This document shows, one piece after another, positions 1-64,000 of a stretch of 64,000 nucleotides of DNA (position 1 is the first letter of the stretch; every line of letters begins with the position of its first letter). A program made the translations under genes and the position numbers. Under the pieces are notes generated by a model. That model was not told the origin of the DNA. It saw nothing but the letters and a program-made list of their open reading frames with translations, and did no database searches. Source of the DNA: Haliotis cracherodii. Lineage: Eukaryota. The stretch spans positions 18,786,001-18,850,000 of the forward strand of contig NW_027266341.1 of NCBI RefSeq assembly GCF_022045235.1. The letters run 5' to 3'.

Positions 1-450
1 TCTTATCTTGAAGTTCCAACTTATTATCTTGAAATTTCAACATAACCTTTCGAAATTTCAAGTTAATATCTTGAAATTCACTTGTTATCTTGAAATTCCA
101 ACTTATTATCTTGAAATTTCAACATAACCTTTCGAAATTTCAAGTTAATATCTTAAAATTTCATCTTGAAAGTTCAACTTATTTATAAATTTCAAGATCA
201 TTATCTTTAAATTTCAACTTATGTATCTTGAAATTTCAACTTAAAATGGGGGCGGACGGGTAGCCTAGTGGTTAAAGCGTTCTCTCGTCACGTGTTCGAT
301 TCGCGACATTGGTTCAATATGTGAAGCCCATTTGTGGTGTTCTCCGCCGTGATATTGCTGGAATATTGCTAAAAGCGGCGTAAAACCATACTCACTCACT
401 CAACTTAAAATGTATCTTGAAATTTCAACATCACTTCTTGAATTTTAAAG
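1..450. repeat. Degenerate 21-22 bp tandem repeat (TTATCTTGAAATTTCAAC-like), interrupted by a SINE
   Basis: Recurrent tcttgaaatttcaac units at 1-245 and 402-450. Confidence 0.85.
249..399 (+). mobile_element. tRNA-derived SINE family A, internally deleted copy
   Basis: A-box tagcctagtgg, B-box gttcgattc, tail gcggcgtaaaacc-(actc)n; 13-bp TSD tcaacttaaaatg at 236-248 and 400-412. Confidence 0.9.
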
Positions 451-1399
451 AAAAAAATGACAAAACAAATCACCATAAAAAGGCTTGCGTACCATGATGT
501 ACTAGCCTGCTCTATTTGACCTTTGTGACTCATTCTTACCTGGCATTTAATCACTGAAGGATATGTTTCGTGTGTTATTTGTCCTCTTACTGACCTTTAA
601 CGCACTAAAGTACGCACAAAACTAACAAATAACATATTCAGAAATGTTCATAAAACATGCATGTTAGTAAGATGTGTCACATAAGTGCTCGAGTAACAGC
701 TCTCGTTATGATGTGTATCGCTGTCAGCAATACGTATAGCAGAATAATAGATCGGTTTATACATTCTTTTCGAACGTAAATTGTAGATAATGTGTTCAAC
801 GTCATCTTTGAAATCCAAACTCGCATTCTCTCTGTTGGTATATAGTATTAATTTCAGCGATGCTAAATTTTGTCTGAAATCAGTTATAGAATTAATATAC
901 AATGTTATTGTATGTGCTTAGCTGATACATGTACTTTCATTCCAATATTAAACCAAAAAAGCGAATTAACACTTTTTAATAACGCAATAAATAACGCAAT
1001 CAAATAATAACAATGTTAATCTTATCGTTTCACAGACATTCTGTGATTTACTTCCTTTGCGTTTCTTTTAAATTGATATACGATCTTTATCTATCTATAT
1101 AAACGATGGAATAATATAGGTACGTCTATCGATTTATCGATAACAAAACAGCGAGATGTTTATCCATGCAGTGTTTGTATTGACACTGTTAGCCTTCAAT
1201 TTTGTAGAGTAGTCACCTGTGTATTGAGAATATTTTTCATTTATTATTATCTATAATTACTAACTATGGCGCCTGGCAACAGCGACAGTAACCCCCCAAG
1301 GGAACTCAGGAATTGTACTTGTTAGGTACACCTAGCAAGAGCCAGCGCTGCACCGAATGACCCGCTGTTTAACTGAGGATGGAGAACATGCTGATGCTC

Positions 1400-1600
1400 T
1401 ATCATAACGGCCAAGGCTTCGGAATTAGCTGTGCGGAGCTGTGCGCTTAGACGTGCCAGGATCCGCTGGTCTTAGGTTCGAATCTCATATTCGTAATTGG
1501 TTGATCAGCATCGAAACCTTGATATTTGGTATCATTTCGTGTTTATTTCCCACACCAAGCTGACACGCCGTGATATCATTGAGGGTGCCAAACCCCTTTT
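1400..1600 (+). mobile_element. Diverged SINE family C copy
   Basis: gctgtgcggag...ggttcgaatc...tttcccacaccaagctgacacgccgtgatat matches the family C copy at 12180-12450. Confidence 0.6.
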
Positions 1601-1601
1601 T

Positions 1602-2622
1602 GTACGCCGGATGCCGAGCTCTGTTAGACGGTATTCCGGATGCAGTGCAGTACGCCGGATGCCGAGCTCTGTTAGACGGTATTCCGGATGCAGTGCAGTA
1701 CGCCGGATGCCGAGCTCTGTTAGACGGTATTCCGGATGCAGTTCAGTACGCCGGATGCCGAGCTCTGTTAGACGGTATTCCGGATGCAGTGCAGTACGCC
1801 AGATGCCGAGCTCTGTTAGACGGTATTCCCGGATGCAGTGCAGTACGCCGGATGCCGAGCTCTGTTAGACGGTATTCCGGATGCAGGGCAGTACGCCGGA
1901 TGCCGAGCTCTGTTAGACGGTATTCCTGGATGCCGTGCAGTACGCCGGATGCCGAGCTCTGTTAGACAGTATTCCGGATGCAGTGCAGTACGCCGGGTGC
2001 CGAGCTCTGTTAGACGGTATTCCGGATGCAGTGCAGTACGCCGGAAGCCGAGCTCTGTTAGACGGTATTCCGGATGCAGTACGCCGGATGCCGAGCTCTG
2101 TTAGACGGTATTCAGGATGCAGTGCAGTACGCCGGATGCCGAGCTCTGTTAGACGGTATTCCGGATGCAGTGCAGTACGCCGGATGCCGAGCTCTGTTAG
2201 TCAGTATTCCGGATGCAGTGCAGTACGCCGGATGCCGAGCTCTGTTAGACGGTATTCCGGATGCAGTGCAGTACGCCGGATGCCGAGCTCTGTTAGACAG
2301 TATTCCCGGATGCAGTGCAGTACGCCGGATGCCGAGCTCTGTTAGACAGTATTCCCGGATGCAGTGCAGTACGCCGGATGCCGAGCTCTGTTAGACAGTA
2401 TTCCGGATGCAGTGCAGTACGCCGGATGCCGAGCTCTGTTAGACGGTATTCCGGATGCAGTGCAGTACGCCGGATGCCGAGCTCTGTTAGACGGTATTCC
2501 GGATGCAGAGCAGTACGCCGGATGCCGAGCTCTGTTAGACGGTATTCCGGATGCAGTGCAGTACGCCGGATGCCGAGCTCTGTTAGACGGTATTCCGGAT
2601 GCAGTGCAGTACGCCGGGTGCC
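1602..2622. repeat. CpG-rich 48-bp minisatellite, about 21 copies
   Basis: Unit gtacgccggatgccgagctctgttagacggtattccggatgcagtgca, head to tail, near identical with occasional indels. Confidence 0.97.
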
Positions 2623-3689
2623 TTGAAATGGTTATCCAGTATGCGAATGGCAATATTTGAAAATGTTGTCATTGTCTTTTTTTTCTTGGTATTTTTTACT
2701 TACCAAGAGTGACAAATATTAAGCCCTCATCTTATGATCTTTGAAATAACTGGTCCTAACTTTGAAATAATTTATCCACAGAGCATGCGTTCGTGTGTTT
2801 TATTAAACACTTTTCTCAACACTCGGCCATGTCATGAGTCAGACAGAGATGACATGTGCATTACATATTGATTGTCGTATGCCGCCATATAACCTAATGG
2901 GTCCTCGGTGATCCCAGTGCTGTCAGTAGCACATGTGTCTCTTGCAATCAGATCAGAGAGATCGATGGGCCAGGTAAACACAGAGGTGTCTTCTTTGTCT
3001 TGTGTTAATAACCATGGTTCCATCTCAGCAAAACACGAGTGCACAACCAAGGCTCTAATTCAAGATCATGATAAATAATGACATTGTACATTTGGGATGG
3101 TTTTGCATTTGACTGGACTTAACAAATGAATTTTAATACTTAGGTCGCTGTTTCCCGTTCACGTTTTTCAGTTCACGTATTAAGGTAATGGATAGCGTAA
3201 TATTGATTTTGACTGACAGTCAATAACGTTAAGATCTTAAGGATGTTCAAACTCACATTGACATGTTCAAAACGAGTCCAAACTAAATACGGACAGATTG
3301 AACTGTGTCTCGTTTGTCGCATACTGCGCATCAACTAACTGTATCGTTAAAATAACACTACTTGGAAATAACGGAATTTCTTTTATCTGTCCTTGACTTT
3401 GATGATAGAACTATTTGAGTACTGTTATCAAAACAATGGTGTATCATCATGTTAGGTGCCAATGTTCTATGTGTGCTGGCTACGGTTTAATTAGGTTAGA
3501 GCCCTCGGACACCTGGCGTCTAATCGTTGAAACGCTTCAGTTTTATCCAACCATTTATAAAAGATTAAACACCGGGTCCTTTTGTTTTAACCTTTTATTA
3601 AACGCCTTTAGTCGAGTATCCTTGTATCATATATTACTGACAGTAGGGTCCTGTTCAATATGGCGATCACCGCACTTTGACTGTCTTAC

Positions 3690-3971
3690 TTGTTTCTTTG
3701 TTTGTTGTTTAACGCCGCACTCAGTAATATTCCAGCTGTGCATAGTTGCGTCCCTTGGGCACGCCAGAAACCTAGGATTGTGGGTTTGAATCGCCCCGAT
3801 TATGTTTCTAGGTTTATCAGCACCATACTCGTGCTCGTGGGTTTCACCGAAGTGGTAAACGCATGAGATCTGCATCACTTCGGGATTTCCTCCCACATTA
3901 AGCTGACACACCGTGATGTAACTGGAATACTGTTAAAAGCGGCGTTAAACCCAACACACTCACTCACTCAA
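3690..3971. mobile_element. Family D 3' tail (minus) fused to a 5'-truncated family C SINE (plus)
   Basis: tgtttgttgtttaacgccgcactcagtaatattccagct runs directly into gtgcatagttgcgtccc...gcggcgttaaacccaac-(actc)n. Confidence 0.8.
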
Positions 3972-4627
3972 GCATGCCTTTCATCTGCCTGATTAGTTAG
4001 TCGTCACTGACGCTGATCATAAGTGCATTCAGATCTTGCAATCTTCAGTGGCAAATGTTGGTGTGCTCTCTGATAATGACGCGCAAAGATTCTGTCACGA
4101 TACATCCAAACACAGGTTTTAAAGCACCCCGTGGACATCGTGCCTATACCGCTGTCCGTTCTTCATGAAATGTGGGTTACCCAATCATAGTGTCCAGGGA
4201 TATTTCAGTCTTTATTTGTGGATGAGTTTCTTTCATTAAAAAACATGATCCATGATCTTTGAGTAGTAGATATAGTTGGCCCTGTTTACGCCATGACGAT
4301 CGTAACTCGTACACTTTAACACTGAACGCCTTGTGGAAAAAACCCTAGTAAACAAATATACCATCGTCATTTATATTTATAGTGGTATGAGAATGAGGAT
4401 ATTCAAACTTGCTGTGTCTCTATGCTAATCAGAGGGTGTTTTATTCTATTTTAGGTGGCCAGATGATTGAGTGAGTGGGTTTCAGTTACATCACATCACT
4501 TCGTGTCGTCCTTTTAAGGGTGAAAAGTCAAACCTGACGCAGGTCTTAGACGTTGAAAACTGTGAAAATAAAAGCTACAAAACCATATCCTTAATCATAA
4601 GAAATAACGGCTTAAAACAGAGTCAGT

Positions 4628-4850
4628 TGTACGATTCCGACTATGTAACAAGGTGTGGGCAGCGGGTCATGTTTCCCCTTTCACGAACCCCTGGTGTCAT
4701 CAATGATCTTAAGTGATCCATCGATATAATTTTCACCGCTATTTTGTCTTTTTGCGCAATGGAATCTGTGTCGGCGTACAACCGAGACAGAATGCTGATT
4801 CCCGTTGTCGTTATATATTTATGAATCACTATCAAATAGCGATGAACCAG
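4628..4850. mobile_element. Rearranged Naiad-like PLE 3'-end fragments in both orientations
   Basis: gtacgattccgactat and tatgaatcactatcaaatag (as at 42601) flank an opposite-strand cgaacccctggtgtcatca segment that matches 49921-50060. Confidence 0.6.
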
Positions 4851-6100
4851 AAGATCACGACAAGGATCCCCCGAATACGGATATGGTGCTCACGGGTTTC
4901 GGGGCAAAACTAGGATTCGTATCCACGACCAAGGAGCCGCTTGTCTTTAGCCCACACTATCATCCGTGCCTTTTAGATGAGTGTTGACAAAAAACCTTGG
5001 ACGTTACGTTTTCAGTGTTTTGGTGTCCGTTTTAATCCTGGTAATGTTTTGATATCGTTTGCAATATAGTAGTCAAATCCAATTTTTAAATGTATACATT
5101 CCCATTTATGCGTAATATTTTTATTTTTTATATTTTTTATATGTTTTTTATGCGTAATATTGATGACGTTGCAATCCTACAAAACACGGAAGATGTTCCA
5201 ATCTAAAAAAACAATAAAAACAGTAAAAATGGCTCCATGTTACCAACCTGTCACGTGATCAATCAAGATGTACTACCAGGTTGGTTTGACATGAATTTTT
5301 CAAAACATTACGAGTATTTTCCGGTTGATTTTATTTAAAAGCTTTTTTTAGTGTTGTTTTCGAAGTTCTTTCAAGGAGAAATCTATAAACACCATGCTAA
5401 CCGCTTTTTTTCTGAATGTCTAAATATTTGATGAATATTTGCACCCATCCACGTTTGCGTGTATCACCGGTGGTTATGTGTAAGGGACTTACACTTACAT
5501 ACGGGCAATCAACATTGACTTGCTTCGTAGTCTACATTTAAGGAGCACTGTGTTTAATCTGGTATTAAACAAACCTTTAGACGGTGGCGTGGATTCAAGT
5601 ATGTAACGAGTCTGTGTAAATGGTCGCTCATATTAACGAGTAATAACAACAACAATCGCTTACCGAAATTAAAGCTTAATTCAGCGGTGTCGCGTTTTTA
5701 GAGATCCTTGGATAAAGTAGTCGAAGATGAATCGAAAGCTAAAAGGTTTTCGTGTTTCCTGATGCATTTTACACGTCCTGTTTGGCTTTTTTAGTCTGAT
5801 CCATTTGATAACGGTTACACTCGGTGTTTAATTCTTAACTGGCGAAGAGTCATCATTGAATGTCCTTTCGGTTGGTTGGTTAGGCAAGTAACAGAAATGC
5901 GCGGCATGCATTCTTGTGATGAATATGTGACGGTCGTGCACAGGTAGTCCCTTTCATTGAAGCAATGTATTTATTTATTGAAATTGGGCGATATGTAGTT
6001 ATTCTAGAGAAACCAAATTTGCCAATATGCATCCAAAATAATAGTACTATTTTCTTCTTGTGTGCTCAGTATGTGCACCATTAAGACAGGGGTATATACT

Positions 6101-6400
6101 GACCCAGATTTTCTAGTGGTAGAGCGTCCGCCCGGAGAGCGGAAGGTACGGGGTTCGATCCCCGGCCGCGTCATACCAAAATATGGTACTTGTTGTTACC
6201 CTGTCTGGCGCTCGGCATTAAGGGGCTAAACAAGGACTGGTCGGATCGGAGTCAGTATACTGTGTCTGAGTTGGGTATTCATGTTAAACTGCGGCATGGT
6301 ATCTCAGTGAGTTAGCACTATAAATCGGCATCAGTCCGGACTAGTAGCAGCCACACACACAGACACACACGTCCATGCACGTCGCTATATAAGTGCAATA
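6101..6400 (+). mobile_element. tRNA-derived SINE family B (Meta/Deu-like central domains)
   Basis: ctagtggtagagcg A-box, ggttcgatcccc B-box, gtcatacc...ggcattaagggg body shared with 19051 and 52248. Confidence 0.9.
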
Positions 6401-6416
6401 ATAATATAATCCTTAT

Positions 6417-6548
6417 ATGCCGAGCGCCAGACAGGGTAACAACAAGTACCATCTTTTAACGTCTTTTGGTATGACGCGGCCGGGGATCGAACCCCGTGCC
6501 TTCCGCTCTCCGGGCGGACGCTCTACCACTAGACCACGGAGGCGGTCT
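6417..6548 (-). mobile_element. Head-only family B SINE, inverted relative to the neighbouring copy
   Basis: Reverse complement of the first ~130 bp of family B. Confidence 0.88.
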
Positions 6549-7675
6549 CATATGACTATAGTTTATCTGTCATGCCATGACAAATTAACTGTAGTAATGT
6601 GAAAGAATCGGGTGGTTCTTTACTTGCGGTGCACTAGCTCCAGATTGCAACGGAGTCATGCATCTTGATCACGATAAAGCATTTATAGGTTTTTGATGCT
6701 GACAATGTAACAAAAACAATTAGACTTACTTTCTAGCACCTGAACAACGTTCTCGCTCCGACGAAGAAACTTCATACAGGCGAACTTGGGCGTTCTGGAA
6801 AACAAGATGTATTTAATTACAGTAGGGAATGTAGACTGTAGGAGCACACCCCCAGGCCAAGAAAATCAAATTACCTTATTTTTATTGAAATACCCGTGTA
6901 TATTGTCTAGTGAGGTGCGGTCATTTAATTTTTGTCTAACCAACAAGAAAAGGTTCTACTCATTGTATAAATAATATTGATTACATGTACTTCTAAATCT
7001 GTATGAATCCTGATATTTTGAATTTCCATAAATAAAATTTCGGAAACCACGTTCTTCAAAGAACTAAAAACAGTTGCTGTTAGTGTAGTCCCACCATGCA
7101 CGTTTGAAGGAAGACGTTGTACGCACTCAAACCTTTTCCAAAAATAGTTTTGGTGACGAACAAACGGTCTTTACGACCAGAGCAATGATATATGTATGTG
7201 TTGATAAACGACATGAAATTGATGGTACGAGTCATACAAATCAATCTCCGTTTAGGTCATTACATGCCAATGGTTGAGTACAAAATTGCCCCTAACTGTC
7301 ACAAGCGGGCTCTCAGTCTCTCCTAATATGACAACCTATCTTCCCTCGCTGACTGTAATACAATTAGACTCCACACAGTGCCACAGGGTGTATGGTGTAT
7401 CGTAAAGGTATAATTGCGGCTCATTCTCTGTTGACTCACTTGATTAGTACAAGAAGAGGGGGGGGGGGGCATATAATCTCCTTGTTGTACACCCTGCTGA
7501 GGAGTGAGTGAGGAGCGTTAACGAGGCTGATAGCAATCGTACAGCAATATCATGGGCGATTACCAAGACTTATTTTACTACCCTGAAGAGGATTCGAACC
7601 CTGATTTTGTCAATTTAATATCGAACGTAAATATATTTTCTGTTCATAACCTGAACTGGTTGGACTGTACAGTAA

Positions 7676-7678
<3 letters not shown>

Positions 7679-7756
<78 letters not shown>
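7679..7756. repeat. (TA)n microsatellite
   Basis: Pure TA run of about 78 bp. Confidence 0.98.
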
Positions 7757-7761
<5 letters not shown>

Positions 7762-7786
7762 TCTCTGCTAAAAACTGTTGTCCGTT

Positions 7787-10700
7787 GTACAATTCCGACT
7801 GTATCACAAGCAAGTGTTTATGAATCACTATCAATTAGGGATGATACCAGGTGTTCGAGAAAAGGTAAGCGTATATTGCCCCACCAGTGCCAGTGGCACC
7901 TGTCACAAATACATGCAAAGACAAGTCATTTATTCACCTAACAACACGTGGGAACCTATCGTACAGGTCAAAATAAGGAATTGCATCGGAACTCAGTTTT
8001 GTCACTGATGTGTCAAATTTGGAAATATCCTCCACATATCTACCTTAAACACTTTTTGAAAGCCTTACTGATGTTGTAACCCTGATCAAATAACGTTTGA
8101 GCAAATGCCTTTTGATGTCTTCGCAGAAAGATCGTGCTTGATTATACCTTAAAAGGTGTGAAGTGAAAACAGCCCAGGCTGGAGCTGCTGGAATATGGCT
8201 CGACATAAAGGGAAAGTTGACTGTTGGAATAATGAAGTCTTCCCGCTTATCTTACAGTCTTGTGGACATTTCATTGACTCCACACTCATCATACAGTCTT
8301 GTGGACACTTCATTGACTCCACACTTATCATACAGTCTTGTGGACACTCTATTGACTCCACACCTATCATACAGTCTTGTGGACACTTTATTGACTCCAC
8401 ACCTATCATACAGTCTTGTGGATACTTCATTGACTCCACACCTATCATACAGTCTTGTGAACACTTCATTGACTCCAAACCTATCATACAGTCTTGTTTA
8501 CACTTTATTGACTCCACACTTATCACACAGTCTTGTGGACACTTTATTGACTCCACACTTATCATACAGTCTTGTGGACACTTTATTGACTCCACACTTA
8601 TCACACAGTCTTGTGGACACTTTATTGACTCCACACTTATCACACAGTCTTGTGGACACTTTATTGACTCCACACTTATCACACAGTCTTGTGGACACTT
8701 TATTGACTCCACACTTATCACACAGTCTTGTGGACACTTTATTGACTCCACACTTATCATACAGTCTTGTGGACTCTTTATTGACTCCACACTTATCATA
8801 CAGTCTTGTGAACACTTTATTGACTCCACACTTATCATACAGTCTTGTGGACACTTTATTGACTCCACACTTATCATACAGTCTTGTGAACACTTTATTG
8901 ACTCCACACTTATCATACAGTCTTGTGGACACTTTATTGACTCCACACTTATCATACAGTCTTGTGGACACTTTATTGACTCCACACTTATCATACAGTC
9001 TTGTGAACACTTTATTGACTCCACACTTATCATACAGTCTTGTGGACACTTTATTGACTCCACACTTATCATACAGTCTTGTTTACACTTTATTGACTCC
9101 ACACTTATCATACAGTCTTGTGGACACTTTATTGACTCCACACTTATCATACAGTCTTGTGGACACTTTATTGACTCCACACTTATCATACAGTCTTGTG
9201 AACACTTTATTGACTCCACACTTATCATACAGTCTTGTGGACACTTTATTGACTCCACACTTATCATACAGTCTTGTGGACACTTTATTGACTCCACACT
9301 TATCATACAGTCTTGTGAACACTTTATTGACTCCACACTTATCATACAGTCTTGTGAACACTTTATTGACTCCACACTTATCATACAGTCTTGTTTACAC
9401 TTTATTGACTCCACACTTATCATACAGTCTTGTGGACACTTTATTGACTCCACACTTATCATACAGTCTTGTGAACACTTTATTGACTCCACACTTATCA
9501 TACAGTCTTGTGGACACTTTATTGACTCCACACTTATCATACAGTCTTGTGGACACTTCATTGACTCCACACTTATCATACAGTCTTGTGGACACTTTAT
9601 TGACTCCACACTTATCATACAGTCTTGTGGACACTTTATTGACTCCACACTTATCATACAGTCTTGTGAACACTTTATTGACTCCACACTTATCATACAG
9701 TCTTGTGAACACTTTATTGACTCCACACTTATCATACAGTCTTGTGGACACTTTATTGACTCCACACTTATCATACAGTCTTGTGAACACTTTATTGACT
9801 CCACACTTATCATACAGTCTTGTGGACACTTCATTGACTCCACACTTATCATACAGTCTTGTGGACACTTTATTGACTCCACACTTATCACACAGTCTTG
9901 TGGACACTTTATTCACTCCACACTTATCATACAGTCTTGTGGACTCTTTATTGCCACTCTGAATCTTTATGCATAGATTTAAATATGAAACAGATGAGGC
10001 TGTTTCAGTGGTCTCTTTTATTTCTAGTTCAGGTGAGTAAATCTAAGGAAAGTATTGCATTTTGACAATTATTAAACAATATCAGATCTACGATTTATCT
10101 GCAATTTAACCTTATTTACGCGCCGCTTTCGATGTTTTTCCTTTGTGTTAGGAAACAGATCAGCAAGGAGCGAAGCACAATTGGTGCCCATGGAGATGAT
10201 AACCTCTTGCCAAAATGTGCTAACCCTAACTGTCAGACATCTTGGATCAAATCATGTGTATATGAGGTCTTGCATTTCACATATTGTTTCCACAGTAACT
10301 TCAGATGACATATCCTTTCATTTCAGGCAAAGTTTAAAATAAAATGATTTGACATAATTAAACTTTGGTCTTTAGTGAGATGGCAAAAAATCAAAACATT
10401 TTTGAGAATCCAGACAAGATATTAATTCCACTTGTCTCGAATGCTTTCTGAGAGAGTACTTCCCTGATTGCTTTAAGGATTATGGTTAATCTTGGAAACG
10501 GGGATTTGGTGGTACATTTGCTGGACCCTGCGATATTTTTCTCCTTGTATGGCTATTTATGAAGCTTTGGGAGAAGAGGACATGTCTCCATGTCTTAAAT
10601 TCAATCCAAACGTTTATAGTATTGATGCGTAGTCTTTGCAGGATTCTTCCTAAATTTACATGCTGGCCTCCTATGAGGCAGTAATGACTATATGTCACTC

Positions 10701-11075
10701 GAATGTCACTTGTATAAATGTCTTTGACCAAACAAGTAATGTAGTGACGCTTACATATAATGGTTATTGTTTTTGAGGCCTTGTCAGTGGGAACAGCTAC
10801 ACACTGTTCATGTAGGAAGCCGGATTTCGGATGACAGCTAGGGACAGAATGGGTTTATTCCTATTCTTTTTCCTCTTTTTCAGTTTGTGCATTCCTCCAA
10901 TGACAACATCACGCACTGACTAAACCCACTCTGAAATAAATTCGACAGGTTCATCTCCTGTATTGGCCCAGATTTTACCATACGCGCCGATAGCATTCAT
11001 GAAATTGTGATCCCAAGAAAAAATGAGACCAGAGTCTATTTTCCTCTTTGGTTGACGGATACTGGTGGAGCAAAT
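7787..11075 (-). mobile_element. Decayed Penelope-like retroelement (Naiad-like, C-terminal RT): RT remnant plus 3' end
   Basis: Hand translation of the minus strand gives, in order, VPTDKASKTITIICKRHY, PYKEKNIAGSSKCTTK, SGIN..WILKN, ISMGTNCASLLADLF, IYSPELEIKETTETASSVSYLNL, STRL*DKREDFIIPTVNFPFMSSHIPAAPAWAVFTSHLLRY, which are PLE RT motifs. It has frameshifts and stops, and no GIY-YIG domain follows the RT. Confidence 0.88.
8250..9955. repeat. 39-bp minisatellite, about 44 copies, inside the PLE RT
   Basis: Unit tacagtcttgtggacactttattgactccacacttatca; the minus frame reads GVNKVSTRLYDKC. Confidence 0.98.
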
Positions 11076-11128
11076 TTATAAAAGATTATATAAAACAAAA
11101 TAATTAAAAATTAAAAAAATATAAAAAA

Positions 11129-11294
11129 GGGGCGGTCGGGTAGCCTAGTGGTTAAAGCGTTCGCTCGTCACGCCGAAGACACGGGTTCGATTCCCGACAT
11201 GGGTACAATGTGTGAAGCCCATTTGTGGTGTCCCCCGCCGTGATATTGCTGGAATATTGCTAAAAGCGGCGTAAAACCATACTCACTCACTCAC
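11129..11294 (+). mobile_element. SINE family A, full length
   Basis: Intact A/B boxes, (actc)n tail, TSD tataaaaa at 11120-11127 and 11295-11302. Confidence 0.93.
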
Positions 11295-12179
11295 TATAAA
11301 AATGTAATACATTGTGCACAGGTACATTGCATTATAAGCTGTTCTGTTACCACAGTTGTAAACATAGGTAAGATGATAAAAATAAAACAACGATTTATCG
11401 TTGAAAAAATTCTGTTTTTTGTCAAACAAAAACTCCCATGGATTATTTTTATTGTTAAAGCGATCTTTACTGTCAACAATATAAGAAAACTTAACATTCA
11501 GATATTTTTTGCTCTTCTGAATTTTCGATTATTGTGGTCGCTGGGACCGTAAACTAAGCTAAAAAATGCAAGGCCTGATGTAGAAAAAACCCATCTTGAT
11601 TTAAAGTGATATGACTCAAGTAAACGTACATTTTATGATCTTGAATCAGCGGTTAAATCTTTACTTGATTAGTTATTACGGTTCTCGAAGTCTTCCAGTT
11701 TCGTGGTCTCGACACGTGAGCCATCGGCTTAGTTTATGTTCTGGCAGTCGCCCTACTGCGATGATACCGATGCACTGTGGCCAAGACCTTACTACAAACA
11801 CTAGAATTACGTTAGCTTCAAGTGTTGTGAGGCAAACCTAATTAGGAATGATTAAGATAGAATTAAGGGGGTCACACAATTTCGGCACGGTTCTATAAGA
11901 AGTTAAACCGGTGTTCTAACATTTTTATTACCGCTTAAACATCTGCAAACTACCTTACAAACCCACAATCGCAAAACATGTTAAATGTTATATTAAAAAA
12001 GCTTTATGAAAACTTTGGGCCATATTTATAAGGGGAAATGCATTTTCAGTCATTTAGTTTTCTTGTAACGTTGTCACCACGATCACGCTATTCTATCTAG
12101 TCCCCAATTAGTCAACTGATTCTTACATGTTGATCAATGTATGAAATAAGCCTGCTTTGTCACATATTTAAATCAAATA

Positions 12180-12450
12180 TGAGTGAGTGAGTGAGTTGGG
12201 TTTAACGCCGCTTTTAACAGTATTCCAGTTATATCACGGCGTGTCAGCTTCATGTGGGAGGAAAGCCCGAAGTGATGCAGGTCTCAGACGTTTACCACTT
12301 CGGTGAAACCCACGAGCACGGGTATGGTGCTGACGAACCTAGAAACATAATCGGGGCGAACCGGGATTCGAGCCCACAATCATAGGTTTCTGGACGCAAC
12401 TCTGCACAGCGAATTGCGGCGCCTTAGACGACTGGGCCACCCGTGCCCCC
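12180..12450 (-). mobile_element. SINE family C, full length (tRNA-like head, V-domain-like body)
   Basis: Head gggtggcccagtcgtctaaggcg, body gtgggtttcacc...ttcctcccaca, (actc)n tail; TSD aaatcaaata at 12170-12179 and 12451-12460. Confidence 0.92.
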
Positions 12451-12607
12451 AAATCAAATAGGAACCACTCAGTAATACAAAGTCTAGGAAGTGGCACCCC
12501 TTTCGTTGCATGCTTGCACCAGAAACATATAAACGCCAGATATATCAGTCGAGATTACTTGGTCAATACAATACAGTCACTGAGCCCATTCTTATCTTTA
12601 TCACAAA

Positions 12608-12751
12608 AAGGGCGGTGGGGAGCCATATGGTTAAATTGTTCGCTCGTCACGCCGAAGTCCCGGCTTCGATTTCCCACATGGGCAAATTGTGTGAAGTCCA
12701 TTTATGATGCTGGACTATTACTAAAAGCGGCGTAAAACCAGATTCATTCAT
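12608..12751 (+). mobile_element. SINE family A, diverged
   Basis: Matches 11129; TSD tttatcacaaa at 12597-12607 and 12752-12762. Confidence 0.85.
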
Positions 12752-12764
12752 TTTATCACAAAGA

Positions 12765-13070
12765 GGGATGATGCTGTAGCAGCTGCTTCAAAGCGTTTGT
12801 CGTCACGCTGATAACACGGGCTGATGTGTATGATGTGTTTCTAGGTTTCTAGGTTTATCAGCACCATACCCGTGCTCGTGGGTTTCACAGAAGTGGTAAA
12901 CGCATGAGACCTGCATCACTTCGGGCTTTCCTCCCAAATTAAGCTGACACGCCAAAAAAAATGAAAAAAAAATGTTATAACTGGAATAATGTTAAAAGCG
13001 GCGTTAAACCCAACTCACTCACAATCACTCTTGAATATTGCTTAAACGGCGTAAATCGAACCCACTCACC
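12765..13070 (+). mobile_element. Old family A copy interrupted by a 5'-truncated family C copy (about 12830-13025)
   Basis: A-like head, then C body and tail, then a second A-like tail. Confidence 0.7.
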
Positions 13071-13146
13071 CCTTAACAAATCCGAAGAGGTAGAAATTCT
13101 TTACGATAAGGCTTTCCGTTAAAGTCAGAAGTGAGAAGTGACTCAC

Positions 13147-13471
13147 CTGTCCGGCCCATACTGTACCACCTGGAACTTATTGAATCCCTTGGCTGCCAGA
13201 CACGTTCTGTTGTACACAAGCTGTCGCTGGGAGCACTGGCCGAAGCTGGTCTTCCTGTAGGCTCGCCTGGTCACTCGGTCACAGTTCTTGAGGATGTCGC
13301 GGTGCCTCCATAGCCACGGACCGTCTATGAAGACGTCTTGCTTCTCCACCCATCTCGGTAGGTGGCGTAGGTTGAGCCACCACATCCGGGTACTCCAGGG
13401 TTTCAGCGAGCCATCTTCAGACGGGCTTTGTAGGAACTCCGGGAACACGCAGGTTGTCTGGACAAACGTAC
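13147..13471 (-). CDS. Internal coding exon (325 bp, phase 1 in, phase 2 out) of a putative secreted or membrane Cys-containing protein
   Basis: Acceptor ttgacttcttgctccag, donor ag|gtgagt, raised GC, open frame TFVQTTCVFPEFLQSPSEDGSLKPWSTRMWW...CLAAKGFNKFQVVQYGPD. The CxFPxxL..W start resembles invertebrate repeated extracellular domains; family not confirmed. Confidence 0.8.
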
Positions 13472-13540
13472 CTGGAGCAAGAAGTCAACTTGTATATAAC
13501 TGATCATAGCTTGTTGTGTAAGAATACTCAGTCCATATGT

Positions 13541-13786
13541 TTGTTTGTTTGTTTGTTTTTTAACGCCGCACTCAGCAATATTCCAGCTATATGACGGTGG
13601 TCTGGAATTAATCGAGTCTGGACCAGACAATCCAGTGATTTACATCATGAGCATCAATCCACGCAATTGAGATACGGTGACATGCATCAACCGAATCAGC
13701 GAGCCTGACCACCCGATCCCGTTAGTTGCTTCTTACGGCAAGCATGGGTTGCTGCAGACCTATTCCACCCCGGATCTTCACGGTTC
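13541..13786 (-). mobile_element. SINE-like family D (no tRNA head)
   Basis: (aaac)n tail, 5' end ga(a/c)ccgtgaagatccgggg; 14-bp TSD ctcagt(c/a)catatgt at 13527-13540 and 13787-13800. Confidence 0.9.
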
Positions 13787-14504
13787 CTCAGTACATATGT
13801 CACATTATAAATATCCTTACCCGGAACCATTTTGATAAAGTCAGTCTATTGTTGTTGCAGTTGAATATGAGCCAGGAATACACTCGCCATTCTGAACGTG
13901 CATTTCAACAAGTAGAATTGACGCAACTATAGGTCATTATGCAAAATTATATAGAAAACATATATCCACATGGTCTATTTCGGAGAAATCACTCGAATCT
14001 GTTGATTCTCCATTACGTATTGTATCACATGAAAAGGAAAACAAAATTTAGAATGAGAAATTTATGAACCCATTATCACACTAGGTGTATGCGAATGAAT
14101 GCAATGTTAGTGTGGTGGCACCAGGTGTTCGCGAAACAATGTAAAGTAGTGATGACATCAGGAACACGGAAAATTGTAGTTACACAAGTGTTTCAGTATT
14201 TTTCAACACCAGTGCGGAAAAACAATATCTATTGATAATTTAAACACTTGAAAACCGTACATATAAGAATGTATGAATATTATAAACGTTATCGAAACGT
14301 TACAAGGCTGAAAACACTGCAAACATAAGGCCAAAACATAGTTTTAATACCCGCATCAAATACATCATCGTCGAATAACCATTTTTGATTGTTTCATTTC
14401 CAACCACCATCAATGGGTGTATACCTTCATACGTTCCTTTGCGCGTGAGTTTATACTGACAGAATTCATAAACAAAGTGGTAATCATTGATTGTTTCAAT
14501 GAGA

Positions 14505-14755
14505 TTTGTTTCTTTGCAATATTCCGGCTTTATCACGGCGGTCTGTAATAATCGAATCTGGGCCAGACAAACAAGTGATTGATATTATGAGCAACGTCTC
14601 ACGGCGTCGGGTCACGTTAACCATGCCAAACCCTCGAACCGGACCACCCAACCCATTTAGTGGACTCGAACGACGACCGGCGGGCGGTGGGATTGTCCAA
14701 TGGTTCAGTGTTGGAATACTGCTGAAGCGGCGTAAAACCATACTCACTCTCTCTT
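14505..14755. mobile_element. Degenerate family D (minus) plus family A (plus) remnants
   Basis: cggcggtctgtaataatcgaatctgg and gcggcgtaaaaccatactcact. Confidence 0.6.
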
Positions 14756-15069
14756 ACGCAAACCATTAACAAGTACCATTAAATAATTAAATATCTGGCA
14801 ATGACCAGCAATGTTTTCTTACAATGGGTTTCGACTGGAGCAACCATTCTGATCACAAGTTGTTTTTATTTTATTTTGACAAATTGCATTCTGGATGACG
14901 TCCTGAAGTCCGATATGTGACCATGCTGATGAGACAATAACGATCAGAGAAGATTGCTATTTCTTTACATGAATTGTAATCTGCATGGCGTGTTCATGGT
15001 GCTTCCGATATGTGTCAAACTATTCCTATATATTATTTACGACAGTTAATGCCTACCGGAGGGTATATC

Positions 15070-15907
15070 AATTCAATTCAATTTCTTTATTCAACGTACT
15101 GAGGAGGCCACAGGCCTATAGTACAATCATGATTACAGGAGCAATTGATACAATCATATAATTTCCCAACTTGATTTTCTTTGTATAAAAGCATGATATA
15201 TGTACATAGAAAGAATTCTTATGGTTTCAATGTTGCTAGTGGCCAGTAATAGTTTAAACTTAAATGTACAATGGTTTATATGAAACTATTTTGGTAAATA
15301 TATTTTTATTAGTTCATCATAATGCGGACATACTAGTAAAAAGTGATACTCGTCCTCAATTAATCCTAGGTCACATAGTGGACAGAGTCTATTTTCTCTC
15401 GGAATATTTTAATATCTACCTTTCTCAATTAAAAGATCGTGTGATGAACATCGGAATCTTGCAAGTGCTACCCTAAATTTTCTAAGACTAACACTGAAAA
15501 GGTATTGCTCTGCAGTCATATATGACTTGAAACTGCTATATAACAGGGACTTTGGTGAACGCGTTAGAGTTGCATTCCATGACTGAAAATATAAATCTTT
15601 TAATCTTTGCGTTATAGCATTTATGAACAACTTCGGATAAGCAATATGTTCTAATTTAAAAATGTAACCAAAACCACAATTATTTAGCAGGTTCCTTAAG
15701 TCGGTTACCCAATTTGTTTTGCCATTGCTATCATACAAACACATCATATTGTAACATTTCTTAGGGAATCTTGAGGAGGGCATATTAAGTAGTCTTATCC
15801 AATATTTTATTATTTTCAGACGTGCTTCTATACACAAATGGACTCGTCCACATTCACCATAAACCATCACGTTTGGGGTATTAATTTTAACTTTAAAATA
15901 TCGTATC
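15070..15907 (-). mobile_element. 5'-truncated non-LTR retrotransposon 3' end (RTE-X/CR1-like)
   Basis: ORF 15409-15870 VYGECGR..IIKYW..NWV..RFRCSSHDLLIEKGRY followed by CPLC..EDEYHFLLVC knuckle; aataaa plus (ttgaa)n tail; TSD agggtatatc at 15060-15069 and 15908-15917. Confidence 0.88.
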
Positions 15908-16129
15908 AGGGTATATCGTATCAGTGTAACATTCTAATCTGGTGTTTCACCACATGTGGAGGGGTGTGTGAAAGTCGTGCACGAGGTCAGAGTGACAGAC
16001 ATAACAAAATACGTATAGTATGACGTGGTGTGTGTGTGTTGGGGGGGAGGGTTGGGCTGGGTGGGGGGTATATAAATGTCGTATACTAGGTCAGCGCAGC
16101 ATCCAAAACACGTATGTTTTGATGTAGAA

Positions 16130-16268
16130 TGTTCGTGCGCGCGCGTGTGCGTGCGTATGTGTACGTGTGTTTGTATGCATGAGTGTGAGTGCGGATTTGT
16201 GTGTGCTTGCTTGCGTGCGTGCGTGTTTGTGTGAGTGTGAATGTGCGTGTGCGTGCGCGCGTGTGTAT
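16130..16268. repeat. Imperfect (GT/GC)n microsatellite
   Basis: Alternating purine-pyrimidine gtgc/gtgt tract. Confidence 0.85.
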
Positions 16269-16269
16269 G

Positions 16270-16445
16270 TTCCGACTATATCATGACCATGTGTTTATGA
16301 ATCACTATCAAATAGTGATGACACCAGGTGTTCGCGAATAAGTGACCGCACCCTGCCCCACCGGTATTGCATGATGTGGAGTATGCTAACGGTTTGTATA
16401 GGAAACTGGTACCATGTCAGTGTAAAAATCTTCACGTGTGTTTCT
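16270..16445 (-). mobile_element. Solo Naiad-like PLE 3' end (E1)
   Basis: ttccgactat...atcactatcaaatagtgatgacaccaggtgttcgcgaa, homologous to 7787-7910. Confidence 0.8.
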
Positions 16446-16447
16446 GA

Positions 16448-16720
16448 TGGTTGGTTGGTTGGTTTGTTGTTTAACGCCGCACTCAGCAATATAACAGCTA
16501 TATGACGGCGGTCTGTAAATAATCAAGTCTGGACCAGACAATCCAGTGATTAATATCATGAACATCGATCCACGCAACTGGGATACGATGACATGAATCA
16601 ACCAAGTCAGCGAGCCTGACCACCTGATCCCGTTAGTCGCCTTTTACGACAAGCATAGTCACCTTTTACAGCAAGCATGGGTTGCTGAAGACCTATTCTA
16701 CCCCGGAATCTTCACGGGTC
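16448..16720 (-). mobile_element. Family D, full length
   Basis: Matches 13541 and 28254; ends cttcacgggtc on the plus strand. Confidence 0.9.
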
Positions 16721-18002
16721 TTGTTTGTGAAGGACAGTGGAAAAAAATACATATCTAACTATCTAAATGGGAAAACAAATTCATATTAACATTACAGATA
16801 ACGGTTATTCACACAATCCCACACTTAAAATGTGTAACTAGAGACAACAGGCACAGTTGTGGTGGGGATACCATAAATATGATACCTTAATCGCTTCTAC
16901 AAGAAATATTACAACCAACTTCAATGGTTTTCATTGAAAAGTTTCCAATGTAATTTCCATAAATTCCAAATGAGGAAACAGATAAGAAAATTGGAAGCAA
17001 AAAGAATATTACCAAGTTATCTTAATTGTTGCATTATAGAAATTTATGTACATAACACTTTTATCTTAAATGTTGAATGTTTCTTGATTATTCGTAAATT
17101 TACAATTAACGTTCAGTTATGAACATACAGATACTTGGCTTTATCATATAATGGGTAGGTTTCTCGGCAGGATAAAGCCAACGGATAAAAACGATATCCG
17201 TTGGGGTCATATGCGGATAGAGATGCAAATATCAAAGGCCAAGTAGGGACTACTTTCAGTGTTTATAAACAAACATGGCGTCGCACTTGTCATTCGGCGA
17301 TCGAGTCAGAATTAACCATCGTGAATCTGGATAAACTACAGGGATAATTGATACAATTATTTAAAAAACCAGTCTTATATACTGAAAGTCAGTGTCAAAA
17401 CTGCGACGTAACTAAGGCATTTTATAAGTTTGGGCAACTTTGGAGATATAAATTTCGAAACAATTTTGCGAGGGCACTAGGCCTAGCCAAGCAGGATCAG
17501 AAGCCATATCTGTGCTTGTAGACCTCTGCGGCTTGAAACCTTTTCCACAAATAAAAATAGTTGGGTTTAGGCGAAATATGTATGAATTGTTACCTTGTTT
17601 CGTTTTGGCGCTGTGTATACATCTGACTACACTTCTTAACGTTATGACAGAACAGGCCGACTGTGAACAATCACTGGCCGTGATGTCTCATAGACTAGGG
17701 TTAGAGTAGCTTCCCTTTGACAAAGGGCAGTTACTCTAGCGGACAGACTGATAGATTGTCGCGAAAGGCAAGTAAAAACAATTGTTGTTTTGCGTATATG
17801 TTGCTTCGCCACTGTATAAGAAACAGATTTCAGTTTGAACTATATTGGCTACTGTCGCTGTCCGACTGACACATCACCTACCCTGTGACGTAATAAATAT
17901 TAATGCGCGCATTCTAGGATAACTCGCAATGTTTAGGTAATGTTTGTGAGTGAGGGGAAGCGATTTTCAAGCACAGAATTGAAGAATGACATTATATGAT
18001 AA

Positions 18003-18154
18003 AGAGGTTATCACGCTTGTGTGTTTAGGGATGGTAAATATCCTGTATTAGGAATAAACACTATGTATTTAGCTCGCCAAGGCTCGCTAAATACAATGTT
18101 TATTCCTAATGCAGGATATTTACCATCCCCAAACACACTCGCGTGATAACCTCT
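18003..18154. mobile_element. Fold-back palindrome, probable MITE
   Basis: About 70-bp arms agaggttatcacgc...gtatttagc / gctaaatac...gcgtgataacctct around a ~12-bp loop. Confidence 0.8.
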
Positions 18155-19050
18155 GTTTAGCTAATATCTCACAAGTTCAAAATATTGTCTTTAGACACAG
18201 AACAAGATTTAAGAAATCATGTTATTTAAAACGGGATTGTAAATAAATACAGATGATATAGTTTATTTAAAAGATACTGAAAATAAAACATATACATTAT
18301 TTTACCATTTACTGATTTTATAAACTTTTGAAACAGAAAATTGACACATGCACCTTTATAAGAAAGATTACTTACACTGTATATGCATCTATAGGAGAGG
18401 AATATCGTTTATTTTATATGCTTATGTCTTATCACAAAAGCCACATTTTGCACAATAATATCTATTAAAACTCAACACAGTTAAATATTCAAAATGCGAA
18501 CAGCCTCGTTGCCTATCAAGAAATCAGGCTAACAATCATGTTTACACCGCCTTCGAAACATGTAGCTGCCAACCACGTTTAGACAGTACCGGGAGGCAGC
18601 GAATCCCAAGGGAGCCAGGACAGAGTCACATCCTTGTCGCTCTCATCTTACATGGCAGTAATTGGCCTCCCTTTGCACAGGGGATTACCCTTAGCATTGT
18701 TCACATGGCCACTTCGGGAACACCAAGAGCATTGATTCGCGTGGCCAGTGAGGATTCTAAGCTTTCCGTTCATCTGCACTCTTAATTAACAAGTTCTATA
18801 ACATGAAATGAACCTTGATTTTAATCTTTCAGTGATGACGCAGTCTCCAACTTAATTGGATCACTAAAACACATGTGCGTCCTATACAGATTGGTTTTGT
18901 CACTGTGGTGTCATACAAAATATATTTAGAGGCACGTAGTAATTATAATACTAAGTTGGGTTTTAACGTCGCTTTGAACAGGTTTTGTTACATGACAATG
19001 TGTCAACTTAATAACACATTTTGTGCATGCGCTAAATTCTCACCATAAAC

Positions 19051-19429
19051 GACCGCCTCCGTGGTCTAGTTGTAGAGCGTCTGCCCGGAGAGCGGAAGGT
19101 CGGTGGTTCGATCCCCGGCCGCGTCATACCAAAAGACGTTAAAAGATGGTACTTGTTGTTAGTCTGCCTCGGCATTAAGGGGCTAAAACAAGGACTGGTC
19201 GGTTCGGAGTCCGTATACTGTTTCTGAATGGGGTATTCATATTAAACTGCGAGATGGTATCTCAGTGGTCTAGCACTGTAAATCGGCATCAGTCCGGACT
19301 AGTACAATCAGCCACACAAACACACACACGTACATGCACGTCGCTATATAAGTGCAATAATCTTGTACGCGACGTTAAACGCCATTTCATCTCACCTCAC
19401 CTTACCTCACCTCACCTCACCTCACCTCA
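19051..19429 (+). mobile_element. SINE family B, full length
   Basis: A/B boxes, (cacct)n tail, TSD caccataaac at 19041-19050 and 19430-19439. Confidence 0.93.
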
Positions 19430-19519
19430 CACCATAAACCATGCCCAAAGTGTTCATTATTACCCCGATCAGTGGATCAGTGTGCACTCGATTTTTATTC
19501 TCAACTCCCCGGGGATAAT

Positions 19520-19990
19520 ACGTAATGCCGAATCTACAATGTGACGAAGGCACAAGCGCTTATTTGATTAAGGACGGGAATGGTGAACGCCATCCGGGTA
19601 CGACGACAAGCAGTAAACCAGGTCATGGAGCCCAATTCATTTAGTCGCCTCTCGCGACAGTCATCCTCACAGGGCTGCAAAGTGTCAAACTCAGTAAGAC
19701 CTCCAAAATGTCATACAAACAGGCCGGTGAGTTTTGATTTCAAAAGTAACCCAGTAACAACAGTCAACACTTTCAGATATATATTTGAACCTGGGGCAGA
19801 TAAACCATTGGTACAGGGTACACAATGCGTCTTCACTTAAGTCAATTCCTTTAAGAATGGTATACCGCTTGCATACCACACCCCACCTGCTATCCCCAAA
19901 GGGTTACATTGAGTAGGGTGTTCACCTTCGACCACAATGCTATCTCCATTAACACACACCTGACACCCAGTTGATCAGACAACTGAATCT
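19520..19990 (-). mobile_element. Possible very old L1/Tx1-like LINE C-terminal remnant
   Basis: Fragmentary minus-strand peptides LKGID..ICPRFKY and KVL..VTGLLLK..DTLQ..C loosely resemble the zf-RVT region. Confidence 0.25.
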
Positions 19991-20037
19991 CCAGTTCCTG
20001 CATTTACACGAACAACTTCAAATGACCGGCAAGTGTT

Positions 20038-20145
20038 GGTGACGGGTGCCATCGGTGGGGCCCGATACGATCTCCGTTTCGCGAACACCTTATACCACTA
20101 CTTGATAGCGATACGTAAACATATGATATAGTCGGAATCGTACAA
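20038..20145 (+). mobile_element. Solo PLE 3' end (E1)
   Basis: gtgacgggtgccatcggtgggg...ttcgcgaacacct...atagtcggaatcgtaca. Confidence 0.75.
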
Positions 20146-20210
20146 AGGACACTGCGATTTCTTTTGATTATGATTATGGAAATTGTTTCGACGCTTTTGC
20201 CTCCATAAAT

Positions 20211-20557
20211 GTGAGTCGTTTTTAACTCCGTTTTGAACAGAATTTAAGTTATATCACGGTGTGTCTGACATGTACAGGAGGAACGCCCCAAATGAGGCAG
20301 GCCGTAGACGTCTATAACCTTGGTTAAACAATCTGTCTTTGGTTTGTTGCGGACAAACTGAGGATCATAATCAGGGAGATTCGAACCGACTAATGCTCAG
20401 CGGATCCTGGCACGAAATTATTGTCTCGAACGTTTTTGTATAATGACAGGGCCATAACTAACCACCCATGATTTCCTAATCTAGTTGAGACATGGGTGAC
20501 TCAGTCATCTTAGGCGCGCCGCTGCTACACTCACACGCGCGCGCGTGCGCACGCACG

Positions 20558-20600
<43 letters not shown>

Positions 20601-20660
20601 CATGGATATCCTTATATAAGTGCAATAAGACGCGACGTTAAACCCAATTTCCCCTCACAG
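20211..20660. mobile_element. Diverged family C (minus), then a C-like head joined to a family B tail containing (CA)n
   Basis: gtgagtcgtttttaactccg...; gggtgactcagtcatcttaggcgc; ataagtgcaataagacgcgacgttaaac. Confidence 0.6.
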
Positions 20661-21390
20661 TTAATGCAGAAATAAGTTAATCTGGACGACTGCACGAGGT
20701 ATGATATCGTTCATTTTAACCTGATTCGATTAAGTAATGTGTAAAGCAAATCATAAATGAATTAGTAACAAAAACAAGACCAAATACTTAAGATTGTCAT
20801 GGATAACTCCGCGTTAACTAAAACTACACTCAACATTAAAGCTGGGATATAATGTACAAAGTAGGCTGGTGAAGAGTATACATTCCCTTACATCGATATC
20901 CTCCGATAGCATAACCCTGTGGGACTGCCTACAATTGACCGGTCACCGTGTAGTGTCCTCCATGTTGAACCGTCGACCTGCACGTGCAGATAACGCCGTG
21001 ACGTCACATACCGAGTCATCTATTTTGTCATTGTGAATCTGGTGGAACCGACACTGTAAACAGCCAGCAATTGATCCAGCGTTTTGCGACCCCTGCAGAT
21101 GACTATCGCCGGATGATGAATAGCCAGGGCTAATAGCGGCTGCAACGTGGACTCTGTTTATACACCTTCATCACACAAGGGGCGGTGTGTCCTCGTGCAG
21201 GGGGAATCACGTCCGATTTATTATTTTGTATCCTTCTCACCTCTTTTATTTTTTGGGCATATAAGCATATATTAAAATAAATAAATAAAATAAATAAAAT
21301 AACACTTAGTAGACACTTTAAGGAGTACTTCCCTCTGATCAACTGGCAGTAACGGCAGGCTTAGTTCAAGTATCTCAAACTAACCTTGTG

Positions 21391-21421
<31 letters not shown>

Positions 21422-21428
21422 AGTAGTA

Positions 21429-21765
21429 TACTACTCAAAAGAAGTTAAACACTCAGTATAACAGGTTAACTATGATATGAAAGAATCCGGTGTTCTTTAA
21501 CTTCATTTGCGTAACTTCTTTGATAGGCATTTAGAAGTTGGATTACTAAGTAAGGATCAGAATATATGGATGAACAACTTCTTCATTACAGTTAAGAGCG
21601 ATGTTTCTATGTAGGTTCTAACACTGTTATCAAGCAAGTCAACAAGTATATATACAGTCAGGTATATATAACGGTGTTAGAGCCTACACCGAAACGTCGC
21701 ATTTAATTGGATCAAAGAAGTGTTGTTCATCCATTAATTCTCATCCTTATTTCTTTTGAGTAGTA
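21429..21765. mobile_element. Tc1/mariner-type MITE containing a Penelope fold-back
   Basis: TIR tactactcaaaagaa / ttcttttgagtagta flanked by TA. Confidence 0.75.
21513..21750. mobile_element. Penelope pseudo-LTR inverted pair, older copy
   Basis: Homologous to 48173-48390; imperfect palindrome with ggtgtt..acaccgaaacgtcg. Confidence 0.75.
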
Positions 21766-22060
21766 TATATCACTCTTGTAGCGGATGTTTACTCTGGAAG
21801 TACAAAGACAATGCCTCAGTATGTTTGTAGTTCAAGACAGTGTTGCATTCTAGACGGGGAATGATGCTATGAAGTGGATGTGGGGGTGGGGGGGGGGGGG
21901 AGTAGTGGTGGGGGTGGTTTCAAAATGGCGGACATTTTTTCGCAAGTAAGGAACAACGGAATTAAAGAACAAATGTGACCATCAATTCCGTTACAATTGT
22001 GTAATTATTATGTTTACACTTCGGGAATGGACCGACCTTCAAGACGTTTATCATTATCAG

Positions 22061-22226
22061 GGACCCGTTTCGCAAAACGATCATAGCACTACGACTGTCA
22101 TCAACCTATGTTAAAGTATGGGACTTACGATCATATTAGAGCTAGGGCTCCCGTATACGTAAGTCCCATGCTTAAATATGTACTTACAGCAGTCGTAGCC
22201 TAACGACCGCGTCTGAAACGGGGTCC
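22061..22226. mobile_element. MITE related to 53927-54030
   Basis: TIR ggacccgtttc / gaaacggggtcc; internal inverted tatgttaaagtatgggacttacg. Confidence 0.7.
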
Positions 22227-22244
22227 ACTTCATCGGGGCTAAAA

Positions 22245-22912
22245 GCCCCTTTACACAGGGCTGCGACCTTTGTGCCAACTTTGAGCGATCAAAAACTGGC
22301 CAGGACGCTCAATGGTCGCCTGAACCCAGAAAGTCATGTTTCTATGCAACTGATCCAGCAGTTGTTCAGCAGTAACTGCTCGAGTTGTTCAGTGTCTGCA
22401 ACCACAGAGAAACACTGCAGGTACAAGCTCTATATTTATAGCAGGTTGAGGAGGCATTACAGGTAGCTCAAATGAGGGCCATGGTGTCTCAAGGTTTGCC
22501 GTGGTCGCCGAATGAAGGCATGGCGGTCACCACAGTCATCGTTCAATGCACACTGTTTGTCGCCAAAAGGAGGCACAAGGGAGGCAGAAGTATCGCCCAG
22601 ATTTACGGGAATATATTTCAGCAGAACGCATCTATTACCTGGCGACCATTTGCCGACCACTGTGCCTTCATTCTGCAACAACGACAATGCTTGTGCCTCC
22701 TGTCTGCCTCCTTTGAGCCACCTTTGAGCAACCAGGCCCCTCGGCGACCTCGTTCAAAAATTCACGGCGACCATGGCGTCCATGGCCATGTCTGAACCTT
22801 CTTGGAACGACCGAGGCAACTATTCTGCCTCCTTTGAGCCTCCAACGACGACCTGGCAAAGTTTATGATCGCACACGGGAGGCACAAAGGTCGCCATCCT
22901 GTGTAAAGGCCC
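22245..22912. mobile_element. GC-rich non-autonomous DNA transposon (PIF/Harbinger-like)
   Basis: About 32-bp imperfect TIRs cctttacacagg..gcgacctttgtgcc / ggcacaaaggtcgc..cctgtgtaaagg; internal ggcgacc and tgcctcc subrepeats. Confidence 0.75.
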
Positions 22913-22974
22913 CATATAACCTGTCTTGGTTGACTTTCCCTTGTGTGATCAACGCTACTGGCAGTATCTCTCTG

Positions 22975-23100
22975 TGGTGGGGTGGCTTGCCACGCCGAAG
23001 AGGGTTCGATTTCCACATAGGTACACAGTGTGAAGCCTATTTCTGGTGTCCCCCGCCGTTATATTGCAAAAACCGGTGTAAAACCATGTTCATTTACTCC
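22975..23100 (+). mobile_element. Degenerate family A SINE
   Basis: cacgccgaagagggttcgatttcc...tgtgaagcctatttctggtgtcccccgccgt. Confidence 0.75.
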
Positions 23101-23384
23101 ATATTCAACTGTCATTGTCCACATTTTGCTACCAATATCCGCATTTGACCTCTTGCCACGGCGTATCGGTGATGTCCTCAATTCATCTAGGGCCATTTTC
23201 CATACTTTACATATCGTCAATCGCCATATTTTATCACTTTATTTTGACTAAGTTAAAACTGTAAAAGGGAGTAAATCGTAAGTAATTATTACGATCTTGT
23301 TAACATATAAACATAGGTAATGATCCTGAAAAACTCAACTCAAAGACGTAAATATTTTACGTCAACGCCACAGAACCACCAGTC

Positions 23385-23520
23385 TCGGGGATCTGCCAAA
23401 ACATATTCCTTTGGCCGTAAAAGGAAAAATAGTGGTGAAAAATATTTGAATGGGTCACGGACACCAGGTGTTCATGAAAAGGGAAGGCATGTCCTGCCCT
23501 AGCGGTAGCAGCCGCCACTT
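23385..23520 (-). mobile_element. PLE 3'-end subfamily E2
   Basis: gacaccaggtgttc...cctgccctagcggtagcagccgccac; flank matches 49985-50050 inverted. Confidence 0.65.
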
Positions 23521-24979
23521 TCACAATTTGCATAAAGGAAAGCGTTTGTTGTAGTTTATAACGAGTTTATTTCAAGCGAAATATGAGCGCAGTAATTCTG
23601 CATCAGCGGTACCAGATATTACTGGTTATCGCCATGCAAGAGATGCATGACAGTTTATCGCAATTGGGAAGTCAAATCTGCAGTTTTAAGCTCGAGAGAT
23701 CTTTATATCACCAAAGATTACGTACATAGGTATATTCGACTGGCTTGTGCATTGTGTTATATACTAGTATATATACAGCGAAACCTGGTTCCAGAGTCCA
23801 GAGAGAATCAATAACATACTGTGAAAAGTTAATGAAAAACAGATATTTCGTATCACTGCCATGCCATATTAGTAACTATAGTCATAAAAAAACATGGGGT
23901 GTTCTTTAACTTTTTTAAAAGTATTATATAATATATATATATATGATATATAATAGGTCATAGTGCAAACTAGGATTCTTCCAGGTTTCTAAAGTTACAC
24001 CTTCTAAAACGATGTCCAGTGAAACCTTGTTAATCCGGACACCCTGTTCCGGACTATAACTGCTGGGAATACTTATATGTAATAGAACTGACATTCACAC
24101 GAACGTCAATCTGGGCATTTGTTAGTCCTGACTATTTCAGTTTAAGTCCCGTGTCAGGATTGCATCGAGTCAGTGAGGTTCGAGATAATTAGCTTTCGTT
24201 GAAGATAATAAAAATATCTCCAATGATAGATAAAATGAATCTACCCTATAGATCAAACTACACTTCATTATTATCTGTGAAGTCTTTTTATGCTTTACCA
24301 AGACTTTCCTTGAGGCGTTTCATTCACTCACACAAAACATTGAGCTCAATCAAGAAACATAAATATGTCCCTGTTTATTTCTCATAAATATATAACAAAC
24401 TAATATAACATTCTACAATGTAAACATAACAAAAAAAATTGCTGAGTGCCATCTTTACAATAACATACAAGCATGGTTACTTTCTCACCTGTGTGATTTC
24501 TATTGAACTTCGATTGCAGGTAAATTGTTTTCATTTTCAGTGTATGGAGCTAATTATTGCCTATTTCAGCTGATGGACGTAGGTTTTGTTTCCTAGCGAG
24601 TGAGGCAAGGTTTTCACGCTCGGTCAACTCATGGACAGAACCACAGAAGGTCAGCCATTGTGGTCGTCGTTGTCGACGTGTTTGTCAAACACAACATTAT
24701 TAGTGGAAATGTGAAGCATGAACGGTGAAGCAGCCGCGGTATGGATGTGGTTGTGCTTCACCGAATGACACGTCCAGGATTAAAGCAAACTTTATGTTCG
24801 AATTGATTTCTGATTATTTGGCTGACTTGGTTATGAACACAAAGACTCCAAAGATACCTCAAAAGGAAGGTACATGAAGGGGCAATGTTCACCGGGAGAG
24901 ACCAGCATGTTACTAAAGAGGCAGAAAATTAAAGAACGTCAAGGGCGTGAGCTGTTCATCCTTGAACCTCTGTCACTAT

Positions 24980-25202
24980 GTTTTATGTGTTTATGTGTTG
25001 GCGCACACATAAATATTCCAGCTATATAACTTCGGCCTGTAAATCAAGTGATCGATGTTGTGAGCACCGATCCACACCGTCGGGGTGCGATGACACGTAA
25101 TCAACCAAGTCACTGACCCTGACCATCCGATGCACTTGGTCGCCTCTCACGACAGCATGGTTGCTGGGTGGCCTCTTCTAACCCCGAATATCCACGTGGT
25201 CT
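24980..25202 (-). mobile_element. Diverged family D
   Basis: aatattccagctatat...caaccaagtcactgaccctgaccatccgat. Confidence 0.7.
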
Positions 25203-25299
25203 GTTACAACAAAAGCACAAACGAGTCCAGGAAAGATGAAAGTTACAAACTAAGACCCTATCCACACGAGCAGCGGTTGGACACAACGTTTAAGTGTGA

Positions 25300-25430
25300 T
25301 GGAAAATTGTTTTACACCACTTTTATCAATATTCCAGCAATATCATGACGGGAGACACCAGAAATGAGCTTCACACATTGTACTCGTGTCGGGTATCGAC
25401 GTGCCAACGCTTTAACCACTAGGCTACGAA
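25300..25430 (-). mobile_element. Degenerate family A
   Basis: aatattccagcaatatc...aacgctttaaccactaggctac. Confidence 0.75.
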
Positions 25431-25717
25431 ACTGTTTGGTATGAGTTTGGCGTTTTGATATACGGTAGAAGGTGGCGTTTTTGGTTAGAAAATGAATGAG
25501 CGATTAAGTATGTCGGGTTAATGCACGATATTTTAGTCTTAACAAAGTATGTCGCATGCTGTGGACCAAAAACAGTTTACTGAAACCGGCTATCACGCGT
25601 ATTGAGCTGACACATCAAGGATCGTAATCTGGCGCATTTGTGATTCTAACCATCGGGAAGCTGTGGACTTACTACTGGACCCATTCCTTGGCGTAGTATC
25701 ACGTGAAAATACTGACA

Positions 25718-25885
25718 GTGAGTGAGTGAGTGAGTAGGGTTTACGCCATTTCTTAGAATAACGTCAGAAGACATCACGACGAGGATAACAGAAATGGTTT
25801 TACGCATTGTAAAAATATCTGGAATCGAACCCGGGCTTCGGCGAGACGCGTCAACGCTTTAACCACTGGGTTACACTACCGCCCC
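25718..25885 (-). mobile_element. Diverged family A
   Basis: (gagt)n tail, gaatcgaacccggg, aacgctttaaccactggg. Confidence 0.78.
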
Positions 25886-28253
25886 ATTCACTCACTTAAT
25901 TGATAACTCTAACACCTGCACGATGACAGAAGCAATAGCCATCATTGTCAACGTCGAACCCCGTGGTGATATGGTATTGTTTTATGCATAATGCTATCAC
26001 AAACACCTCGCGGAGGTCTATACACTTTAGCTCCTCCATTTAAACATACGTTGATCTCGTCTATGTAAGGATTAAATCACAAATAAATGCAACACAGTCC
26101 ATTTAAAATAGGTGTCGTAGAGTATTTACCAGAAGAGCGTTGGTTCGTGTGGACTATATAAAGCTCCTCTACCTTTTGGGAGGCTTCTGGTTCAAACGTG
26201 TGTTGTGAATGGTAAGATGTGATTAACACTATGTCGTCGGTGTTGGAATTGGGTCAGAAACACCGGCTGCTTGAAATGGAAAAAGGCCAATCTTGAAACA
26301 GCTATTGCTCTGTTGACTCCAACTGGCTGTCGAAGGACGACGCAACTGACATGGGTCATAAATGCTTCAGCAATATCACAAGTTATTCACGTCGACATGG
26401 GACCTCTTTCAACACCGGAAATTCTAAGTTTGGAACATCGGTAGCGCTCCAGCATCTTCATTGCCTGGATCACGTGGCCGGTCTTTACACTTCCGGTTTC
26501 AGCTTTGTGAACTGGAAGCCCGGATGTTAGCCTGTGGGGTGTTTGCTCTGTGAGACTGTATCAGGAATAGGGATCTCCTTTTGGAGATTCCTGGCTATTG
26601 AGTGTACCTTTGTTACACGTGCGTTGTTCATATTTCATATACATATCGTCTATTGATAATACAATTTGCTATTGTCTCTACGCAAGGTATGGATTCGTCA
26701 CCAAAACCACGCGCCATTTTAGGGTGTTTCAAAATAATTGCCACGTCTAGATTTCATCTGAAACATCGATTTTAATTGTAGATAAGGATACACTATGAAG
26801 ATGCTTCACAAAAAATTCGATTTACGAATGCAACAAAAGATGAGAGGTTTTGCATTCAGGCAAGAAACCATTCATTATCAGTTCTCCACGGAGATGCTCG
26901 CCATCAGGGTCCTTCAACGGAGATGTTCCAGCATTGTTGTTTAGAGATTGTATTGTTGGATTACGACGGCAAATATTTGAATTCAAAATTGGTAAAATAA
27001 AATAATACCTCCATGGTCCAAGAGATAATGGTCATCATGCAGAAGTGCTACATTAAAATTCAAGTCCTGAGCGGAATTCAAACTGAGCATACCCGAGCCA
27101 CACTGCCCTTTAGCCAACCTGGTTTCTGTTCTAGAGAATCGAATCCGATCCGGACAAGGGTCATTCAAATTATGTGATACAGAGCAGTTTGTACACAACA
27201 AACATCCTCGCTGCTTGTATGATATATTACTTGTACATACATTTTGTCAAATTGTTAGATATACAAGAAAACATATCACATGTTTTCATCTTCTATATAC
27301 CTACAGCAAATACAATCAGATTCTCTTAATTATACCAACACAAACTACGGTGTAATTGACAACATTGATACGTTCAATATGCCTACCCTGTTGACATTTG
27401 GAACATTGGATCGGAATTATGTGATCAAAGAGAGACGTTATTGCCCGGATCGTCCATGAAAAGTTTCATGATATAAACCTTGGTGTCGGAGGACGTGTGA
27501 TAAATGTGAACGTTTATGACTGACGGACATGCGTCTTCGACAGCGCCTTTCAGGTGAGCTAAAAGAAGAAAATGCGACAAACTCCGAACAGATTAAAGCG
27601 GTCTTAAATGTAACAAACAATATTAAGACTTCAAAATAGCGAGAAGGTAAACTTTTGATCATTAAGGGCGTTCTTATATCTGACAATGCCGTGGACAATA
27701 TTCTACTTTAGTATTCCCTAATGTAATGCCCTACTGCTATATATTCTAATTTCGTTTTAACTTTGCAAGCCAAGAAAGAATACAGTATGCCTTTTGAAAC
27801 AGCAGCCAGAAATCTCTGAAGGAACAGCATGCTTTGACTTTAATTTAAGTGGGTGCCTCAGTGACATGTTTTGACGTTTAAGGGTGTCGTTAAAATATAA
27901 GTCAGTCGGATTTCTAACATTTTATTCATTTACTGTGGAATTGCCCCCACAACAAAGGGGAATCAGTCGACATATTTCACTCGTTATTCTCTTAGTTGGT
28001 TTCCGAATGAAAAAGAAAAAAGCCTTTGTGATCACATTAAATAACGGTCAGCTACTTTGTACCTCTTTGTGCTGTTGCCGTTACGTGGACAACAGAAGAT
28101 TTATTCCAATTACCGTTTGAGTGATACACAAACTATTTCTGTTTAACTCCTCGGTGCTGTGCACAAACCACTCAGCTCTCGGAAAACATTGTCAGAAGGG
28201 GGAGGAGCACTGTTCTTGTGGGCGTGTAACCCATTCAGTTTGTGTAAGGGGAT

Positions 28254-28491
28254 GGATTGGTTTGGTTTGGTTTGGTTTTTTTTGGTTTTTGGTTTAACGC
28301 CGGTCTGTAAAATAATCGAGTCTGGACAAGACAATCCAGTGGTTGAGATCATGAGCATCGATCCACGCAATTGGGATACGATGACATGTATCAACCAAGC
28401 CAGCGAGCCTGACCACCCGATCCCGTTAGTCGCCTTTTACGGCAAGCATGGGTTGCTGAAGACCTATTCTACCCCGGAATCTTCACGGGTC
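28254..28491 (-). mobile_element. Family D inserted in the first unit of a minisatellite
   Basis: TSD gtaaggggat at 28244-28253 and 28492-28501. Confidence 0.88.
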
Positions 28492-28880
28492 GTAAGGGGA
28501 TTGACAGTTGCCATACGTGGGGTTCAAATAATTATTCACTTCGCGCCCATACAAACAACTAGTTTGTGTAAGATGATTGGTAGTTGCCATTCGTCAGATT
28601 CATATAATTATTAACCTCCTCCCGGGTACCCATTCAAACAAGTAATTTGTGTAAGGGGATTGATAGTTGCCATTCGTGGGATTCATATCAATATTCATCT
28701 CCTTCCGGGTACCCATAACAAACTACTAGTTTTTGTAAGGGGATTGGTAGTTTCCATTCGTAAGATTTATATCAATATTCACCTCCTTCCGGGTACCCAT
28801 TCAAACAACTAGTTTTGGCGGGGGATTGACAGTTGCCATTCGTAAGCTTCATATCATTATTCACCTCTTTCCAGGTACCT
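28492..28880. repeat. Diverged 65-85 bp tandem repeat, about 5 copies
   Basis: Recurrent gtaaggggattg..agttgccattcgt..attcatat..ccgggtacccat..aaacaactagttt. Confidence 0.85.
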
Positions 28881-30851
28881 GAGGGGATAAAATACGTACA
28901 TGTTGGTTGGATAAATTCCCTCGTTACACCGGGCGGGTGGGTAATCTAACGGTAAAAACATTCTCTCTTTAGCCGATTTTCCCACATGGGTACAGGGAGC
29001 GAATTTCTTTTCAGGCGTCCCCCATCGTGATATTGCTAAAAGAGGCGTGGGACCTCGCTCACAGGACTGCCCTCGTCGTACTATAAGCCTGGTTTCAATT
29101 CCAAAAATAACCACAAGTTACTGGAGCCCATATCATCTTTGTTCTATTAAACGCGTCAAAATATTTACACTGTCTACAGATGGAAGGTAGTATATCCGGA
29201 CTGGTCATGATGGAGCTGTTCAATACAATTACGAATGGCACATCTGCGTGAATCAATACGAATCTGCTAACGCTGTTCTGACAGTCGTCTAGGGTAGTAA
29301 TCTCATTGCTCATTGACTTCCTATATGATACTACACATGTCAAGTCGTCATAAACTATTACGTAACACTACAGACAAAATAACGGTAAGGCCACAACAGG
29401 GAGAATGTTTACGCTAACAAGATTTGACATACGGTTGTGTTGCTGAGCTTGCCATATAAAAAAAGGAGGACTTCAAAACAATAAAGTTTTCTATAGGGAT
29501 ATTATCAAATTTTCATCAGGACATTATCGAATTGTGGTTGCGACCAAAGGATCATTTTAGGTCATTCAAGGGTCATGTCTGCTTGATGCACAGCTACAGC
29601 TCGCCTTGGACAGTGTGTCCGTGGCACTGTGGATGCAGGAAGGAAGCAATCAGCTTAATGAACTTGGGATGAGTGTAATACCCCTCTCCCCCCTCCCAAA
29701 GAAGACAATGATTCTTGCTCAATCTATTCCACGGTCTCTCCTCCCCAAGATCCCGATGAGAAGACGGAGTACTACCAAGCCATATGTCTCAGAGCCTATA
29801 AATCATATTGGATGTCAAGACTTATCTGGTCAAGTGGTTTCTCATCATACATCGCTCTCCTCGCTCGATTCCGTAGCTTTATTTCGCGACCCGAAGTTAT
29901 CACTTCAAATATATGCTTTACTGAGGCATCGAGCTGGGCTGGCAAAGCGGGGCGTGTGTTATTGGGGTGAACGTCTGTAGTATCCCTTGCCAAACTCCGA
30001 GGCTGAGCTTTCTTACAGCGATTTTATTATTGATGGATGGTCATGGTAATCGGATTAGCAAAGGGACAATGTCTTTATAATATGATTTACCAAACTCGAT
30101 GTGGAAGGAAAAGGTGAATTAGAAGCCTAATAAAATTTATTACGCGTAGATAAATAATCGAAGCCGAGGTAATACGTTTCCTATCCCGCGATGTCGGCCG
30201 GTTCGCTGGAACTCGCTATTGGTGAAAAGCTGGCTAAGATTGGGGATGTAGATAGGGAGGGGTGCGAGAGGGAGGGGAGCGGTCGATGAAGGCTGGGGTC
30301 GGTAACAGAATTATGTAATTGTCCGACGTGAGCTAAATAAAGAGGAAACATATCCTTCGACTTGCTGAGCAATAGAGTGGTCCCACTACGGGTCAACGAG
30401 TAGATGCTGGTTTAAACAACATGGATTATCACATCTGTTGGCTCTTTGAGGAAATATTAGGTCGGGGTTGCTATGTAGACTGTGGAATAGTAGTAAACAA
30501 ATTAACTGGTCTTGTGAAGATATCACGTTTGCAAGGGGGGCTGAATATGTCAATATCTTTCTTGGATGAAACTAGTAATTCAATAGTCTGTGAATGATAT
30601 TTGCAATGAAAGCTTATCTCCTTTCTTATGTTGGTTGATCAAAGCTTTCGCGTTTCGGACATAAGCAGAAAAGGGATATGGATAGTGTGTTTGCTTGTTG
30701 CGGACATGGTCCGGGTTCGATTCTCGATATTCTGTGACGCGTGATAACCATTGGTGTTCCCATCGTTTCCGACGTTTAGGTCGCCTCGCTCACTCTAAAT
30801 GAGGCAATAATGAACAATGTAACTTTCAGGAAGAATATGAAACTTGAAGTA

Positions 30852-31123
30852 GTGAGTGGGTTGGGTTTAAGGCCGCTTTGAACTGTATTCCAGTTATATC
30901 ACGGTGTGTCAGCTTAATGTGGGAGGTAAGCCCGAAGTGATGCAGGTCTCAGACGTTTACCATTCGGTGAAACCCAAGAGCCCGGGTATGGCGCTGACAA
31001 ACCTAGAAACATAATCGGGGTGTACTGGGATTCGAACCCATGATCACATATTCTGGCTTGCCCAAGGGACGCAACTCTGCACAGCGAATTGCGGCGCCTT
31101 AGACGACTGGTCCAGCCGTGCCC
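30852..31123 (-). mobile_element. SINE family C, full length
   Basis: High similarity to 12180-12450. Confidence 0.9.
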
Positions 31124-31944
31124 AAATATAACACTTGATCTCAGTTAGGAATGTACTTGAGGCCATGTGACTTTATGCTTAAATGTAGGTCAACGGGAAA
31201 TGGGGAGACAACATCTTGAATACTTAAAGTGTTTCATTATCACCGAAAGAGCTCCGTAAATATGCTCATTATTACGTCGTTCTATTGATAAAATCGTAAT
31301 TATAATATTGATGTTTATTGATAATTATTCAAGGAATAAAGAGATACAAAATATGACTCCATTTTCTGAAGTCAACGTGAAAAAAGTACAATTTAACAAG
31401 TCAACGCCTAGTTTCCTTGCATTAAACAAAAAAATCAACGTTTCAAATTAATCACATGGTTTTTTTAAAGTAAACTGTTTTAACTGTTGGTGGTGATGAA
31501 TCGTCCTCTGTTTGAAGAAGGCTCCTGTTTTTCATGCAATCAAAGAGCGGGACATGGTGCTAGAAGGAAAAACTCCCCACACAGTACTCTCTTGGGATTC
31601 GGCAAAGCTTCCTCCTGCCTCGGAGCTAGGCTGTAAATCACAGGTCTGAGTATCTGTTGTTCATATAGGCAGAAAAGACCAGCCTATTTATACTCCGAGT
31701 AAGGGAACTTTAGTACTAAGCGATTTCCTTTTAAATACACGGGTTAACACCTTGGTAAGTACAACGCCCGTTGGCGTTATATTGTTATACAGACGTGGGG
31801 GTCATTTCAAGGAGTGCTTGAAGAGAACGAATGTCACGATTACCGCCATGACCTTCATATAATTATTTGATAAGGATAACTTAATTAATGCTGTGTCATG
31901 TTTTAATCCATAAAAGTGTCCATAAATTTGGTCATATATATACT

Positions 31945-32119
31945 GACTCACTGACTGACTGACTGAGTATGGTTTTACGCCGCTTTTAGCAATATTCCAG
32001 CAATATCACAGCGGGGGAAACCAGGAATGGGCTTCACACATTGTACCCATTCGGGAATCGAACCCGGGTCTTCGGCGTGACGAGCCAACGCTTTAACCAC
32101 TAGGCTACCCGACCGCCCC
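31945..32119 (-). mobile_element. SINE family A, full length
   Basis: Reverse complement of the 53461 copy. Confidence 0.92.
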
Positions 32120-32126
32120 TATACAT

Positions 32127-32395
32127 ATACATATGCTTATGATGTTGTCGGAATTGGAATCGGAATCAGCCTCTGCATTTAGCAGATATTTCTTATGATT
32201 ATGGAATGTTTTGGTCGCTTTTATGTATGTTTCAATGGCAATACGACATACATTATATTCAAAAGTGTGTGTATATATATATTCCGACAACATCATAAGC
32301 ATATGTATCAAAAAGCGATGACACCAGGTGTTGGTGAAGAGGTGAGCGTAGCCTTCCCCGTCGTACAAACCACACAGCCGCGTGTCATTATATAA
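32127..32395. mobile_element. Tail-to-tail PLE 3' ends
   Basis: Perfect 28-bp inverted repeat at 32127-32154 and 32281-32308, the latter continuing into gatgacaccaggtgtt. Confidence 0.7.
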
Positions 32396-32939
32396 CGATT
32401 CATCATCATAACTGTGCTACTGAGAATTGAAACATATTAAGTCACAACGCCTCTAACCTTTACAGATGTTTCACTGATTAAAGATTTTAGACCTGCCCTA
32501 AAAAGGCACACACCTGACTGGGTCAAGGGGAGAGCATTGCTGTTGCTAATGTTTCAACTCATTGATTAAGAATACAGACCCGAGAAGTAATTATTGGTAG
32601 TGAAACACAATTGGATTATGCAAGTTGCAAAGCTTGTGAAGTTACCGTAACGGATCCGGCGATCTGAGAGCCTTCCAGAGCTGTGTCGAGACCTCTCCTT
32701 GATGATTAGTCGAAGGACAATACTATACACCACAGAGGCTGTAGTCAGTTGTACGCAAACAGTATCTCGCTTGCAGGTGGGTCTCGTGCATTTTTAATTA
32801 CGACGAGAATTTAATGCGTTTTTAATGCTTGGGAGAGGCGTGCAGATCTAATTACCATATCACTTAGATTGTCTTTACGGGAACTGTCGCAGCTTACATT
32901 CCCTAGCTTTTTTCTGTCTATTGAGTAGGAGATATCTGG

Positions 32940-33325
32940 GTGAAGTGAGGCGAAATGGAGTTTAACGTCGCGTTTAAGAATATTGCATGCACGTGTGTCT
33001 GTGACTGCTGTCCTACCAGTCCGGACTAATGCCGATTAATAGTGCTAGCCCACTGAGATTCCATGTCACAGTATAACATGAATACCCAACTCAGTCACAG
33101 AATAGTCCGGGGTTCAATCTCCGGCTCCGTCATACCAAAAGACGTTACAATATGGTAGTTGTTGATACCCTGCTTTGCGCTCGGCATTAAGTCGACAAAA
33201 CAAGGACTGGTCGGCTCGGAGTCAGTATACTGTATCAGAGTGTGGTGTTCATGTTAAAACCTGCGGCATGGTATCTCAGAGTGCTAGCACTATGAAACTG
33301 GCATTAGTCCGGACTAGTTCAAGCA
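32940..33325. mobile_element. Back-to-back family B pair with both heads lost
   Basis: Minus-strand 3' half (32940-33105) joined to a plus-strand copy that begins at the B-box. Confidence 0.82.
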
Positions 33326-33332
33326 CTCCCTA

Positions 33333-33587
33333 ACCCTTGAACATCCGGGGTAGAATAGGTCTTCAGCAACCCATGTTTGATTTAAAAGGTGACTATGCAT
33401 GTCGTAAGAGGCGACTAACGGGTCAGGCTCACTGATTCGGTTGATGCATGTCATCGTATCCCAATTGTGAGAATTGATGTTCATGATGCCAATCACTGGA
33501 TTGTCTGGTCCAGGCTCGATTATTTACAGACCGCCGCCATATAGCTGGGACATTGCTGAATGCGGCGTTAAACATCAAACAAACAAA
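33333..33587 (+). mobile_element. Family D
   Basis: atccggggtagaataggtcttcagcaacccatg...gcggcgttaaacatcaaacaaac. Confidence 0.88.
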
Positions 33588-33599
33588 CCGGCAGCCCCA

Positions 33600-34050
33600 A
33601 TACCCACACCCCAATATTCTTGAACGAAACGTTGAACCCGATTTGAGCTCAACCACCTTGTTTAGCATCAGTTGAACATAATTTAATAATTCTACCAAAT
33701 GTTACAAAATCTGAAATACTTTTTACGAACAATGTACGGTTTATCTGAGAAACCATATATTTGTTCAGATAGCCATTTACACGCAGGATGGTCTTTATCC
33801 ATAACACATCTCGAGTTCTGCCACGTGATTCCCGGCACAAAGTGTGTGCACTTCCCAGAATCCCTATGTAATCCCCAGCCACTTGGGGAAGGCAGCTCTC
33901 AATAAGTGTGCAAATTGCTGTGAATATTGGGTTTGGTCATTAAAAACCTGAAAGCTTTCTTTGCCAAAATTATCATTGTCGTTAGCGAAATATTGAAGTG
34001 TCTCGCTTAAACTCATGTCACGTATCGCTGTTGTGACGTCATTCATTGGA
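33600..34050 (-). pseudogene. Possible histamine N-methyltransferase-like (class I SAM MTase) N-terminal pseudogene fragment
   Basis: One frame reads LQYFANDNDNFGKESFQVFNDQTQY..AAFPKWLGIT*GFWEVHTLCAGNHVAELEM, and later LNKVVEL. This resembles the HNMT N-terminus, motif I and NEVVEP as I recall them; in-frame stops are present. Confidence 0.4.
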
Positions 34051-34379
34051 TTTGGTCAGTAGACTCGGCGCCATTCATACCATGAAGTCTTTGCCGAGAA
34101 AAGTTTTCCTTATTCTTCGTCTTGTAAATTTAATAGAGGGTCAATAGCTATTTTTTAAGAAAACTGCATTCGGCGGTCTCTTTCTATTGGCATTTGGGAG
34201 TAAAGTTAAGTGAATCAGCGGGGCAAGGGGTCGGGAGGCGCGAAGGCTATTGATTACGCCGACCCTCGCACTGACACATACATTAGCAAAGAAAGGCCTT
34301 TCCAAACACTAGCAGACCCTTAATCACATTAATTCGGAAGAGATTCCCAAATCTTGACTTTGATTGCCCGAGACAACGA

Positions 34380-34500
34380 CTTGCCACTAGGGGGCGACAC
34401 CAAAGTTTATAATTAGATAAAGAGGTGACGTCACAGATCTCGCGAGATTCTCGTCAATAGTGTGACATCCAGGTAATCCGATGCTGGCTAATTGGTCGGG
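34380..34500. promoter_or_regulatory. Motif cluster: CTCF-like, CRE, TCTCGCGAGA, inverted CCAAT
   Basis: ccactagggggcg at 34384-34396, tgacgtca at 34426-34433, tctcgcgaga at 34438-34447, in a non-repetitive GC/CpG-richer patch. Confidence 0.5.
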
Positions 34501-34844
34501 CGTCCCTCCCCTGCCTGAGCGTTCCCAACTTGACAACCAATACATCGACCATTGATCAGCGGATCCCCGGGGAGTGGATTGCTCGCTGGCTTCCCCCCCT
34601 CGCCACAGGGACTCTCACCTTACGTAACATGCTTTACACTTAGGCAGAAATGAGTCGGGCTTGGTTTAACTGATCGGCGGAAAATTGTACCCTTGGAAAT
34701 GTACACTAGACGGTTTAATTAGGGTTGACACTTCGTGTGTGGTTAACCCAACCCTTCCTGTTACGGGGATTTCTTAGACCATGTCACTTTGTGGTTGGGG
34801 GTGTGTATTTTATTGCCGTTCAAGAAATGGCTCTCGGGAGTTAA

Positions 34845-35240
34845 AGGGTTAGGATGGGTGGGCGAGCGTGGATGGTCTTAATGTTGACTTACTCCTGTGG
34901 GATGGGCAGTATGAGCGTAGTGGATTCTTAGATCGATGTAGGGTGGGCGGGGCGGGTTGGATCCTCAGACCGATATGGGGTGGACGTGGTAGATCCTAAG
35001 ACTGAGGTAGAGTGGGCGGGTTGGGTCCTTAGACCGATGTGTGATCGGCGGGTTAGATCCTTTGACCGATGGGTGGGATGGGTGGATAATTAGACCAATG
35101 TGGGGTGGGCAGGACGTGGTGGTTCGTGAGACCGATGTGTGATTGCGGGGTGGATCCTTAGACCGATGTGGAGTGGGCGGGATCGACGCTAAGGCTGATA
35201 CGGTTAGGGCGGGACATGTTTGATGTTTGGAGCGATGTGG
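34845..35240. repeat. Degenerate ~30-bp G-rich tandem repeat
   Basis: Recurrent gggtgggcggg(t)tggatccttagaccgatgt. Confidence 0.8.
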
Positions 35241-36599
35241 GATCGGATAGATGGTACTGGCGCTTATGCTGAGGAAGATGGCTTGGGTGTGACAGATGCT
35301 GGGGTCTGGGTCGGATGGACAGATTGAGATACACATCGGGTCGGGGTTGGACGAATGAGGTGAGTTGGAGTCTGAGGCCCGTGTCGGGTAGGCGGGTTGA
35401 AATAGACATTTAGGACAGTGTTGACCAGACAACGTGAGATAGACCCTTTGGTCTGCCTTTGGCGGACACAGTGAGATAGACACTTAGGTCTGTGTTGGGT
35501 GGGCACAGGCCGTTGTTCCGTTGACCGTTCAGGCCGGGCGAGATAAACCACATTACTGACAAGTTGAACCAATTTACCTAACTATGTTGCGTGTAACCAA
35601 CAAGTTTACCCCAATCCAACAATGTCACCCTAGCCAGTTTGTAGAGTGTCTGTCTTAAGGGCAGTATTGCGTGACCACGATATGCCTTATTTGTCGGTAA
35701 CAGAATACCTTAATGAAGCGAGTTAAAACATACATCAACCCTCAGCCCCTCTCTTGTCTAACTTCATTTGACAATACTGAAATGGCATTACTGAAGTGAA
35801 ACGCTACATCAATGGAGCAACGGCAGGGTTGTCATCCAATTATTAAATCAGTTAGGGTGTTCACTATACAGCAGTATCATATAACCCATTGATCATACAA
35901 CCAGGAAACACATATCCAGCCATGCTCGTGTGGGAACCATGCACCACACTGATCCATAATGTCCAATCTCAGCCAGAGAAAATGTTTAAACGCAAATATA
36001 ATGAAAGGTTCTAGAAATTTACATGTTTTCGAATGAAATGCATACTCGGAAAATACATGCTGCTCCTTGGTCTAGCGAACTGTTTATATGCACAAATTGG
36101 TCCCGAGGCCATGTTTGTGTTGATGTATTATTTCGGAAATGAGAATGTTTAAAAGCCCGTGATCTTTTATACGATACGGTCATATCAGTAGCGAACGATC
36201 CAAAGCGTCATTTTGTGAACCAATATCGCCATCTCCTACGGGCAATGCTAACGTTATAAATCAAGTAATTAACGCCTCATAACAGGCTAATCGTGTCTGT
36301 CCCGTGCTAGATCTACTGGTTCTCGTCAATTTGGCTTACCATCCACACTCCGTTGTATAATTCGCGAGCATGTTCCTCGGAGAGCCAAAGGTTTGAGAAA
36401 AATCAAGTCTTCTTGGTCAAACCAATCACCTTTCTTTAGAAGAAACAGTGTTTGTGAGTAAAATCGACAAGATAAGTCTTTGGGTCAAATCAATCATATA
36501 TTTTTGGTTATGTCTTAAAATTTTCGTACTTTCTTCCGTAACATTGCCTTTGTCCAAAATGAAATGAAAAAGTTGTAAGATCTATTGTCATGTGTTGTT

Positions 36600-36603
<4 letters not shown>

Positions 36604-36660
<57 letters not shown>
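36604..36660. repeat. (CT)n microsatellite
   Basis: Pure CT run. Confidence 0.97.
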
Positions 36661-36664
<4 letters not shown>

Positions 36665-36959
36665 TTTGCAAACCTTTGTGAATATTGATTAACTAAGAGA
36701 CTAAACTCGCCAGTCATTCCACTCTGCCTGTAACCTTTAGCACACCACAGCCCTGCAATAATCGCAAGCCTTTCCATGTCATGACATGCTCATGATAGAA
36801 TCGAAATCGTACTACCGATTCTGCTTTTTGCAGAAATTTCTTGTGAATCTGTAAAGGGTTTTGTTGCTTTTATTATTATGAGCAGATTAAAATAAAAAAT
36901 GCAGCAAAGACGGTTTGGCTGATCCTGGCACAGCCAGGCTGGTTAGGCTCATCATCAGC

Positions 36960-37700
36960 TCACACACAGCCCAGACAGCGAATGGGACTTCTCCAAGGAA
37001 GCGCTGCCTAGTCAAACCCAACCAGAACTTTTCGGAGAATGTGAAGACTCCCCAACACTGCAGCCTTCTGTATTACCCAGATTGTCAGAAGGGCTGTATT
37101 CCTGGTAGCAAACCCGGGTACTCTCCCGATGTCAGTCAACAGATTGGGAGGTACCAACCCTAAGGCACCGAGAACAATGGGGAGTCGGACAACTTGGTAC
37201 TTGGATGCAAGCGTGACAAGCTGGGCATCCGCTGACAATGTGTTGGACAGTCTCTTTAAATTCATTGCATAATCTACATTTCATATTTACATTTGGATGC
37301 AAAATCCCACATTGACGGTTTTGAGTGGGAAGTGTTTCACTTTTCAGGCCAGCCGACTTCAAGCGAAGGACTCTCTCAACACATTATTCATAAACTCGAT
37401 GCAGTGGTCGTTCAGTTAACCGCTCCTTGAAAAACTGAGTCTGGGCCGATTTCATATGGCACTTCGCTTGGTTGACACTCATTTCTGTACCGTCCAGCAG
37501 TACAGAACCATCAACAAAATGAACATTGACATTGAGATTATGACCAACATTCTTGGCTCGTTTTAGAAAACTGTGGAATGCTTTGTTTTCATCATGAGTC
37601 TTGACATGCTTCACAAGAGGATTATCAGACAAATAAATGTGTGCTAAAGTGCACAAAACAATCCTATCATGAAGAGCCCAAACGTTAATCAAATCAATCA
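36960..37700 (-). mobile_element. R4/Dong-like (RLE-type) LINE 3' remnant with internal deletions
   Basis: GLKSET..LPTQN..KCRLCNEFKETVQHIVSGCP zinc knuckle and PIVLGALGLVP..IQKAAVLGSLHILRKVL C-terminus. Confidence 0.82.
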
Positions 37701-37771
37701 ATCAATCACGCCCTCCCTATGTGATTGGTAAATTTAAGTGATTGAGGGAAAAACGAGGGTGGTGGGATCGA

Positions 37772-37787
37772 TTATTATTATTATTAT

Positions 37788-37821
<34 letters not shown>

Positions 37822-37822
37822 G

Positions 37823-37858
<36 letters not shown>
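37772..37858. repeat. (TTA)n(CTA)n microsatellite
   Basis: Direct reading. Confidence 0.95.
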
Positions 37859-37861
<3 letters not shown>

Positions 37862-39209
37862 CACGATAATCGTAAGTCGTCATTGCAACGATTATCATGA
37901 TGAAACTAAACACTAAACATGACCGTAGCCCTTTGATGACCAGGGAACAGAAGACCTAAACCCTGAATGCCTCACTGTATGGTTCCAAGTATTACGACGT
38001 TTCGACGTAACACAGTGGACAACTTCCCAAAGGTAAACCTGCTGGCTTTCATACAATTGAATAACAACTTAAACAACGCAGAAATGCAATTTTCCGCATT
38101 GAAAGCCTCATAATTTCACGTCAAATCCATTTCGTGAGCGTACCCTGAACAAATAACATTTAGAATGGTATCACATCTGAGAAACTGGATCTGCTTCATC
38201 ACGGCCCTCAAACCAGATTGAAATTATAGTAGTGTTATATTACTTTCAGAAAAAAACGTATAGCTGTAGGTTCATAATATTCCTGAACAGATATTAATAA
38301 TGACTTTACAGATAAGCTTGTTTTAGTTTATAAGAATATTCGTGTTCATGTAGTTTTTTTAAATTTGATTGTTTGTTGTTGCTTTATGTCATTAATTGAC
38401 TATGTTTAGCATCATCACTGCACGCGTCTTGGATTTCAAAGGTAAATCCATTCCATTTTGGTCTTTCCGAGTGGCCATTTTGTAATCTGCAGGAGCGCCT
38501 CTTCCTCGGGACTTAGCACTCTTGAAAATTTGCTGAGTTTTAGTCATGCAAAATAACAAGATTTTGTGGATTTTTTTAGATTTTCCACCACCTTTTTAAC
38601 AAATCAAACGGGGAAAAAATCTGAATTTGCACTTCCATTATTTCATCCACAATGGATGTAGATACATACACAGATACTGAATTAGATTTAAATTATCTTT
38701 TATAACATTGCTGCCTGATTAAATCTGATTATTTACTTATTCACTTAATGCATTACTTGTATAATTTGATCATGTCGCCAAGTTTTGGGAATAAATTTCA
38801 AGATATTTTTTTTTATGATATTTACTAAACTGTCGGGCAGAAAAGCCCTATACACCCAAGATTGATGATGGCTGAAATGAAACAAACAAACAATGGATTT
38901 TCGATGGTGAAGTATTTGATTCGGGTATTAAAGTTATGTTTTGAACATCAACTCTGAAGTGTTTCGGCGACTGGTTTCAACCCTGTAACGTTCTGATAAC
39001 GTTTGTAAGTCAAATCCAATTTTCAAGTGTATACTTTCTTTTCCCCGGCAGTTTAGATATGATTTGGGGAAAAGAGACATTTTCATCATGTCATGGAACC
39101 AACACAACTCAATGTCCATATCTCAACCCCTGTCATTGTCCATAGCGTACATGTCGGTAATGTCCATATTTCAACGTACGTTATTGTCTATATTCTGGTT
39201 GCCCTCACT

Positions 39210-39370
39210 TGTCGGTTGGGTAGCTCGTGGATTAAGAGTTCGCTCGGCACGCCGACAGCCCGGGTTCGATTCCCTACATGGGTACAATGCGTTAACCAAA
39301 TACCTGGTGTGCTCCGCCCCGATATTTGCTGGATATACTAAAACTGGCTTCAAAACATACTCACTCGCTC
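39210..39370 (+). mobile_element. Degenerate family A
   Basis: gttcgctcggcacgccgacagcccgggttcgattccctacatgggtacaatg. Confidence 0.78.
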
Positions 39371-41049
39371 CATATAACTGCCTATTATTGTACATATTTT
39401 GAAAATCACCATCTCCGTATTTAGTTGTCCATTGTCCATACCTTTCGTATCGACGATGTCCTTGATTCATCTCTGGTCATTTTCTACATTTTACATATAG
39501 TTAATGTCCATATCTATCGCTTTTCAATATTCACCACGCATTTATATATCCATATGGACTCATTGCTAATATGTAAGTCACATTCGTCAATTTGGTCGTA
39601 TTCGTTACAGTTAATTTTAGCCTTCAAACCTCAGCAATAAATTTATATATCTTGTATCATCGGTGTTACCAAAGGACAAGGCTATAAAACCACAATGACA
39701 ACAAAGTAAGGTTTCAGCATAGTCATATGAAATAATAAAACCCAACCATGACATAGATGGTCTCTAAATGTATATAACACCCCTCCTCATCCTCAACATC
39801 CTGCATACACGTCGGCGTCTCATGTGCCTTTCTGAACTAGTTTTGACAAGCACTGGAACAGTAGGAATGAATAGAACAAAAAATGCCTACCCAAGAGCAA
39901 TATCTGCTATGAGCCATCGTATTCTGTTAGTATCAAAAATAGAAAGAACAGTAAACGCCAAGTTCACGCAATGACCTTGAAAGATTAGAGAACAAGAACA
40001 CGAGCTGTAAAGCCACGTTACCAAAGTACAACATAGTTCTTTCACGAAGCAGGATTTAGAATTGCGTGATCTCCCCACAAGTTATAGACAAACACAATAT
40101 TATTGAAAACCATAACTGTCTGTGAACATCTACCGAAACGGAAACATAGAAATAAAAAAGTCATAACGTTTGTATTTTAAGAGCAAAAAGTATATGTTCT
40201 TGTGAAGAACGTGGCTTTTAATCCACAATCGCTAGGTTCACATGAACACCCCTGAGACTGGCTAAAAATGAAGATTAAGACCAGACAAGATTTGGAAGTT
40301 TTTTTATGTTTGCACTAAACATAATCAAATTATTTGCAAGACACACCAGTAGCTGGTCCATTTAAGCAAATGTTGATGCCGCGATGCTTGGCAAGAGGCG
40401 AGTCTGATATAATAAACACAAAATATTCTTCGAAATTGCTTACTGGGCAAAACTGTAATATTCAATCATATTAAAAAGTGAAAAGCGTGTTTATGGATGC
40501 AACCTGTGTGTGACATGTGAGGCTAAGAAGTGTACGTAATTGCCAGCATGTCGCAGCAAAACCCAGAACACATGGTGTTTATATAGCGTATGGACTTTAG
40601 TTGTTTATGCTTCATGCATATGTTCTGGCATATTTATTATTAGATAATATTTTTTTAAACAAAACAGCTGTGGATTATTCACAATGCTCTATTCTATTCT
40701 TAAAGAAAACCCCTTACAAATATAAAACATACATGAAAACCGTCAATAATCTTGATTTATACATCTTTTATTAATGGCTTGTCGTGAAAAGCGTTTTTTT
40801 TTCGCCTCCCATGAAGTTCACACGTAGCTAGATAGTGGGTTGGTTTCACAAGTATGTTGAAATTAATCGATTTCTGTAGTTGACATGAAGGTGAAATTCC
40901 TCTCCTTTCGTTCTCCCTGCTAAATGTTTCAGAATATTACACTATTTCTACAGAATGTATAGGCATATGCTGCCTGAATGATGCTGACAAATTAGTTAAC
41001 GGCAACCAGAAAGGTGCTGTTTGCTACAACGCCTAACGGGTTATCAGCA

Positions 41050-41290
41050 TTGTTTGTTGTTTAACGCCGCTCTCAGCAATGTTAGAGCTATAAGACGACG
41101 GCCAGTAAATAATCGAGTCTGGACCATACAATCCAGTGATTGATATCATGAGCAACGATCCTTGCCATCGGGGTACGATGATACTCAATCAACCATGTCA
41201 CCGAGCCTGACCACCCGATCCATTTGGTTGCCAACACCAACGACCAACATGTGTTCCTGGGGCCTTTCTAACCAGGATGTCCCACAGGGC
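41050..41290 (-). mobile_element. Diverged family D
   Basis: tgtttaacgccgctctcagc...ataatcgagtctggacc. Confidence 0.8.
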
Positions 41291-41689
41291 ACAACAACGT
41301 GTAGGTGGCCCAGATTAATATATAAATCTGAGGATCAGACAATGGCTATCATCTGTTATTCATACCACTGCTAATGTATATATGTAACATTTGTGAGTTC
41401 ATCTATTAAACATTTCATTGACGGTTGGACATTTTCCAAGTAACGATTTTTTCGTTAAGTCATCGTTATACGAATGGTTGCAACAATGGTCTCGCGTTAT
41501 AACGAACACCGAGCTCCTGGGGCTCAATAAGACACCATCCTGGGAACTGTACTAGTGTCTCTGTATGAAGCACCTTTCACCATTGTGTCACGTGACGCCG
41601 GTTTATAACCGGCGCTGTTACTTCATAGTTAACACATACAAGTGTCCAAACTGAAACAGACATATTCGATCATTTGACCAGTGCATAAT

Positions 41690-42165
41690 AGTACATAATA
41701 CTTCTAGTGAGATTAGAACATAATACTTGCAGTGATATTAGTACATGATATTTCTGGCGATTTCAGTTCAAAATACTTCTTGTGATAGAGTACATTATAC
41801 TTCTAGTTATTCAAGTACTTAATTCTTCAGTGATTTCTGTACATAATATTTCTGGTTGTTTTGGTACATAATACTACTAGTAATTTTAGTACATAATACT
41901 TCTAGTGATTATAGTACATAATACTTTTAGTAATTTTAGTACATAATACTTCTAGTGATTTTAGTGAATAATGCTTCTAGTGATTTGAGTACATAATACT
42001 TCTAGTGATTTGAGTGAATAATACTTCTAGTGATTTCAATACATAATACTTCTAGTGATTTCAATACATAATATTTCTAGTGATTTCAGTACATAATACT
42101 TCTTGTGATTTTAGTGCATAATACTTCTTGTGATATAGTACATAATACTTCTTGTGATGTCAGTA
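41690..42165. repeat. 25-bp AT-rich minisatellite, about 19 copies
   Basis: Unit agtacataatacttctagtgatttt. Confidence 0.92.
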
Positions 42166-42600
42166 CATACTCCTCATTCTCAAAATTCATAATGCGACAT
42201 TTGAATATGATCGCGGGAACGTCCCTTCTAGTTCTCCATGGATACGCGGCACCAGCACCTGTACAGGTCGCCATTAGCCTCCCGCGGGGCCCCACCTGGC
42301 CTTGGCCAGATCAATAACGTCTCCTCTTACTCAATTAACTGTTAACAGTTGTGAAAGCACAGAGGTATGCTCTATATGACAGTTATACGTATATTTGTCT
42401 CAGTGTAGTAGTATGTCTATCAGCTAAAGATAATATAATGATTGACTCTCACTTCCAAGATTTTACTTGATCCGGGCAGAACTATGAGAACGACGTGCCT
42501 TATTTCAAGAGCTTCTGAAATTAGTCGCTAACAGTACAAACTATACTAGAAAACAAGCAACAAAACCCTTTCCATATTAATGATAATTGTCTGCCTAAAT

Positions 42601-42825
42601 TGTACGATTCCGACTATGTCATGAGCATGTGTTATGAATCACTATCAAATAGTGATGATACCATATGTTCGCGAAGGCGTGAGCGTATCCTGCCCCATCG
42701 GTGGCACGTGTCACAAATACATGCAAAGGCACGCCAAATGTTCGCCTGAAAACCACGGAAACATACGGTACAAGTCAAAATAGGGAATTGCATCGGACAT
42801 TATTTTGTCACTGATGCGTCAAAGT
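42601..42825 (-). mobile_element. Solo PLE 3' end (E1)
   Basis: Colinear with 7787-8015 over about 220 bp. Confidence 0.85.
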
Positions 42826-42957
42826 GAACTTTTTTTCTAGAAGGTGCTTTTTAATTACTACTTATTTTTTGTGTTCAGTTGAAAACTGTTAAAATTTTGA
42901 TCTTAGTACGTGGTTTAATATCAAATTGTACAATATCAAGATTGCTCAGTAAATAAA

Positions 42958-43325
42958 AGTGACCCTGTGCTACTTGTGGTCTCACACACGTGGTCAGTCA
43001 GTGACCCCCTGCTACTTGTGGTATCACACACGTGGTCAGTCAGTGACCCCGTGCTACTTGTGGTATCACACACGTGGTCAGTCAGTGACCCCGTGCTACT
43101 TGTGGTATCACACACGTGGTCAGTCAGTGACCCCGTGCTACTTGTGGTATCACACACGTGGTCAGTCAGTGACCCCGTGCTACTTGTGGTATCACACACG
43201 TGGTCTGTCAGTGACCCCGTGCTAGTTGTGGTATCACACACGTGGTCAGTCAGTGACCCTGTGCTAGTTGTGGTCTCACACACGCGGTCAGTCAGGGACC
43301 CTGCTACGTGTGGTCTCACACACAT
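42958..43325. repeat. 42-bp minisatellite, about 8.5 copies
   Basis: Unit agtgaccccgtgctacttgtggtatcacacacgtggtcagtc. Confidence 0.96.
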
Positions 43326-44410
43326 GCTCGATTGTATCAGTACATATATATATGATTACTTGAAAATGCTCATGCAACACTCCTTGTGGCACTATTAGAA
43401 AACCAAGTAGATGTAATTTTGTAATGGAGTTAGCAGTGGTAGTAGTAGACGTGGTGATGATGGTGTGCTTGTGATGGGGAAAGCCATGTATCAGAGATGT
43501 AGGAAATTATCAGATTTCATATGCACACCAAAATCATCCATAAATATTTGGGTTGTATTGATGGGCGGCAATAATGATAATACTGTCCATCTACATCTCA
43601 CTCGCTCAATCACTCACTCACTCAATCATTCTCGCCCACTCACTCACTCACTACAATTCTGTGTATGCAGACACGATTGAGTATGTATCGCAGCCATAAG
43701 TGGGGAAAGGGAGATTCTAGGTCCACTGATCATATGATATACGTTGTGATAAATCAAACAGACACTCCTACAATCCACTTTGAGACATTCAATTATTGAT
43801 CAAACGACACATTGTGTTTGAATGCTCTTCAAATGTGTCCACAGGGACGTGATGCACCACGTCGAGGTAAATCGCCCACAGCAAAAGTAACCTCAAGATG
43901 ATGAAGGATACGTCTGGGATAGTATGTATGCACTGTAACACCTGCTTAACACGAACTTCATCAAGTCGATATATCGATTTAATGGGATATAATTCGATGG
44001 TTCCAATAGCTTCTATCAAACAATGTGGTTCCATCAGCTCTCCGTTTGTTCGAACTACGAAAAACTCGATTTTCGAATTAACGAGATTTAATACCTCTTG
44101 TCTCGTACTACGGATAAACCGATAGGACTAACTAGGTTTTGCTGTAAACATGTACATGGCTTTATTTCTTCACGAAGAGCTAGTACTGTAGCCGTCTAGG
44201 ACGTATCCTCTATTACCCAGGGTATCATATCTCTATTCTAAAACGATAAATACCCTCCACCCATTCTTGACCTTATCCTCTCTTTGAGACCGGTTCGAAT
44301 GACACTATAAAAATAACAGTCCAATCAAATCACACTCATGGGTGAGATAAATCCTATGCTCATTTATTGCTTGGACATCGAACATCTGTACTGCGTCAAG
44401 AAAAAGTTCT

Positions 44411-44915
44411 TTCGATGTCCCGGTAACTGCTCTGCTTGAGTGAATCTGAGAATACGATGTCCCGGTACTGCTCTGCTTGAGTGAATCTGAGCATTTGATG
44501 TCCCGGTACCTGCTTTGCTACGAATCTGATGATTCGATGTCCCGTTACTGCTCTGCTTGAATGAATCTAATAATTCGATGTACCGGAACTGCTCTACTTG
44601 AGTGAATCTGATAATTCGATGTCCCGGTACCTGCTCTACTTGAGTGAATCTGATAATTCAATGTCCCGGTACCCACTCTGCTTGACTGAATCTGATAATT
44701 CGATGTCCCGGTACTGCTCTACTTGAGTGAATCTGATAATTCGAAGTCCCGGTACCCACTCTGCTTGACTGAATCTGATAATTCGATGTCCCGGTGCTGC
44801 TCTACTTGAGTGAATCTGATAATTCGATGTCCCGGTACTGCTCTACTTGAGTGAATCTGATAATTCGATGTCCCAGTACCTGCTCTGCTTGAGTGAATCT
44901 GATGATTCGATATAC
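44411..44915. repeat. 41-42 bp minisatellite, about 12 copies
   Basis: Unit ttcgatgtcccggtac(c)tgctctacttgagtgaatctgataa. Confidence 0.95.
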
Positions 44916-45599
44916 CGGTACGGGGATATCGTAAAAATAACACACTTAGTGAATAGAGAGATTGAGATACGCCGCTTCCGAAACCAAGCAATGTTAGTGA
45001 ACAAATCCAGGGTATTTGCCGTAATGTGGAGACATAATACACTGGAGAATCTAGGATGCCTGGGACATATTTCTTCCCATTCATCCCATATTTGCCTCCC
45101 TACATCAAGCCCATTAACCAAATATTCCTTTCACGCTCTCAATACGCTTCAGCTCTTCGTTGTGTCGTACAACCATGGTCTGAAACCATTTCATGAAAAA
45201 GTTACTGAAAATATATTACTATTGTATGAAAAAGACACTTTCTGCTTTCTGTGGGATTACTGAAGCAAACGGTTCCATCTCATATCCCCCACTTACAAGG
45301 ACTGGTATTTTATTGCCCCTCGCATTAAAATTTGACCGTATTTATCGATAAACCTGTCCCGCGTGAAGATCCGCAGACAAGAAGATACAGTTGAACACGC
45401 AATATTCTTAGGTGTGGTATAACACGCGGTATGACTGGCAGTTCTTTTGCGTTCGCTGCTCTTGCGTGAATATTGACACCTATATTTAGTTGTATGGTAT
45501 GTGGAATTATTCATGTAACTTTCTAAAACGTGTGAGGATTCCATGCCATCTTTATGCAATGACATATGCTAGCGAAATCATTTATACGTGAAACCATGC

Positions 45600-47150
45600 G
45601 GCTCAGTCATGTAGGTTGTATACATCAGGCCTTAGCAGGATTTCCTTTTAATGTCAACAATTTTAAGCAGCTGTAATATGTGCTATCACGAATATGATGC
45701 ACCGCATAGCTGATATCAACGGCTTTTTTTGCGCACAAATATGCTACAAAAGTATCTAATACAGGCTATACAAAAAGTGCATGGTTGTATAAGATTGGAT
45801 GATTAAAAATGAATTATCTGATTAATATATTTTTAAAGGTGTCAGTGTCCACGATATACGATTTTTAATAATATATTTACATTTGTCACGAGATGTATAA
45901 TGATGTTAAACCATCTGTTAAATACAAAGGCGAATACAGTGATAATTGTTTATGCTATGGCACGGGTTTAAGACAGGGTGAAATGTTATCTCCAATTATT
46001 TTCATTTATATTAAGGATATAGAAGTTAAATGACAAGAATATATAACTTCAGGTACAGATATAAAGGATCATATATTACGAAGAAAGCAGCAATGGATTA
46101 CGTGCACATTTGAAAAGTTTGTTAGAATATTGTAATACCTGGGAACTTAAACTTTATATTAACAGGACCAAAATAATTAAATTTAAAAAAATCCACAGAC
46201 ATCTGTTGTTCATTACGAAGCAGTACCATCAAAATGTGTTAAGTAGACTTGGCTACTTGGGTGTATTATGTACACAAAATGGTAATTTCCGTGCGTCTAT
46301 AAACATATCAGCAGAAAGGGGATGCATGTAATGTTTTGATATATATATATAATTTGTCCCAGTATTGTATTAAGGTTGTGGGATATGGGAAATAGTGACC
46401 TTGATTGTTCATAGATAGTTCACCGACGATTTTGTAAAAATAGTTTGGGAGTTAAAGTAATGTTTTGGTATATGGAGTCAGGTAGATTCCCACAAATTCA
46501 GCGTCTGTTATAAATGGTTAAAAATTGGTTTAAAGCTATTAGAACTGACAACTGTACATTGAAAGATATGTATTCTACACTAGACGTATCCTGTAAGTGG
46601 TACAGTAACACAAAATATATTTTAACATTAAATGGTTTGAAGTTTGCCTGGATGTCACCACTGGGTGTTCATCTTAGACTAGTTTCTTTTATTTCATTAT
46701 CAAAACAACGTTTGCAGGATCAGCCTATTACATTATGGTATCATAAACTTAGAGATACGTCTACTTTTATGTTATATAAGCCATTTAAAGGAGTATTTGG
46801 CTACGGAAATTATAATAGTAATATTTTAAATCATAAACATTGTGTTGCTCTAACTAGGTTAATACTGTCATCCAATGCGTTATGCATTGAGACCGTCAGA
46901 CATGGTAACAATCTGATTCCTCGGGCGGAAAGGCCTTGTACAAATGACAGGGATAATAAATTAGAAGATGAGTATCATTTTGACCACCTCAGATCACGCA
47001 ATATTTGGAAATAATATCATCATCAGTCGGTATTGAAGATTGTTTGGTTGAAACAGTTCGATCAGCGGAAAATATGACGGTCCAGAAATATACACATATT
47101 GAAATACGATGAATGAGGCCAAGGTGGTTTGTGCAAAATAAAATGTTTCT
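45600..47150 (+). mobile_element. Decayed LINE RT and C-terminal region (RTE-X/CR1-like)
   Basis: GLRQGEMLSPIIF, LEYCNTWELKLYINRTKII, YLGV, ALTRLILSSNALCIETVRH, LEDEYHF, with many frameshifts. Confidence 0.85.
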
Positions 47151-47290
47151 GTTTGTCTGTCTAAAATATATCGTGTTCCCTTACACGAAATTATCATTTT
47201 TACCAAGAACAACACACTGAGAGTAGCAGGAAGTTAATATAAGCGACAAAACCCTTTCCATATTGATAAGAATTCTCTATACGCATATGC

Positions 47291-47497
47291 ACCCGTGAAG
47301 ATACGGGTTAGAATTCCAGACTGGATAGCGTGGTCAGGCACGCTGACTTGGTTGATGCATGTCATCGTATCCTAACTGCGTAGATTCATGCCCACGATGT
47401 CAATCACTGGATTGTCTGGTCCAGACTCGATTATTTACAGACCGCTGTCATATAGCTGGAATATTGCTGAGTGCAGCGTTAAACAACAGACAACAAA
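47291..47497 (+). mobile_element. Family D with an internal deletion
   Basis: acccgtgaagatacgggttagaat...gcagcgttaaacaacagac. Confidence 0.85.
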
Positions 47498-48172
47498 CGT
47501 CCTATGTTTTCGTGAAGACGTTACCACCATCGAGTACATACATTACCAGAGCAGGCCTACATACAGCAAGGCCATCATTCTTCCATATATGAAGGGAGCC
47601 CTCATTGATATCACACATCGCTATATGTGAAGAGATTTTAGCCACAGAGAAAAAATACATGCTTTTGAAAGCATGGGCCTGTTGTTGCACTGATTTAGTC
47701 GACGGGAAAGTTTAGCAAAGACGTAATGATACATCTTAATGGCAATGTCAGCAATCAATACAACATTCAATACCTCCGTTATGCATCGTGCTCGGGCATA
47801 TTGAATAGCCGTCTTGTCATGTCTGTTTAGACCTCACTTTAGGCAAGGAAATATTCGTTCTGCAAGTGCATCTCAGCCTGGTCCTTGTGTGGTTTGTATT
47901 AGCGATTTGATTTGCCTTTCAATATACTGCAAGCGTTCTTACTTCTCATGTTGCATGACATACATTTTTCTTTCTATTTTCTGTTTGATATGCAGTTCTC
48001 TTTAATATGTCGTCTCTTTTTGCGATTAAAATGCTGAATTTCCTTACAAGAGTAATAATTATTTTGTAAATGATAATATTGAAATATTGATTCACTTTGC
48101 AAACATGATGTATGGGAAAATATTTAATGCAACTCACAGTGACATGGATTCTTCTTCGTCTTGTCCAGTGTG

Positions 48173-48390
48173 ACTTCTTTGAGTGGCATTTAGAAGTTGG
48201 TGTGATGAAGAAAGACGAGTTCTATGGATGAATAACTTCTTTATTACAATTAGTGCGACGTTTCGGTGTAGATCCTAACTCCTTTATCAAGCAAGTGACA
48301 CCCTGACTTGCTTGATAAAGGTGTTAGGATCTACACCGAAACGTCGCACTAATTGTAATAAAGAAGTTGTTCATCCATAGAACTCGTCTT
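48173..48390. mobile_element. Young Penelope pseudo-LTR fold-back with hammerhead-like cores
   Basis: About 89-bp near-perfect arms (48208-48296 / 48306-48394); cttgataaa-ggtgt..acacc-gaaacgtcg followed by aataaa; 14-bp direct repeat tcttgtccagtgtg at 48159-48172 and 48391-48404. Confidence 0.82.
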
Positions 48391-48949
48391 TCTTGTCCAG
48401 TGTGGATTCACGTTTCACTTTTGGTTTAAGCATACATGCTCTTGTGATTCAGAATCAAACACTCGGGTTTTAATAAATTACAGACATATATATATATATG
48501 TAGATATAAAAGTTTAACATGTCTACAGCATGGTATTTCAGTGTAAATGAATACAGTTTTAGCTGCACGGAAATAAACTTTAATACGAATGTTTCCATAT
48601 TCACATATATACTAACGTCATTGTTGCATGGCGGACACCCTTCATTCACTAGAGGTGATAACGGTGATGCATAACTATATATCTCACATATAACTTTATA
48701 TCGAACATAACTATATATCTCACCCGTCTCGTGAACACATGGTGGCATGGTGCCATAATACATTTACAGTGATTCGTAAGTGTAGTTCTTGAACATGCGG
48801 TTTTTAGTTTGTTTGAATTCATTTCTTTTCATTAGGCATTAATATGTGTTGACATTAAAAGGGAATTAAAGTATTTCATTTCAGAGTACATGTATCTTTA
48901 ATTCACAATGACTACACAATTCTAATTAATCAAAATTTGCCATATACAT

Positions 48950-49210
48950 GTGAGTGATTGAGTTGTGTTTTACACCGCTTTAAACTGTAGTTCATTAATA
49001 ACACGGCATGTCAGCTAAATTTGGGAGGAAAGTCCGAAATGATGTAAGTTTGAGACTTTTTGATAAAATTCCACGAGTACGGGTAACCTAGAATCATAAT
49101 CAGGGCCAATCTGGGCCCCTAGCCCACGATCATAGATTTCTGGGGAACATTAAGAACGGAACTGTGCTCGTTGAAATACGGCGCCACAGGCGACTTGGCC
49201 ACCCATGACC
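48950..49210 (-). mobile_element. Diverged family C
   Basis: tgtcagctaaatttgggaggaaagtccgaaatgatg...ggcgcc..cgacttggccaccc. Confidence 0.78.
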
Positions 49211-49920
49211 TTGCATCCGAAGTACACATGATAAAGTGACATGCAATGTTTAAACATTTATCAATGCACAAACCTACATATAGAGTACGAGTTTGTCGTA
49301 AAACATTCAGTCTTAATGAACGCGATATTTGTGAAACACAAGTTTAAAAATACATCTGTGGCAAACATGATATCAACGAAATAATGTGATTACCCTTGAA
49401 ACAGTTCCAGCGCATACTGATGCATCTTTCACAATGTCAAAGTTTTACGTCAGTTTAATGGGCCCATGTAGAATACAGTCTTCCAACTAGGGATTCAGCC
49501 TTATGAATTATACACATACATTATATATTTATCTGTACTGACGTTTGATGATGGTTTGTCCTGGAGGTTTCCTGACTTGAAGAACAATGCGATGATAGCG
49601 CTAACGTCACAACGACCTCAAAGTGTTTAGGCAGTAAAAAGCATTAAACTGTCTTGAGGAGAACCTTTAACATTTTGTAACATGCAGGTTGTGATCATGC
49701 TGAATTTCTGTGCAGATAACCAAGATACACTTTGTAATTACTTATTCATCCAATAGCCTGTCTGTCGCGACGTTCAGATATACTTAACTGTCTTTACAAG
49801 AGCACACGACACTGGTAGGTAATATAACTCAAGATAATATTTCATTTTTCTTGTTTACAGGTCGTCCCATGGTAGGCGTCAGACAACAAACACTGACCTC
49901 CTAATGCAAATGGTGTGAGT

Positions 49921-50060
49921 AGTGGCGGGTGCTGCCGGTAGAACAGGGTATGCGAACACCTGGTGTCATCACTGATATTCAGTAATGCATTCATATAATT
50001 TTCACCACTATTGTGTCTTTTTATGCCAAAAATGAATCTGTTTCGGCAGATATTTGAGGC
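49921..50060 (+). mobile_element. PLE 3'-end subfamily E2
   Basis: gtggcgggtgctgccggt...gcgaacacctggtgtcatcac. Confidence 0.68.
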
Positions 50061-50214
50061 TGATTATTTATATATTTATATTTATATAAAACCAAGGGTA
50101 TTGCCCCATTTTGGTCATGTTCCATGGGTGAGTGAGTAATGTGCAGATTAACGCCACATTCAAGCTTTTGAGTAATGTGCAGATTAACGCCACATTCAAG
50201 CTATTGAGTAAAGC

Positions 50215-50380
50215 GACCACCTCTGTGGTCTAGTGATAAAGCGTCCGCTCGGAGAACGGAATGTCCGGGTTTCGATCCCCGGCCGCGTCATACCAAAAGA
50301 CGTTAAAAGATTGTACTTGTTGTTACCATGTCTTGCGCTCGGCATTGCGGCGCCTTAGATGACTGGGTCGCCCGTGCCCA
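50215..50380. mobile_element. Family B head (plus) fused to family C head (minus)
   Basis: ...gcgctcggc-att-gcggcgccttagatgactggg; att is shared by both families at the junction. Confidence 0.8.
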
Positions 50381-51194
50381 CTATAATAACGTGTACTCTA
50401 ACTTCATGATATCAGCTGATACTTCTCTGTACTGGGTTAGGTGTTGTGTTTGCTAACAACTTCAGCAACGTCATTGCGTGTCGGTTCAATGTGGCAGGAA
50501 GCCCAAAACGAGGCAGCTTTTTAACGATAACCACTACGTGACACCATGAAATCGAGTATGGTGCTGACATCGGATCCTGACGCACCTCACTTAATTATTT
50601 AACCTTATATAATTATATGAATGGCTTGAACAAGATGGCGTTAAAACATGGAAAAAACTATATTTAATATCGTTGCTTGGATCATCCACAGAAAAACAGT
50701 ATGATTTTATTTTCAGCTGCTTGCAGTGTGTTAGCGTTACAGAATTTTAAACTAGATAAAGAAATCGGTAATAGAAGCTTTGGCAGTAGAAATGATAACA
50801 ATCATTGACAATAATGTGAAAGCTGCAAGATACACTTGTCGCCGGGAATGCCATTTGCCTATGTGATATGCTCATGGAATGATCTGATAACGTTCTCATG
50901 TGAGATATGTTATATTTGAGCTTACAATTCAAAACTCTGATAATGGCGTTATATCTTACTTCCGTTGCCTTGACGTAAACCTGCTCCAATCTACGTGATA
51001 AATATAAATATAAAACTCTGAATTTATCCAATTCGGGCCAATGGCTATTTGGGTAATTGCTCTGTGTAGAGTTGCTTCCCTTAACTGTGCCAGGATCCTT
51101 TTGCCGTGGGTTTGAATCTTAGTTTCGCCCAGATTATGATCCTTAGTCATGCCCATATACCCAGTGTGGTCTCACCAGTGTGGTAAACGTCCCT

Positions 51195-51750
51195 CGTGTC
51201 TTGTTGTCTTACTCTGAACACATGGATTAAGTATTGGAAGGGCCGAGGAATCTCATCCGTGTAACGTTGTGCCTTTAACGTCCCCAGAACTTGCACCAAT
51301 TTGCTACCAGCGTAGGAGATGGCTGCCCTCTTTCTCACACTACCACCACCAAATCTGTCCGCTTTCTGTCTGCAGTTTCGTGCATAACGTACCTCGCGGC
51401 GCATCTAAACACGACGTGTACCATCCGCAAGGCGAAGGATGAAACGTGACTCGTCACTAAACCAAACTTGTCTCCATCGCAATTGTGGCCATCACCCAAC
51501 AAGTGATGTTGCACGTGCATATCATGTTGGTGTGTTTCGGCGCCAGGCTCTCACGTGGTTGTGTTTTTGCGATTGTTCCATCTTTTCACCAAATTTCTGC
51601 AGTTACTCATTCTTTCCACAAAAATCAATCCCAGTCCATGCAGGAATGACCAATTTATTTTTGGTATTTTGTATGGATGTCGGCAACACCCTGTCAGATA
51701 TTTACGATTTTACTACTTTTGCGCTTCTTTTTTTGCAGAGTATATTTCTT
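51195..51750 (-). mobile_element. Tc1 transposase remnant
   Basis: VWFSDESRF..ADG..RV and RYARNC..DRFGGGSV..AAISYAG..LVQVLGTLKAQRYTDEI. Confidence 0.85.
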
Positions 51751-51857
51751 GAATACTATCTCATTCGACTAGTGGCCACGAGTCAAAATCGTTTATATCA
51801 AACCGACCTCGATACACATGATGAACATCAGTGCAATTGAGACACATAACAACGATG

Positions 51858-52018
51858 TGAGTGAGTATGGTTTTACGCCGCTTTTAGCAATATTCCAGCA
51901 ATATCACGACTGGGGACACCAGAAATAGGCGTCACACATTGTACCCATATCGGGAATCAAACCCGGGTCTTCGGAGTGACGAGCGAACGATTTAACCACA
52001 AAGCAACCCGGCCGCCCC
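51858..52018 (-). mobile_element. SINE family A
   Basis: Full length; probable TSD aacaac(g/t)atg. Confidence 0.9.
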
Positions 52019-52247
52019 AACAACTATGGACAGATAAGCAATACGCCATCATACGGCGTTCAACGCTTGCCTGTATAGCCATTTAGTGAATCAAAATCTC
52101 GGGAATCTAATCTGCTTTATATCCTTAATGTCGTGTTGTTAAATCACTTCACATAACTATTAGTTTAATAGACGATATCTTAATATTAGCCGTATCAACT
52201 ATAGTCGTGTGCCATGATGTTCAGCTTAGTCCAGTGCACTCCAACAG

Positions 52248-52277
52248 GTGAGGTGAAATGGGGTTTAATTATGTAGC

Positions 52278-52344
<67 letters not shown>

Positions 52345-52619
52345 CAGTGTGAGTGTAGCTGCTTGTACTAGTCCGGACTGATGCCGATTTATAGTGCTAG
52401 CACAGTAAGATACCATGCCGCAGTTTAACATGAATACCCCACTCAGTGTACTGACTCCGAGCCGACCAGTCCTTGTTTAAGCCCCTTAATGCCGAGCCCC
52501 AGACAGGGTAACAACAAGTACCATCTTTTAACGTCTTTTGATGTGACGCGGCCGGGGATTGAACCCCGGACCTTCCGCTCTCAGAGCAGGCGCTCTATCA
52601 CTAGATCACGGGTGCGGTC
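52248..52619 (-). mobile_element. SINE family B with expanded internal (GT)n
   Basis: TSD gcactccaacag at 52236-52247 and 52620-52631. Confidence 0.92.
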
Positions 52620-53460
52620 GCACTCCAACAGAACAAGCTTCAGCTGACTGGCGGGGTAGCCTACTGGGTAAAGAGTTCGCTCGTACCACCGAAGGCCCGG
52701 GTTCGACAACCCTCATGGGTACAATGTGTGCAGACCATTTCTGGTTTTCATCTACGTGATATTGCTTGAATATGCTAAAAGTGGCTTTATCATCTAAGTG
52801 AGTGAGTGAGTGAGTTGGGTTTAACGCCGCTTTGAACAGTATTCAAGTTATATCACGGCGTCAGCTTATTTAAAGCCAGTACGGATACCTGGTACGTTAA
52901 CCGCTGACTGTCGTTTCAGTGTTTGTCAAGATTCACTATGGGAATTCTGGGGCAGTATAGTTCCCCTATGCTGTGGTAAGCAACGTAACCTGGCTGATTG
53001 TGTGTCATCGTACGCAGACGAAGGCGTTCAGTGATCACGCTATCAGTTACTGGTTTAGAGGAATATTCTAGTCTATCACCCCGGTAATATTTCGGTACCA
53101 AACAGGGGGCAAATTATGACAGGTTTAAACTTAAAGGTCATGCTATCTCCAAGTACGATAAATATGATAGCATTTGAAATCGAGTAGATTTGCATGTTTT
53201 TTTTAAAGGTCTTTTGAAGGTCTCCAAAGTTGGCACAGGAGAAGGGCCAGTACTATATGTTGTCCGGTGAGTAGTACATAATTCACTTCTTTGTTTACTT
53301 CCTGTCTGGATATTTGGACCATAGCAACAGTTATTTACGAACACATTCAGTTCACACACTAACTACAAGCGGTATGCCAATGTTCAGATCAGGTTGAACT
53401 TTGGTCACCGTTATAGAAGGCGTTATATGACGTATACCACTGTTCATTTCAGATGGTACC

Positions 53461-53630
53461 GGGGCGGTCGTGTAGCCTAGTGGTTAAAGCGTTCGCTCGT
53501 CACGCCGAAGACCCGGGTTCGATTCCCAACATGGGTACAATGTGTGAAGCCCATTTCTGGTGTCCCCCGCCGTGATATTGCTGGAATATTGCTAAAAGCG
53601 GCGTAAAACCAAACTCACTCACTCACTCAC
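53461..53630 (+). mobile_element. SINE family A, young full-length copy
   Basis: Perfect 12-bp TSD tcagatggtacc at 53449-53460 and 53631-53642. Confidence 0.95.
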
Positions 53631-53926
53631 TCAGATGGTACCACATGAGCATATCCATTAGGGAAACACTATGTATAACTGCGTCAGTAGATCGACAGTC
53701 AGTTAGTGAAGGCAATGCCCTTCTCGAGCGATTCTATAAATATGAATTCTCAAGCCATATCACGGCAGAGGATAACAAAATGGGCTTCCCACACAATACC
53801 CATTTGAGGAATCAAACCTGGGTGTGACGAAAGAACGCGTTACCCACAAGACTACCCCACAGTCCCTTTGTTTAAGCTGCTGTCACCGGGGACACTACGG
53901 CCTGGTTTCCTGTCCTTGAACACCTG

Positions 53927-54030
53927 GGCCCATTTGCACAAAACAATCTTAGCGCTAAGACTATTGTAAGCCTATGTTAAAGTATGGGAGTTAAGATCAT
54001 CGTTTTAAGATCGTTTTGTGCAAGTGGGCC
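53927..54030. mobile_element. Harbinger-like MITE
   Basis: TIR ggcccatttgcacaaaacaatctta / taagatcgttttgtgcaagtgggcc; 3-bp TSD ctg. Confidence 0.8.
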
Positions 54031-54756
54031 CTGGTGTCCTCACTGTGAATCTGTGATTGGTTGATTCTCGTGGGATAAATTTAGATCACTGCTTTCCATT
54101 TACGCGGACTGCGACATCCTCAGCATTAACAGAACATGATTAATTACGGCGTGTCATGATTATCGATAATTTGTTCACGAAAACAAAGTCCGCAGTAAAT
54201 GCAGCAAAATAAAACAATGCAACAGCATGCCATACGCTTCCATAGCTTAGGAAACCGATCGATAATGGCATGATACAGATTTACAGTGCTTATAGCATTA
54301 AATATAATTTGATAACCTAACACTATCAGGGGACGTGTATAGGTCATCCCGATGTCTCACGGTATGAGGGCATTACAATATGATATAAATACATATACAT
54401 GTACAAATATACATATCATGAAATTATTGCTATTTCCGATCACGGGTGCAGAGTTGCGTCCCTTACAAGTGCCAGAATACTATGATCATGGGTTCGAATC
54501 CCAGATTCTCCGTGATTATGATTCTTGATGTCAGCCTGTCCTTATTCGTACGCTCCCCAAAATTGGAAGATGTGAAAGACCGGGCTTTCTTCTTCAAATA
54601 CACAAATATGTATAATATGTGTAAACAAATGTACATGCGTATGGATATGTATAAAATGTATAACATTATTAAAAATACATATGTAAATGTATAACAAATG
54701 CATTGTATGTATAACATGTATTAAAAATACATATGTATTGTATAAAATGTATACTA

Positions 54757-55108
54757 CGAGGGGCGTTCAATAAGTTTTGCAACTTCAATATAAGACCTAG
54801 AGCTGTAGGGTGGGTGATTTAACTGTACAGCCCAGACTTAGCCCCCAGTGACTATTTCCTGTTCCGGCAAATGAAATCTGCCCTACGTGGAAGACGCTTC
54901 CATGATGACAGAGGACATAAAGGCTGCCGCAGAGGCGTGGTTAGAGGGCCAATCTGCGGATTTCCATAAAAGTGATATTTAAAGCTTAAAGGACCAATGG
55001 AATAGGTGTATTGAGTTGAATGGAGATTATATTGAAAAATAAAAGTGCAAAAGATATTCTGCGACTTGGTCTTATATTGAAGTTGCAAAACTTATTGAAC
55101 GCCCCTCG
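54757..55108 (+). mobile_element. mariner internal-deletion derivative
   Basis: Perfect TIRs of at least 30 bp (cgaggggcgttcaataagttttgcaacttc), TA TSD, remnant YSPDLAPSDYFLFRQMKSALRGRRF and WNRCIELNGDYIEK. Confidence 0.95.
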
Positions 55109-55368
55109 TATGTATAAAATGTATAATCTGTATGATGGGAATAGAATGAAAATAAGTCAAAGGTTGACCCGCATTATTGACAGGCTTATATAACATATGT
55201 GTGTGTGTGTAGAAACAGCACAGTGAAGTTCGAACTCTCAGGCACAATATAGTAATAATTAAATAAGTGGAGTAAGAAATTTCAATGAACACAGTTTTAA
55301 TTGGCTAGCGCTTTCAACTCGTACCACGTACGAGTCTCATCAGGCCATAGGGAGTGAGTGAGTGAGTG

Positions 55369-55500
55369 NNNNNNNNNNNNNNNNNNNNNNNNNNNNNNNN
55401 NNNNNNNNNNNNNNNNNNNNNNNNNNNNNNNNNNNNNNNNNNNNNNNNNNNNNNNNNNNNNNNNNNNNNNNNNNNNNNNNNNNNNNNNNNNNNNNNNNNN
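55369..55500. other. Assembly gap (132 N)
   Basis: N run following (gagt)n. Confidence 1.
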
Positions 55501-56639
55501 GACCTGTGACATTTTCTGTCATAAATATTTAGTGATCTTATTGATAGTCACTGATAATGCTTGCTTACTTTGGTATTTTCATGGCATCAAATGAGTCTCA
55601 TATTACGATTGTTAATGTGTTATGTATCTGGACGCTTGTCAGTTGTACATTGGTGTCCTACTGCTGATGTATACAGCATAGACCTACGTGTACAGGGTGA
55701 AGGGGTATTAAATGACATGTCTTGGATGATGGATTGAAATGAAAACAAACACGTTCATCAAAACTTCATGATAATAGTACATGAATAATTGAGTTGATCG
55801 ACAGAGTAAATAGTTCATTCACAACGACGATCTAGTGGCTGGCATTCAAAATGTCACCTCTTTACAAGCGGTGAGATACACGATAATACACTATTGATCC
55901 AATAGAATTCCAACCCATATAAAGAATTCCAACGTCATTTCTGGAATCATATCCAATCACAAAGAATCTGTTACAGTATGTATAAACCAACGCTTATCTT
56001 CGAATTGACAAACAAGGCACGTTAAACGCATTTCACATACCCCCAACCCGTGATGAGGCATCGCTCTTGATGTTAGGAGCTGATGTAGGCTTTTTTGTCT
56101 GTATGTAATATACATGATAGTAGATACGATGTTTGAAGTTTGTCTTTAATATCCTTTTCTGGTGGTCATAACAAGCTTATATTATTTGAATGTTAATCCC
56201 AAGATACATCTATTCGAATAATAGCTTGTCGGTTGAGTGCGTGTGCATTGGGTATTACGTGGCTTGTCTGTAGGCTAATGGCTAAGCGGGGACTAGTGGA
56301 CGTCAGGTGGTATTTCAAGAAAATATACTCGGAGTGAGTGCTTGAAATAATTTGTGTACATTACGGAATCCTTAACTTGGTTTACCACTTGTTGGGGCAC
56401 AAATTGAAAGATTAATGTAATATTTTTATTTTTGCAGTTGAATTAAACATCCCCGGGTGGTAAGCTCAGTGTGACGCTACTGGTTGTGAACGACGCCGTG
56501 ACCATGATGCCACCACGGACGTTATGTAATTAGTGGGGATGTCCTGCTGGCCGTGTGTGTAATGGTGAAGCTATCGGGGAGAATTGCACTTGCAAGAAAT
56601 ATTCTCCAGTTGATTATGACTGTCAACCCTCATCGAACG

Positions 56640-56965
56640 ACCCCCCTCCCTCCTCCCCTACCCCCCCCCCCCCCCACACACACACACACATCAGAGACAC
56701 ACACCCCACACCTCCTAAACCACACGCCACGCCACGCCACGCCACATCATACCATACCACGCCACATCACATCAGACAACTGCACACCAAATTACGCCAC
56801 ACCACAACAGCCAACACCACTCCACACCACGTCACATCAGACATCACATCAGACAACACCACGCCACATCAGACAACACCACACCACACCACACAAACAC
56901 ACACCACACCACACAACATCACCACACATCACACCACAGCACACAACACACATCCCCACCCCGCA
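56640..56965. repeat. C/A-rich low-complexity tract, degenerate (CACAC)n
   Basis: Direct reading. Confidence 0.9.
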
Positions 56966-57181
56966 CCGACACAATGACAGTACGCGTGTACCCCAGCTAC
57001 ACCAGTGTGGTGGGTGCCCGATGTAAGTGTAACTATAGTATTGACGTTTATAGTTTCAATACATTCATCAACTCGATTCCAACTTGCTGTGTCATTTGCC
57101 CAGAACTCGACCTTTCAACACCCAACGTGTTACCCATGAAAAGTACGAGAACACCCGGTGTCGCCAGTGATATGTCAGTTA

Positions 57182-57356
57182 CAGTAAACTACGGTTATAA
57201 CGAACTCGAAGGGACCACTAATTTTAGTTCGTAATAACCGTTGTTCGTTATAAACATATATACAGCATTTATACAACAAATGTTCGGGACTAATGAATAG
57301 GTTCGTTATATCCGTCAGTTCATTATAAGCGTGTTCGTTATAAACGTAGTTTACTG
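57182..57356. mobile_element. Tc1/pogo-like MITE
   Basis: TIR cagtaaactacggttataacgaa / ttcgttataaacgtagtttactg with TA TSD; the same left end recurs at about 62841. Confidence 0.88.
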
Positions 57357-58523
57357 TATTTTGAATAATTTCGATCTTATTTTTGTGACTGAGCTACAGG
57401 AAAGAATACCATATGGTATTGACATTTCAATGTTTCTGTCGACTCGAAATCTTAACTTCACCAACAGGGTTAGAATACCCTCCCCCACCCGTATATCACC
57501 CAATGCAATAAACGTTAACATGTGAAGGTCCAGCACATGTAGATTCATCCGTATCTGCATCGCTCGTGATGAAGGACAATGTTGTATGGTAAAGTGCCAG
57601 TATACAATATACATGCAATAGATGTGCTGTTTGATCATACAAAGATTACATTATTTTAGCAATAATTCCTAAATACACTTATTCTCAAAGCGTTGATTTT
57701 GTGATTAATTAACTGCCAAATATATGATGATGCTCTATAATTCATTCGTCATCGTTACATTACAAACTAGAGTAATATTCCACTCAAATACTTGAAATAT
57801 GTTTAAACATTAAAAGCAAGGTAACTGATATTCCACCTATATGCGTCCGATTTAATTAACGGATAGAAAATCAATCTCCATCTATATACATAAAGAATTT
57901 ATTGTTTCTCTATCTTATTTTCGCTGAACGTTTCCAACCAAAGATAAGAAAATACACAAAATAATTTATATGGTTGGCGGTTTACGGAAACACATAGGAC
58001 CTAGAGTAGTCGCCATCGCTTGCTGTGATGTCAATGCGATTCCAGTGTGGACGGCTTGGTGACGGTGGTCGTCACCAACTGTGGTGTATCCACACACCTC
58101 TCCTTCAACATTAAAAGCGTCTTGTGTTCTGTTAAATGTTCTTATATACTAAGGGTTATTCGTGCCCCCTGTGACGCGATGTGGCACTTAGCATTATACC
58201 ATTCACCCATTTCCTTTATAAATCATAAATAGTCTAAGCACAAGCGTGTTATCGACATCCCGTTATGTAACCTATAGGTGAAAAGTAGACATTGCTTATC
58301 CTTTGGTCAAAACGTCTAAATTTATGCAGTCGTTATCTTGCATCACCTTGTTCTTACTATAACTGCTCTAACTGTTCATATAAACACAATAAAAGTGTAA
58401 TCATTCCAGTTTAATATCGCCGCCACCACTTTGTCAAATCGTTTACCTAGCGCTCGCTACGTCTGAATGCACTTAACTGAGACAACATACCACTGTAGTA
58501 GACATGCACAATAAACAACGTAC

Positions 58524-58587
58524 CTGGAGCCTGCAGGATGACGATAAACACACCAAGCCCCGCAATAAACATTCCAGAACACTCCAT
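58524..58587 (-). CDS. First coding exon, signal peptide MECSGMFIAGLGVFIVILQAP(G)
   Basis: ATG at 58587 with an upstream in-frame TGA, hydrophobic h-region, phase-1 donor cag|gtacgt matching the 13471 exon. Confidence 0.72.
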
Positions 58588-59269
58588 AACTCGAAGCAAC
58601 ACGAAGCACAGAAAGTTTCCAAATCACTGATTGGGGGTACTCCCAATCAGGTCCTCACGACTCCTGTATCCTCTGCCTATCCTTCCTGCGTCCGCCGAGA
58701 CCAAAGATTTATCTCCTGAGCAGGATCGTCAAGGAGCTTCCTTTAATTGCCTTAGTTCTTCCAAATTCGCCACCAGTATCAATGAAGCTCTTTAAAAATT
58801 AACATCTCGTGGCTAGCGGCTGTTAAGATGACATGATGATAGGTGTTGGTCAAAGAATTGGATAAGATACCTAGCTTTCGTTGGTAATCTGGCCCTTGAA
58901 TATTCAAGTCTTGCGGACTCGTTGACTTTATTTACGAAAGCTAATTAGACACATTGCAAAGTCCCCCTCAGACCTTATAATTATGTTCTTCGACATTAAG
59001 ATAATTAAAATGATCCTCACGGGAAATTTCACAGATAGAATGACATAATATCATCCGTATGAATAGATGTTGAGACACTGTTCCAAGTATCCAAAACAAG
59101 ATGATCTAAGTAAAGTTTCCTTAGTCCCGAACTTGTGACAATCCGTTCAGAAACACCACTGTCTTGGGAGAAACAAAGGTGCTCAAATGTGTCAATTAAG
59201 ACCGACGTGTCACTCATTCACAACCGCTGATGTCCGTTCCCTCCTCCCGGCGATGCTAGGAGTCTGGCC

Positions 59270-59400
59270 CTATACTGAGAGTACCCCGAGACTCACGAGA
59301 TGAGCGCGAGCGGAGTACTTGGTGATCGCTCTATTGCTGGTTGGTTGATTGGGACGCAGACCGATGGCGGGCGGGCGGGCAGGCTCTTCCCTCGACTGTC
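59270..59400 (-). promoter_or_regulatory. Candidate promoter of the host gene
   Basis: Tandem GC boxes at 59367-59379, CCAAT at 59348-59352 (minus), Inr-like TCAGT at 59274-59278, CpG-rich. Confidence 0.5.
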
Positions 59401-60384
59401 GAGAGGGGACTAAATGTAAGACAACTCGCAGAGAGGGAAGTATCGACCGTATTAACATACAGTTAGCAATCACTTGTAAAACAAATATCAGCAAAGACAA
59501 ACACCCGCTACACCGCAACATAACGAAGTGATATAAGAGTCGTAATTATTGATGAAGAAATGGACTCAGCGGGATGGTGGTACAGGCAGACATTGTTTAT
59601 GATTTGAATTGAACATCAGCTGATGAAGGGGGATGGGACCGGAGAGCCCTGGGGAGAGTGCGGATGTCACTGGAAGAGGTTATACGGTGTGTTACAGTTG
59701 ATTTCACCACGCGGAGATGTGTTGTGTTGTGTTGGTGTAAACAAGCGATCTGTATGTGATACACAGTAAATGTGCGGTCATTCGAACGCAAGACTTAGCT
59801 GTCTGAAATACGAGTGAGTGAGTTTGGTTTAAGGCCGCTTTGAACAGTTTTTTCAGTTATATCACGTCCGTTCAGCTTCATGTGAAAGGAAAGCTCGAAG
59901 TGATGCATGACTTGAAAAAGTAAGATGGATGTAATGGTTTTGTATATCGAGGGAGCTTGGAATATTTTCATTTTTTTACTAAACTTTATCTCTGTTGTAC
60001 TGGATGGATGGAATTTGTTTCCGAGGATGTGTCCCGAGTGTCCTTTAGTATCAAGCATATCATAAAAAATAGATCACTTACTGAAATCCAAGCCTTTGTG
60101 AGGCGTTTTAGTACTTTTAGCGACAATTGATTTTTATCCTCCAATATTATTCTTAATTATTAAGCATGTTTTTCATGGGAAATGAACATGTTATTGTTTT
60201 TTATAATTACGACGACAATGTTCGCACTAGTTTTATCATTAAACCAGCGTTATCACGATAAGGGATACAAACAGGACTTACCCACATCATATCCATGTTG
60301 AGAGTTGACCCCCGGTCTTCAGCCCGAAGGAGCCAAAGCCTTAACCACAAGGCTATTCCACCACCCCTGTTAGTTTATGAATGA

Positions 60385-60705
60385 GTGAGTGGTCTTGTGG
60401 ACAGGACGCCTGCCCGGAGTGCGGAAGGTCGGTGGTTCGATCTTGGTTACGTCATACCAGAAGACGTTAAAATATGGTTCTTGTTGTACCCTGGCACTTG
60501 GCATTAAGGGCATAAAAGAAGGACTGGTTGGCTCGGAATCAGTATACCGTGTCTGAGTGGCTTATCCATGTTAAACTGGCAGTAGGCGTGTACTATAAAA
60601 CCAACATTAGTCCGGACTAGTACAAGCAGCCACACGCGTGTGCATGTACGTCGTCATATAAGTGCACAAATCTTAAACGGGACGTTAAACACCATTTCAC
60701 CTTCT
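60385..60705 (+). mobile_element. SINE family B, diverged
   Basis: gcggaaggtcggtggttcgatc...gacgttaaacaccatttcacc. Confidence 0.85.
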
Positions 60706-60737
60706 CTTAAATTATTTCAACATTGTGGACTTCTTAA

Positions 60738-60892
60738 GAGTGAGTGAGTTTTGTTTTACGCCGCTTTTAGCACTATTCCTCCTGATTCGGCCACCAGAAT
60801 TAGGCTTCACACATTGTACCCATGTGGGGAATCGAACCGGAAGCTTCGGCGTAACGAGCGAACGCTTTAACCACTGGGCTACGCCATGGCCC
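60738..60892 (-). mobile_element. SINE family A
   Basis: Matches the consensus in reverse. Confidence 0.85.
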
Positions 60893-61159
60893 CACGTAGC
60901 ATTCAAAGAATATCGAATATACCTGTTTTCATTATTCCACATATCATAAATGTCACTTAAAGACTTGAAGCTTGCAGATAACAAAAGGGTTCGTTACAAC
61001 CGATAATCTGTGTCCGAAGTTGTTTGCATCATATGCAGTTATGCCACGTTCACTCGAAGTCCTCACAGCGGCCTAATGAAATGCTTGCATGCATGTTTCC
61101 ACCAATGACGTCATCGAGGTTTGGTAACACCTCCTCAGCTGTCCAGCTAACACTTTGCC

Positions 61160-61254
61160 AGGTAAGGTGAACAAAATTAGGTTTAACGCCGCGTTCATGA
61201 TTATTGGACTTATGTAACGACGTACATGCACATGTATGTGGGTGTCGGTGTGGG

Positions 61255-61304
<50 letters not shown>

Positions 61305-61530
61305 CTTCCGGGCTAATGCCGGTTTTATAGTGCTAGCCCAGTGAGATACCATTCCGCTGGTTAAACATGTGTACCCGACAGACACAGCATACCTTACCGA
61401 ACCGACCAGTCTGTTTTATCCAGGGCCATCTTTTAATCTTTTCTTTGTTTTGGTATGACGCGGCCGGGAATCGAACCCACGACCTTCCGCTCTCAGGGCA
61501 GACGCTCTATCCACTAGACCACGGAGGAGG
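61160..61530 (-). mobile_element. SINE family B with internal (GT)n
   Basis: Probable TSD taac(a/g)ctttg. Confidence 0.87.
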
Positions 61531-62861
61531 TAACGCTTTGTGATAATAATAATAATAATAATGGCCCAAAATAGTGTCTGACAAGTTTGTTATTAACATC
61601 ATAATCGGCTTTTATCTTTATTTGTTGTAAACGATGGCTCCCTGCTTTTCCCAACAAGCTGGCTTTCCATTTGTTTCAAAACCCATCATGAATTTCTGTC
61701 ACAATGAGTTAGGATATGCCACAAAAAAACTGAAAAAGATTTCTTTGTATTTTATTTTAAGATCTACTTAGAAACCCAAGAGCCAGGAAGAGCTAACTCT
61801 TTGTGTGAATGGCAATCACAATAAATACTTCGACGCATCATCGACGGAATTTCACTTCCGCTATTGTAGACGATTTGTGAAAAAACAGCTTTTCTCAGAG
61901 AACGTTGAACACTGAAATGTGGTGAAAACTTTAAATGGATGTTTGTCATCATACTGGGTTTTAATCCAGTTAAATGCATCAAAATTGAAAGTTGAGTTTT
62001 TGTTGAACAATTCAGATTGCTATAAAAAAATTAATCTTCCCAAGGCACAAATCCTACGGAGAGAGCAAGCTGTATAGCGTTACACCGGCCTTGTAACAGA
62101 TCAGTTGTCGAGTGAATTACGAGCATAACATCAGTCCTTAAGGACAGACAGACAGACCGACAGACACATCATTCAGTAGCTTAGGCCACCAACCCATAAT
62201 ACATAAACTGTACGAATATAAAATAGCATACTATTGAGTTGAGCATATACCTGATAAAGTTAAAACATATGAACTAGAAATTATTTTTATAGAAGTGAGA
62301 TCTCTTAACTTTTTAACTTTACCAAGACAATTTAAACTTTAACAATGTATGTGGGCATTACAAAAACAGGAAAAGGTCAATGGATAACGGTCTGATAGTA
62401 GGTTGGTACAACACTGGTGGCACATACATTCACTTACTGTTGTAATGCAATAATGGCGGATAATATCTAAATTGAGATACGTATCAGACTATTATTTGTG
62501 CACCAGGGTTGACGAAGTTCTGTTGCTAGTTTTGTTCAGCAAAGTTTCTTCTTTAATGACGGATATTTTCTTTACACGACAAACAAGAAACCTCTGCTAT
62601 CATTTTTATGACCTTGGAACAAAATAGAAATATCGACAGTCTATTATGCCAAGTTGACACGTCCATTAATCATACTTGTAAATATTACCCACTGTGTGGG
62701 CGGCAGCTTTCCAAGGTTCCCTATATAGTTTTCGTGTCCGTCTATATGGTCCAATACAAAACATTGGGTGACTCTCTTTCAGATCAATTACAATTGTTCC
62801 AATGACGTTTTTCCTGGCCAACTTATTGAGTCAGCATATACAGTAAACTACGGTTATAACG

Positions 62862-63016
62862 AGTGGGTGAGTGAGTGAGTTGGGTTTAACGCCGCTTTTA
62901 ACAATATTCCAGTTATATCGCGGCGTGACGGCTTAATGTGGGAGGAAAGCCCGAAGTGATGCAGGTCTCAGACGTTTACAACATCGGGGAAACCCACGAG
63001 CACGGGTATGGTCCTG
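62862..63016 (-). mobile_element. 3' part of family C next to a MITE terminus
   Basis: (gagt)n tail and V-like body. Confidence 0.85.
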
Positions 63017-63360
63017 ACTTGACGCCCATATGTGTAAATCAACAATTGAACTAACTTGACTCCCACGCATGTAAATCAACAATTGAACTATCTTGACCCC
63101 CATGCATGTAAATCAACAATTAAACTAACTTGACTCCCATGCATGTAAATCAACAATTGAACTAACTTGGCGCCCATGCATGTAAATCAACAATCGAACT
63201 AACATGACGCCCATGCATGTAAATCAACAATCGAACTAACTTGACGCCCATGCATGTACATCAACAATCGAACTAACTTGACGCCCATGCATGTAAATCA
63301 ACAACTGAACTAGCTTGACGCCCATGCATGTAAATCAACCATTGAGCTAACTTGACCCCC
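63017..63360. repeat. 37-bp minisatellite, about 9 copies
   Basis: Unit acttgacgcccatgcatgtaaatcaacaattgaacta. Confidence 0.95.
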
Positions 63361-63599
63361 GCGGAAGTAAATTTTGTCAAAATGGACGAAATCATAACGA
63401 AACGTTCCCGTTATTTGCTTTAATAATTAACATAAATTGACGCAAATAATGTCAACATGGCTAAAATGATCACAATAAATTACGTAAATGTGTCCCACGA
63501 CGTCAAGACGTTGAGGTACGTTTCCGTAGTACATATACTCATGTACATAAAAAAACGTCTCGAATATCCGAAACACAGATTCCATTGGAAGAAAACAGC

Positions 63600-63690
63600 A
63601 AGACAGTGGTGAAAACCGTATGAAAAACAGTAGTGACACCAGGTGTTCGCGCAAAGGTTAAACATGTCCTCCCCCAGGAAACACGTGAAA
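63600..63690 (-). mobile_element. PLE 3'-end fragment (E2-like)
   Basis: agtgacaccaggtgttcgcgcaaaggttaaacatgtcctccccc. Confidence 0.55.
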
Positions 63691-64000
63691 CCACTTCACC
63701 TTCAAGGAACCAATTAAAAAACAAACATCTATAGCATTAACGTATATTGCATTCACTGTTCGTATGAATTTTAAAAAAATCCCAATGTAAACGTTGTTTT
63801 TATTTTGTGTAGCGTAATTGTATACACGTATTTATGCTGTGATCTGCAGGGTATCGACACGGCGGTAACTAGATTAGGTAACTTCTCGTTCATCAAATAA
63901 CAGAGAAAAAGCCCTACTGCCGACACTCGCCCTATAGTATTACTTCGACCTGTGTTGCCGAGGTTAACATATTTCTTCATGGCGTATAAGAACGACGTGC

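What the first reader, a model, noticed from the sequence alone, without database searches (positions are those of the whole stretch)
8250..9960. Minisatellite born in frame from a reverse-transcriptase coding motif
Seen: on the minus strand the RT frame enters the array as ..SYLNLCIKIQSGNKESTRLYDK, repeats (CGVNKVSTRLYDK) about 44 times without frameshift, and exits as STRL*DKREDF..VNFPF. The 39-bp unit is an amplification of the PLE RT STxLYDK segment, so the three ~590-aa ORFs are by-products. The array is far more homogeneous than the decayed host element, which suggests expansion after the element died (inference). This is a clear snapshot of a satellite originating from a TE.
Basis: partly seen in the sequence, partly recalled or inferred. 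Interest (0 to 1): 0.7.

Follow-up and report, generated by a model that had tools for sequence, protein, structure and literature searches.

The report
Minisatellite inside a dead Naiad retrotransposon
A 39-base piece of a dead jumping gene's copying-enzyme sequence is repeated 44 times in place, likely by slippage and unequal exchange after insertion; at least 12 other copies of the same jumping gene in this genome carry their own such repeats, mostly out of frame, so it is a clean but ordinary case of a known process.

Summary
Observation confirmed: a 39-bp x 43.8 array (8246-9953, no indels) sits inside a decayed, 5'-truncated Penelope-like element of the Naiad clade (about 7762-11018, minus strand). 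Its flanks are colinear with intact Naiad reverse transcriptases across the thumb motif STRLYDK|RDDF. The array is single-locus. It arose after insertion: two copy-private substitutions are shared by nearly all units and absent from 43 other copies. It is not protein-coding: the RT frame has four stops, and the three ~590-aa ORFs lie in other frames at chance level. "In frame" is incidental: 13 Naiad-derived arrays found in this genome have periods of 13-134 bp, and only 3 are multiples of three. Only 30 of the 39 bases map cleanly to the element; the 9-bp junction is new. Contigs from three other organisms hold the orthologous copy (2-4% diverged) and pieces of the unit with that junction, so the founding duplication likely predates their split. 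Repeats derived from transposable elements, including coding parts, are well known, and the scan noted the same process in other genomes. I found no paper on Naiad-derived arrays (searches listed). New member of a known kind; low interest.

The parts
8246..9953 (-). 39-bp minisatellite, 43.8 copies: a 30-bp core from the Naiad RT thumb (codons K-T-L-S-T-R-L-Y-D-K in sister copies) plus a 9-bp junction
9923..9961 (-). entry unit; its first 9 bp are still element-like (Q-S-G, sister copies Q-S-D)
8246..8284 (-). exit unit (STRL*DK), followed by the element-like R-E-D-F
9954..11018 (-). 5' part of the decayed Naiad copy: P0010 residues 481-906 in pieces with stops and frameshifts, including the DKA motif (near 10790) and RT motif B; truncated before the CxC motif and the endonuclease
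   Evidence: tblastn
7762..8245 (-). 3' part of the Naiad copy: RT C-terminus (matches to about 7940-7950) and 3' tail; similarity to sister copies ends at about 7762-7785
7679..7756 (.). (TA)39 microsatellite directly beyond the element's 3' end, the preferred Naiad target
   Evidence: PMC8557442 results part 1
8142..9976 (.). three stop-free frames of 587-606 aa across the array (two plus, one minus); by-products, not genes
11134..11205 (+). tRNA-like head of a probable SINE just beyond the element's 5' end; not part of the array
   Evidence: Rfam tRNA 31.1 bits, E 0.0011

Best explanation
This is a single-locus minisatellite inside one dead, 5'-truncated Naiad (Penelope-like) retrotransposon copy, likely founded by a local tandem duplication in genomic DNA after the copy had begun to decay and likely grown and homogenised since by replication slippage and unequal exchange. 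Shown: the parent, the colinear flanks, single-locus occurrence, copy-private bases shared by the units, and sharing of variants between neighbours and at an 8-unit spacing. Inferred: the order of events and the repair mechanisms. The 39-bp period fits a duplication between the imperfect 9-bp matches (4-bp exact TGAC in sister copies) that lie 39 bp apart around the motif (Haber-Louis type). The internal junction then needs 4 changes in 9 bp, so either the first duplication is old or the junction carries a short templated insertion. Nothing suggests a function; the frame is kept by chance.
For: Colinear tblastn hits on both sides. Sister copies read QSDKTLSTRLYDKRDDF with the motif once. The junction 22-mer gives 42 genome matches at up to 2 mismatches: 41 here, 1 isolated non-Naiad hit. 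A T eight bases before the motif is in 44 of 44 units and a G two bases before it in 43 of 44; each is in 0 of 43 other copies. Divergence order: flank vs 28 paralogues 18.0%, paralogue pairs 12.7% (355 pairs), units 4.2%; orthologous flank contigs in organisms B, C, D 10 of 429, 12 of about 306 and 15 of 483 letters. Neighbouring units and units 8 apart are more alike than shuffled (p 0.002 and 0.0004, 15 lags tested); the last 7 units are the most diverged (2.4 vs 0.6-0.9 differences). Twelve other Naiad copies carry independent arrays.
Against: The junction is not a clean copy of either flank (5 of 9 to the exit tail, 3 of 9 to the entry head), and 4 of 9 differences are unlikely unless divergence since duplication is high (p 0.008 at 10%, 0.086 at 20%). 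It matches the reverse complement of an adjacent entry 9-mer at 8 of 9 (about 2% for random 9-mers, post hoc). No listed contig bridges flank and junction in organisms B-D, so attachment there is inferred. The 8-unit signal within units 2-29 alone (p 0.009) does not survive correction for 14 lags.
Confidence: 0.87

Rival explanations
1. The duplication was made at insertion, by the element's own reverse transcriptase slipping on its RNA (or inherited from a master with the repeat), and only expanded later.
For: Naiad insertions often form partial tandems (PMC8557442). Five of the 13 arrays (L116, L123, L140, L141, L157) show Naiad sequence only on the 3' side, i.e. at an apparent 5' truncation point. 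An old duplication would explain the diverged junction. PMC3389668 suggests retrotransposition may help initiate such repeats.
Against: This array is internal, with both flanks. Substitutions private to this copy are shared by entry, internal and exit units, which needs them to predate the duplication or to have been spread by later homogenisation. No other copy has the junction. Many array-free copies also lose similarity just upstream of the motif, so 5 of 13 is not clearly enriched.
Confidence: 0.08
2. The array is kept in frame because it encodes a repeat protein or an expanded RT thumb.
For: Period 39 = 13 codons, no indels in 44 units, three ORFs of about 590 aa.
Against: Four stops in the RT frame; the parent is broken by stops and frameshifts. 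Four of six frames of the commonest unit are stop-free, as in 15% of shuffles; the 14 distinct variants are mostly non-synonymous in every open frame (1-5 synonymous of 14, expected fraction 0.17-0.24). The best Pfam hit (Spike_JR2, E 1e-8) passes only as a summed score with 0 passing stretches. Only 3 of 13 sister arrays are in frame (p 0.56).
Confidence: 0.02
3. The array is an assembly artefact or is inflated in this assembly.
For: Tandem arrays are error-prone in assemblies; no long reads were available.
Against: Units carry ordered variants. Unit-bearing contigs occur in organism A (X1) and in organisms B (X11), C (X13) and D (X16).
Confidence: 0.02
4. The STRLYDK segment is a special hotspot for repeat birth.
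For: The paired 13-mer search gave 8 loci for the motif against 4 for a downstream Naiad 13-mer that is about twice as abundant. Sister copies have ACAAG twice, 13 bp apart, and four loci carry 13-bp arrays (3 with Naiad flanks).
Against: Leaving out this locus, 7 vs 4 gives p 0.052; with Naiad flanks required, 5 vs 4 gives p 0.18; without the 13-bp class, p 0.69 or more (denominators approximate). The 13-bp microhomology does not explain this 39-bp unit.
Confidence: 0.25

Closest known systems
TE-derived single-locus minisatellites of the human genome (Ahmed and Liang 2012, PMC3389668; abstract and Results section 9 read whole)
   Same: A tandem array grown locally from part of one TE copy, single-locus, partly shared with related species and extended lineage by lineage; 7,276 cases (23% of minisatellites), with regional hotspots in AluS.
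   Different: Parent here is a Naiad PLE coding region, not Alu, L1 or ERV; 44 units against a mean of about 2.3-2.4 for Alu-derived ones.
Haber-Louis model of minisatellite birth between 5-10 bp direct repeats (seen only as cited in PMC6947457 passages, and PMC3389668)
   Same: Imperfect direct matches 39 bp apart flank the unit in sister copies; the 13-bp sister arrays sit on an exact 5-bp ACAAG repeat and the 47-bp one on a 7-of-8 match.
   Different: Here the exact match is only 4 bp and the junction has diverged or was rebuilt, so the model is not proven for this array.
Satellites containing LINE ORF2 sequence: PROsat (Phodopus), Pvc20 (seal), HinfI/SCR1 (chicken CR1) (table and passages of review PMC9659126)
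   Same: Tandem repeat made of retrotransposon coding sequence.
   Different: Those are large satellites; this is a 1.7-kb array still embedded in its parent with both flanks.
Ogre-derived satellites of Lathyrus sativus (PMC7004042, abstract only)
   Same: Short arrays inside retrotransposons as seeds of larger repeats.
   Different: As I read the abstract, those short arrays lie within dispersed LTR elements and expand at centromeres; here each array is private to one dead copy and none found exceeds about 3.2 kb.
Non-LTR retrozyme tandem arrays derived from PLE termini (bioRxiv 10.64898/2026.07.22.740005, passages)
   Same: A PLE insertion gives rise to a local tandem repeat; the paper notes earlier matches between PLE parts and satellites.
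   Different: Those come from the hammerhead-bearing terminal repeat; this one is from RT coding DNA and no hammerhead was found.
Naiad clade of Penelope-like elements (Craig et al. 2021, PMC8557442; passages and part 1 of 4 of Results read)
   Same: Parent element: DKA motif, no C-terminal endonuclease, (TA)n target, 5' truncation, high copy number in a mollusc.
   Different: The parts read do not describe minisatellites growing from Naiad copies.

Membership tests
Naiad PLE (parent) | RT related to Naiad RTs | tested here: met
   Six colinear tblastn segments to P0010 at 40-71% identity; P0010 has GIY-YIG at 131-222 and RT at 642-857
Naiad PLE (parent) | N-terminal GIY-YIG endonuclease | tested here: inconclusive
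   Absent from this 5'-truncated copy (no hit before P0010 residue 481 in the whole window). Present upstream of the RT in 2 of 3 fetched genome loci (L160, L162), which match the window flanks at 68-73% DNA identity; the third (L163) has the endonuclease and part of the RT
Naiad PLE (parent) | DKG motif changed to DKA | tested here: met
   Window reads VAVPTDKASK in the segment 10815-10717
Naiad PLE (parent) | No C-terminal endonuclease; no canonical hammerhead ribozyme | tested here: met
   Relatives end shortly after the thumb and the copy ends at about 7762; no hammerhead at E up to 1 in 7000-11500, though decay could hide one
Naiad PLE (parent) | (TA)n target | tested here: met
   (TA)39 at 7679-7756 next to the 3' end
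Naiad PLE (parent) | CxC motif, Zn-finger motifs and insertion-in-fingers domain | tested here: inconclusive
   Seen by eye in P0010 (motif names); truncated or not aligned in the window copy
TE-derived single-locus minisatellite | Head-to-tail units of 10-100 bp, up to about 100 copies | tested here: met
   39 bp x 43.8
TE-derived single-locus minisatellite | Unit homologous to, and embedded in, a TE copy; absent from the TE family at large | tested here: met
TE-derived single-locus minisatellite | Variable copy number between alleles or species | tested here: inconclusive
   Unit-to-flank contig depth about 20x in X11, about 3-4x in X13, about 2x in X16; the tool warns that contig depth is no copy number
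Satellite DNA | Long arrays of thousands of units, or spread to several loci | tested here: not met
   1.7 kb, one locus
Protein-coding tandem repeat | Open frame within a gene under purifying selection | tested here: not met
   Stops in the RT frame, no synonymous excess in open frames, no credible Pfam match; RNA not examined

The most novel reading that the evidence does not exclude
Dead Naiad copies are a genome-wide nursery of minisatellites in this animal. Four 13-mer probes already expose 13 independent arrays born from the RT coding region, implying tens to a few hundred in all, with known ancestral sequence and orthologues in related species. The STRLYDK segment, with its built-in ACAAG repeat, would be a true hotspot, and junctions like the 9-bp one here would record templated-insertion repair. 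This would be a replicated natural experiment on how minisatellites are born.
Probability: 0.3. Interest if true: 0.4.

Novelty: new member of a known kind. Interest (0 to 1): 0.2.

Why it matters
On its own it adds one clean example to a known process. Its use is as a data point: parent, breakpoints and relatives are all visible, and sister arrays give controls showing that an in-frame period and long ORFs in such repeats need no selection. That guards against annotating them as genes. A full census along this Naiad family could test whether short direct repeats explain where minisatellites start, a question PMC3389668 left open (known mechanisms explained 6% of its cases).

Tried and rejected
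Pfam on the two flank peptides: 0 families; on the three long ORFs only low-complexity hits with 0 passing stretches. Pfam on 25 other stop-to-stop ORFs of the window: 0 families, so no host gene context was found (short exons would be missed). Hydra clade considered first and dropped: relatives have an N-terminal, not C-terminal, GIY-YIG. Hairpin-driven instability: each unit folds a 6-bp stem, but z is -0.29 and -0.38 against shuffles. Control 13-mer at +66 was swamped by an abundant SINE that shares it (569 matches, 100 listed; only one Naiad-like locus, L142, was fetched and analysed; L117-L122 not analysed). Control 13-mer at -55 gave 3 arrays, none with Naiad flanks. Two motif arrays (L111, 13 bp; L161, 22/29/51 bp) showed no Naiad flanks and were left out of the count of 13. 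Enrichment of arrays at 5' truncation points: not supported (see first rival). Run X7 (organism B) had no contig over the junction while X11 (also B) had one; absence in contigs is no evidence. Array length could not be genotyped: only contigs were laid, on flanks with about two units each; no long reads. A 10-bp stretch of the entry unit resembles a stretch 19 bp upstream at 9 of 10 bases; with this copy's decay it may be chance, and it was not tested. Literature searches: Naiad + Penelope + tandem repeat + satellite gave one paper, which does not report Naiad-derived arrays in the passages read; subscription journals and supplements were not seen.

Full report
Observation. TRF finds a 39-bp array at 8246-9953 with 43.8 copies, 96% matches and no indels; all 43 spacings between 44 motif anchors are exactly 39. 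That frame has TAA in three internal units and in the exit unit, and the three ORFs of 587-606 aa lie in other frames. The window lies on contig C78 of a 1.18-Gb animal genome; earlier scan notes call it abalone, which I did not test.

Parent element. A 115-aa open piece of a sister copy (L063) found 88 longer relatives among 217 candidates. P0010 (1006 aa) and three others scanned have GIY-YIG near the N-terminus and RT behind it, the Naiad layout of Craig et al. (PMC8557442). tblastn places six colinear segments of P0010 (residues 481-954) on the window's minus strand from 11015 to 8105; residues 863-906 end at the array entry and 898-954 begin at its exit, overlapping only in the motif. The copy keeps DKA, lacks everything 5' of residue 481, and ends at about 7762 against (TA)39. 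No hammerhead was found. Two of three fetched genome loci with the endonuclease (L160, L162) continue into RT sequence 68-73% identical to the window flanks. The family is abundant: 5,645 first-look candidates for the 3' flank and 1,496 exact matches to a 13-mer of the motif against 63 for the reversed control.

Anatomy of the unit. Sister copies carry the motif once, as QSDKTLSTRLYDKRDDF. Of the 39 bases, 20 are family-like, 10 are this copy's altered version of K-T-L, and 9 form a junction that is neither flank. In sister copies the 9-mers before and after the 30-bp core both end in TGAC, 39 bp apart, which would give this period by slippage between short repeats. The internal junction differs from the exit tail at 4 of 9 bases, which needs a long time (p 0.008 at 10% divergence, 0.086 at 20%). 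It matches the reverse complement of a neighbouring entry 9-mer at 8 of 9 (about 2% of random 9-mers do as well, post hoc), which would fit a templated insertion, but no microhomology supports the switch. The first step is therefore unresolved.

Single locus, born after insertion. A 101-bp probe found one candidate locus. The junction 22-mer with up to 2 mismatches gave 42 matches, 41 here and one isolated hit with no array or Naiad sequence. The 20-bp motif gave 44 matches, 20 here and 24 elsewhere; the 22 fetched all lie in Naiad sequence. A T eight bases before the motif (44 of 44 units) and a G two bases before it (43 of 44) occur in 0 of the 43 other copies whose motif could be placed (43 of 50 distinct loci), so the copy had likely begun to mutate before the duplication. 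The 3' flank differs from 28 paralogues by 18.0% on average, paralogues from each other by 12.7%, and units from each other by 4.2%.

Age and turnover. Contigs from organisms B, C and D match the 5' flank with 10 of 429, 12 of about 306 and 15 of 483 other letters, far closer than any paralogue, so they are orthologous. Pieces covering the junction occur in X13 (C) and X16 (D) with the majority junction base, and X11 (B) has a 69-letter contig over 8246-8310 at depth 561 against 28 for its flank contig; 69 is the length expected for a collapsed 39-bp cycle if the assembly word is 31 (word size recalled). No listed contig bridges flank and junction, and depth is no copy number, so this is a hint that the founding duplication predates the split and that length differs by lineage. 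Within the array, neighbours (p 0.002) and units 8 apart (p 0.0004) are more alike than shuffled, and the exit-side units are the most diverged: the pattern expected from local slippage, block duplication and edge decay.

In frame is incidental. Paired 13-mer searches (periods up to 53 bp) gave 8 loci for the motif, 4 for a 13-mer at +179, 3 for one at -55 and an unusable, SINE-swamped result at +66. With loci noticed arrays including this one have Naiad flanks: periods 13, 13, 13, 19, 33, 39, 47 and 134 at the motif, 24, 41, 49 and 53 at +179, and 53 at +66. Three are multiples of three (p 0.56 against one third). Two motif arrays and the three -55 arrays had no Naiad flanks and were dropped. 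Four of six frames of the unit are stop-free, as in 15% of shuffles, and its 14 distinct variants show no synonymous excess in the open frames. A hotspot at the motif is weak (p 0.05-0.18, and none without the 13-bp class, which sits on an ACAAG direct repeat).

Known context. Repeats derived from transposable elements make up 23% of human minisatellites, most single-locus (PMC3389668, Results read). Birth between short direct repeats is the standard model (as cited in PMC6947457, passages). Satellites from LINE ORF2 are listed in PMC9659126 (passages and table), retrotransposon-seeded satellites in PMC7004042 (abstract), and PLE-terminus arrays in bioRxiv 10.64898/2026.07.22.740005 (passages). 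Six searches showed no report of Naiad-derived arrays; subscription journals and supplements were not seen. The scan's notes hold similar cases from RTE, CR1, Rex1 and R4 elements in other genomes (unchecked).

Verdict. Real, correctly identified in outline, and ordinary: a new member of the TE-derived minisatellites. Interest 0.2.

Noticed in passing
G000 C13:12.46M (L112), C78:8.44M (L113), C6:17.47M (L114), C8:31.67M (L115), C12:61.89M (L116), C45:45.17M (L070), C1:70.09M (L157): Independent arrays built on the same STRLYD motif in other Naiad copies: 33 bp x 60, 13 x 58, 13 x 32, 13 x 6, 47 x 20, 134 x 2.8, 19 x 25.
   Followed up: yes
G000 C67:29.60M (L140), C56:13.70M (L141), C6:3.12M (L123), C7:33.71M (L144), C3:45.16M (L142): Arrays from other parts of the Naiad RT C-terminus: 53 bp x 60 (3.2 kb), 41 x 3, 49 x 2, 24 x 64, 53 x 7.
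   Followed up: yes
L111 (C12:71.07M) and L161 (C78:59.72M): Arrays containing the motif 13-mer (13-bp; 22/29/51-bp periods) without detectable Naiad flanks; L111 holds short stretches resembling the bases that follow the motif, so it may be an orphaned Naiad array.
   Followed up: partly
L158 (C1:26.63M): A tRNA-derived SINE sits inside the STRLYD motif of a Naiad copy with the 13-mer duplicated on both sides, like a target-site duplication.
   Followed up: partly
window 11134-11290 and genome-wide: An abundant SINE shares a 13-bp or longer word with the Naiad RT region, and that word seeds many short tandem arrays of its own (569 paired matches).
   Followed up: no
window 1602-2622, 28546-28879, 41689-42169, 42958-43323, 44411-44921, 63017-63360: Six further minisatellites (periods 48, 83, 25, 42, 41, 37 bp) in this one window; the genome looks generally prone to minisatellite birth. 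Their origins were not examined.
   Followed up: no
window about 6110-6550: Two SINE-like ends in inverted orientation (seen by eye).
   Followed up: no
L061 and other sister copies, just upstream of the motif: A 6-bp inverted repeat with a 6-base loop (predicted stem) that the window copy has lost through clustered changes at the start of the amplified core.
   Followed up: partly
G000 C23:14558612, C67:44398176, C14:4176058, C34:51182260: GIY-YIG matches within open frames of 634-823 aa, possibly younger Penelope-like elements of this or other clades; not fetched.
   Followed up: no

What the first reader, a model, noticed from the sequence alone, without database searches (positions are those of the whole stretch)
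7787..7915. Conserved structured RNA at the 3' end of Naiad-like PLEs: candidate uncharacterised ribozyme or RT-recognition element
Seen: about 9-10 dispersed copies (4655, 7850, 14115, 16300, 20038, 23460, 32320, 42660, 49921, 63630) in two subfamilies with different flanks share an element-sense core, roughly GUGAC-GGGUG-CCACCGGUGG-GGCAGGAUACGCUCACC..UUCGCGAA-CACCU-GGU-GUCAU-CACUAUUUGAUAGUG. GUGAC/GUCAU and GGGUG/CACCU can close a multibranch fold holding two palindromes, followed by a separate hairpin. Established: canonical PLE pseudo-LTRs carry hammerheads, whereas N-terminal-EN (Naiad-type) PLEs are reported to lack them. Inference: this motif may replace the hammerhead. A G-U closed P1 followed by GG and a P4-like hairpin is loosely HDV-like, but the L3 region does not fit the canonical fold.
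Basis: partly seen in the sequence, partly recalled or inferred. Interest (0 to 1): 0.75.

Follow-up and report, generated by a model that had tools for sequence, protein, structure and literature searches.

The report
Conserved RNA fold ending Naiad retrotransposons
A stretch of about 105 bases that starts at the stop codon of a very abundant Penelope-like (Naiad-type) retrotransposon keeps the same folded RNA shape in two diverged families, so it is probably a signal the element needs to be copied; nothing shows yet that it is a ribozyme.

Summary
The two variants of the core 15-mer occur 4,801 and 3,749 times in the 1.18-Gb genome, against 3 and 0 for the controls.

The motif starts at the stop codon of a decayed reverse-transcriptase gene. 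Of 10 long homologues, 7 carry an N-terminal GIY-YIG domain, which is the Naiad type.

Two families share the motif:
- Family A is autonomous.
- Family B is about 200 bases long and has no gene.

Between their majority sequences, 9 base pairs changed on both sides and stayed paired, and none of 34 pairs broke. Neither null reached this in 1,000 trials.

A 14-pair closing helix contains the stop codon and encloses two arms. A likely loop-to-junction pseudoknot also covaries.

No Rfam family matches: not hammerhead, HDV-like or SECIS. Self-cleavage could not be tested, because the RNA runs are kept only as contigs.

Best reading: a cis-acting RNA recognised by the element's reverse transcriptase.

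Limits: one genome, and in effect one deep branch. The scan notes I could see hold no earlier report of it.

The parts
7810..7916 (-). Whole structured element in the copy of the finding (about 107 nt; this copy carries a 6-nt insertion and several decay mutations)
   Evidence: R1 match at 7808-7915, 75 bits, E 4.2e-17. Sequence read. The helices were placed by alignment to the family model.
7903..7916 (-). P1 5' strand (14 nt): the last codons of the RT gene plus its TGA stop (7903-7905)
   Evidence: The gene frame ends here in other copies (for example the L035 ORF). P1 is predicted by RNAalifold on 20 copies and on the family majority sequences. By my own count on the window letters, 12 of 14 pairs are intact in this copy.
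7897..7902 (-). P1b 5' strand (CAGGTG here, CGGGTG in the family); pairs with 7848-7853
   Evidence: There are no two-sided changes: the pairs are invariant or vary on one side only.
7886..7896 (-). Internal-loop strand: 5' half of the CCACCGGTGG palindrome, with a 6-nt insertion in this copy
   Evidence: Its second base changes C>T in family B together with G>A in the 3' half, so the palindrome is kept (haplotypes C-G-C in 33 copies, T-A-T in 13).
7864..7885 (-). P2 arm: 5' strand 7880-7885, loop 7870-7879, 3' strand 7864-7869
   Evidence: One pair switches G-C to A-U between the families (GC 39, AU 17, GU 7; AU 8, GC 8).
7871..7875 (-). Pseudoknot 5' strand, in the P2 loop (GATAC in the family, TATAC here)
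   Evidence: RNAalifold chose this helix on its own on 20 copies. The pair is U-A in family A and C-G in family B. Genome haplotypes are TA 957, CG 529, TG 217 and CA 52.
7854..7863 (-). Unpaired junction strand holding the TTCGCGAA palindrome (TTCTCGAA in this copy)
   Evidence: It has the same sequence in family A's majority sequence and in the first, 15-copy majority sequence of family B; the 26-copy majority has T for one C (TTCGTGAA). The commonest form is seen in 34 of 86 copies.
7843..7853 (-). P1b 3' strand (7848-7853, CACCTG) followed by the pseudoknot 3' strand (7843-7847, GTATC); part of the core 15-mer
7824..7842 (-). P3 hairpin (8-pair stem and 3-nt loop in the family; weakened in this copy)
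   Evidence: It is predicted in every fold. Two adjacent pairs are compensated between the families (AU/GC and UA/AU).
7810..7823 (-). P1 3' strand (14 nt)
   Evidence: Five P1 pairs are compensated between families A and B.
7761..7809 (-). 3' tail of the element. This copy lacks about the last 40 nt seen in many family A copies
   Evidence: A tail of 30-40 bp that is present or absent is described for Naiads (PMC8557442).
7680..7760 (.). (TG)n(TA)n microsatellite that abuts the 3' end of the copy
   Evidence: A (TA)n target bias of Naiads is reported in PMC8557442.
7917..8245 (-). Decayed C-terminal coding remnant of the reverse transcriptase, with stops and frameshifts
   Evidence: Translations. 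Homology to the RT C-terminus of other copies is shown.
42623..42723 (-). Family A copy of the structured element
   Evidence: R1 80.4 bits, E 1.8e-18
16285..16376 (-). Family A copy, 5'-truncated inside the element; ends in a (CA)-rich repeat
   Evidence: R1 46.1 bits, E 1.4e-09
20030..20128 (+). Family A copy (decayed)
   Evidence: R1 44.1 bits, E 4.5e-09
32291..32382 (-). Family A copy (partial)
   Evidence: R1 22.6 bits, E 0.0017
49874..50068 (+). Family B element: short, no gene, with a 13-nt deletion inside the motif
   Evidence: R1 match at 49910-50002, 50.5 bits
23352..23533 (-). Family B element with the P3 hairpin deleted
   Evidence: R1 match at 23438-23527, 56 bits
4640..4818 (+). 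Family B element, 5'-truncated, inserted in a TA-rich site inside an inverted family A copy (A pieces at 4609-4652 and 4813-4885, minus strand)
   Evidence: One contig of run X15 joins 4641 to 4818 without the insert.
63582..63706 (-). Family B-like copy (decayed)
   Evidence: R1 match at 63602-63695, 30.4 bits, E 1.6e-05

Best explanation
The motif is a conserved, folded sense-strand RNA of about 105 nt. It begins at the stop codon of an N-terminal-endonuclease (Naiad-type) Penelope-like retrotransposon and ends about 85-100 nt before the element's 3' terminus.

The fold, as shown:
- A 14-pair closing helix (P1). Its 5' strand is the last codons plus the TGA stop.
- P1 stacks on a 6-pair helix (P1b), which leads through a conserved asymmetric internal loop to a short hairpin (P2).
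- An 8-pair hairpin (P3) forms the second arm.
- The 5-nt junction between the arms can pair with the P2 loop as a pseudoknot.

The function is inferred. The fold is most likely the cis-acting handle by which the element's reverse transcriptase-endonuclease picks its own RNA for target-primed reverse transcription. A stop codon inside P1 would let a newly made protein bind the RNA it was translated from. A short gene-less derivative (family B) keeps only this structure plus a tail and borrows the machinery.
For: Context:
- The RT C-terminus lies directly upstream, and the frame stops inside the motif.
- Homologues are 783-996 aa with the match at their C-terminal end, and 7 of 10 have an N-terminal GIY-YIG domain, 4 of them above Pfam's cut-off.
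- Copies are 5'-truncated and end at TA-rich repeats.

Structure:
- Between the majority sequences of families A and B, 36 of 111 aligned columns differ. The RNAalifold consensus has 34 pairs: 9 compensated on both sides, 3 changed on one side, 0 incompatible.
- 0 of 1,000 trials reach 9 compensated pairs or the observed energy. This holds whether the substitutions are placed at random or kept in place with random new bases.
- Core only: 4 compensated pairs of 24, p 0.001.
- Structure-free count of compensated pairs lying in helices of 4 or more: 7 observed, p 0.0038; only 4 on the antisense strand.
- RNAalifold on 20 real copies independently returns P1, P3 and the pseudoknot helix.
- Pair counts on the 20 copies: 91.3% of cells paired against 32-46% when partners are slid; 17 pairs changed on both sides against 10.5 in shuffles (0 of 500).
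- Pair counts on 86 copies: 83.0% against 31-45%.
- Near-consensus family A copies fold at z -2.0 to -2.35 on the sense strand; the one A copy and one B copy folded antisense give z -1.1 and -0.8.

Function:
- Family B has a common 5' end about 47 nt upstream of the motif. None of 39 scored non-self matches reaches further, and 10 start within 5 nt of each other.
- Family B has thousands of copies and inserts into TA sites.
- The inner core is the best-kept part shared with family A: 60 of 73 columns.
- Craig et al. note non-autonomous Chlamys elements that resemble autonomous ones at their 3' ends (PMC8557442).
Against: - All compensations lie on one deep split (A against B). They are few independent events seen in many copies, and shuffle tests overstate significance for related sequences.
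- In the pair-count calls the helices were derived from the same sequences.
- RNAalifold on all 86 decayed copies predicts no structure at all.
- On that 86-copy set, two measures that count pairs or types are not significant (68 of 500 and 216 of 500).
- P1b never covaries.
- A family B sublineage carries an uncompensated change in P2 (seen by eye).
- Family B copies and the window copy fold no better than shuffles, or barely so (z -0.39 to -1.9).
- The 20-copy set was picked by eye as least decayed.
- 60 of the sampled copies were chosen by exact match to the 15-mer, so its conservation in the alignments is by construction.
- No other species could be examined.
- Binding by the reverse transcriptase is inferred only. 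A and B tails beyond the motif are also distantly alike, so the tail could be the recognised part.
- An N-terminal GIY-YIG domain was not found on a copy in this genome. Only the end of that domain is matched in one copy.
Confidence: 0.5

Rival explanations
1. It is a self-cleaving ribozyme of an undescribed class. It would do for Naiads what hammerheads are thought to do in other Penelope-like elements: cut tandem or read-through transcripts to unit length.
For: - It sits where other PLE clades carry hammerheads, and Naiads lack them (PMC8557442).
- The fold is compact: a three-way junction, a likely pseudoknot, and fully conserved unpaired strands. That is typical of small ribozymes.
- Family B starts shortly upstream of the fold, as expected if cleavage set a 5' end.
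Against: - No match to any Rfam ribozyme family, even at E up to 5-10, on the window copy and on 14 other copies.
- Neither majority sequence holds the CUGANGA or GAAA core words.
- The HDV topology does not fit, because no P2 partner exists.
- Family B's 5' end is about 30 nt upstream of P1, not at a helix edge.
- There is no evidence of cleavage. The RNA runs on offer are contigs and show no molecule ends.
- New ribozyme classes are rare.
Confidence: 0.1
2. It is an RNA-RNA dimerisation or template-switch element. The two palindromes pair between two element RNAs and help the reverse transcriptase jump templates. That would give the partial tandem copies (pseudo-LTRs) typical of these elements.
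For: - A 10-nt palindrome and an 8-nt palindrome lie in strands that the monomer fold leaves partly or wholly unpaired.
- The 10-nt palindrome changes symmetrically between families and stays a palindrome: C-G-C in 33 copies, T-A-T in 13.
- The 8-nt palindrome reads the same in family A's majority sequence and in the first, 15-copy majority sequence of family B; the 26-copy family B majority differs at one base, a C>T in a CpG.
- Tandem arrays holding the motif exist in the genome.
Against: - The G>A change in the palindrome is already explained by the P2 pair with C>U. Only one extra change needs this idea.
- No test of dimer formation was possible.
- The tandem arrays may be ordinary satellites.
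Confidence: 0.1
3. It is a DNA-level signal in the pseudo-LTR: a promoter, a transcription-factor site or a terminator. The palindromes would be protein-binding sites, and the RNA fold would be incidental.
For: - In Penelope and in Chlamys-3_cRei the pseudo-LTR holds the transcription start and promoter (PMC8557442).
- Loop-less palindromes are typical of sites bound by dimeric proteins.
- The core 15-mer is very uniform.
Against: - Nine two-sided compensations preserve pairing rather than sequence.
- Several pairs are G-U on the sense strand and would be C-A on the other strand. The antisense strand scores worse.
- The outer P1 strands are only 43-57% identical between the families, yet all 14 pairs are kept.
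Confidence: 0.1
4. It acts on translation or on the fate of the mRNA: stop-codon read-through, a SECIS-like recoding signal as in selenoprotein Naiads, or an RNA stability or export element.
For: - The TGA stop lies inside P1.
- Selenoprotein Naiads of clams carry SECIS elements 1-21 nt after their stops (PMC8557442).
- In family A a different frame stays open through the motif.
Against: - No SECIS family of Rfam matches.
- Neither majority sequence has an AUGA word inside the fold. I saw no AUGA/GA quartet by inspection.
- Family B has no gene, yet it keeps the fold.
- Family B has a 1-nt insertion and a stop in the alternative frame, so the motif is not coding.
Confidence: 0.07
5. It has no function of its own. 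The similarity would be shared ancestry of two related families, and the compensations chance.
For: - Only one deep branch is sampled.
- RNAalifold finds nothing on the 86 decayed copies.
- Single copies are only modestly more stable than shuffles.
Against: - 0 of 1,000 trials in two null models reach the observed compensations or energy.
- None of 34 pairs is broken, although 36 of 111 columns differ.
- Slid-partner controls fall from 91% to 32-46% paired.
Confidence: 0.05

Closest known systems
Hammerhead ribozymes in the pseudo-LTRs of canonical Penelope-like elements
   Same: Both are small structured RNAs near the 3' end of a PLE, present in every copy, built around a three-way junction, and of unsettled function.
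   Different: No hammerhead core words are present and no Rfam hammerhead match was found. The junction strands are 0, 5 and 0 nt long, not the hammerhead core. Cleavage has not been shown.
3' UTR structures that reverse transcriptases of non-LTR retrotransposons bind (R2 3' UTR; stem-loops of 'stringent' LINEs shared with their SINEs). Recalled knowledge, not looked up here.
   Same: Both are structured RNAs downstream of the gene. The fold is conserved more than the sequence in the outer helix. Both are shared between an autonomous element and a short gene-less partner.
   Different: This is a different retroelement class, with a GIY-YIG endonuclease and a telomerase-like reverse transcriptase. 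The fold starts at the stop codon and lies about 85-100 nt from the 3' end, not at it. Binding is untested.
SECIS elements in the 3' UTR of selenoprotein-encoding Naiads of clams and spiders (PMC8557442)
   Same: Same element clade and same place, immediately after the stop codon. Both are structured RNAs of similar size.
   Different: No SECIS match in Rfam and no kink-turn quartet. The gene-less family B keeps the fold.
HDV-like ribozymes of non-LTR retrotransposons
   Same: A pseudoknotted small RNA in a retrotransposon.
   Different: The topology does not fit: there is no P2 partner and a 10-nt linker sits where P3 should adjoin P1. No Rfam match was found.
Pseudoknot and three-way-junction domains of telomerase RNA that bind TERT. 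Recalled knowledge; PLE reverse transcriptases are the closest relatives of TERT (PMC8557442 abstract).
   Same: A three-way junction plus a pseudoknot in an RNA that a TERT-related reverse transcriptase may have to grasp.
   Different: There is no sequence or demonstrated structural homology. The resemblance is in parts list only.

Membership tests
Naiad-type (N-terminal endonuclease) Penelope-like element | Reverse transcriptase of the PLE type at the C-terminus of the single gene | tested here: met
   A 291-aa open frame of one copy gives 13,973 hits at E <= 0.001. Long hits (783-1113 aa) match at their C-terminal end. RVT_1 matches are weak: 5 of 10 homologues, all below the Pfam cut-off.
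Naiad-type (N-terminal endonuclease) Penelope-like element | GIY-YIG endonuclease N-terminal to the reverse transcriptase | tested here: inconclusive
   This is met in homologues: 7 of 10 have GIY-YIG at residues 53-203, and 4 are above Pfam's cut-off. In this genome only the end of the domain is matched, upstream of the RT in copy L051. A whole-genome search with P0081 scored 49 of 7,451 candidates, and none covers residues 86-169.
Naiad-type (N-terminal endonuclease) Penelope-like element | CxC linker motif and insertion-in-fingers domain | not tested
Naiad-type (N-terminal endonuclease) Penelope-like element | Insertion bias for (TA)n; optional 30-40 bp tail; inverted or tandem partial copies | tested here: met
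   (TA)n lies at 7680-7757 next to the copy. Family B is inserted at a TA site inside an inverted family A copy. Copies occur with and without the last 40 nt or so.
Naiad-type (N-terminal endonuclease) Penelope-like element | No canonical hammerhead | tested here: met
   No Rfam hammerhead match at the gathering threshold on the window, at E up to 10 on 7700-8050 or at E up to 5 on 14 other copies.
Hammerhead ribozyme | CUGANGA and GAAA core words around three helices | tested here: not met
   Neither word occurs in the 125-nt majority sequences of families A and B. Rfam gave no match.
HDV-like ribozyme | Nested double pseudoknot: P1, P1.1, P2, P3, P4 | tested here: not met
   No Rfam HDV-type match. 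By inspection, nothing complementary to the would-be P2 strand lies downstream of the hairpin.
SECIS element | AUGA/GA kink-turn quartet between two helices, with unpaired A residues in the apical loop | tested here: not met
   No Rfam SECIS match. The only ATGA word lies outside the fold, in family A. SECISearch3 was not available.
Retrotransposon 3' cis-element recognised by its own reverse transcriptase | Structure conserved through compensatory change | tested here: met
   9 compensated pairs of 34, 0 broken; 0 of 1,000 trials in two nulls reach this. The result rests on one deep branch.
Retrotransposon 3' cis-element recognised by its own reverse transcriptase | Shared with a non-autonomous partner element | tested here: met
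   Family B: none of 39 scored non-self matches extends beyond about 47 nt upstream of the motif, and 10 start within 5 nt of each other. Only 40 of 2,016 candidates were scored.
Retrotransposon 3' cis-element recognised by its own reverse transcriptase | Binding by the reverse transcriptase and requirement for mobilisation | not testable with these tools
   This needs biochemistry or a retrotransposition assay.

The most novel reading that the evidence does not exclude
The fold is a new class of self-cleaving ribozyme. It would have taken the place of the hammerhead in the most successful clade of Penelope-like elements, cutting tandem or read-through transcripts to unit length.
Probability: 0.08. 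Interest if true: 0.9.

Novelty: new variant of a known kind. Interest (0 to 1): 0.55.

Why it matters
How Penelope-like elements choose and copy their RNA is unknown. Naiads are the clade that reaches tens of thousands of copies in invertebrates, and they were set apart by lacking the hammerhead that all other clades carry. This finding offers a defined, testable RNA module of about 105 nt. It sits at the stop codon, is supported by compensatory change and is kept by a gene-less hitch-hiker.

It gives experimenters a concrete object for binding, cleavage and mobilisation assays. It gives annotators a marker for Naiad 3' ends and their short derivatives. PLE reverse transcriptases are the nearest relatives of telomerase. 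An RNA handle made of a three-way junction and a pseudoknot would therefore also bear on how telomerase came to hold its RNA.

Tried and rejected
Other species. A scan of metagenome contigs with the 15-mer returned 119 stretches. nhmmer with the motif profile found nothing better than E 0.018, so these are chance hits. No eukaryotic relatives are on hand. A full-text search for the 15-mer on both strands found 0 papers.

Literature:
- Searches for a described Naiad or PLE 3' structure gave only Craig et al. 2021 and reviews.
- I read passages of PMC8557442 and passages of the 2026 retrozyme preprint.
- I read passages of the mollusc SINE paper PMC4758252, which holds no text match to the core.
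- Figures and supplements are not available. I could not check Supplementary file S1 of Craig et al. (consensus sequences, 'HHR_core' marks), its fig. S3 (SECIS), or the SINE domain alignments against this motif.

Reads. The RNA runs offered are Logan contigs only, and their 'RNA' label is a guess. Molecule ends, and so cleavage, cannot be read from them. The call showed only that contigs of organism A and of a more distant organism D carry family-consensus letters over the motif. Depth there is about ten times that of the coding remnant upstream.

Coding. A frame other than the RT frame is open through the motif in family A. Family B has a 1-nt insertion and a stop in it, so this reading is rejected.

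Lower-identity RT copies. I fetched the 3' ends of 18 copies with lower RT identity, hoping for further families. Those that held the motif were all decayed family A.

RNAalifold on all 86 copies gave no structure.

Rows dropped:
- Of 118 distinct 15-mer-anchored copies, 84 scored 45 or more against a family majority sequence and 34 were dropped. 83 full-length copies plus 3 window copies made alignment A1.
- Alignment A2 is 20 of these, chosen by eye.


Full report
WHAT IS THERE

The motif of the finding lies on the minus strand. The core 15-mer with up to 2 mismatches occurs 11 times in the window against 0.27 expected, and 0 of 100 shuffles reach 11.

Covariance model R1 was built from 20 copies taken from other parts of the genome. 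It finds 9 window copies at E <= 0.0017. Position 14115 is only a one-mismatch 15-mer.

The window belongs to a 1.18-Gb assembly. In that assembly the two variants of the 15-mer occur 4,801 and 3,749 times, against 3 and 0 for the reversed-pattern controls.

WHAT ELEMENT IT BELONGS TO

I aligned 30 genomic copies with flanks. Similarity runs upstream with falling coverage, the signature of 5'-truncated retro-copies, and the upstream part is coding. It is the C-terminus of a reverse transcriptase, and its frame ends in a TGA that lies inside the motif.

A protein search of the genome gave 15,733 candidates. The 150 scored copies all have open frames of 291 aa or less and scattered stops, so the family is old and decayed.

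The 291-aa frame of one copy was searched against 1.84 billion representative proteins. It gave 13,973 hits at E <= 0.001, and the long hits match at their C-terminal end. Of 10 long hits scanned with Pfam, 7 have a GIY-YIG domain near the N-terminus, and 4 of those are above the curated cut-off. That is the permuted architecture of Naiad and Chlamys elements.

On a copy in this genome I could show only the end of that domain upstream of the RT. This defining feature is therefore met in relatives and inconclusive here.

The (TA)n tract next to the copy fits the published description of Naiads, as do the optional last 40 nt of the tail and an inverted partial copy at 4609-4885 (PMC8557442, passages).

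TWO FAMILIES

Family A is the gene-bearing element.

Family B shares the motif but has a different tail. In a genome search with a family B copy plus 420 nt of upstream flank, none of the 39 scored non-self matches (of 2,016 candidates) extends beyond about 47 nt upstream of the motif. Ten start within 5 nt of each other. Many others start at a point where the query copy has a deletion, which probably just breaks the alignment.

Family B is thus a short element of about 200 nt with no gene. It is homologous to the last 35 nt or so of the A gene, the motif and a diverged tail. It inserts into TA-rich sites.

Between the majority sequences of 57 A copies and 26 B copies:
- The inner core is identical at 60 of 73 columns.
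- The two flanking strands are identical at 8 of 14 and 6 of 14 columns.

THE FOLD

Single copies gave little at first. The window copy and a second copy fold no better than shuffles, and only the terminal hairpin is robust. Comparing the families changed that.

Core only: RNAalifold on the two majority sequences gives 24 pairs, with 4 compensated on both sides, 1 changed on one side and none incompatible. In 2,000 trials that place the same number and kind of substitutions at random, 0.1% reach 4 compensations and 0.15% reach the energy.

RNAalifold on 20 of the less decayed real copies, with no input from me, then extended the closing helix into the 'different flanks'. The 14 nt before and including the stop codon pair with the 14 nt after the hairpin.

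With those flanks included, the two-family consensus has 34 pairs. Nine are compensated, 3 are changed on one side and 0 are incompatible, although 36 of 111 columns differ. None of 1,000 trials reaches this. That holds when substitutions are placed at random, and also when they keep their places but receive random new bases.

A count that assumes no structure tallies two-sided changes lying in any helix of at least 4 pairs valid in both families. It gives 7 against a null with p 0.0038, and only 4 on the antisense strand.

The model:
- P1: 14 pairs. Its 5' strand is the last codons plus the stop.
- P1b: 6 pairs.
- P2: 6 pairs.
- P3: an 8-pair hairpin.
- A 5-nt junction that can pair with the P2 loop.

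The loop-junction helix was chosen by RNAalifold on its own. It carries one compensated pair, U-A in family A and C-G in family B.

Genome-wide, the four haplotypes of that pair count as follows:

| Haplotype | Count |
|---|---|
| TA | 957 |
| CG | 529 |
| TG | 217 |
| CA | 52 |

The wobble-compatible intermediate is four times as common as the incompatible one. That is what RNA pairing predicts, but a single amplified sublineage could also produce it.

Pair counts on a named structure:

| Measure | 20 copies | 86 copies |
|---|---|---|
| Cells paired | 91.3% | 83.0% |
| Cells paired, partners slid | 32-46% | 31-45% |
| Pairs changed on both sides | 17 against 10.5 in shuffles (0 of 500) | 15 against 12.2 (68 of 500) |
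| Cells changed on both sides | 84 against 36 (0 of 500) | 105 against 44 (0 of 500) |

Near-consensus family A copies fold at z -2.0 to -2.35 on the sense strand; one A copy and one B copy folded on the antisense strand give z -1.1 and -0.8.

WHAT SPEAKS AGAINST

- All compensations separate A from B. They are a handful of events on one deep branch, repeated in many copies, and the shuffle controls are known to overstate in that case.
- The structure tested was derived from the same sequences.
- RNAalifold on all 86 decayed copies returns no structure.
- In one search the pairs-with-two-sided-change measure (68 of 500) and the pair-type measure (216 of 500) are not significant. In one search the pair-type measure is not significant either (69 of 500).
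- P1b never covaries.
- A family B sublineage has an uncompensated change in P2 (seen by eye).
- Family B copies and the window copy are weakly stable or not stable (z -0.39 to -1.9).
- I picked the 20-copy set by eye.
- 60 sampled copies were chosen by exact match to the 15-mer, so its invariance in the alignments means nothing.
- No other species could be examined.

WHAT IT IS NOT

- No Rfam family matches: at gathering scores on the whole window, at E up to 10 on the copy, or at E up to 5 on 14 other copies. That covers hammerhead, HDV-like, twister, pistol, hatchet and SECIS models.
- The hammerhead core words are absent.
- The HDV topology fails for lack of a P2 partner.
- The motif is not coding, because family B breaks the only open alternative frame.

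HOW IT MOST LIKELY WORKS

Shown:
- A sense-strand fold is conserved by compensation.
- It sits at the stop codon of a Naiad-type element.
- A short gene-less derivative with the same insertion habit keeps it.

Inferred:
- The fold is the handle by which the reverse transcriptase-endonuclease recognises RNA for target-primed reverse transcription.
- The stop codon inside P1 would couple the end of translation to refolding and to capture of the same RNA.
- Family B would be mobilised in trans.

Non-autonomous Chlamys elements that resemble autonomous ones at their 3' ends are on record (PMC8557442).

I put about 0.8 on 'a selected RNA structure' and about 0.5 on the whole statement including the function. 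The rivals are a new ribozyme (0.1), a dimerisation or template-switch element built on the palindromes (0.1), a DNA signal (0.1), a translational or stability role (0.07) and no function (0.05).

READS

The runs found are DNA runs of the same organism and of close relatives, plus small runs guessed to be RNA. All of the latter are kept as contigs. Laid on 4400-8245, their contigs cover the motif bin at depth 1,743-3,425, against 172-480 just upstream. They carry the family's majority letters where the window copy has decayed, and this includes a run of a more distant organism D. Contigs cannot show molecule ends, so the cleavage question stays open.

NOVELTY

My searches found no description of a conserved structured element at Naiad 3' ends. 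Supplements and figures that might hold one were not available. The kind of thing, a retrotransposon 3' RNA structure used in cis, is known from other element classes. For Penelope-like elements it would be new. The scan's earlier notes that I could see do not hold it.

Noticed in passing
window 8246-9953: A minisatellite with a 78-nt period lies directly upstream (in element sense) of the decayed RT remnant of the finding's copy. Long open frames run through it into the RT remnant.
   Followed up: partly
window 11134-11205(+), 53466-53537(+), 32051-32107(-), and about 10 further copies of the same roughly 165-nt repeat: A tRNA-derived SINE family. These are the only Rfam hits of the window (tRNA, 30.7-33.2 bits), and the copies are 74-97% alike.
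   Followed up: no
window 6112-6550: Another repeat, partly arranged as an inverted pair (6112-6223 against 6411-6533). It draws by far the greatest depth of the putative RNA contigs, up to about 120,000 summed word depth, with many opposite-strand joints.
   Followed up: no
G000:C1:16861762-16862479; C1:12240504-12248332; C12:24048601-24137845; C33:335487-337817: Tandem arrays that contain the motif or its 15-mer. Periods are about 37 nt, about 868 nt, about 1.2-2.4 kb and 1,076 nt. These are satellites or tandem PLE arrays built from the element's 3' part. The scan's note s1-835431 describes a 2.4-kb satellite from a Penelope RT motif elsewhere in this genome.
   Followed up: no
L054 (about 6420-6700, minus strand) and L069: In two independent places a 5'-truncated family B copy directly follows the 3' end of another abundant SINE-like repeat. 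The same repeat occurs at window 13539-13786, 16450-16720, 28297-28491 and 33333-33589. This may be a chimeric SINE with a family B tail, or nested insertion.
   Followed up: partly
L051:7505-7846 (minus strand): A second open frame of 114 aa looks like a GIY-YIG domain and is preceded by a Cys-rich stretch. It lies 6.5 kb upstream of the family A RT remnant and matches the N-terminal GIY-YIG of two homologues weakly (E 0.018-0.045). It is probably the 5' part of another PLE copy.
   Followed up: partly
family A copies, for example L024, L030 and L020: A frame other than the RT frame stays open for about 35 codons through the whole structured element in family A and ends just after it. Family B breaks it, so I read it as a by-product of the conserved RNA.
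   Followed up: partly

What the first reader, a model, noticed from the sequence alone, without database searches (positions are those of the whole stretch)
13465..58530. 45-kb intron whose two splice junctions carry the identical 14-mer GCTCCAG|GTACGTT
Seen: aacgtacctggagc occurs at 13465-13478 and at 58517-58530. On the minus strand one copy is the donor of the signal-peptide exon and the other is the acceptor of exon 2, each cut at the central AG|GT, and the match stops abruptly on both sides. Splice consensus explains only about 5 of the 14 bases. Inference 1: the intron was gained when a retroelement made a 14-bp target-site duplication of an AG|GT proto-splice site (TSDs here are 8-14 bp) or by tandem duplication, then grew to 45 kb. 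Inference 2: splicing regenerates exactly the same 5' splice site at the exon junction, so exon 2 could be removed by re-splicing, as in recursive-splicing exons of long introns.
Basis: partly seen in the sequence, partly recalled or inferred. Interest (0 to 1): 0.85.

Follow-up and report, generated by a model that had tools for sequence, protein, structure and literature searches.

The report
Identical 14-mer at both intron ends
The same 14 letters do sit on both splice junctions of a 45-kb abalone intron, but the intron looks ancient and ordinary, so the match is most likely a rare coincidence and not a scar of intron birth.

Summary
GCTCCAG|GTACGTT (minus strand) lies at 58530-58517 and 13478-13465, and it occurs only five times in the 1.18-Gb genome.

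The gene model holds too. RefSeq protein XP_071087563.1 (Haliotis cracherodii, same contig) maps at 100% to 16 exons. Its N-terminus is exactly exon 1 (58587-58524) joined to exon 2 (13471-13147) in phase 1. No coding exon lies between them.

The match ends abruptly, and the flanks are no more alike than random sequence. From this gene's own splice sites I estimate a chance in-register match at about 3e-7 to 2.5e-6 per intron.

Recent gain is not supported:
- 600 bp at the intron's start and 59 bp at its end are unique DNA, not transposon ends.
- There is no trace of a tandem duplication.
- Isoform pairs in Pomacea, Ruditapes and Octopus place a phase-1 intron in the same junction codon.
- Half of the repeat lies in two codons found only in Haliotis.

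Splicing does rebuild a strong donor, as in known "RS-exons".

The assembly gap lies inside the intron, so no reading frame depends on it, but the intron length does.

The parts
58524..58587 (-). Coding part of exon 1: ATG at 58587-58585, 64 nt, ends in phase 1. Encodes the signal-peptide-like MECSGMFIAGLGVFIVILQAP plus the first base of Gly22.
   Evidence: Identical to residues 1-22 of RefSeq P0043. Single copy in the genome.
58517..58530 (-). Donor-junction copy of the 14-mer, GCTCCAG|GTACGTT. The exon ends at 58524 and the intron starts at 58523.
13472..58523 (-). Intron 1: GT-AG, phase 1, 45,052 nt including 132 N. No ORF over 172 aa. Contains SINE copies, minisatellites and decayed repeats.
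55369..55500 (.). Assembly gap inside intron 1, preceded by a (GTGA)n run. It affects only the intron length and the linkage of exon 1 to exon 2.
   Evidence: Continuity not testable.
57917..58516 (-). First 600 nt of the intron after the repeat. Unique in the genome, so not a recognisable transposon end.
   Evidence: self-hit only.
13538..13786 (-). SINE copy (about 250 bp, (AAAC)n tail, thousands of copies at 88-92% identity). It lies 59 nt upstream of the acceptor-side repeat, and the 59 nt between them are unique.
13465..13478 (-). Acceptor-junction copy of the 14-mer, gctccag|GTACGTT. The intron ends at 13472 and exon 2 starts at 13471.
13147..13471 (-). Exon 2: 325 nt, phase 1 in and phase 2 out, donor CAG|GTGAGT. 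Encodes the conserved N-terminal Cys-x-F-P-x-F-L-Q-S module of a DUF7042/7043/7044 + ShKT protein.
6795..13146 (-). Intron 2: 6,352 nt, phase 2. Only 4 of 14 in-register matches between its junctions.
6730..6794 (-). Exon 3 (65 nt, ...TPKFACMKFLRRSENVVQV...). The remaining 13 exons lie beyond the window's start.

Best explanation
Intron 1 of an abalone gene for an uncharacterised secreted or membrane protein (DUF7042/7043/7044 + ShKT; RefSeq XP_071087563.1, Haliotis cracherodii) is an ordinary, old, phase-1 intron.

It separates the signal-peptide exon from the mature protein and splits a Gly codon (G|GT). This is the well-known arrangement at signal-peptide cleavage sites.

The 14-nt identity of its two junctions is a coincidence built on shared splice consensus. 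CAG|GT(A) is favoured at both donors and acceptors, and about eight further bases match by chance.

Part of the match arose late. Its right half lies in a two-codon insertion that only Haliotis has. The outer three bases of its left half lie in a codon that differs among Haliotis species.

Steps shown: the repeat, the junctions, the phase, the unique intron ends and the absence of a duplication trace.
Steps inferred: the age of the intron (from protein isoforms, not DNA) and the chance origin of the match.
For: Gene model:
- P0043 maps at 100% identity to 16 exons with GT-AG introns. Its contig length of 61,937,186 equals that of this contig.

No insertion or duplication footprint:
- 600 bp after the donor-side repeat are unique in the genome.
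- 59 bp before the acceptor-side repeat are unique, then an unrelated SINE begins.
- Local alignments of exon flanks against intron ends score no better than shuffles.
- The flanks of the two copies are 9/40 and 7/40 identical.

Age:
- Pomacea isoforms X1 and X2 are identical except for 15 residues inserted directly before the junction Gly.
- Ruditapes X1 and X2 differ by one Val at the junction, the pattern expected from two adjacent AG acceptors 3 nt apart (a tandem NAGNAG acceptor).
- Octopus sinensis has ...KIKG|IWSDC where an O. vulgaris model has ...NKHR|IWSDC. Gly versus Arg is what a phase-1 split codon gives.
- A Gly sits 5 residues before the conserved Cys in Gigantopelta, Lottia, Patella, Pomacea and Octopus. 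Haliotis has that Gly followed by two extra residues (T-F).
- The codon at -7..-5 reads Ala, Val or Phe in different Haliotis species.

Other:
- Within-intron junction matches for the other 14 introns run from 1 to 9 of 14 (mean 4.5). The 210 cross pairs have a mean of 4.4.
- Intron 5 uses the same donor heptamer GTACGTT.
- An excess of phase-1 introns at Gly codons near signal-peptide cleavage sites is established (PMC1626468).
Against: - A perfect in-register 14/14 match is rare under chance: about 3e-7 to 2.5e-6 per intron from this gene's own splice-site frequencies. The largest value among 210 cross pairs is 10/14.
- If I assume about 2e5 introns, that gives only 0.06-0.5 such introns per genome.
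- The PWM rests on 14-15 sites, so the estimate is rough.
- The age argument rests on proteins and isoforms, because no DNA of another mollusc could be fetched.
- RNA support for the RefSeq model could not be checked.
Confidence: 0.68

Rival explanations
1. Footprint of intron birth or re-birth. A retroelement or other DNA was inserted at a 14-nt staggered break in a once continuous exon at ...GCTCCAGGTACGTT.... Both copies of the duplicated target supplied AG|GT, and the insert then grew to 45 kb.
For: - The layout is exactly the expected signature: a direct repeat in register on both junctions with abrupt ends.
- Junction repeats of 4-12 bp mark new introns in Daphnia (PMC4202315).
- The chance probability is low.
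Against: - Both intron ends next to the repeats are unique DNA with no poly-A tail or transposon terminus.
- A repeat still perfect at all 28 positions implies a young event. Yet the intron is 45 kb and its inserted sequence has no surviving relatives.
- A phase-1 intron in the same junction codon is inferred in Pomacea, Ruditapes and Octopus. So this model needs a loss followed by a regain in the same codon and phase.
Confidence: 0.07
2. Secondary homogenisation of an old intron's ends. Repair templated by the spliced transcript or its cDNA copied a few bases across the exon-exon junction onto each genomic junction. The last 7 nt of exon 1 went in front of exon 2, and the first 7 nt of exon 2 went behind exon 1. 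The change survived because GTACGT works as a donor and CTCCAG works as an acceptor.
For: - It fits an old intron with unique ends, abrupt and symmetric 7+7 borders, and a lineage-specific state.
- It avoids the low chance probability.
- Other agents report that splice junctions in this genome are often copied into the adjoining intron as 'mirage' minisatellites. I did not check those notes.
Against: - There is no direct evidence, and I know of no described case of such short junction-spanning conversion without intron loss.
- It needs two events 45 kb apart, or one complex event.
- No junction-derived tandem array adjoins exons 1-3 here.
Confidence: 0.1
3. The identity matters for splicing. 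Exon 2 is an 'RS-exon', and after intron 1 is removed the rebuilt CAG|GTACGT donor is used again. That would remove exon 2 together with intron 2 and give an out-of-frame, regulatory or wasteful product.
For: - By sequence the spliced junction rebuilds the identical donor over -7..+7, with 8 of 9 positions matching the CAG|GTAAGT consensus.
- The upstream intron is long.
- Hundreds of annotated, mostly constitutive human exons have this layout and are kept in by the exon junction complex (PMC6224609).
- Exon 12 of this gene also starts with GTAAGAG.
Against: - Exon 2 encodes the conserved N-terminal module and is 325 nt long, so skipping it shifts the frame.
- All four Haliotis RefSeq proteins include it.
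- The left three bases of the repeat vary among species. A 9-nt donor match is all that re-splicing would need, so this idea does not explain 14 nt.
- No reads could be examined.
Confidence: 0.1

Closest known systems
Phase-1 intron at the signal-peptide cleavage site (Tordai and Patthy, as summarised in PMC1626468)
   Same: The intron falls after about 21 residues, in phase 1, and splits a Gly codon (G|GT). An A-x-G motif ends a hydrophobic leader. The junction Gly is conserved across molluscs.
   Different: Nothing essential. Only the perfect 14-nt junction identity and the 45-kb length stand out.
Annotated RS-exons, whose start rebuilds a 5' splice site at the exon-exon junction and is repressed by the exon junction complex (Blazquez et al. 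2018, PMC6224609)
   Same: Exon 2 begins with GTACGT and exon 1 ends with CAG. So the spliced junction rebuilds a strong donor after a long intron.
   Different: No evidence here for re-splicing or for repression. The organism is a mollusc, which that study did not cover. Here the rebuilt donor equals the used donor over 14 nt, which the RS-exon concept does not require.
New introns flanked by direct repeats from staggered double-strand breaks (Daphnia, PMC4202315) and introner or transposon insertions with target-site duplications
   Same: [quoted passage not shown]
   Different: Those introns are short, young and lineage-specific. Their repeats are 4-12 bp. This intron is 45 kb, has unique ends, and is inferred to be shared across mollusc classes.
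Intron creation by tandem duplication of an AGGT-containing exon segment (recalled from memory: Rogers 1989, Hellsten et al. 2011; I did not look up either paper)
   Same: AG|GT at both copies.
   Different: That model predicts similarity extending beyond the junction into the intron. None is seen here.

Membership tests
Insertion-born intron (target-site duplication or staggered-break footprint) | Direct repeat on both junctions, in register with the splice sites | tested here: met
   14/14 identity with AG|GT at the centre of both copies.
Insertion-born intron (target-site duplication or staggered-break footprint) | Inserted DNA next to the repeats is a transposon end or a copy of other genomic DNA | tested here: not met
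   600 bp (donor side) and 59 bp (acceptor side) are unique in the genome. No tail or terminal repeat is present.
Insertion-born intron (target-site duplication or staggered-break footprint) | Intron absent at this position in related lineages | tested here: not met
   Protein isoforms and alternative models place a phase-1 intron in the same junction codon in Pomacea, Ruditapes and Octopus. This is indirect, because no foreign genomic DNA was available.
Intron made by tandem duplication of an AGGT segment | Exon flank resembles the opposite intron end beyond the junction | tested here: not met
   Local alignment scores lie within the shuffle range for all four comparisons. Flank identity is 9/40 and 7/40.
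RS-exon (recursive splicing exon) | Exon starts with a partial 5' splice-site motif, so the junction with the preceding exon rebuilds a donor | tested here: met
   CAG|GTACGT is rebuilt and is identical to the used donor. Definition taken from PMC6224609.
RS-exon (recursive splicing exon) | Observed second splicing step: exon-skipped product or lariat from the rebuilt donor | not testable with these tools
Phase-1 signal-peptide intron | Phase 1, split Gly codon, at the end of a hydrophobic leader | tested here: met
   Exon 1 has 64 coding nt and the junction codon is G|GT. The leader is MECSGMFIAGLGVFIVILQAPG. The cleavage site was judged only by the -3/-1 rule, and no predictor was run.
'Mirage' splice-junction minisatellite | Tandem copies of a junction stacked against the exon | tested here: not met
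   No tandem array adjoins exons 1-3. The two copies are 45 kb apart.

The most novel reading that the evidence does not exclude
The two junctions of an ancient intron were made identical secondarily. Either short transcript- or cDNA-templated repair wrote the exon-exon junction sequence onto both genomic junctions, or selection favoured a rebuilt donor that lets exon 2 be re-spliced out. Either way, the identity would be a product of cross-talk between the two ends of one intron and not of chance.
Probability: 0.15. Interest if true: 0.6.

Novelty: new member of a known kind. Interest (0 to 1): 0.28.

Why it matters
If the repeat were a birth scar, it would be a rare dated example of intron gain in a mollusc, a group where intron positions are thought to change very slowly. 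The evidence here points the other way, to an old and typical signal-peptide intron.

What remains is a clean, testable curiosity. A constitutive coding exon rebuilds, base for base, the very donor that was just used after a 45-kb intron. That makes it a natural candidate for asking whether repression of re-splicing by the exon junction complex, known from vertebrates and flies, also operates in molluscs.

It is also a caution for sequence-only scans. A junction direct repeat alone does not date an intron.

Tried and rejected

Genomic DNA of orthologues:
- One alignment was too divergent for the search for related loci.
- Two metagenome scans found nothing.

Other searches:
- Pfam on exon 2 alone and on five intron ORFs gave nothing.
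- A short-query protein search for transcript fragments of Haliotis returned only the Gigantopelta model.

Ideas rejected:
- Tandem-duplication or 'mirage' origin, because there is no extended similarity and no array next to the exons.
- The 14-mer as part of a repeat family, because the other three genomic copies have unrelated flanks.
- The 41-nt minisatellite at 44411-44921 as a copy of the exon 1 donor. It shares only CAG|GTAC with it (by eye).
- A hidden paralogue or second allele, because exons 1 and 2 are single copy.

Exons were searched by reference. In scripts only the split codon at each junction was checked against the RefSeq protein.
Full report
**1. Observation**

The 14-mer AACGTACCTGGAGC occurs exactly twice in the window, at 13465-13478 and 58517-58530. 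A chance recurrence of this particular word is expected 0.01 times per window.

On the minus strand the upper copy reads ...ATCCTGCAG GCTCCAG|GTACGTT gtttattg.... The lower copy reads ...gttgacttctt GCTCCAG|GTACGTT TGTCCAGACAACC.... The identity stops at once on both sides. The 40-nt flanks are 9/40 and 7/40 identical, which is random level.

The word occurs five times in the 1.18-Gb genome, and the other three sites have unrelated flanks.

A bare 14-mer repeat is not unusual. Markov-1 simulations of this window give about 14 such pairs per 64 kb and 0.10 pairs centred on AGGT. The point of interest is only that both copies sit in register on real splice junctions.

**2. The gene and the junctions**

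Exon 2 alone finds a mollusc-wide family of roughly 700-residue proteins. A full-length family member as query gives the named orthologues and their precomputed domains DUF7042, DUF7043 and DUF7044, and several of them are named as ShKT-domain proteins. A direct Pfam scan of the local RefSeq protein gives the three DUF domains.

The 90% identity cluster of the Haliotis rubra protein holds four RefSeq proteins. Those of H. cracherodii (XP_071087563.1, P0043) and H. rufescens begin MECSGMFIAGLGVFIVILQAPGTFVQTTCVFPEFLQS....

The contig holding the window is 61,937,186 bases long, the same length as the contig recorded for P0043. So this is very probably the black abalone assembly on which that model was made.

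P0043 maps at 100% identity to 16 minus-strand exons between C78:18714357 and 18844587. All 15 introns resolve uniquely as GT-AG.
- Intron 1 runs from 58523 to 13472 (45,052 nt including 132 N) and is in phase 1.
- Exon 2 is 13471-13147 (325 nt).
- Intron 2 is 6,352 nt.
- Exon 3 is 6794-6730.

No coding exon lies between exons 1 and 2 in this model. Exons 1 and 2 are single copy in the genome.

Exons were searched by reference. In the script only the split codon at each junction was compared with the RefSeq protein.

**3. The assembly gap**

The gap (55369-55500) lies inside intron 1, about 3 kb from exon 1, after a (GTGA)n run. No exon or frame depends on it. The intron length and the physical linkage of exon 1 to exon 2 do depend on that scaffold join.

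**4. How rare is the match?**

For the other 14 introns of this gene the in-register junction identity is 1 to 9 of 14, with a mean of 4.5. The 210 donor-acceptor pairs from different introns have a mean of 4.4 and a maximum of 10.

Position frequencies from these sites give two estimates of the probability that the acceptor equals this donor 14-mer:
- about 3e-7 when intron 1 is left out;
- about 2.5e-6 when intron 1 is included.

If I assume about 2e5 introns per genome, that is 0.06-0.5 such introns per genome. So the match is rare but not impossible. It was found in a scan that looks for any oddity, which widens the field.

Consensus helps the match along. Five of 15 exons here start with GT and three with GTA. 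Intron 5 uses the same donor heptamer GTACGTT.

**5. Tests of the birth-scar reading**

(a) A target-site duplication should flank the ends of the inserted element.
- The 600 bp after the donor-side copy have no other copy in the genome.
- The 59 bp before the acceptor-side copy are unique as well. Upstream of them lies a common 250-bp SINE with its own (AAAC)n tail.
- Neither end shows a poly-A tail or a terminal repeat.

(b) A tandem duplication should leave similarity beyond the junction. Four local alignments of exon flanks against intron ends score within the range of shuffles.

(c) A repeat that is still perfect implies a young event, but the intron is 45 kb with no recognisable source.

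**6. Age of the intron**

The test is therefore indirect, using isoforms and alternative gene models.

- Pomacea canaliculata: isoforms X1 and X2 are identical except for 15 residues inserted directly before the junction Gly (HLT|G-ADATC against HLT|A...AK-G-ADATC).
- Ruditapes philippinarum: X1 and X2 differ by a single Val at the junction (S|ATTEC against S|VATTEC). This is the pattern expected from two adjacent AG acceptors 3 nt apart (a tandem NAGNAG acceptor) in phase 1.
- Octopus: O. sinensis has KIKG|IWSDC where an O. vulgaris model with another first exon has NKHR|IWSDC. Gly against Arg is what a phase-1 split codon gives when only its first base changes.
- Short-contig ORFs that read through exon 2 carry intron-like sequence, not a leader, upstream. 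They also read through the conserved exon 2 donor as ...GR-Y.

A Gly lies five residues before the conserved Cys in Gigantopelta (ITG|IRSSC), Lottia, Patella (PG|LEGSC), Pomacea and Octopus. Haliotis has the same Gly (PG|) followed by two extra residues, T-F, and then VQTTC.

I draw two conclusions:
- The intron sits in the homologous Gly codon and phase across gastropods, bivalves and cephalopods. It is therefore very probably ancient.
- The bases ACGTT of the exon 2 copy belong to a Haliotis-specific insertion. They cannot be a relic of the intron's origin.

In addition, the codon at -7..-5 of the exon 1 copy is Ala in H. cracherodii and H. rufescens, Val in H. asinina and Phe in H. rubra. 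So the outer part of the identity is not conserved within the genus.

A phase-1 intron in a Gly codon at the signal-peptide cleavage site is a textbook pattern (PMC1626468).

**7. Re-splicing**

By sequence, joining exon 1 to exon 2 rebuilds CAG|GTACGT, the very donor just used. It matches the CAG|GTAAGT consensus at eight of nine positions. That consensus is from my own knowledge.

This is the definition of an RS-exon. Hundreds of annotated, mostly constitutive human exons have this layout and are protected from re-splicing by the exon junction complex (PMC6224609).

Here, use of the rebuilt donor would remove the 325-nt exon 2 and shift the frame. All four Haliotis RefSeq proteins include exon 2. 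No reads could be examined, so this stays a hypothesis. It also does not explain identity beyond about 9 nt.

**8. Context from the scan**

Earlier notes report that 'mirage' minisatellites, which are tandem copies of exon-intron junctions, are common in this abalone genome. I did not verify those notes. In this window no tandem array adjoins exons 1-3.

**9. Verdict**

The observation and the gene model are confirmed.

The most likely account is an ancient, ordinary phase-1 signal-peptide intron whose junctions match by a rare coincidence on top of consensus (confidence about 0.68).

Not excluded:
- secondary homogenisation by transcript-templated repair (about 0.10);
- a functional role of the rebuilt donor (about 0.10);
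- a true insertion scar after loss and regain (about 0.07).

The decisive tests are cheap. Compare both junctions in the public Haliotis and other gastropod genomes, run a genome-wide census of junction identity with the RefSeq annotation, and look in RNA-seq for exon 2 skipping and lariats.

Noticed in passing
G000:C3:34065663-34067069 (+), C3:29070387-29071727 (-), C3:40498988-40500427 (-): Three distant paralogues (26-29% identity) of this 16-exon gene lie in uninterrupted open frames of 654-690 aa. They look intron-less over most of the protein and may be retrogenes or an old intron-less branch of the family.
   Followed up: no
G000:C78:18732408 (start of exon 12, outside the window): A second exon of the same gene starts with a donor-like motif (acceptor ccggtag|GTAAGAG). 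Its intron 11 has 9 of 14 in-register junction matches, the next highest after intron 1.
   Followed up: partly
G000:C78:18767173 (donor of intron 5, outside the window): Intron 5 uses the same donor heptamer GTACGTT as intron 1, and intron 7 starts with GTACGAC. GTACG donors therefore seem common in this gene (3 of 15).
   Followed up: no
window 13465-13471 (-), residues 23-24 of the protein: Haliotis proteins carry two extra residues (T-F) right after the junction Gly, compared with Gigantopelta, Lottia, Patella, Pomacea and Octopus. This 6-nt insertion at the very start of exon 2 is what makes the exon start look like a donor.
   Followed up: partly
window 44411-44921: A 41-nt minisatellite (12 copies) whose unit carries CAG|GTACC on the minus strand, a donor-like motif, deep inside intron 1. 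It shares only that consensus with the exon 1 donor.
   Followed up: partly
window 58560-58568 and 58508-58516 (-): The 9-mer TGTTTATTG occurs in exon 1 (codons 6-8) and again directly after the donor-side 14-mer in the intron. This is probably chance, at about 0.02 for a 100-nt region.
   Followed up: no
P0076 and P0030 (Gigantopelta aegis RefSeq): The Gigantopelta orthologue appears split into two RefSeq loci. One covers exons 1-2 (148 aa, reading into an intron) and one starts at the exon 3 Met. This is probably an annotation break across a long intron.
   Followed up: no
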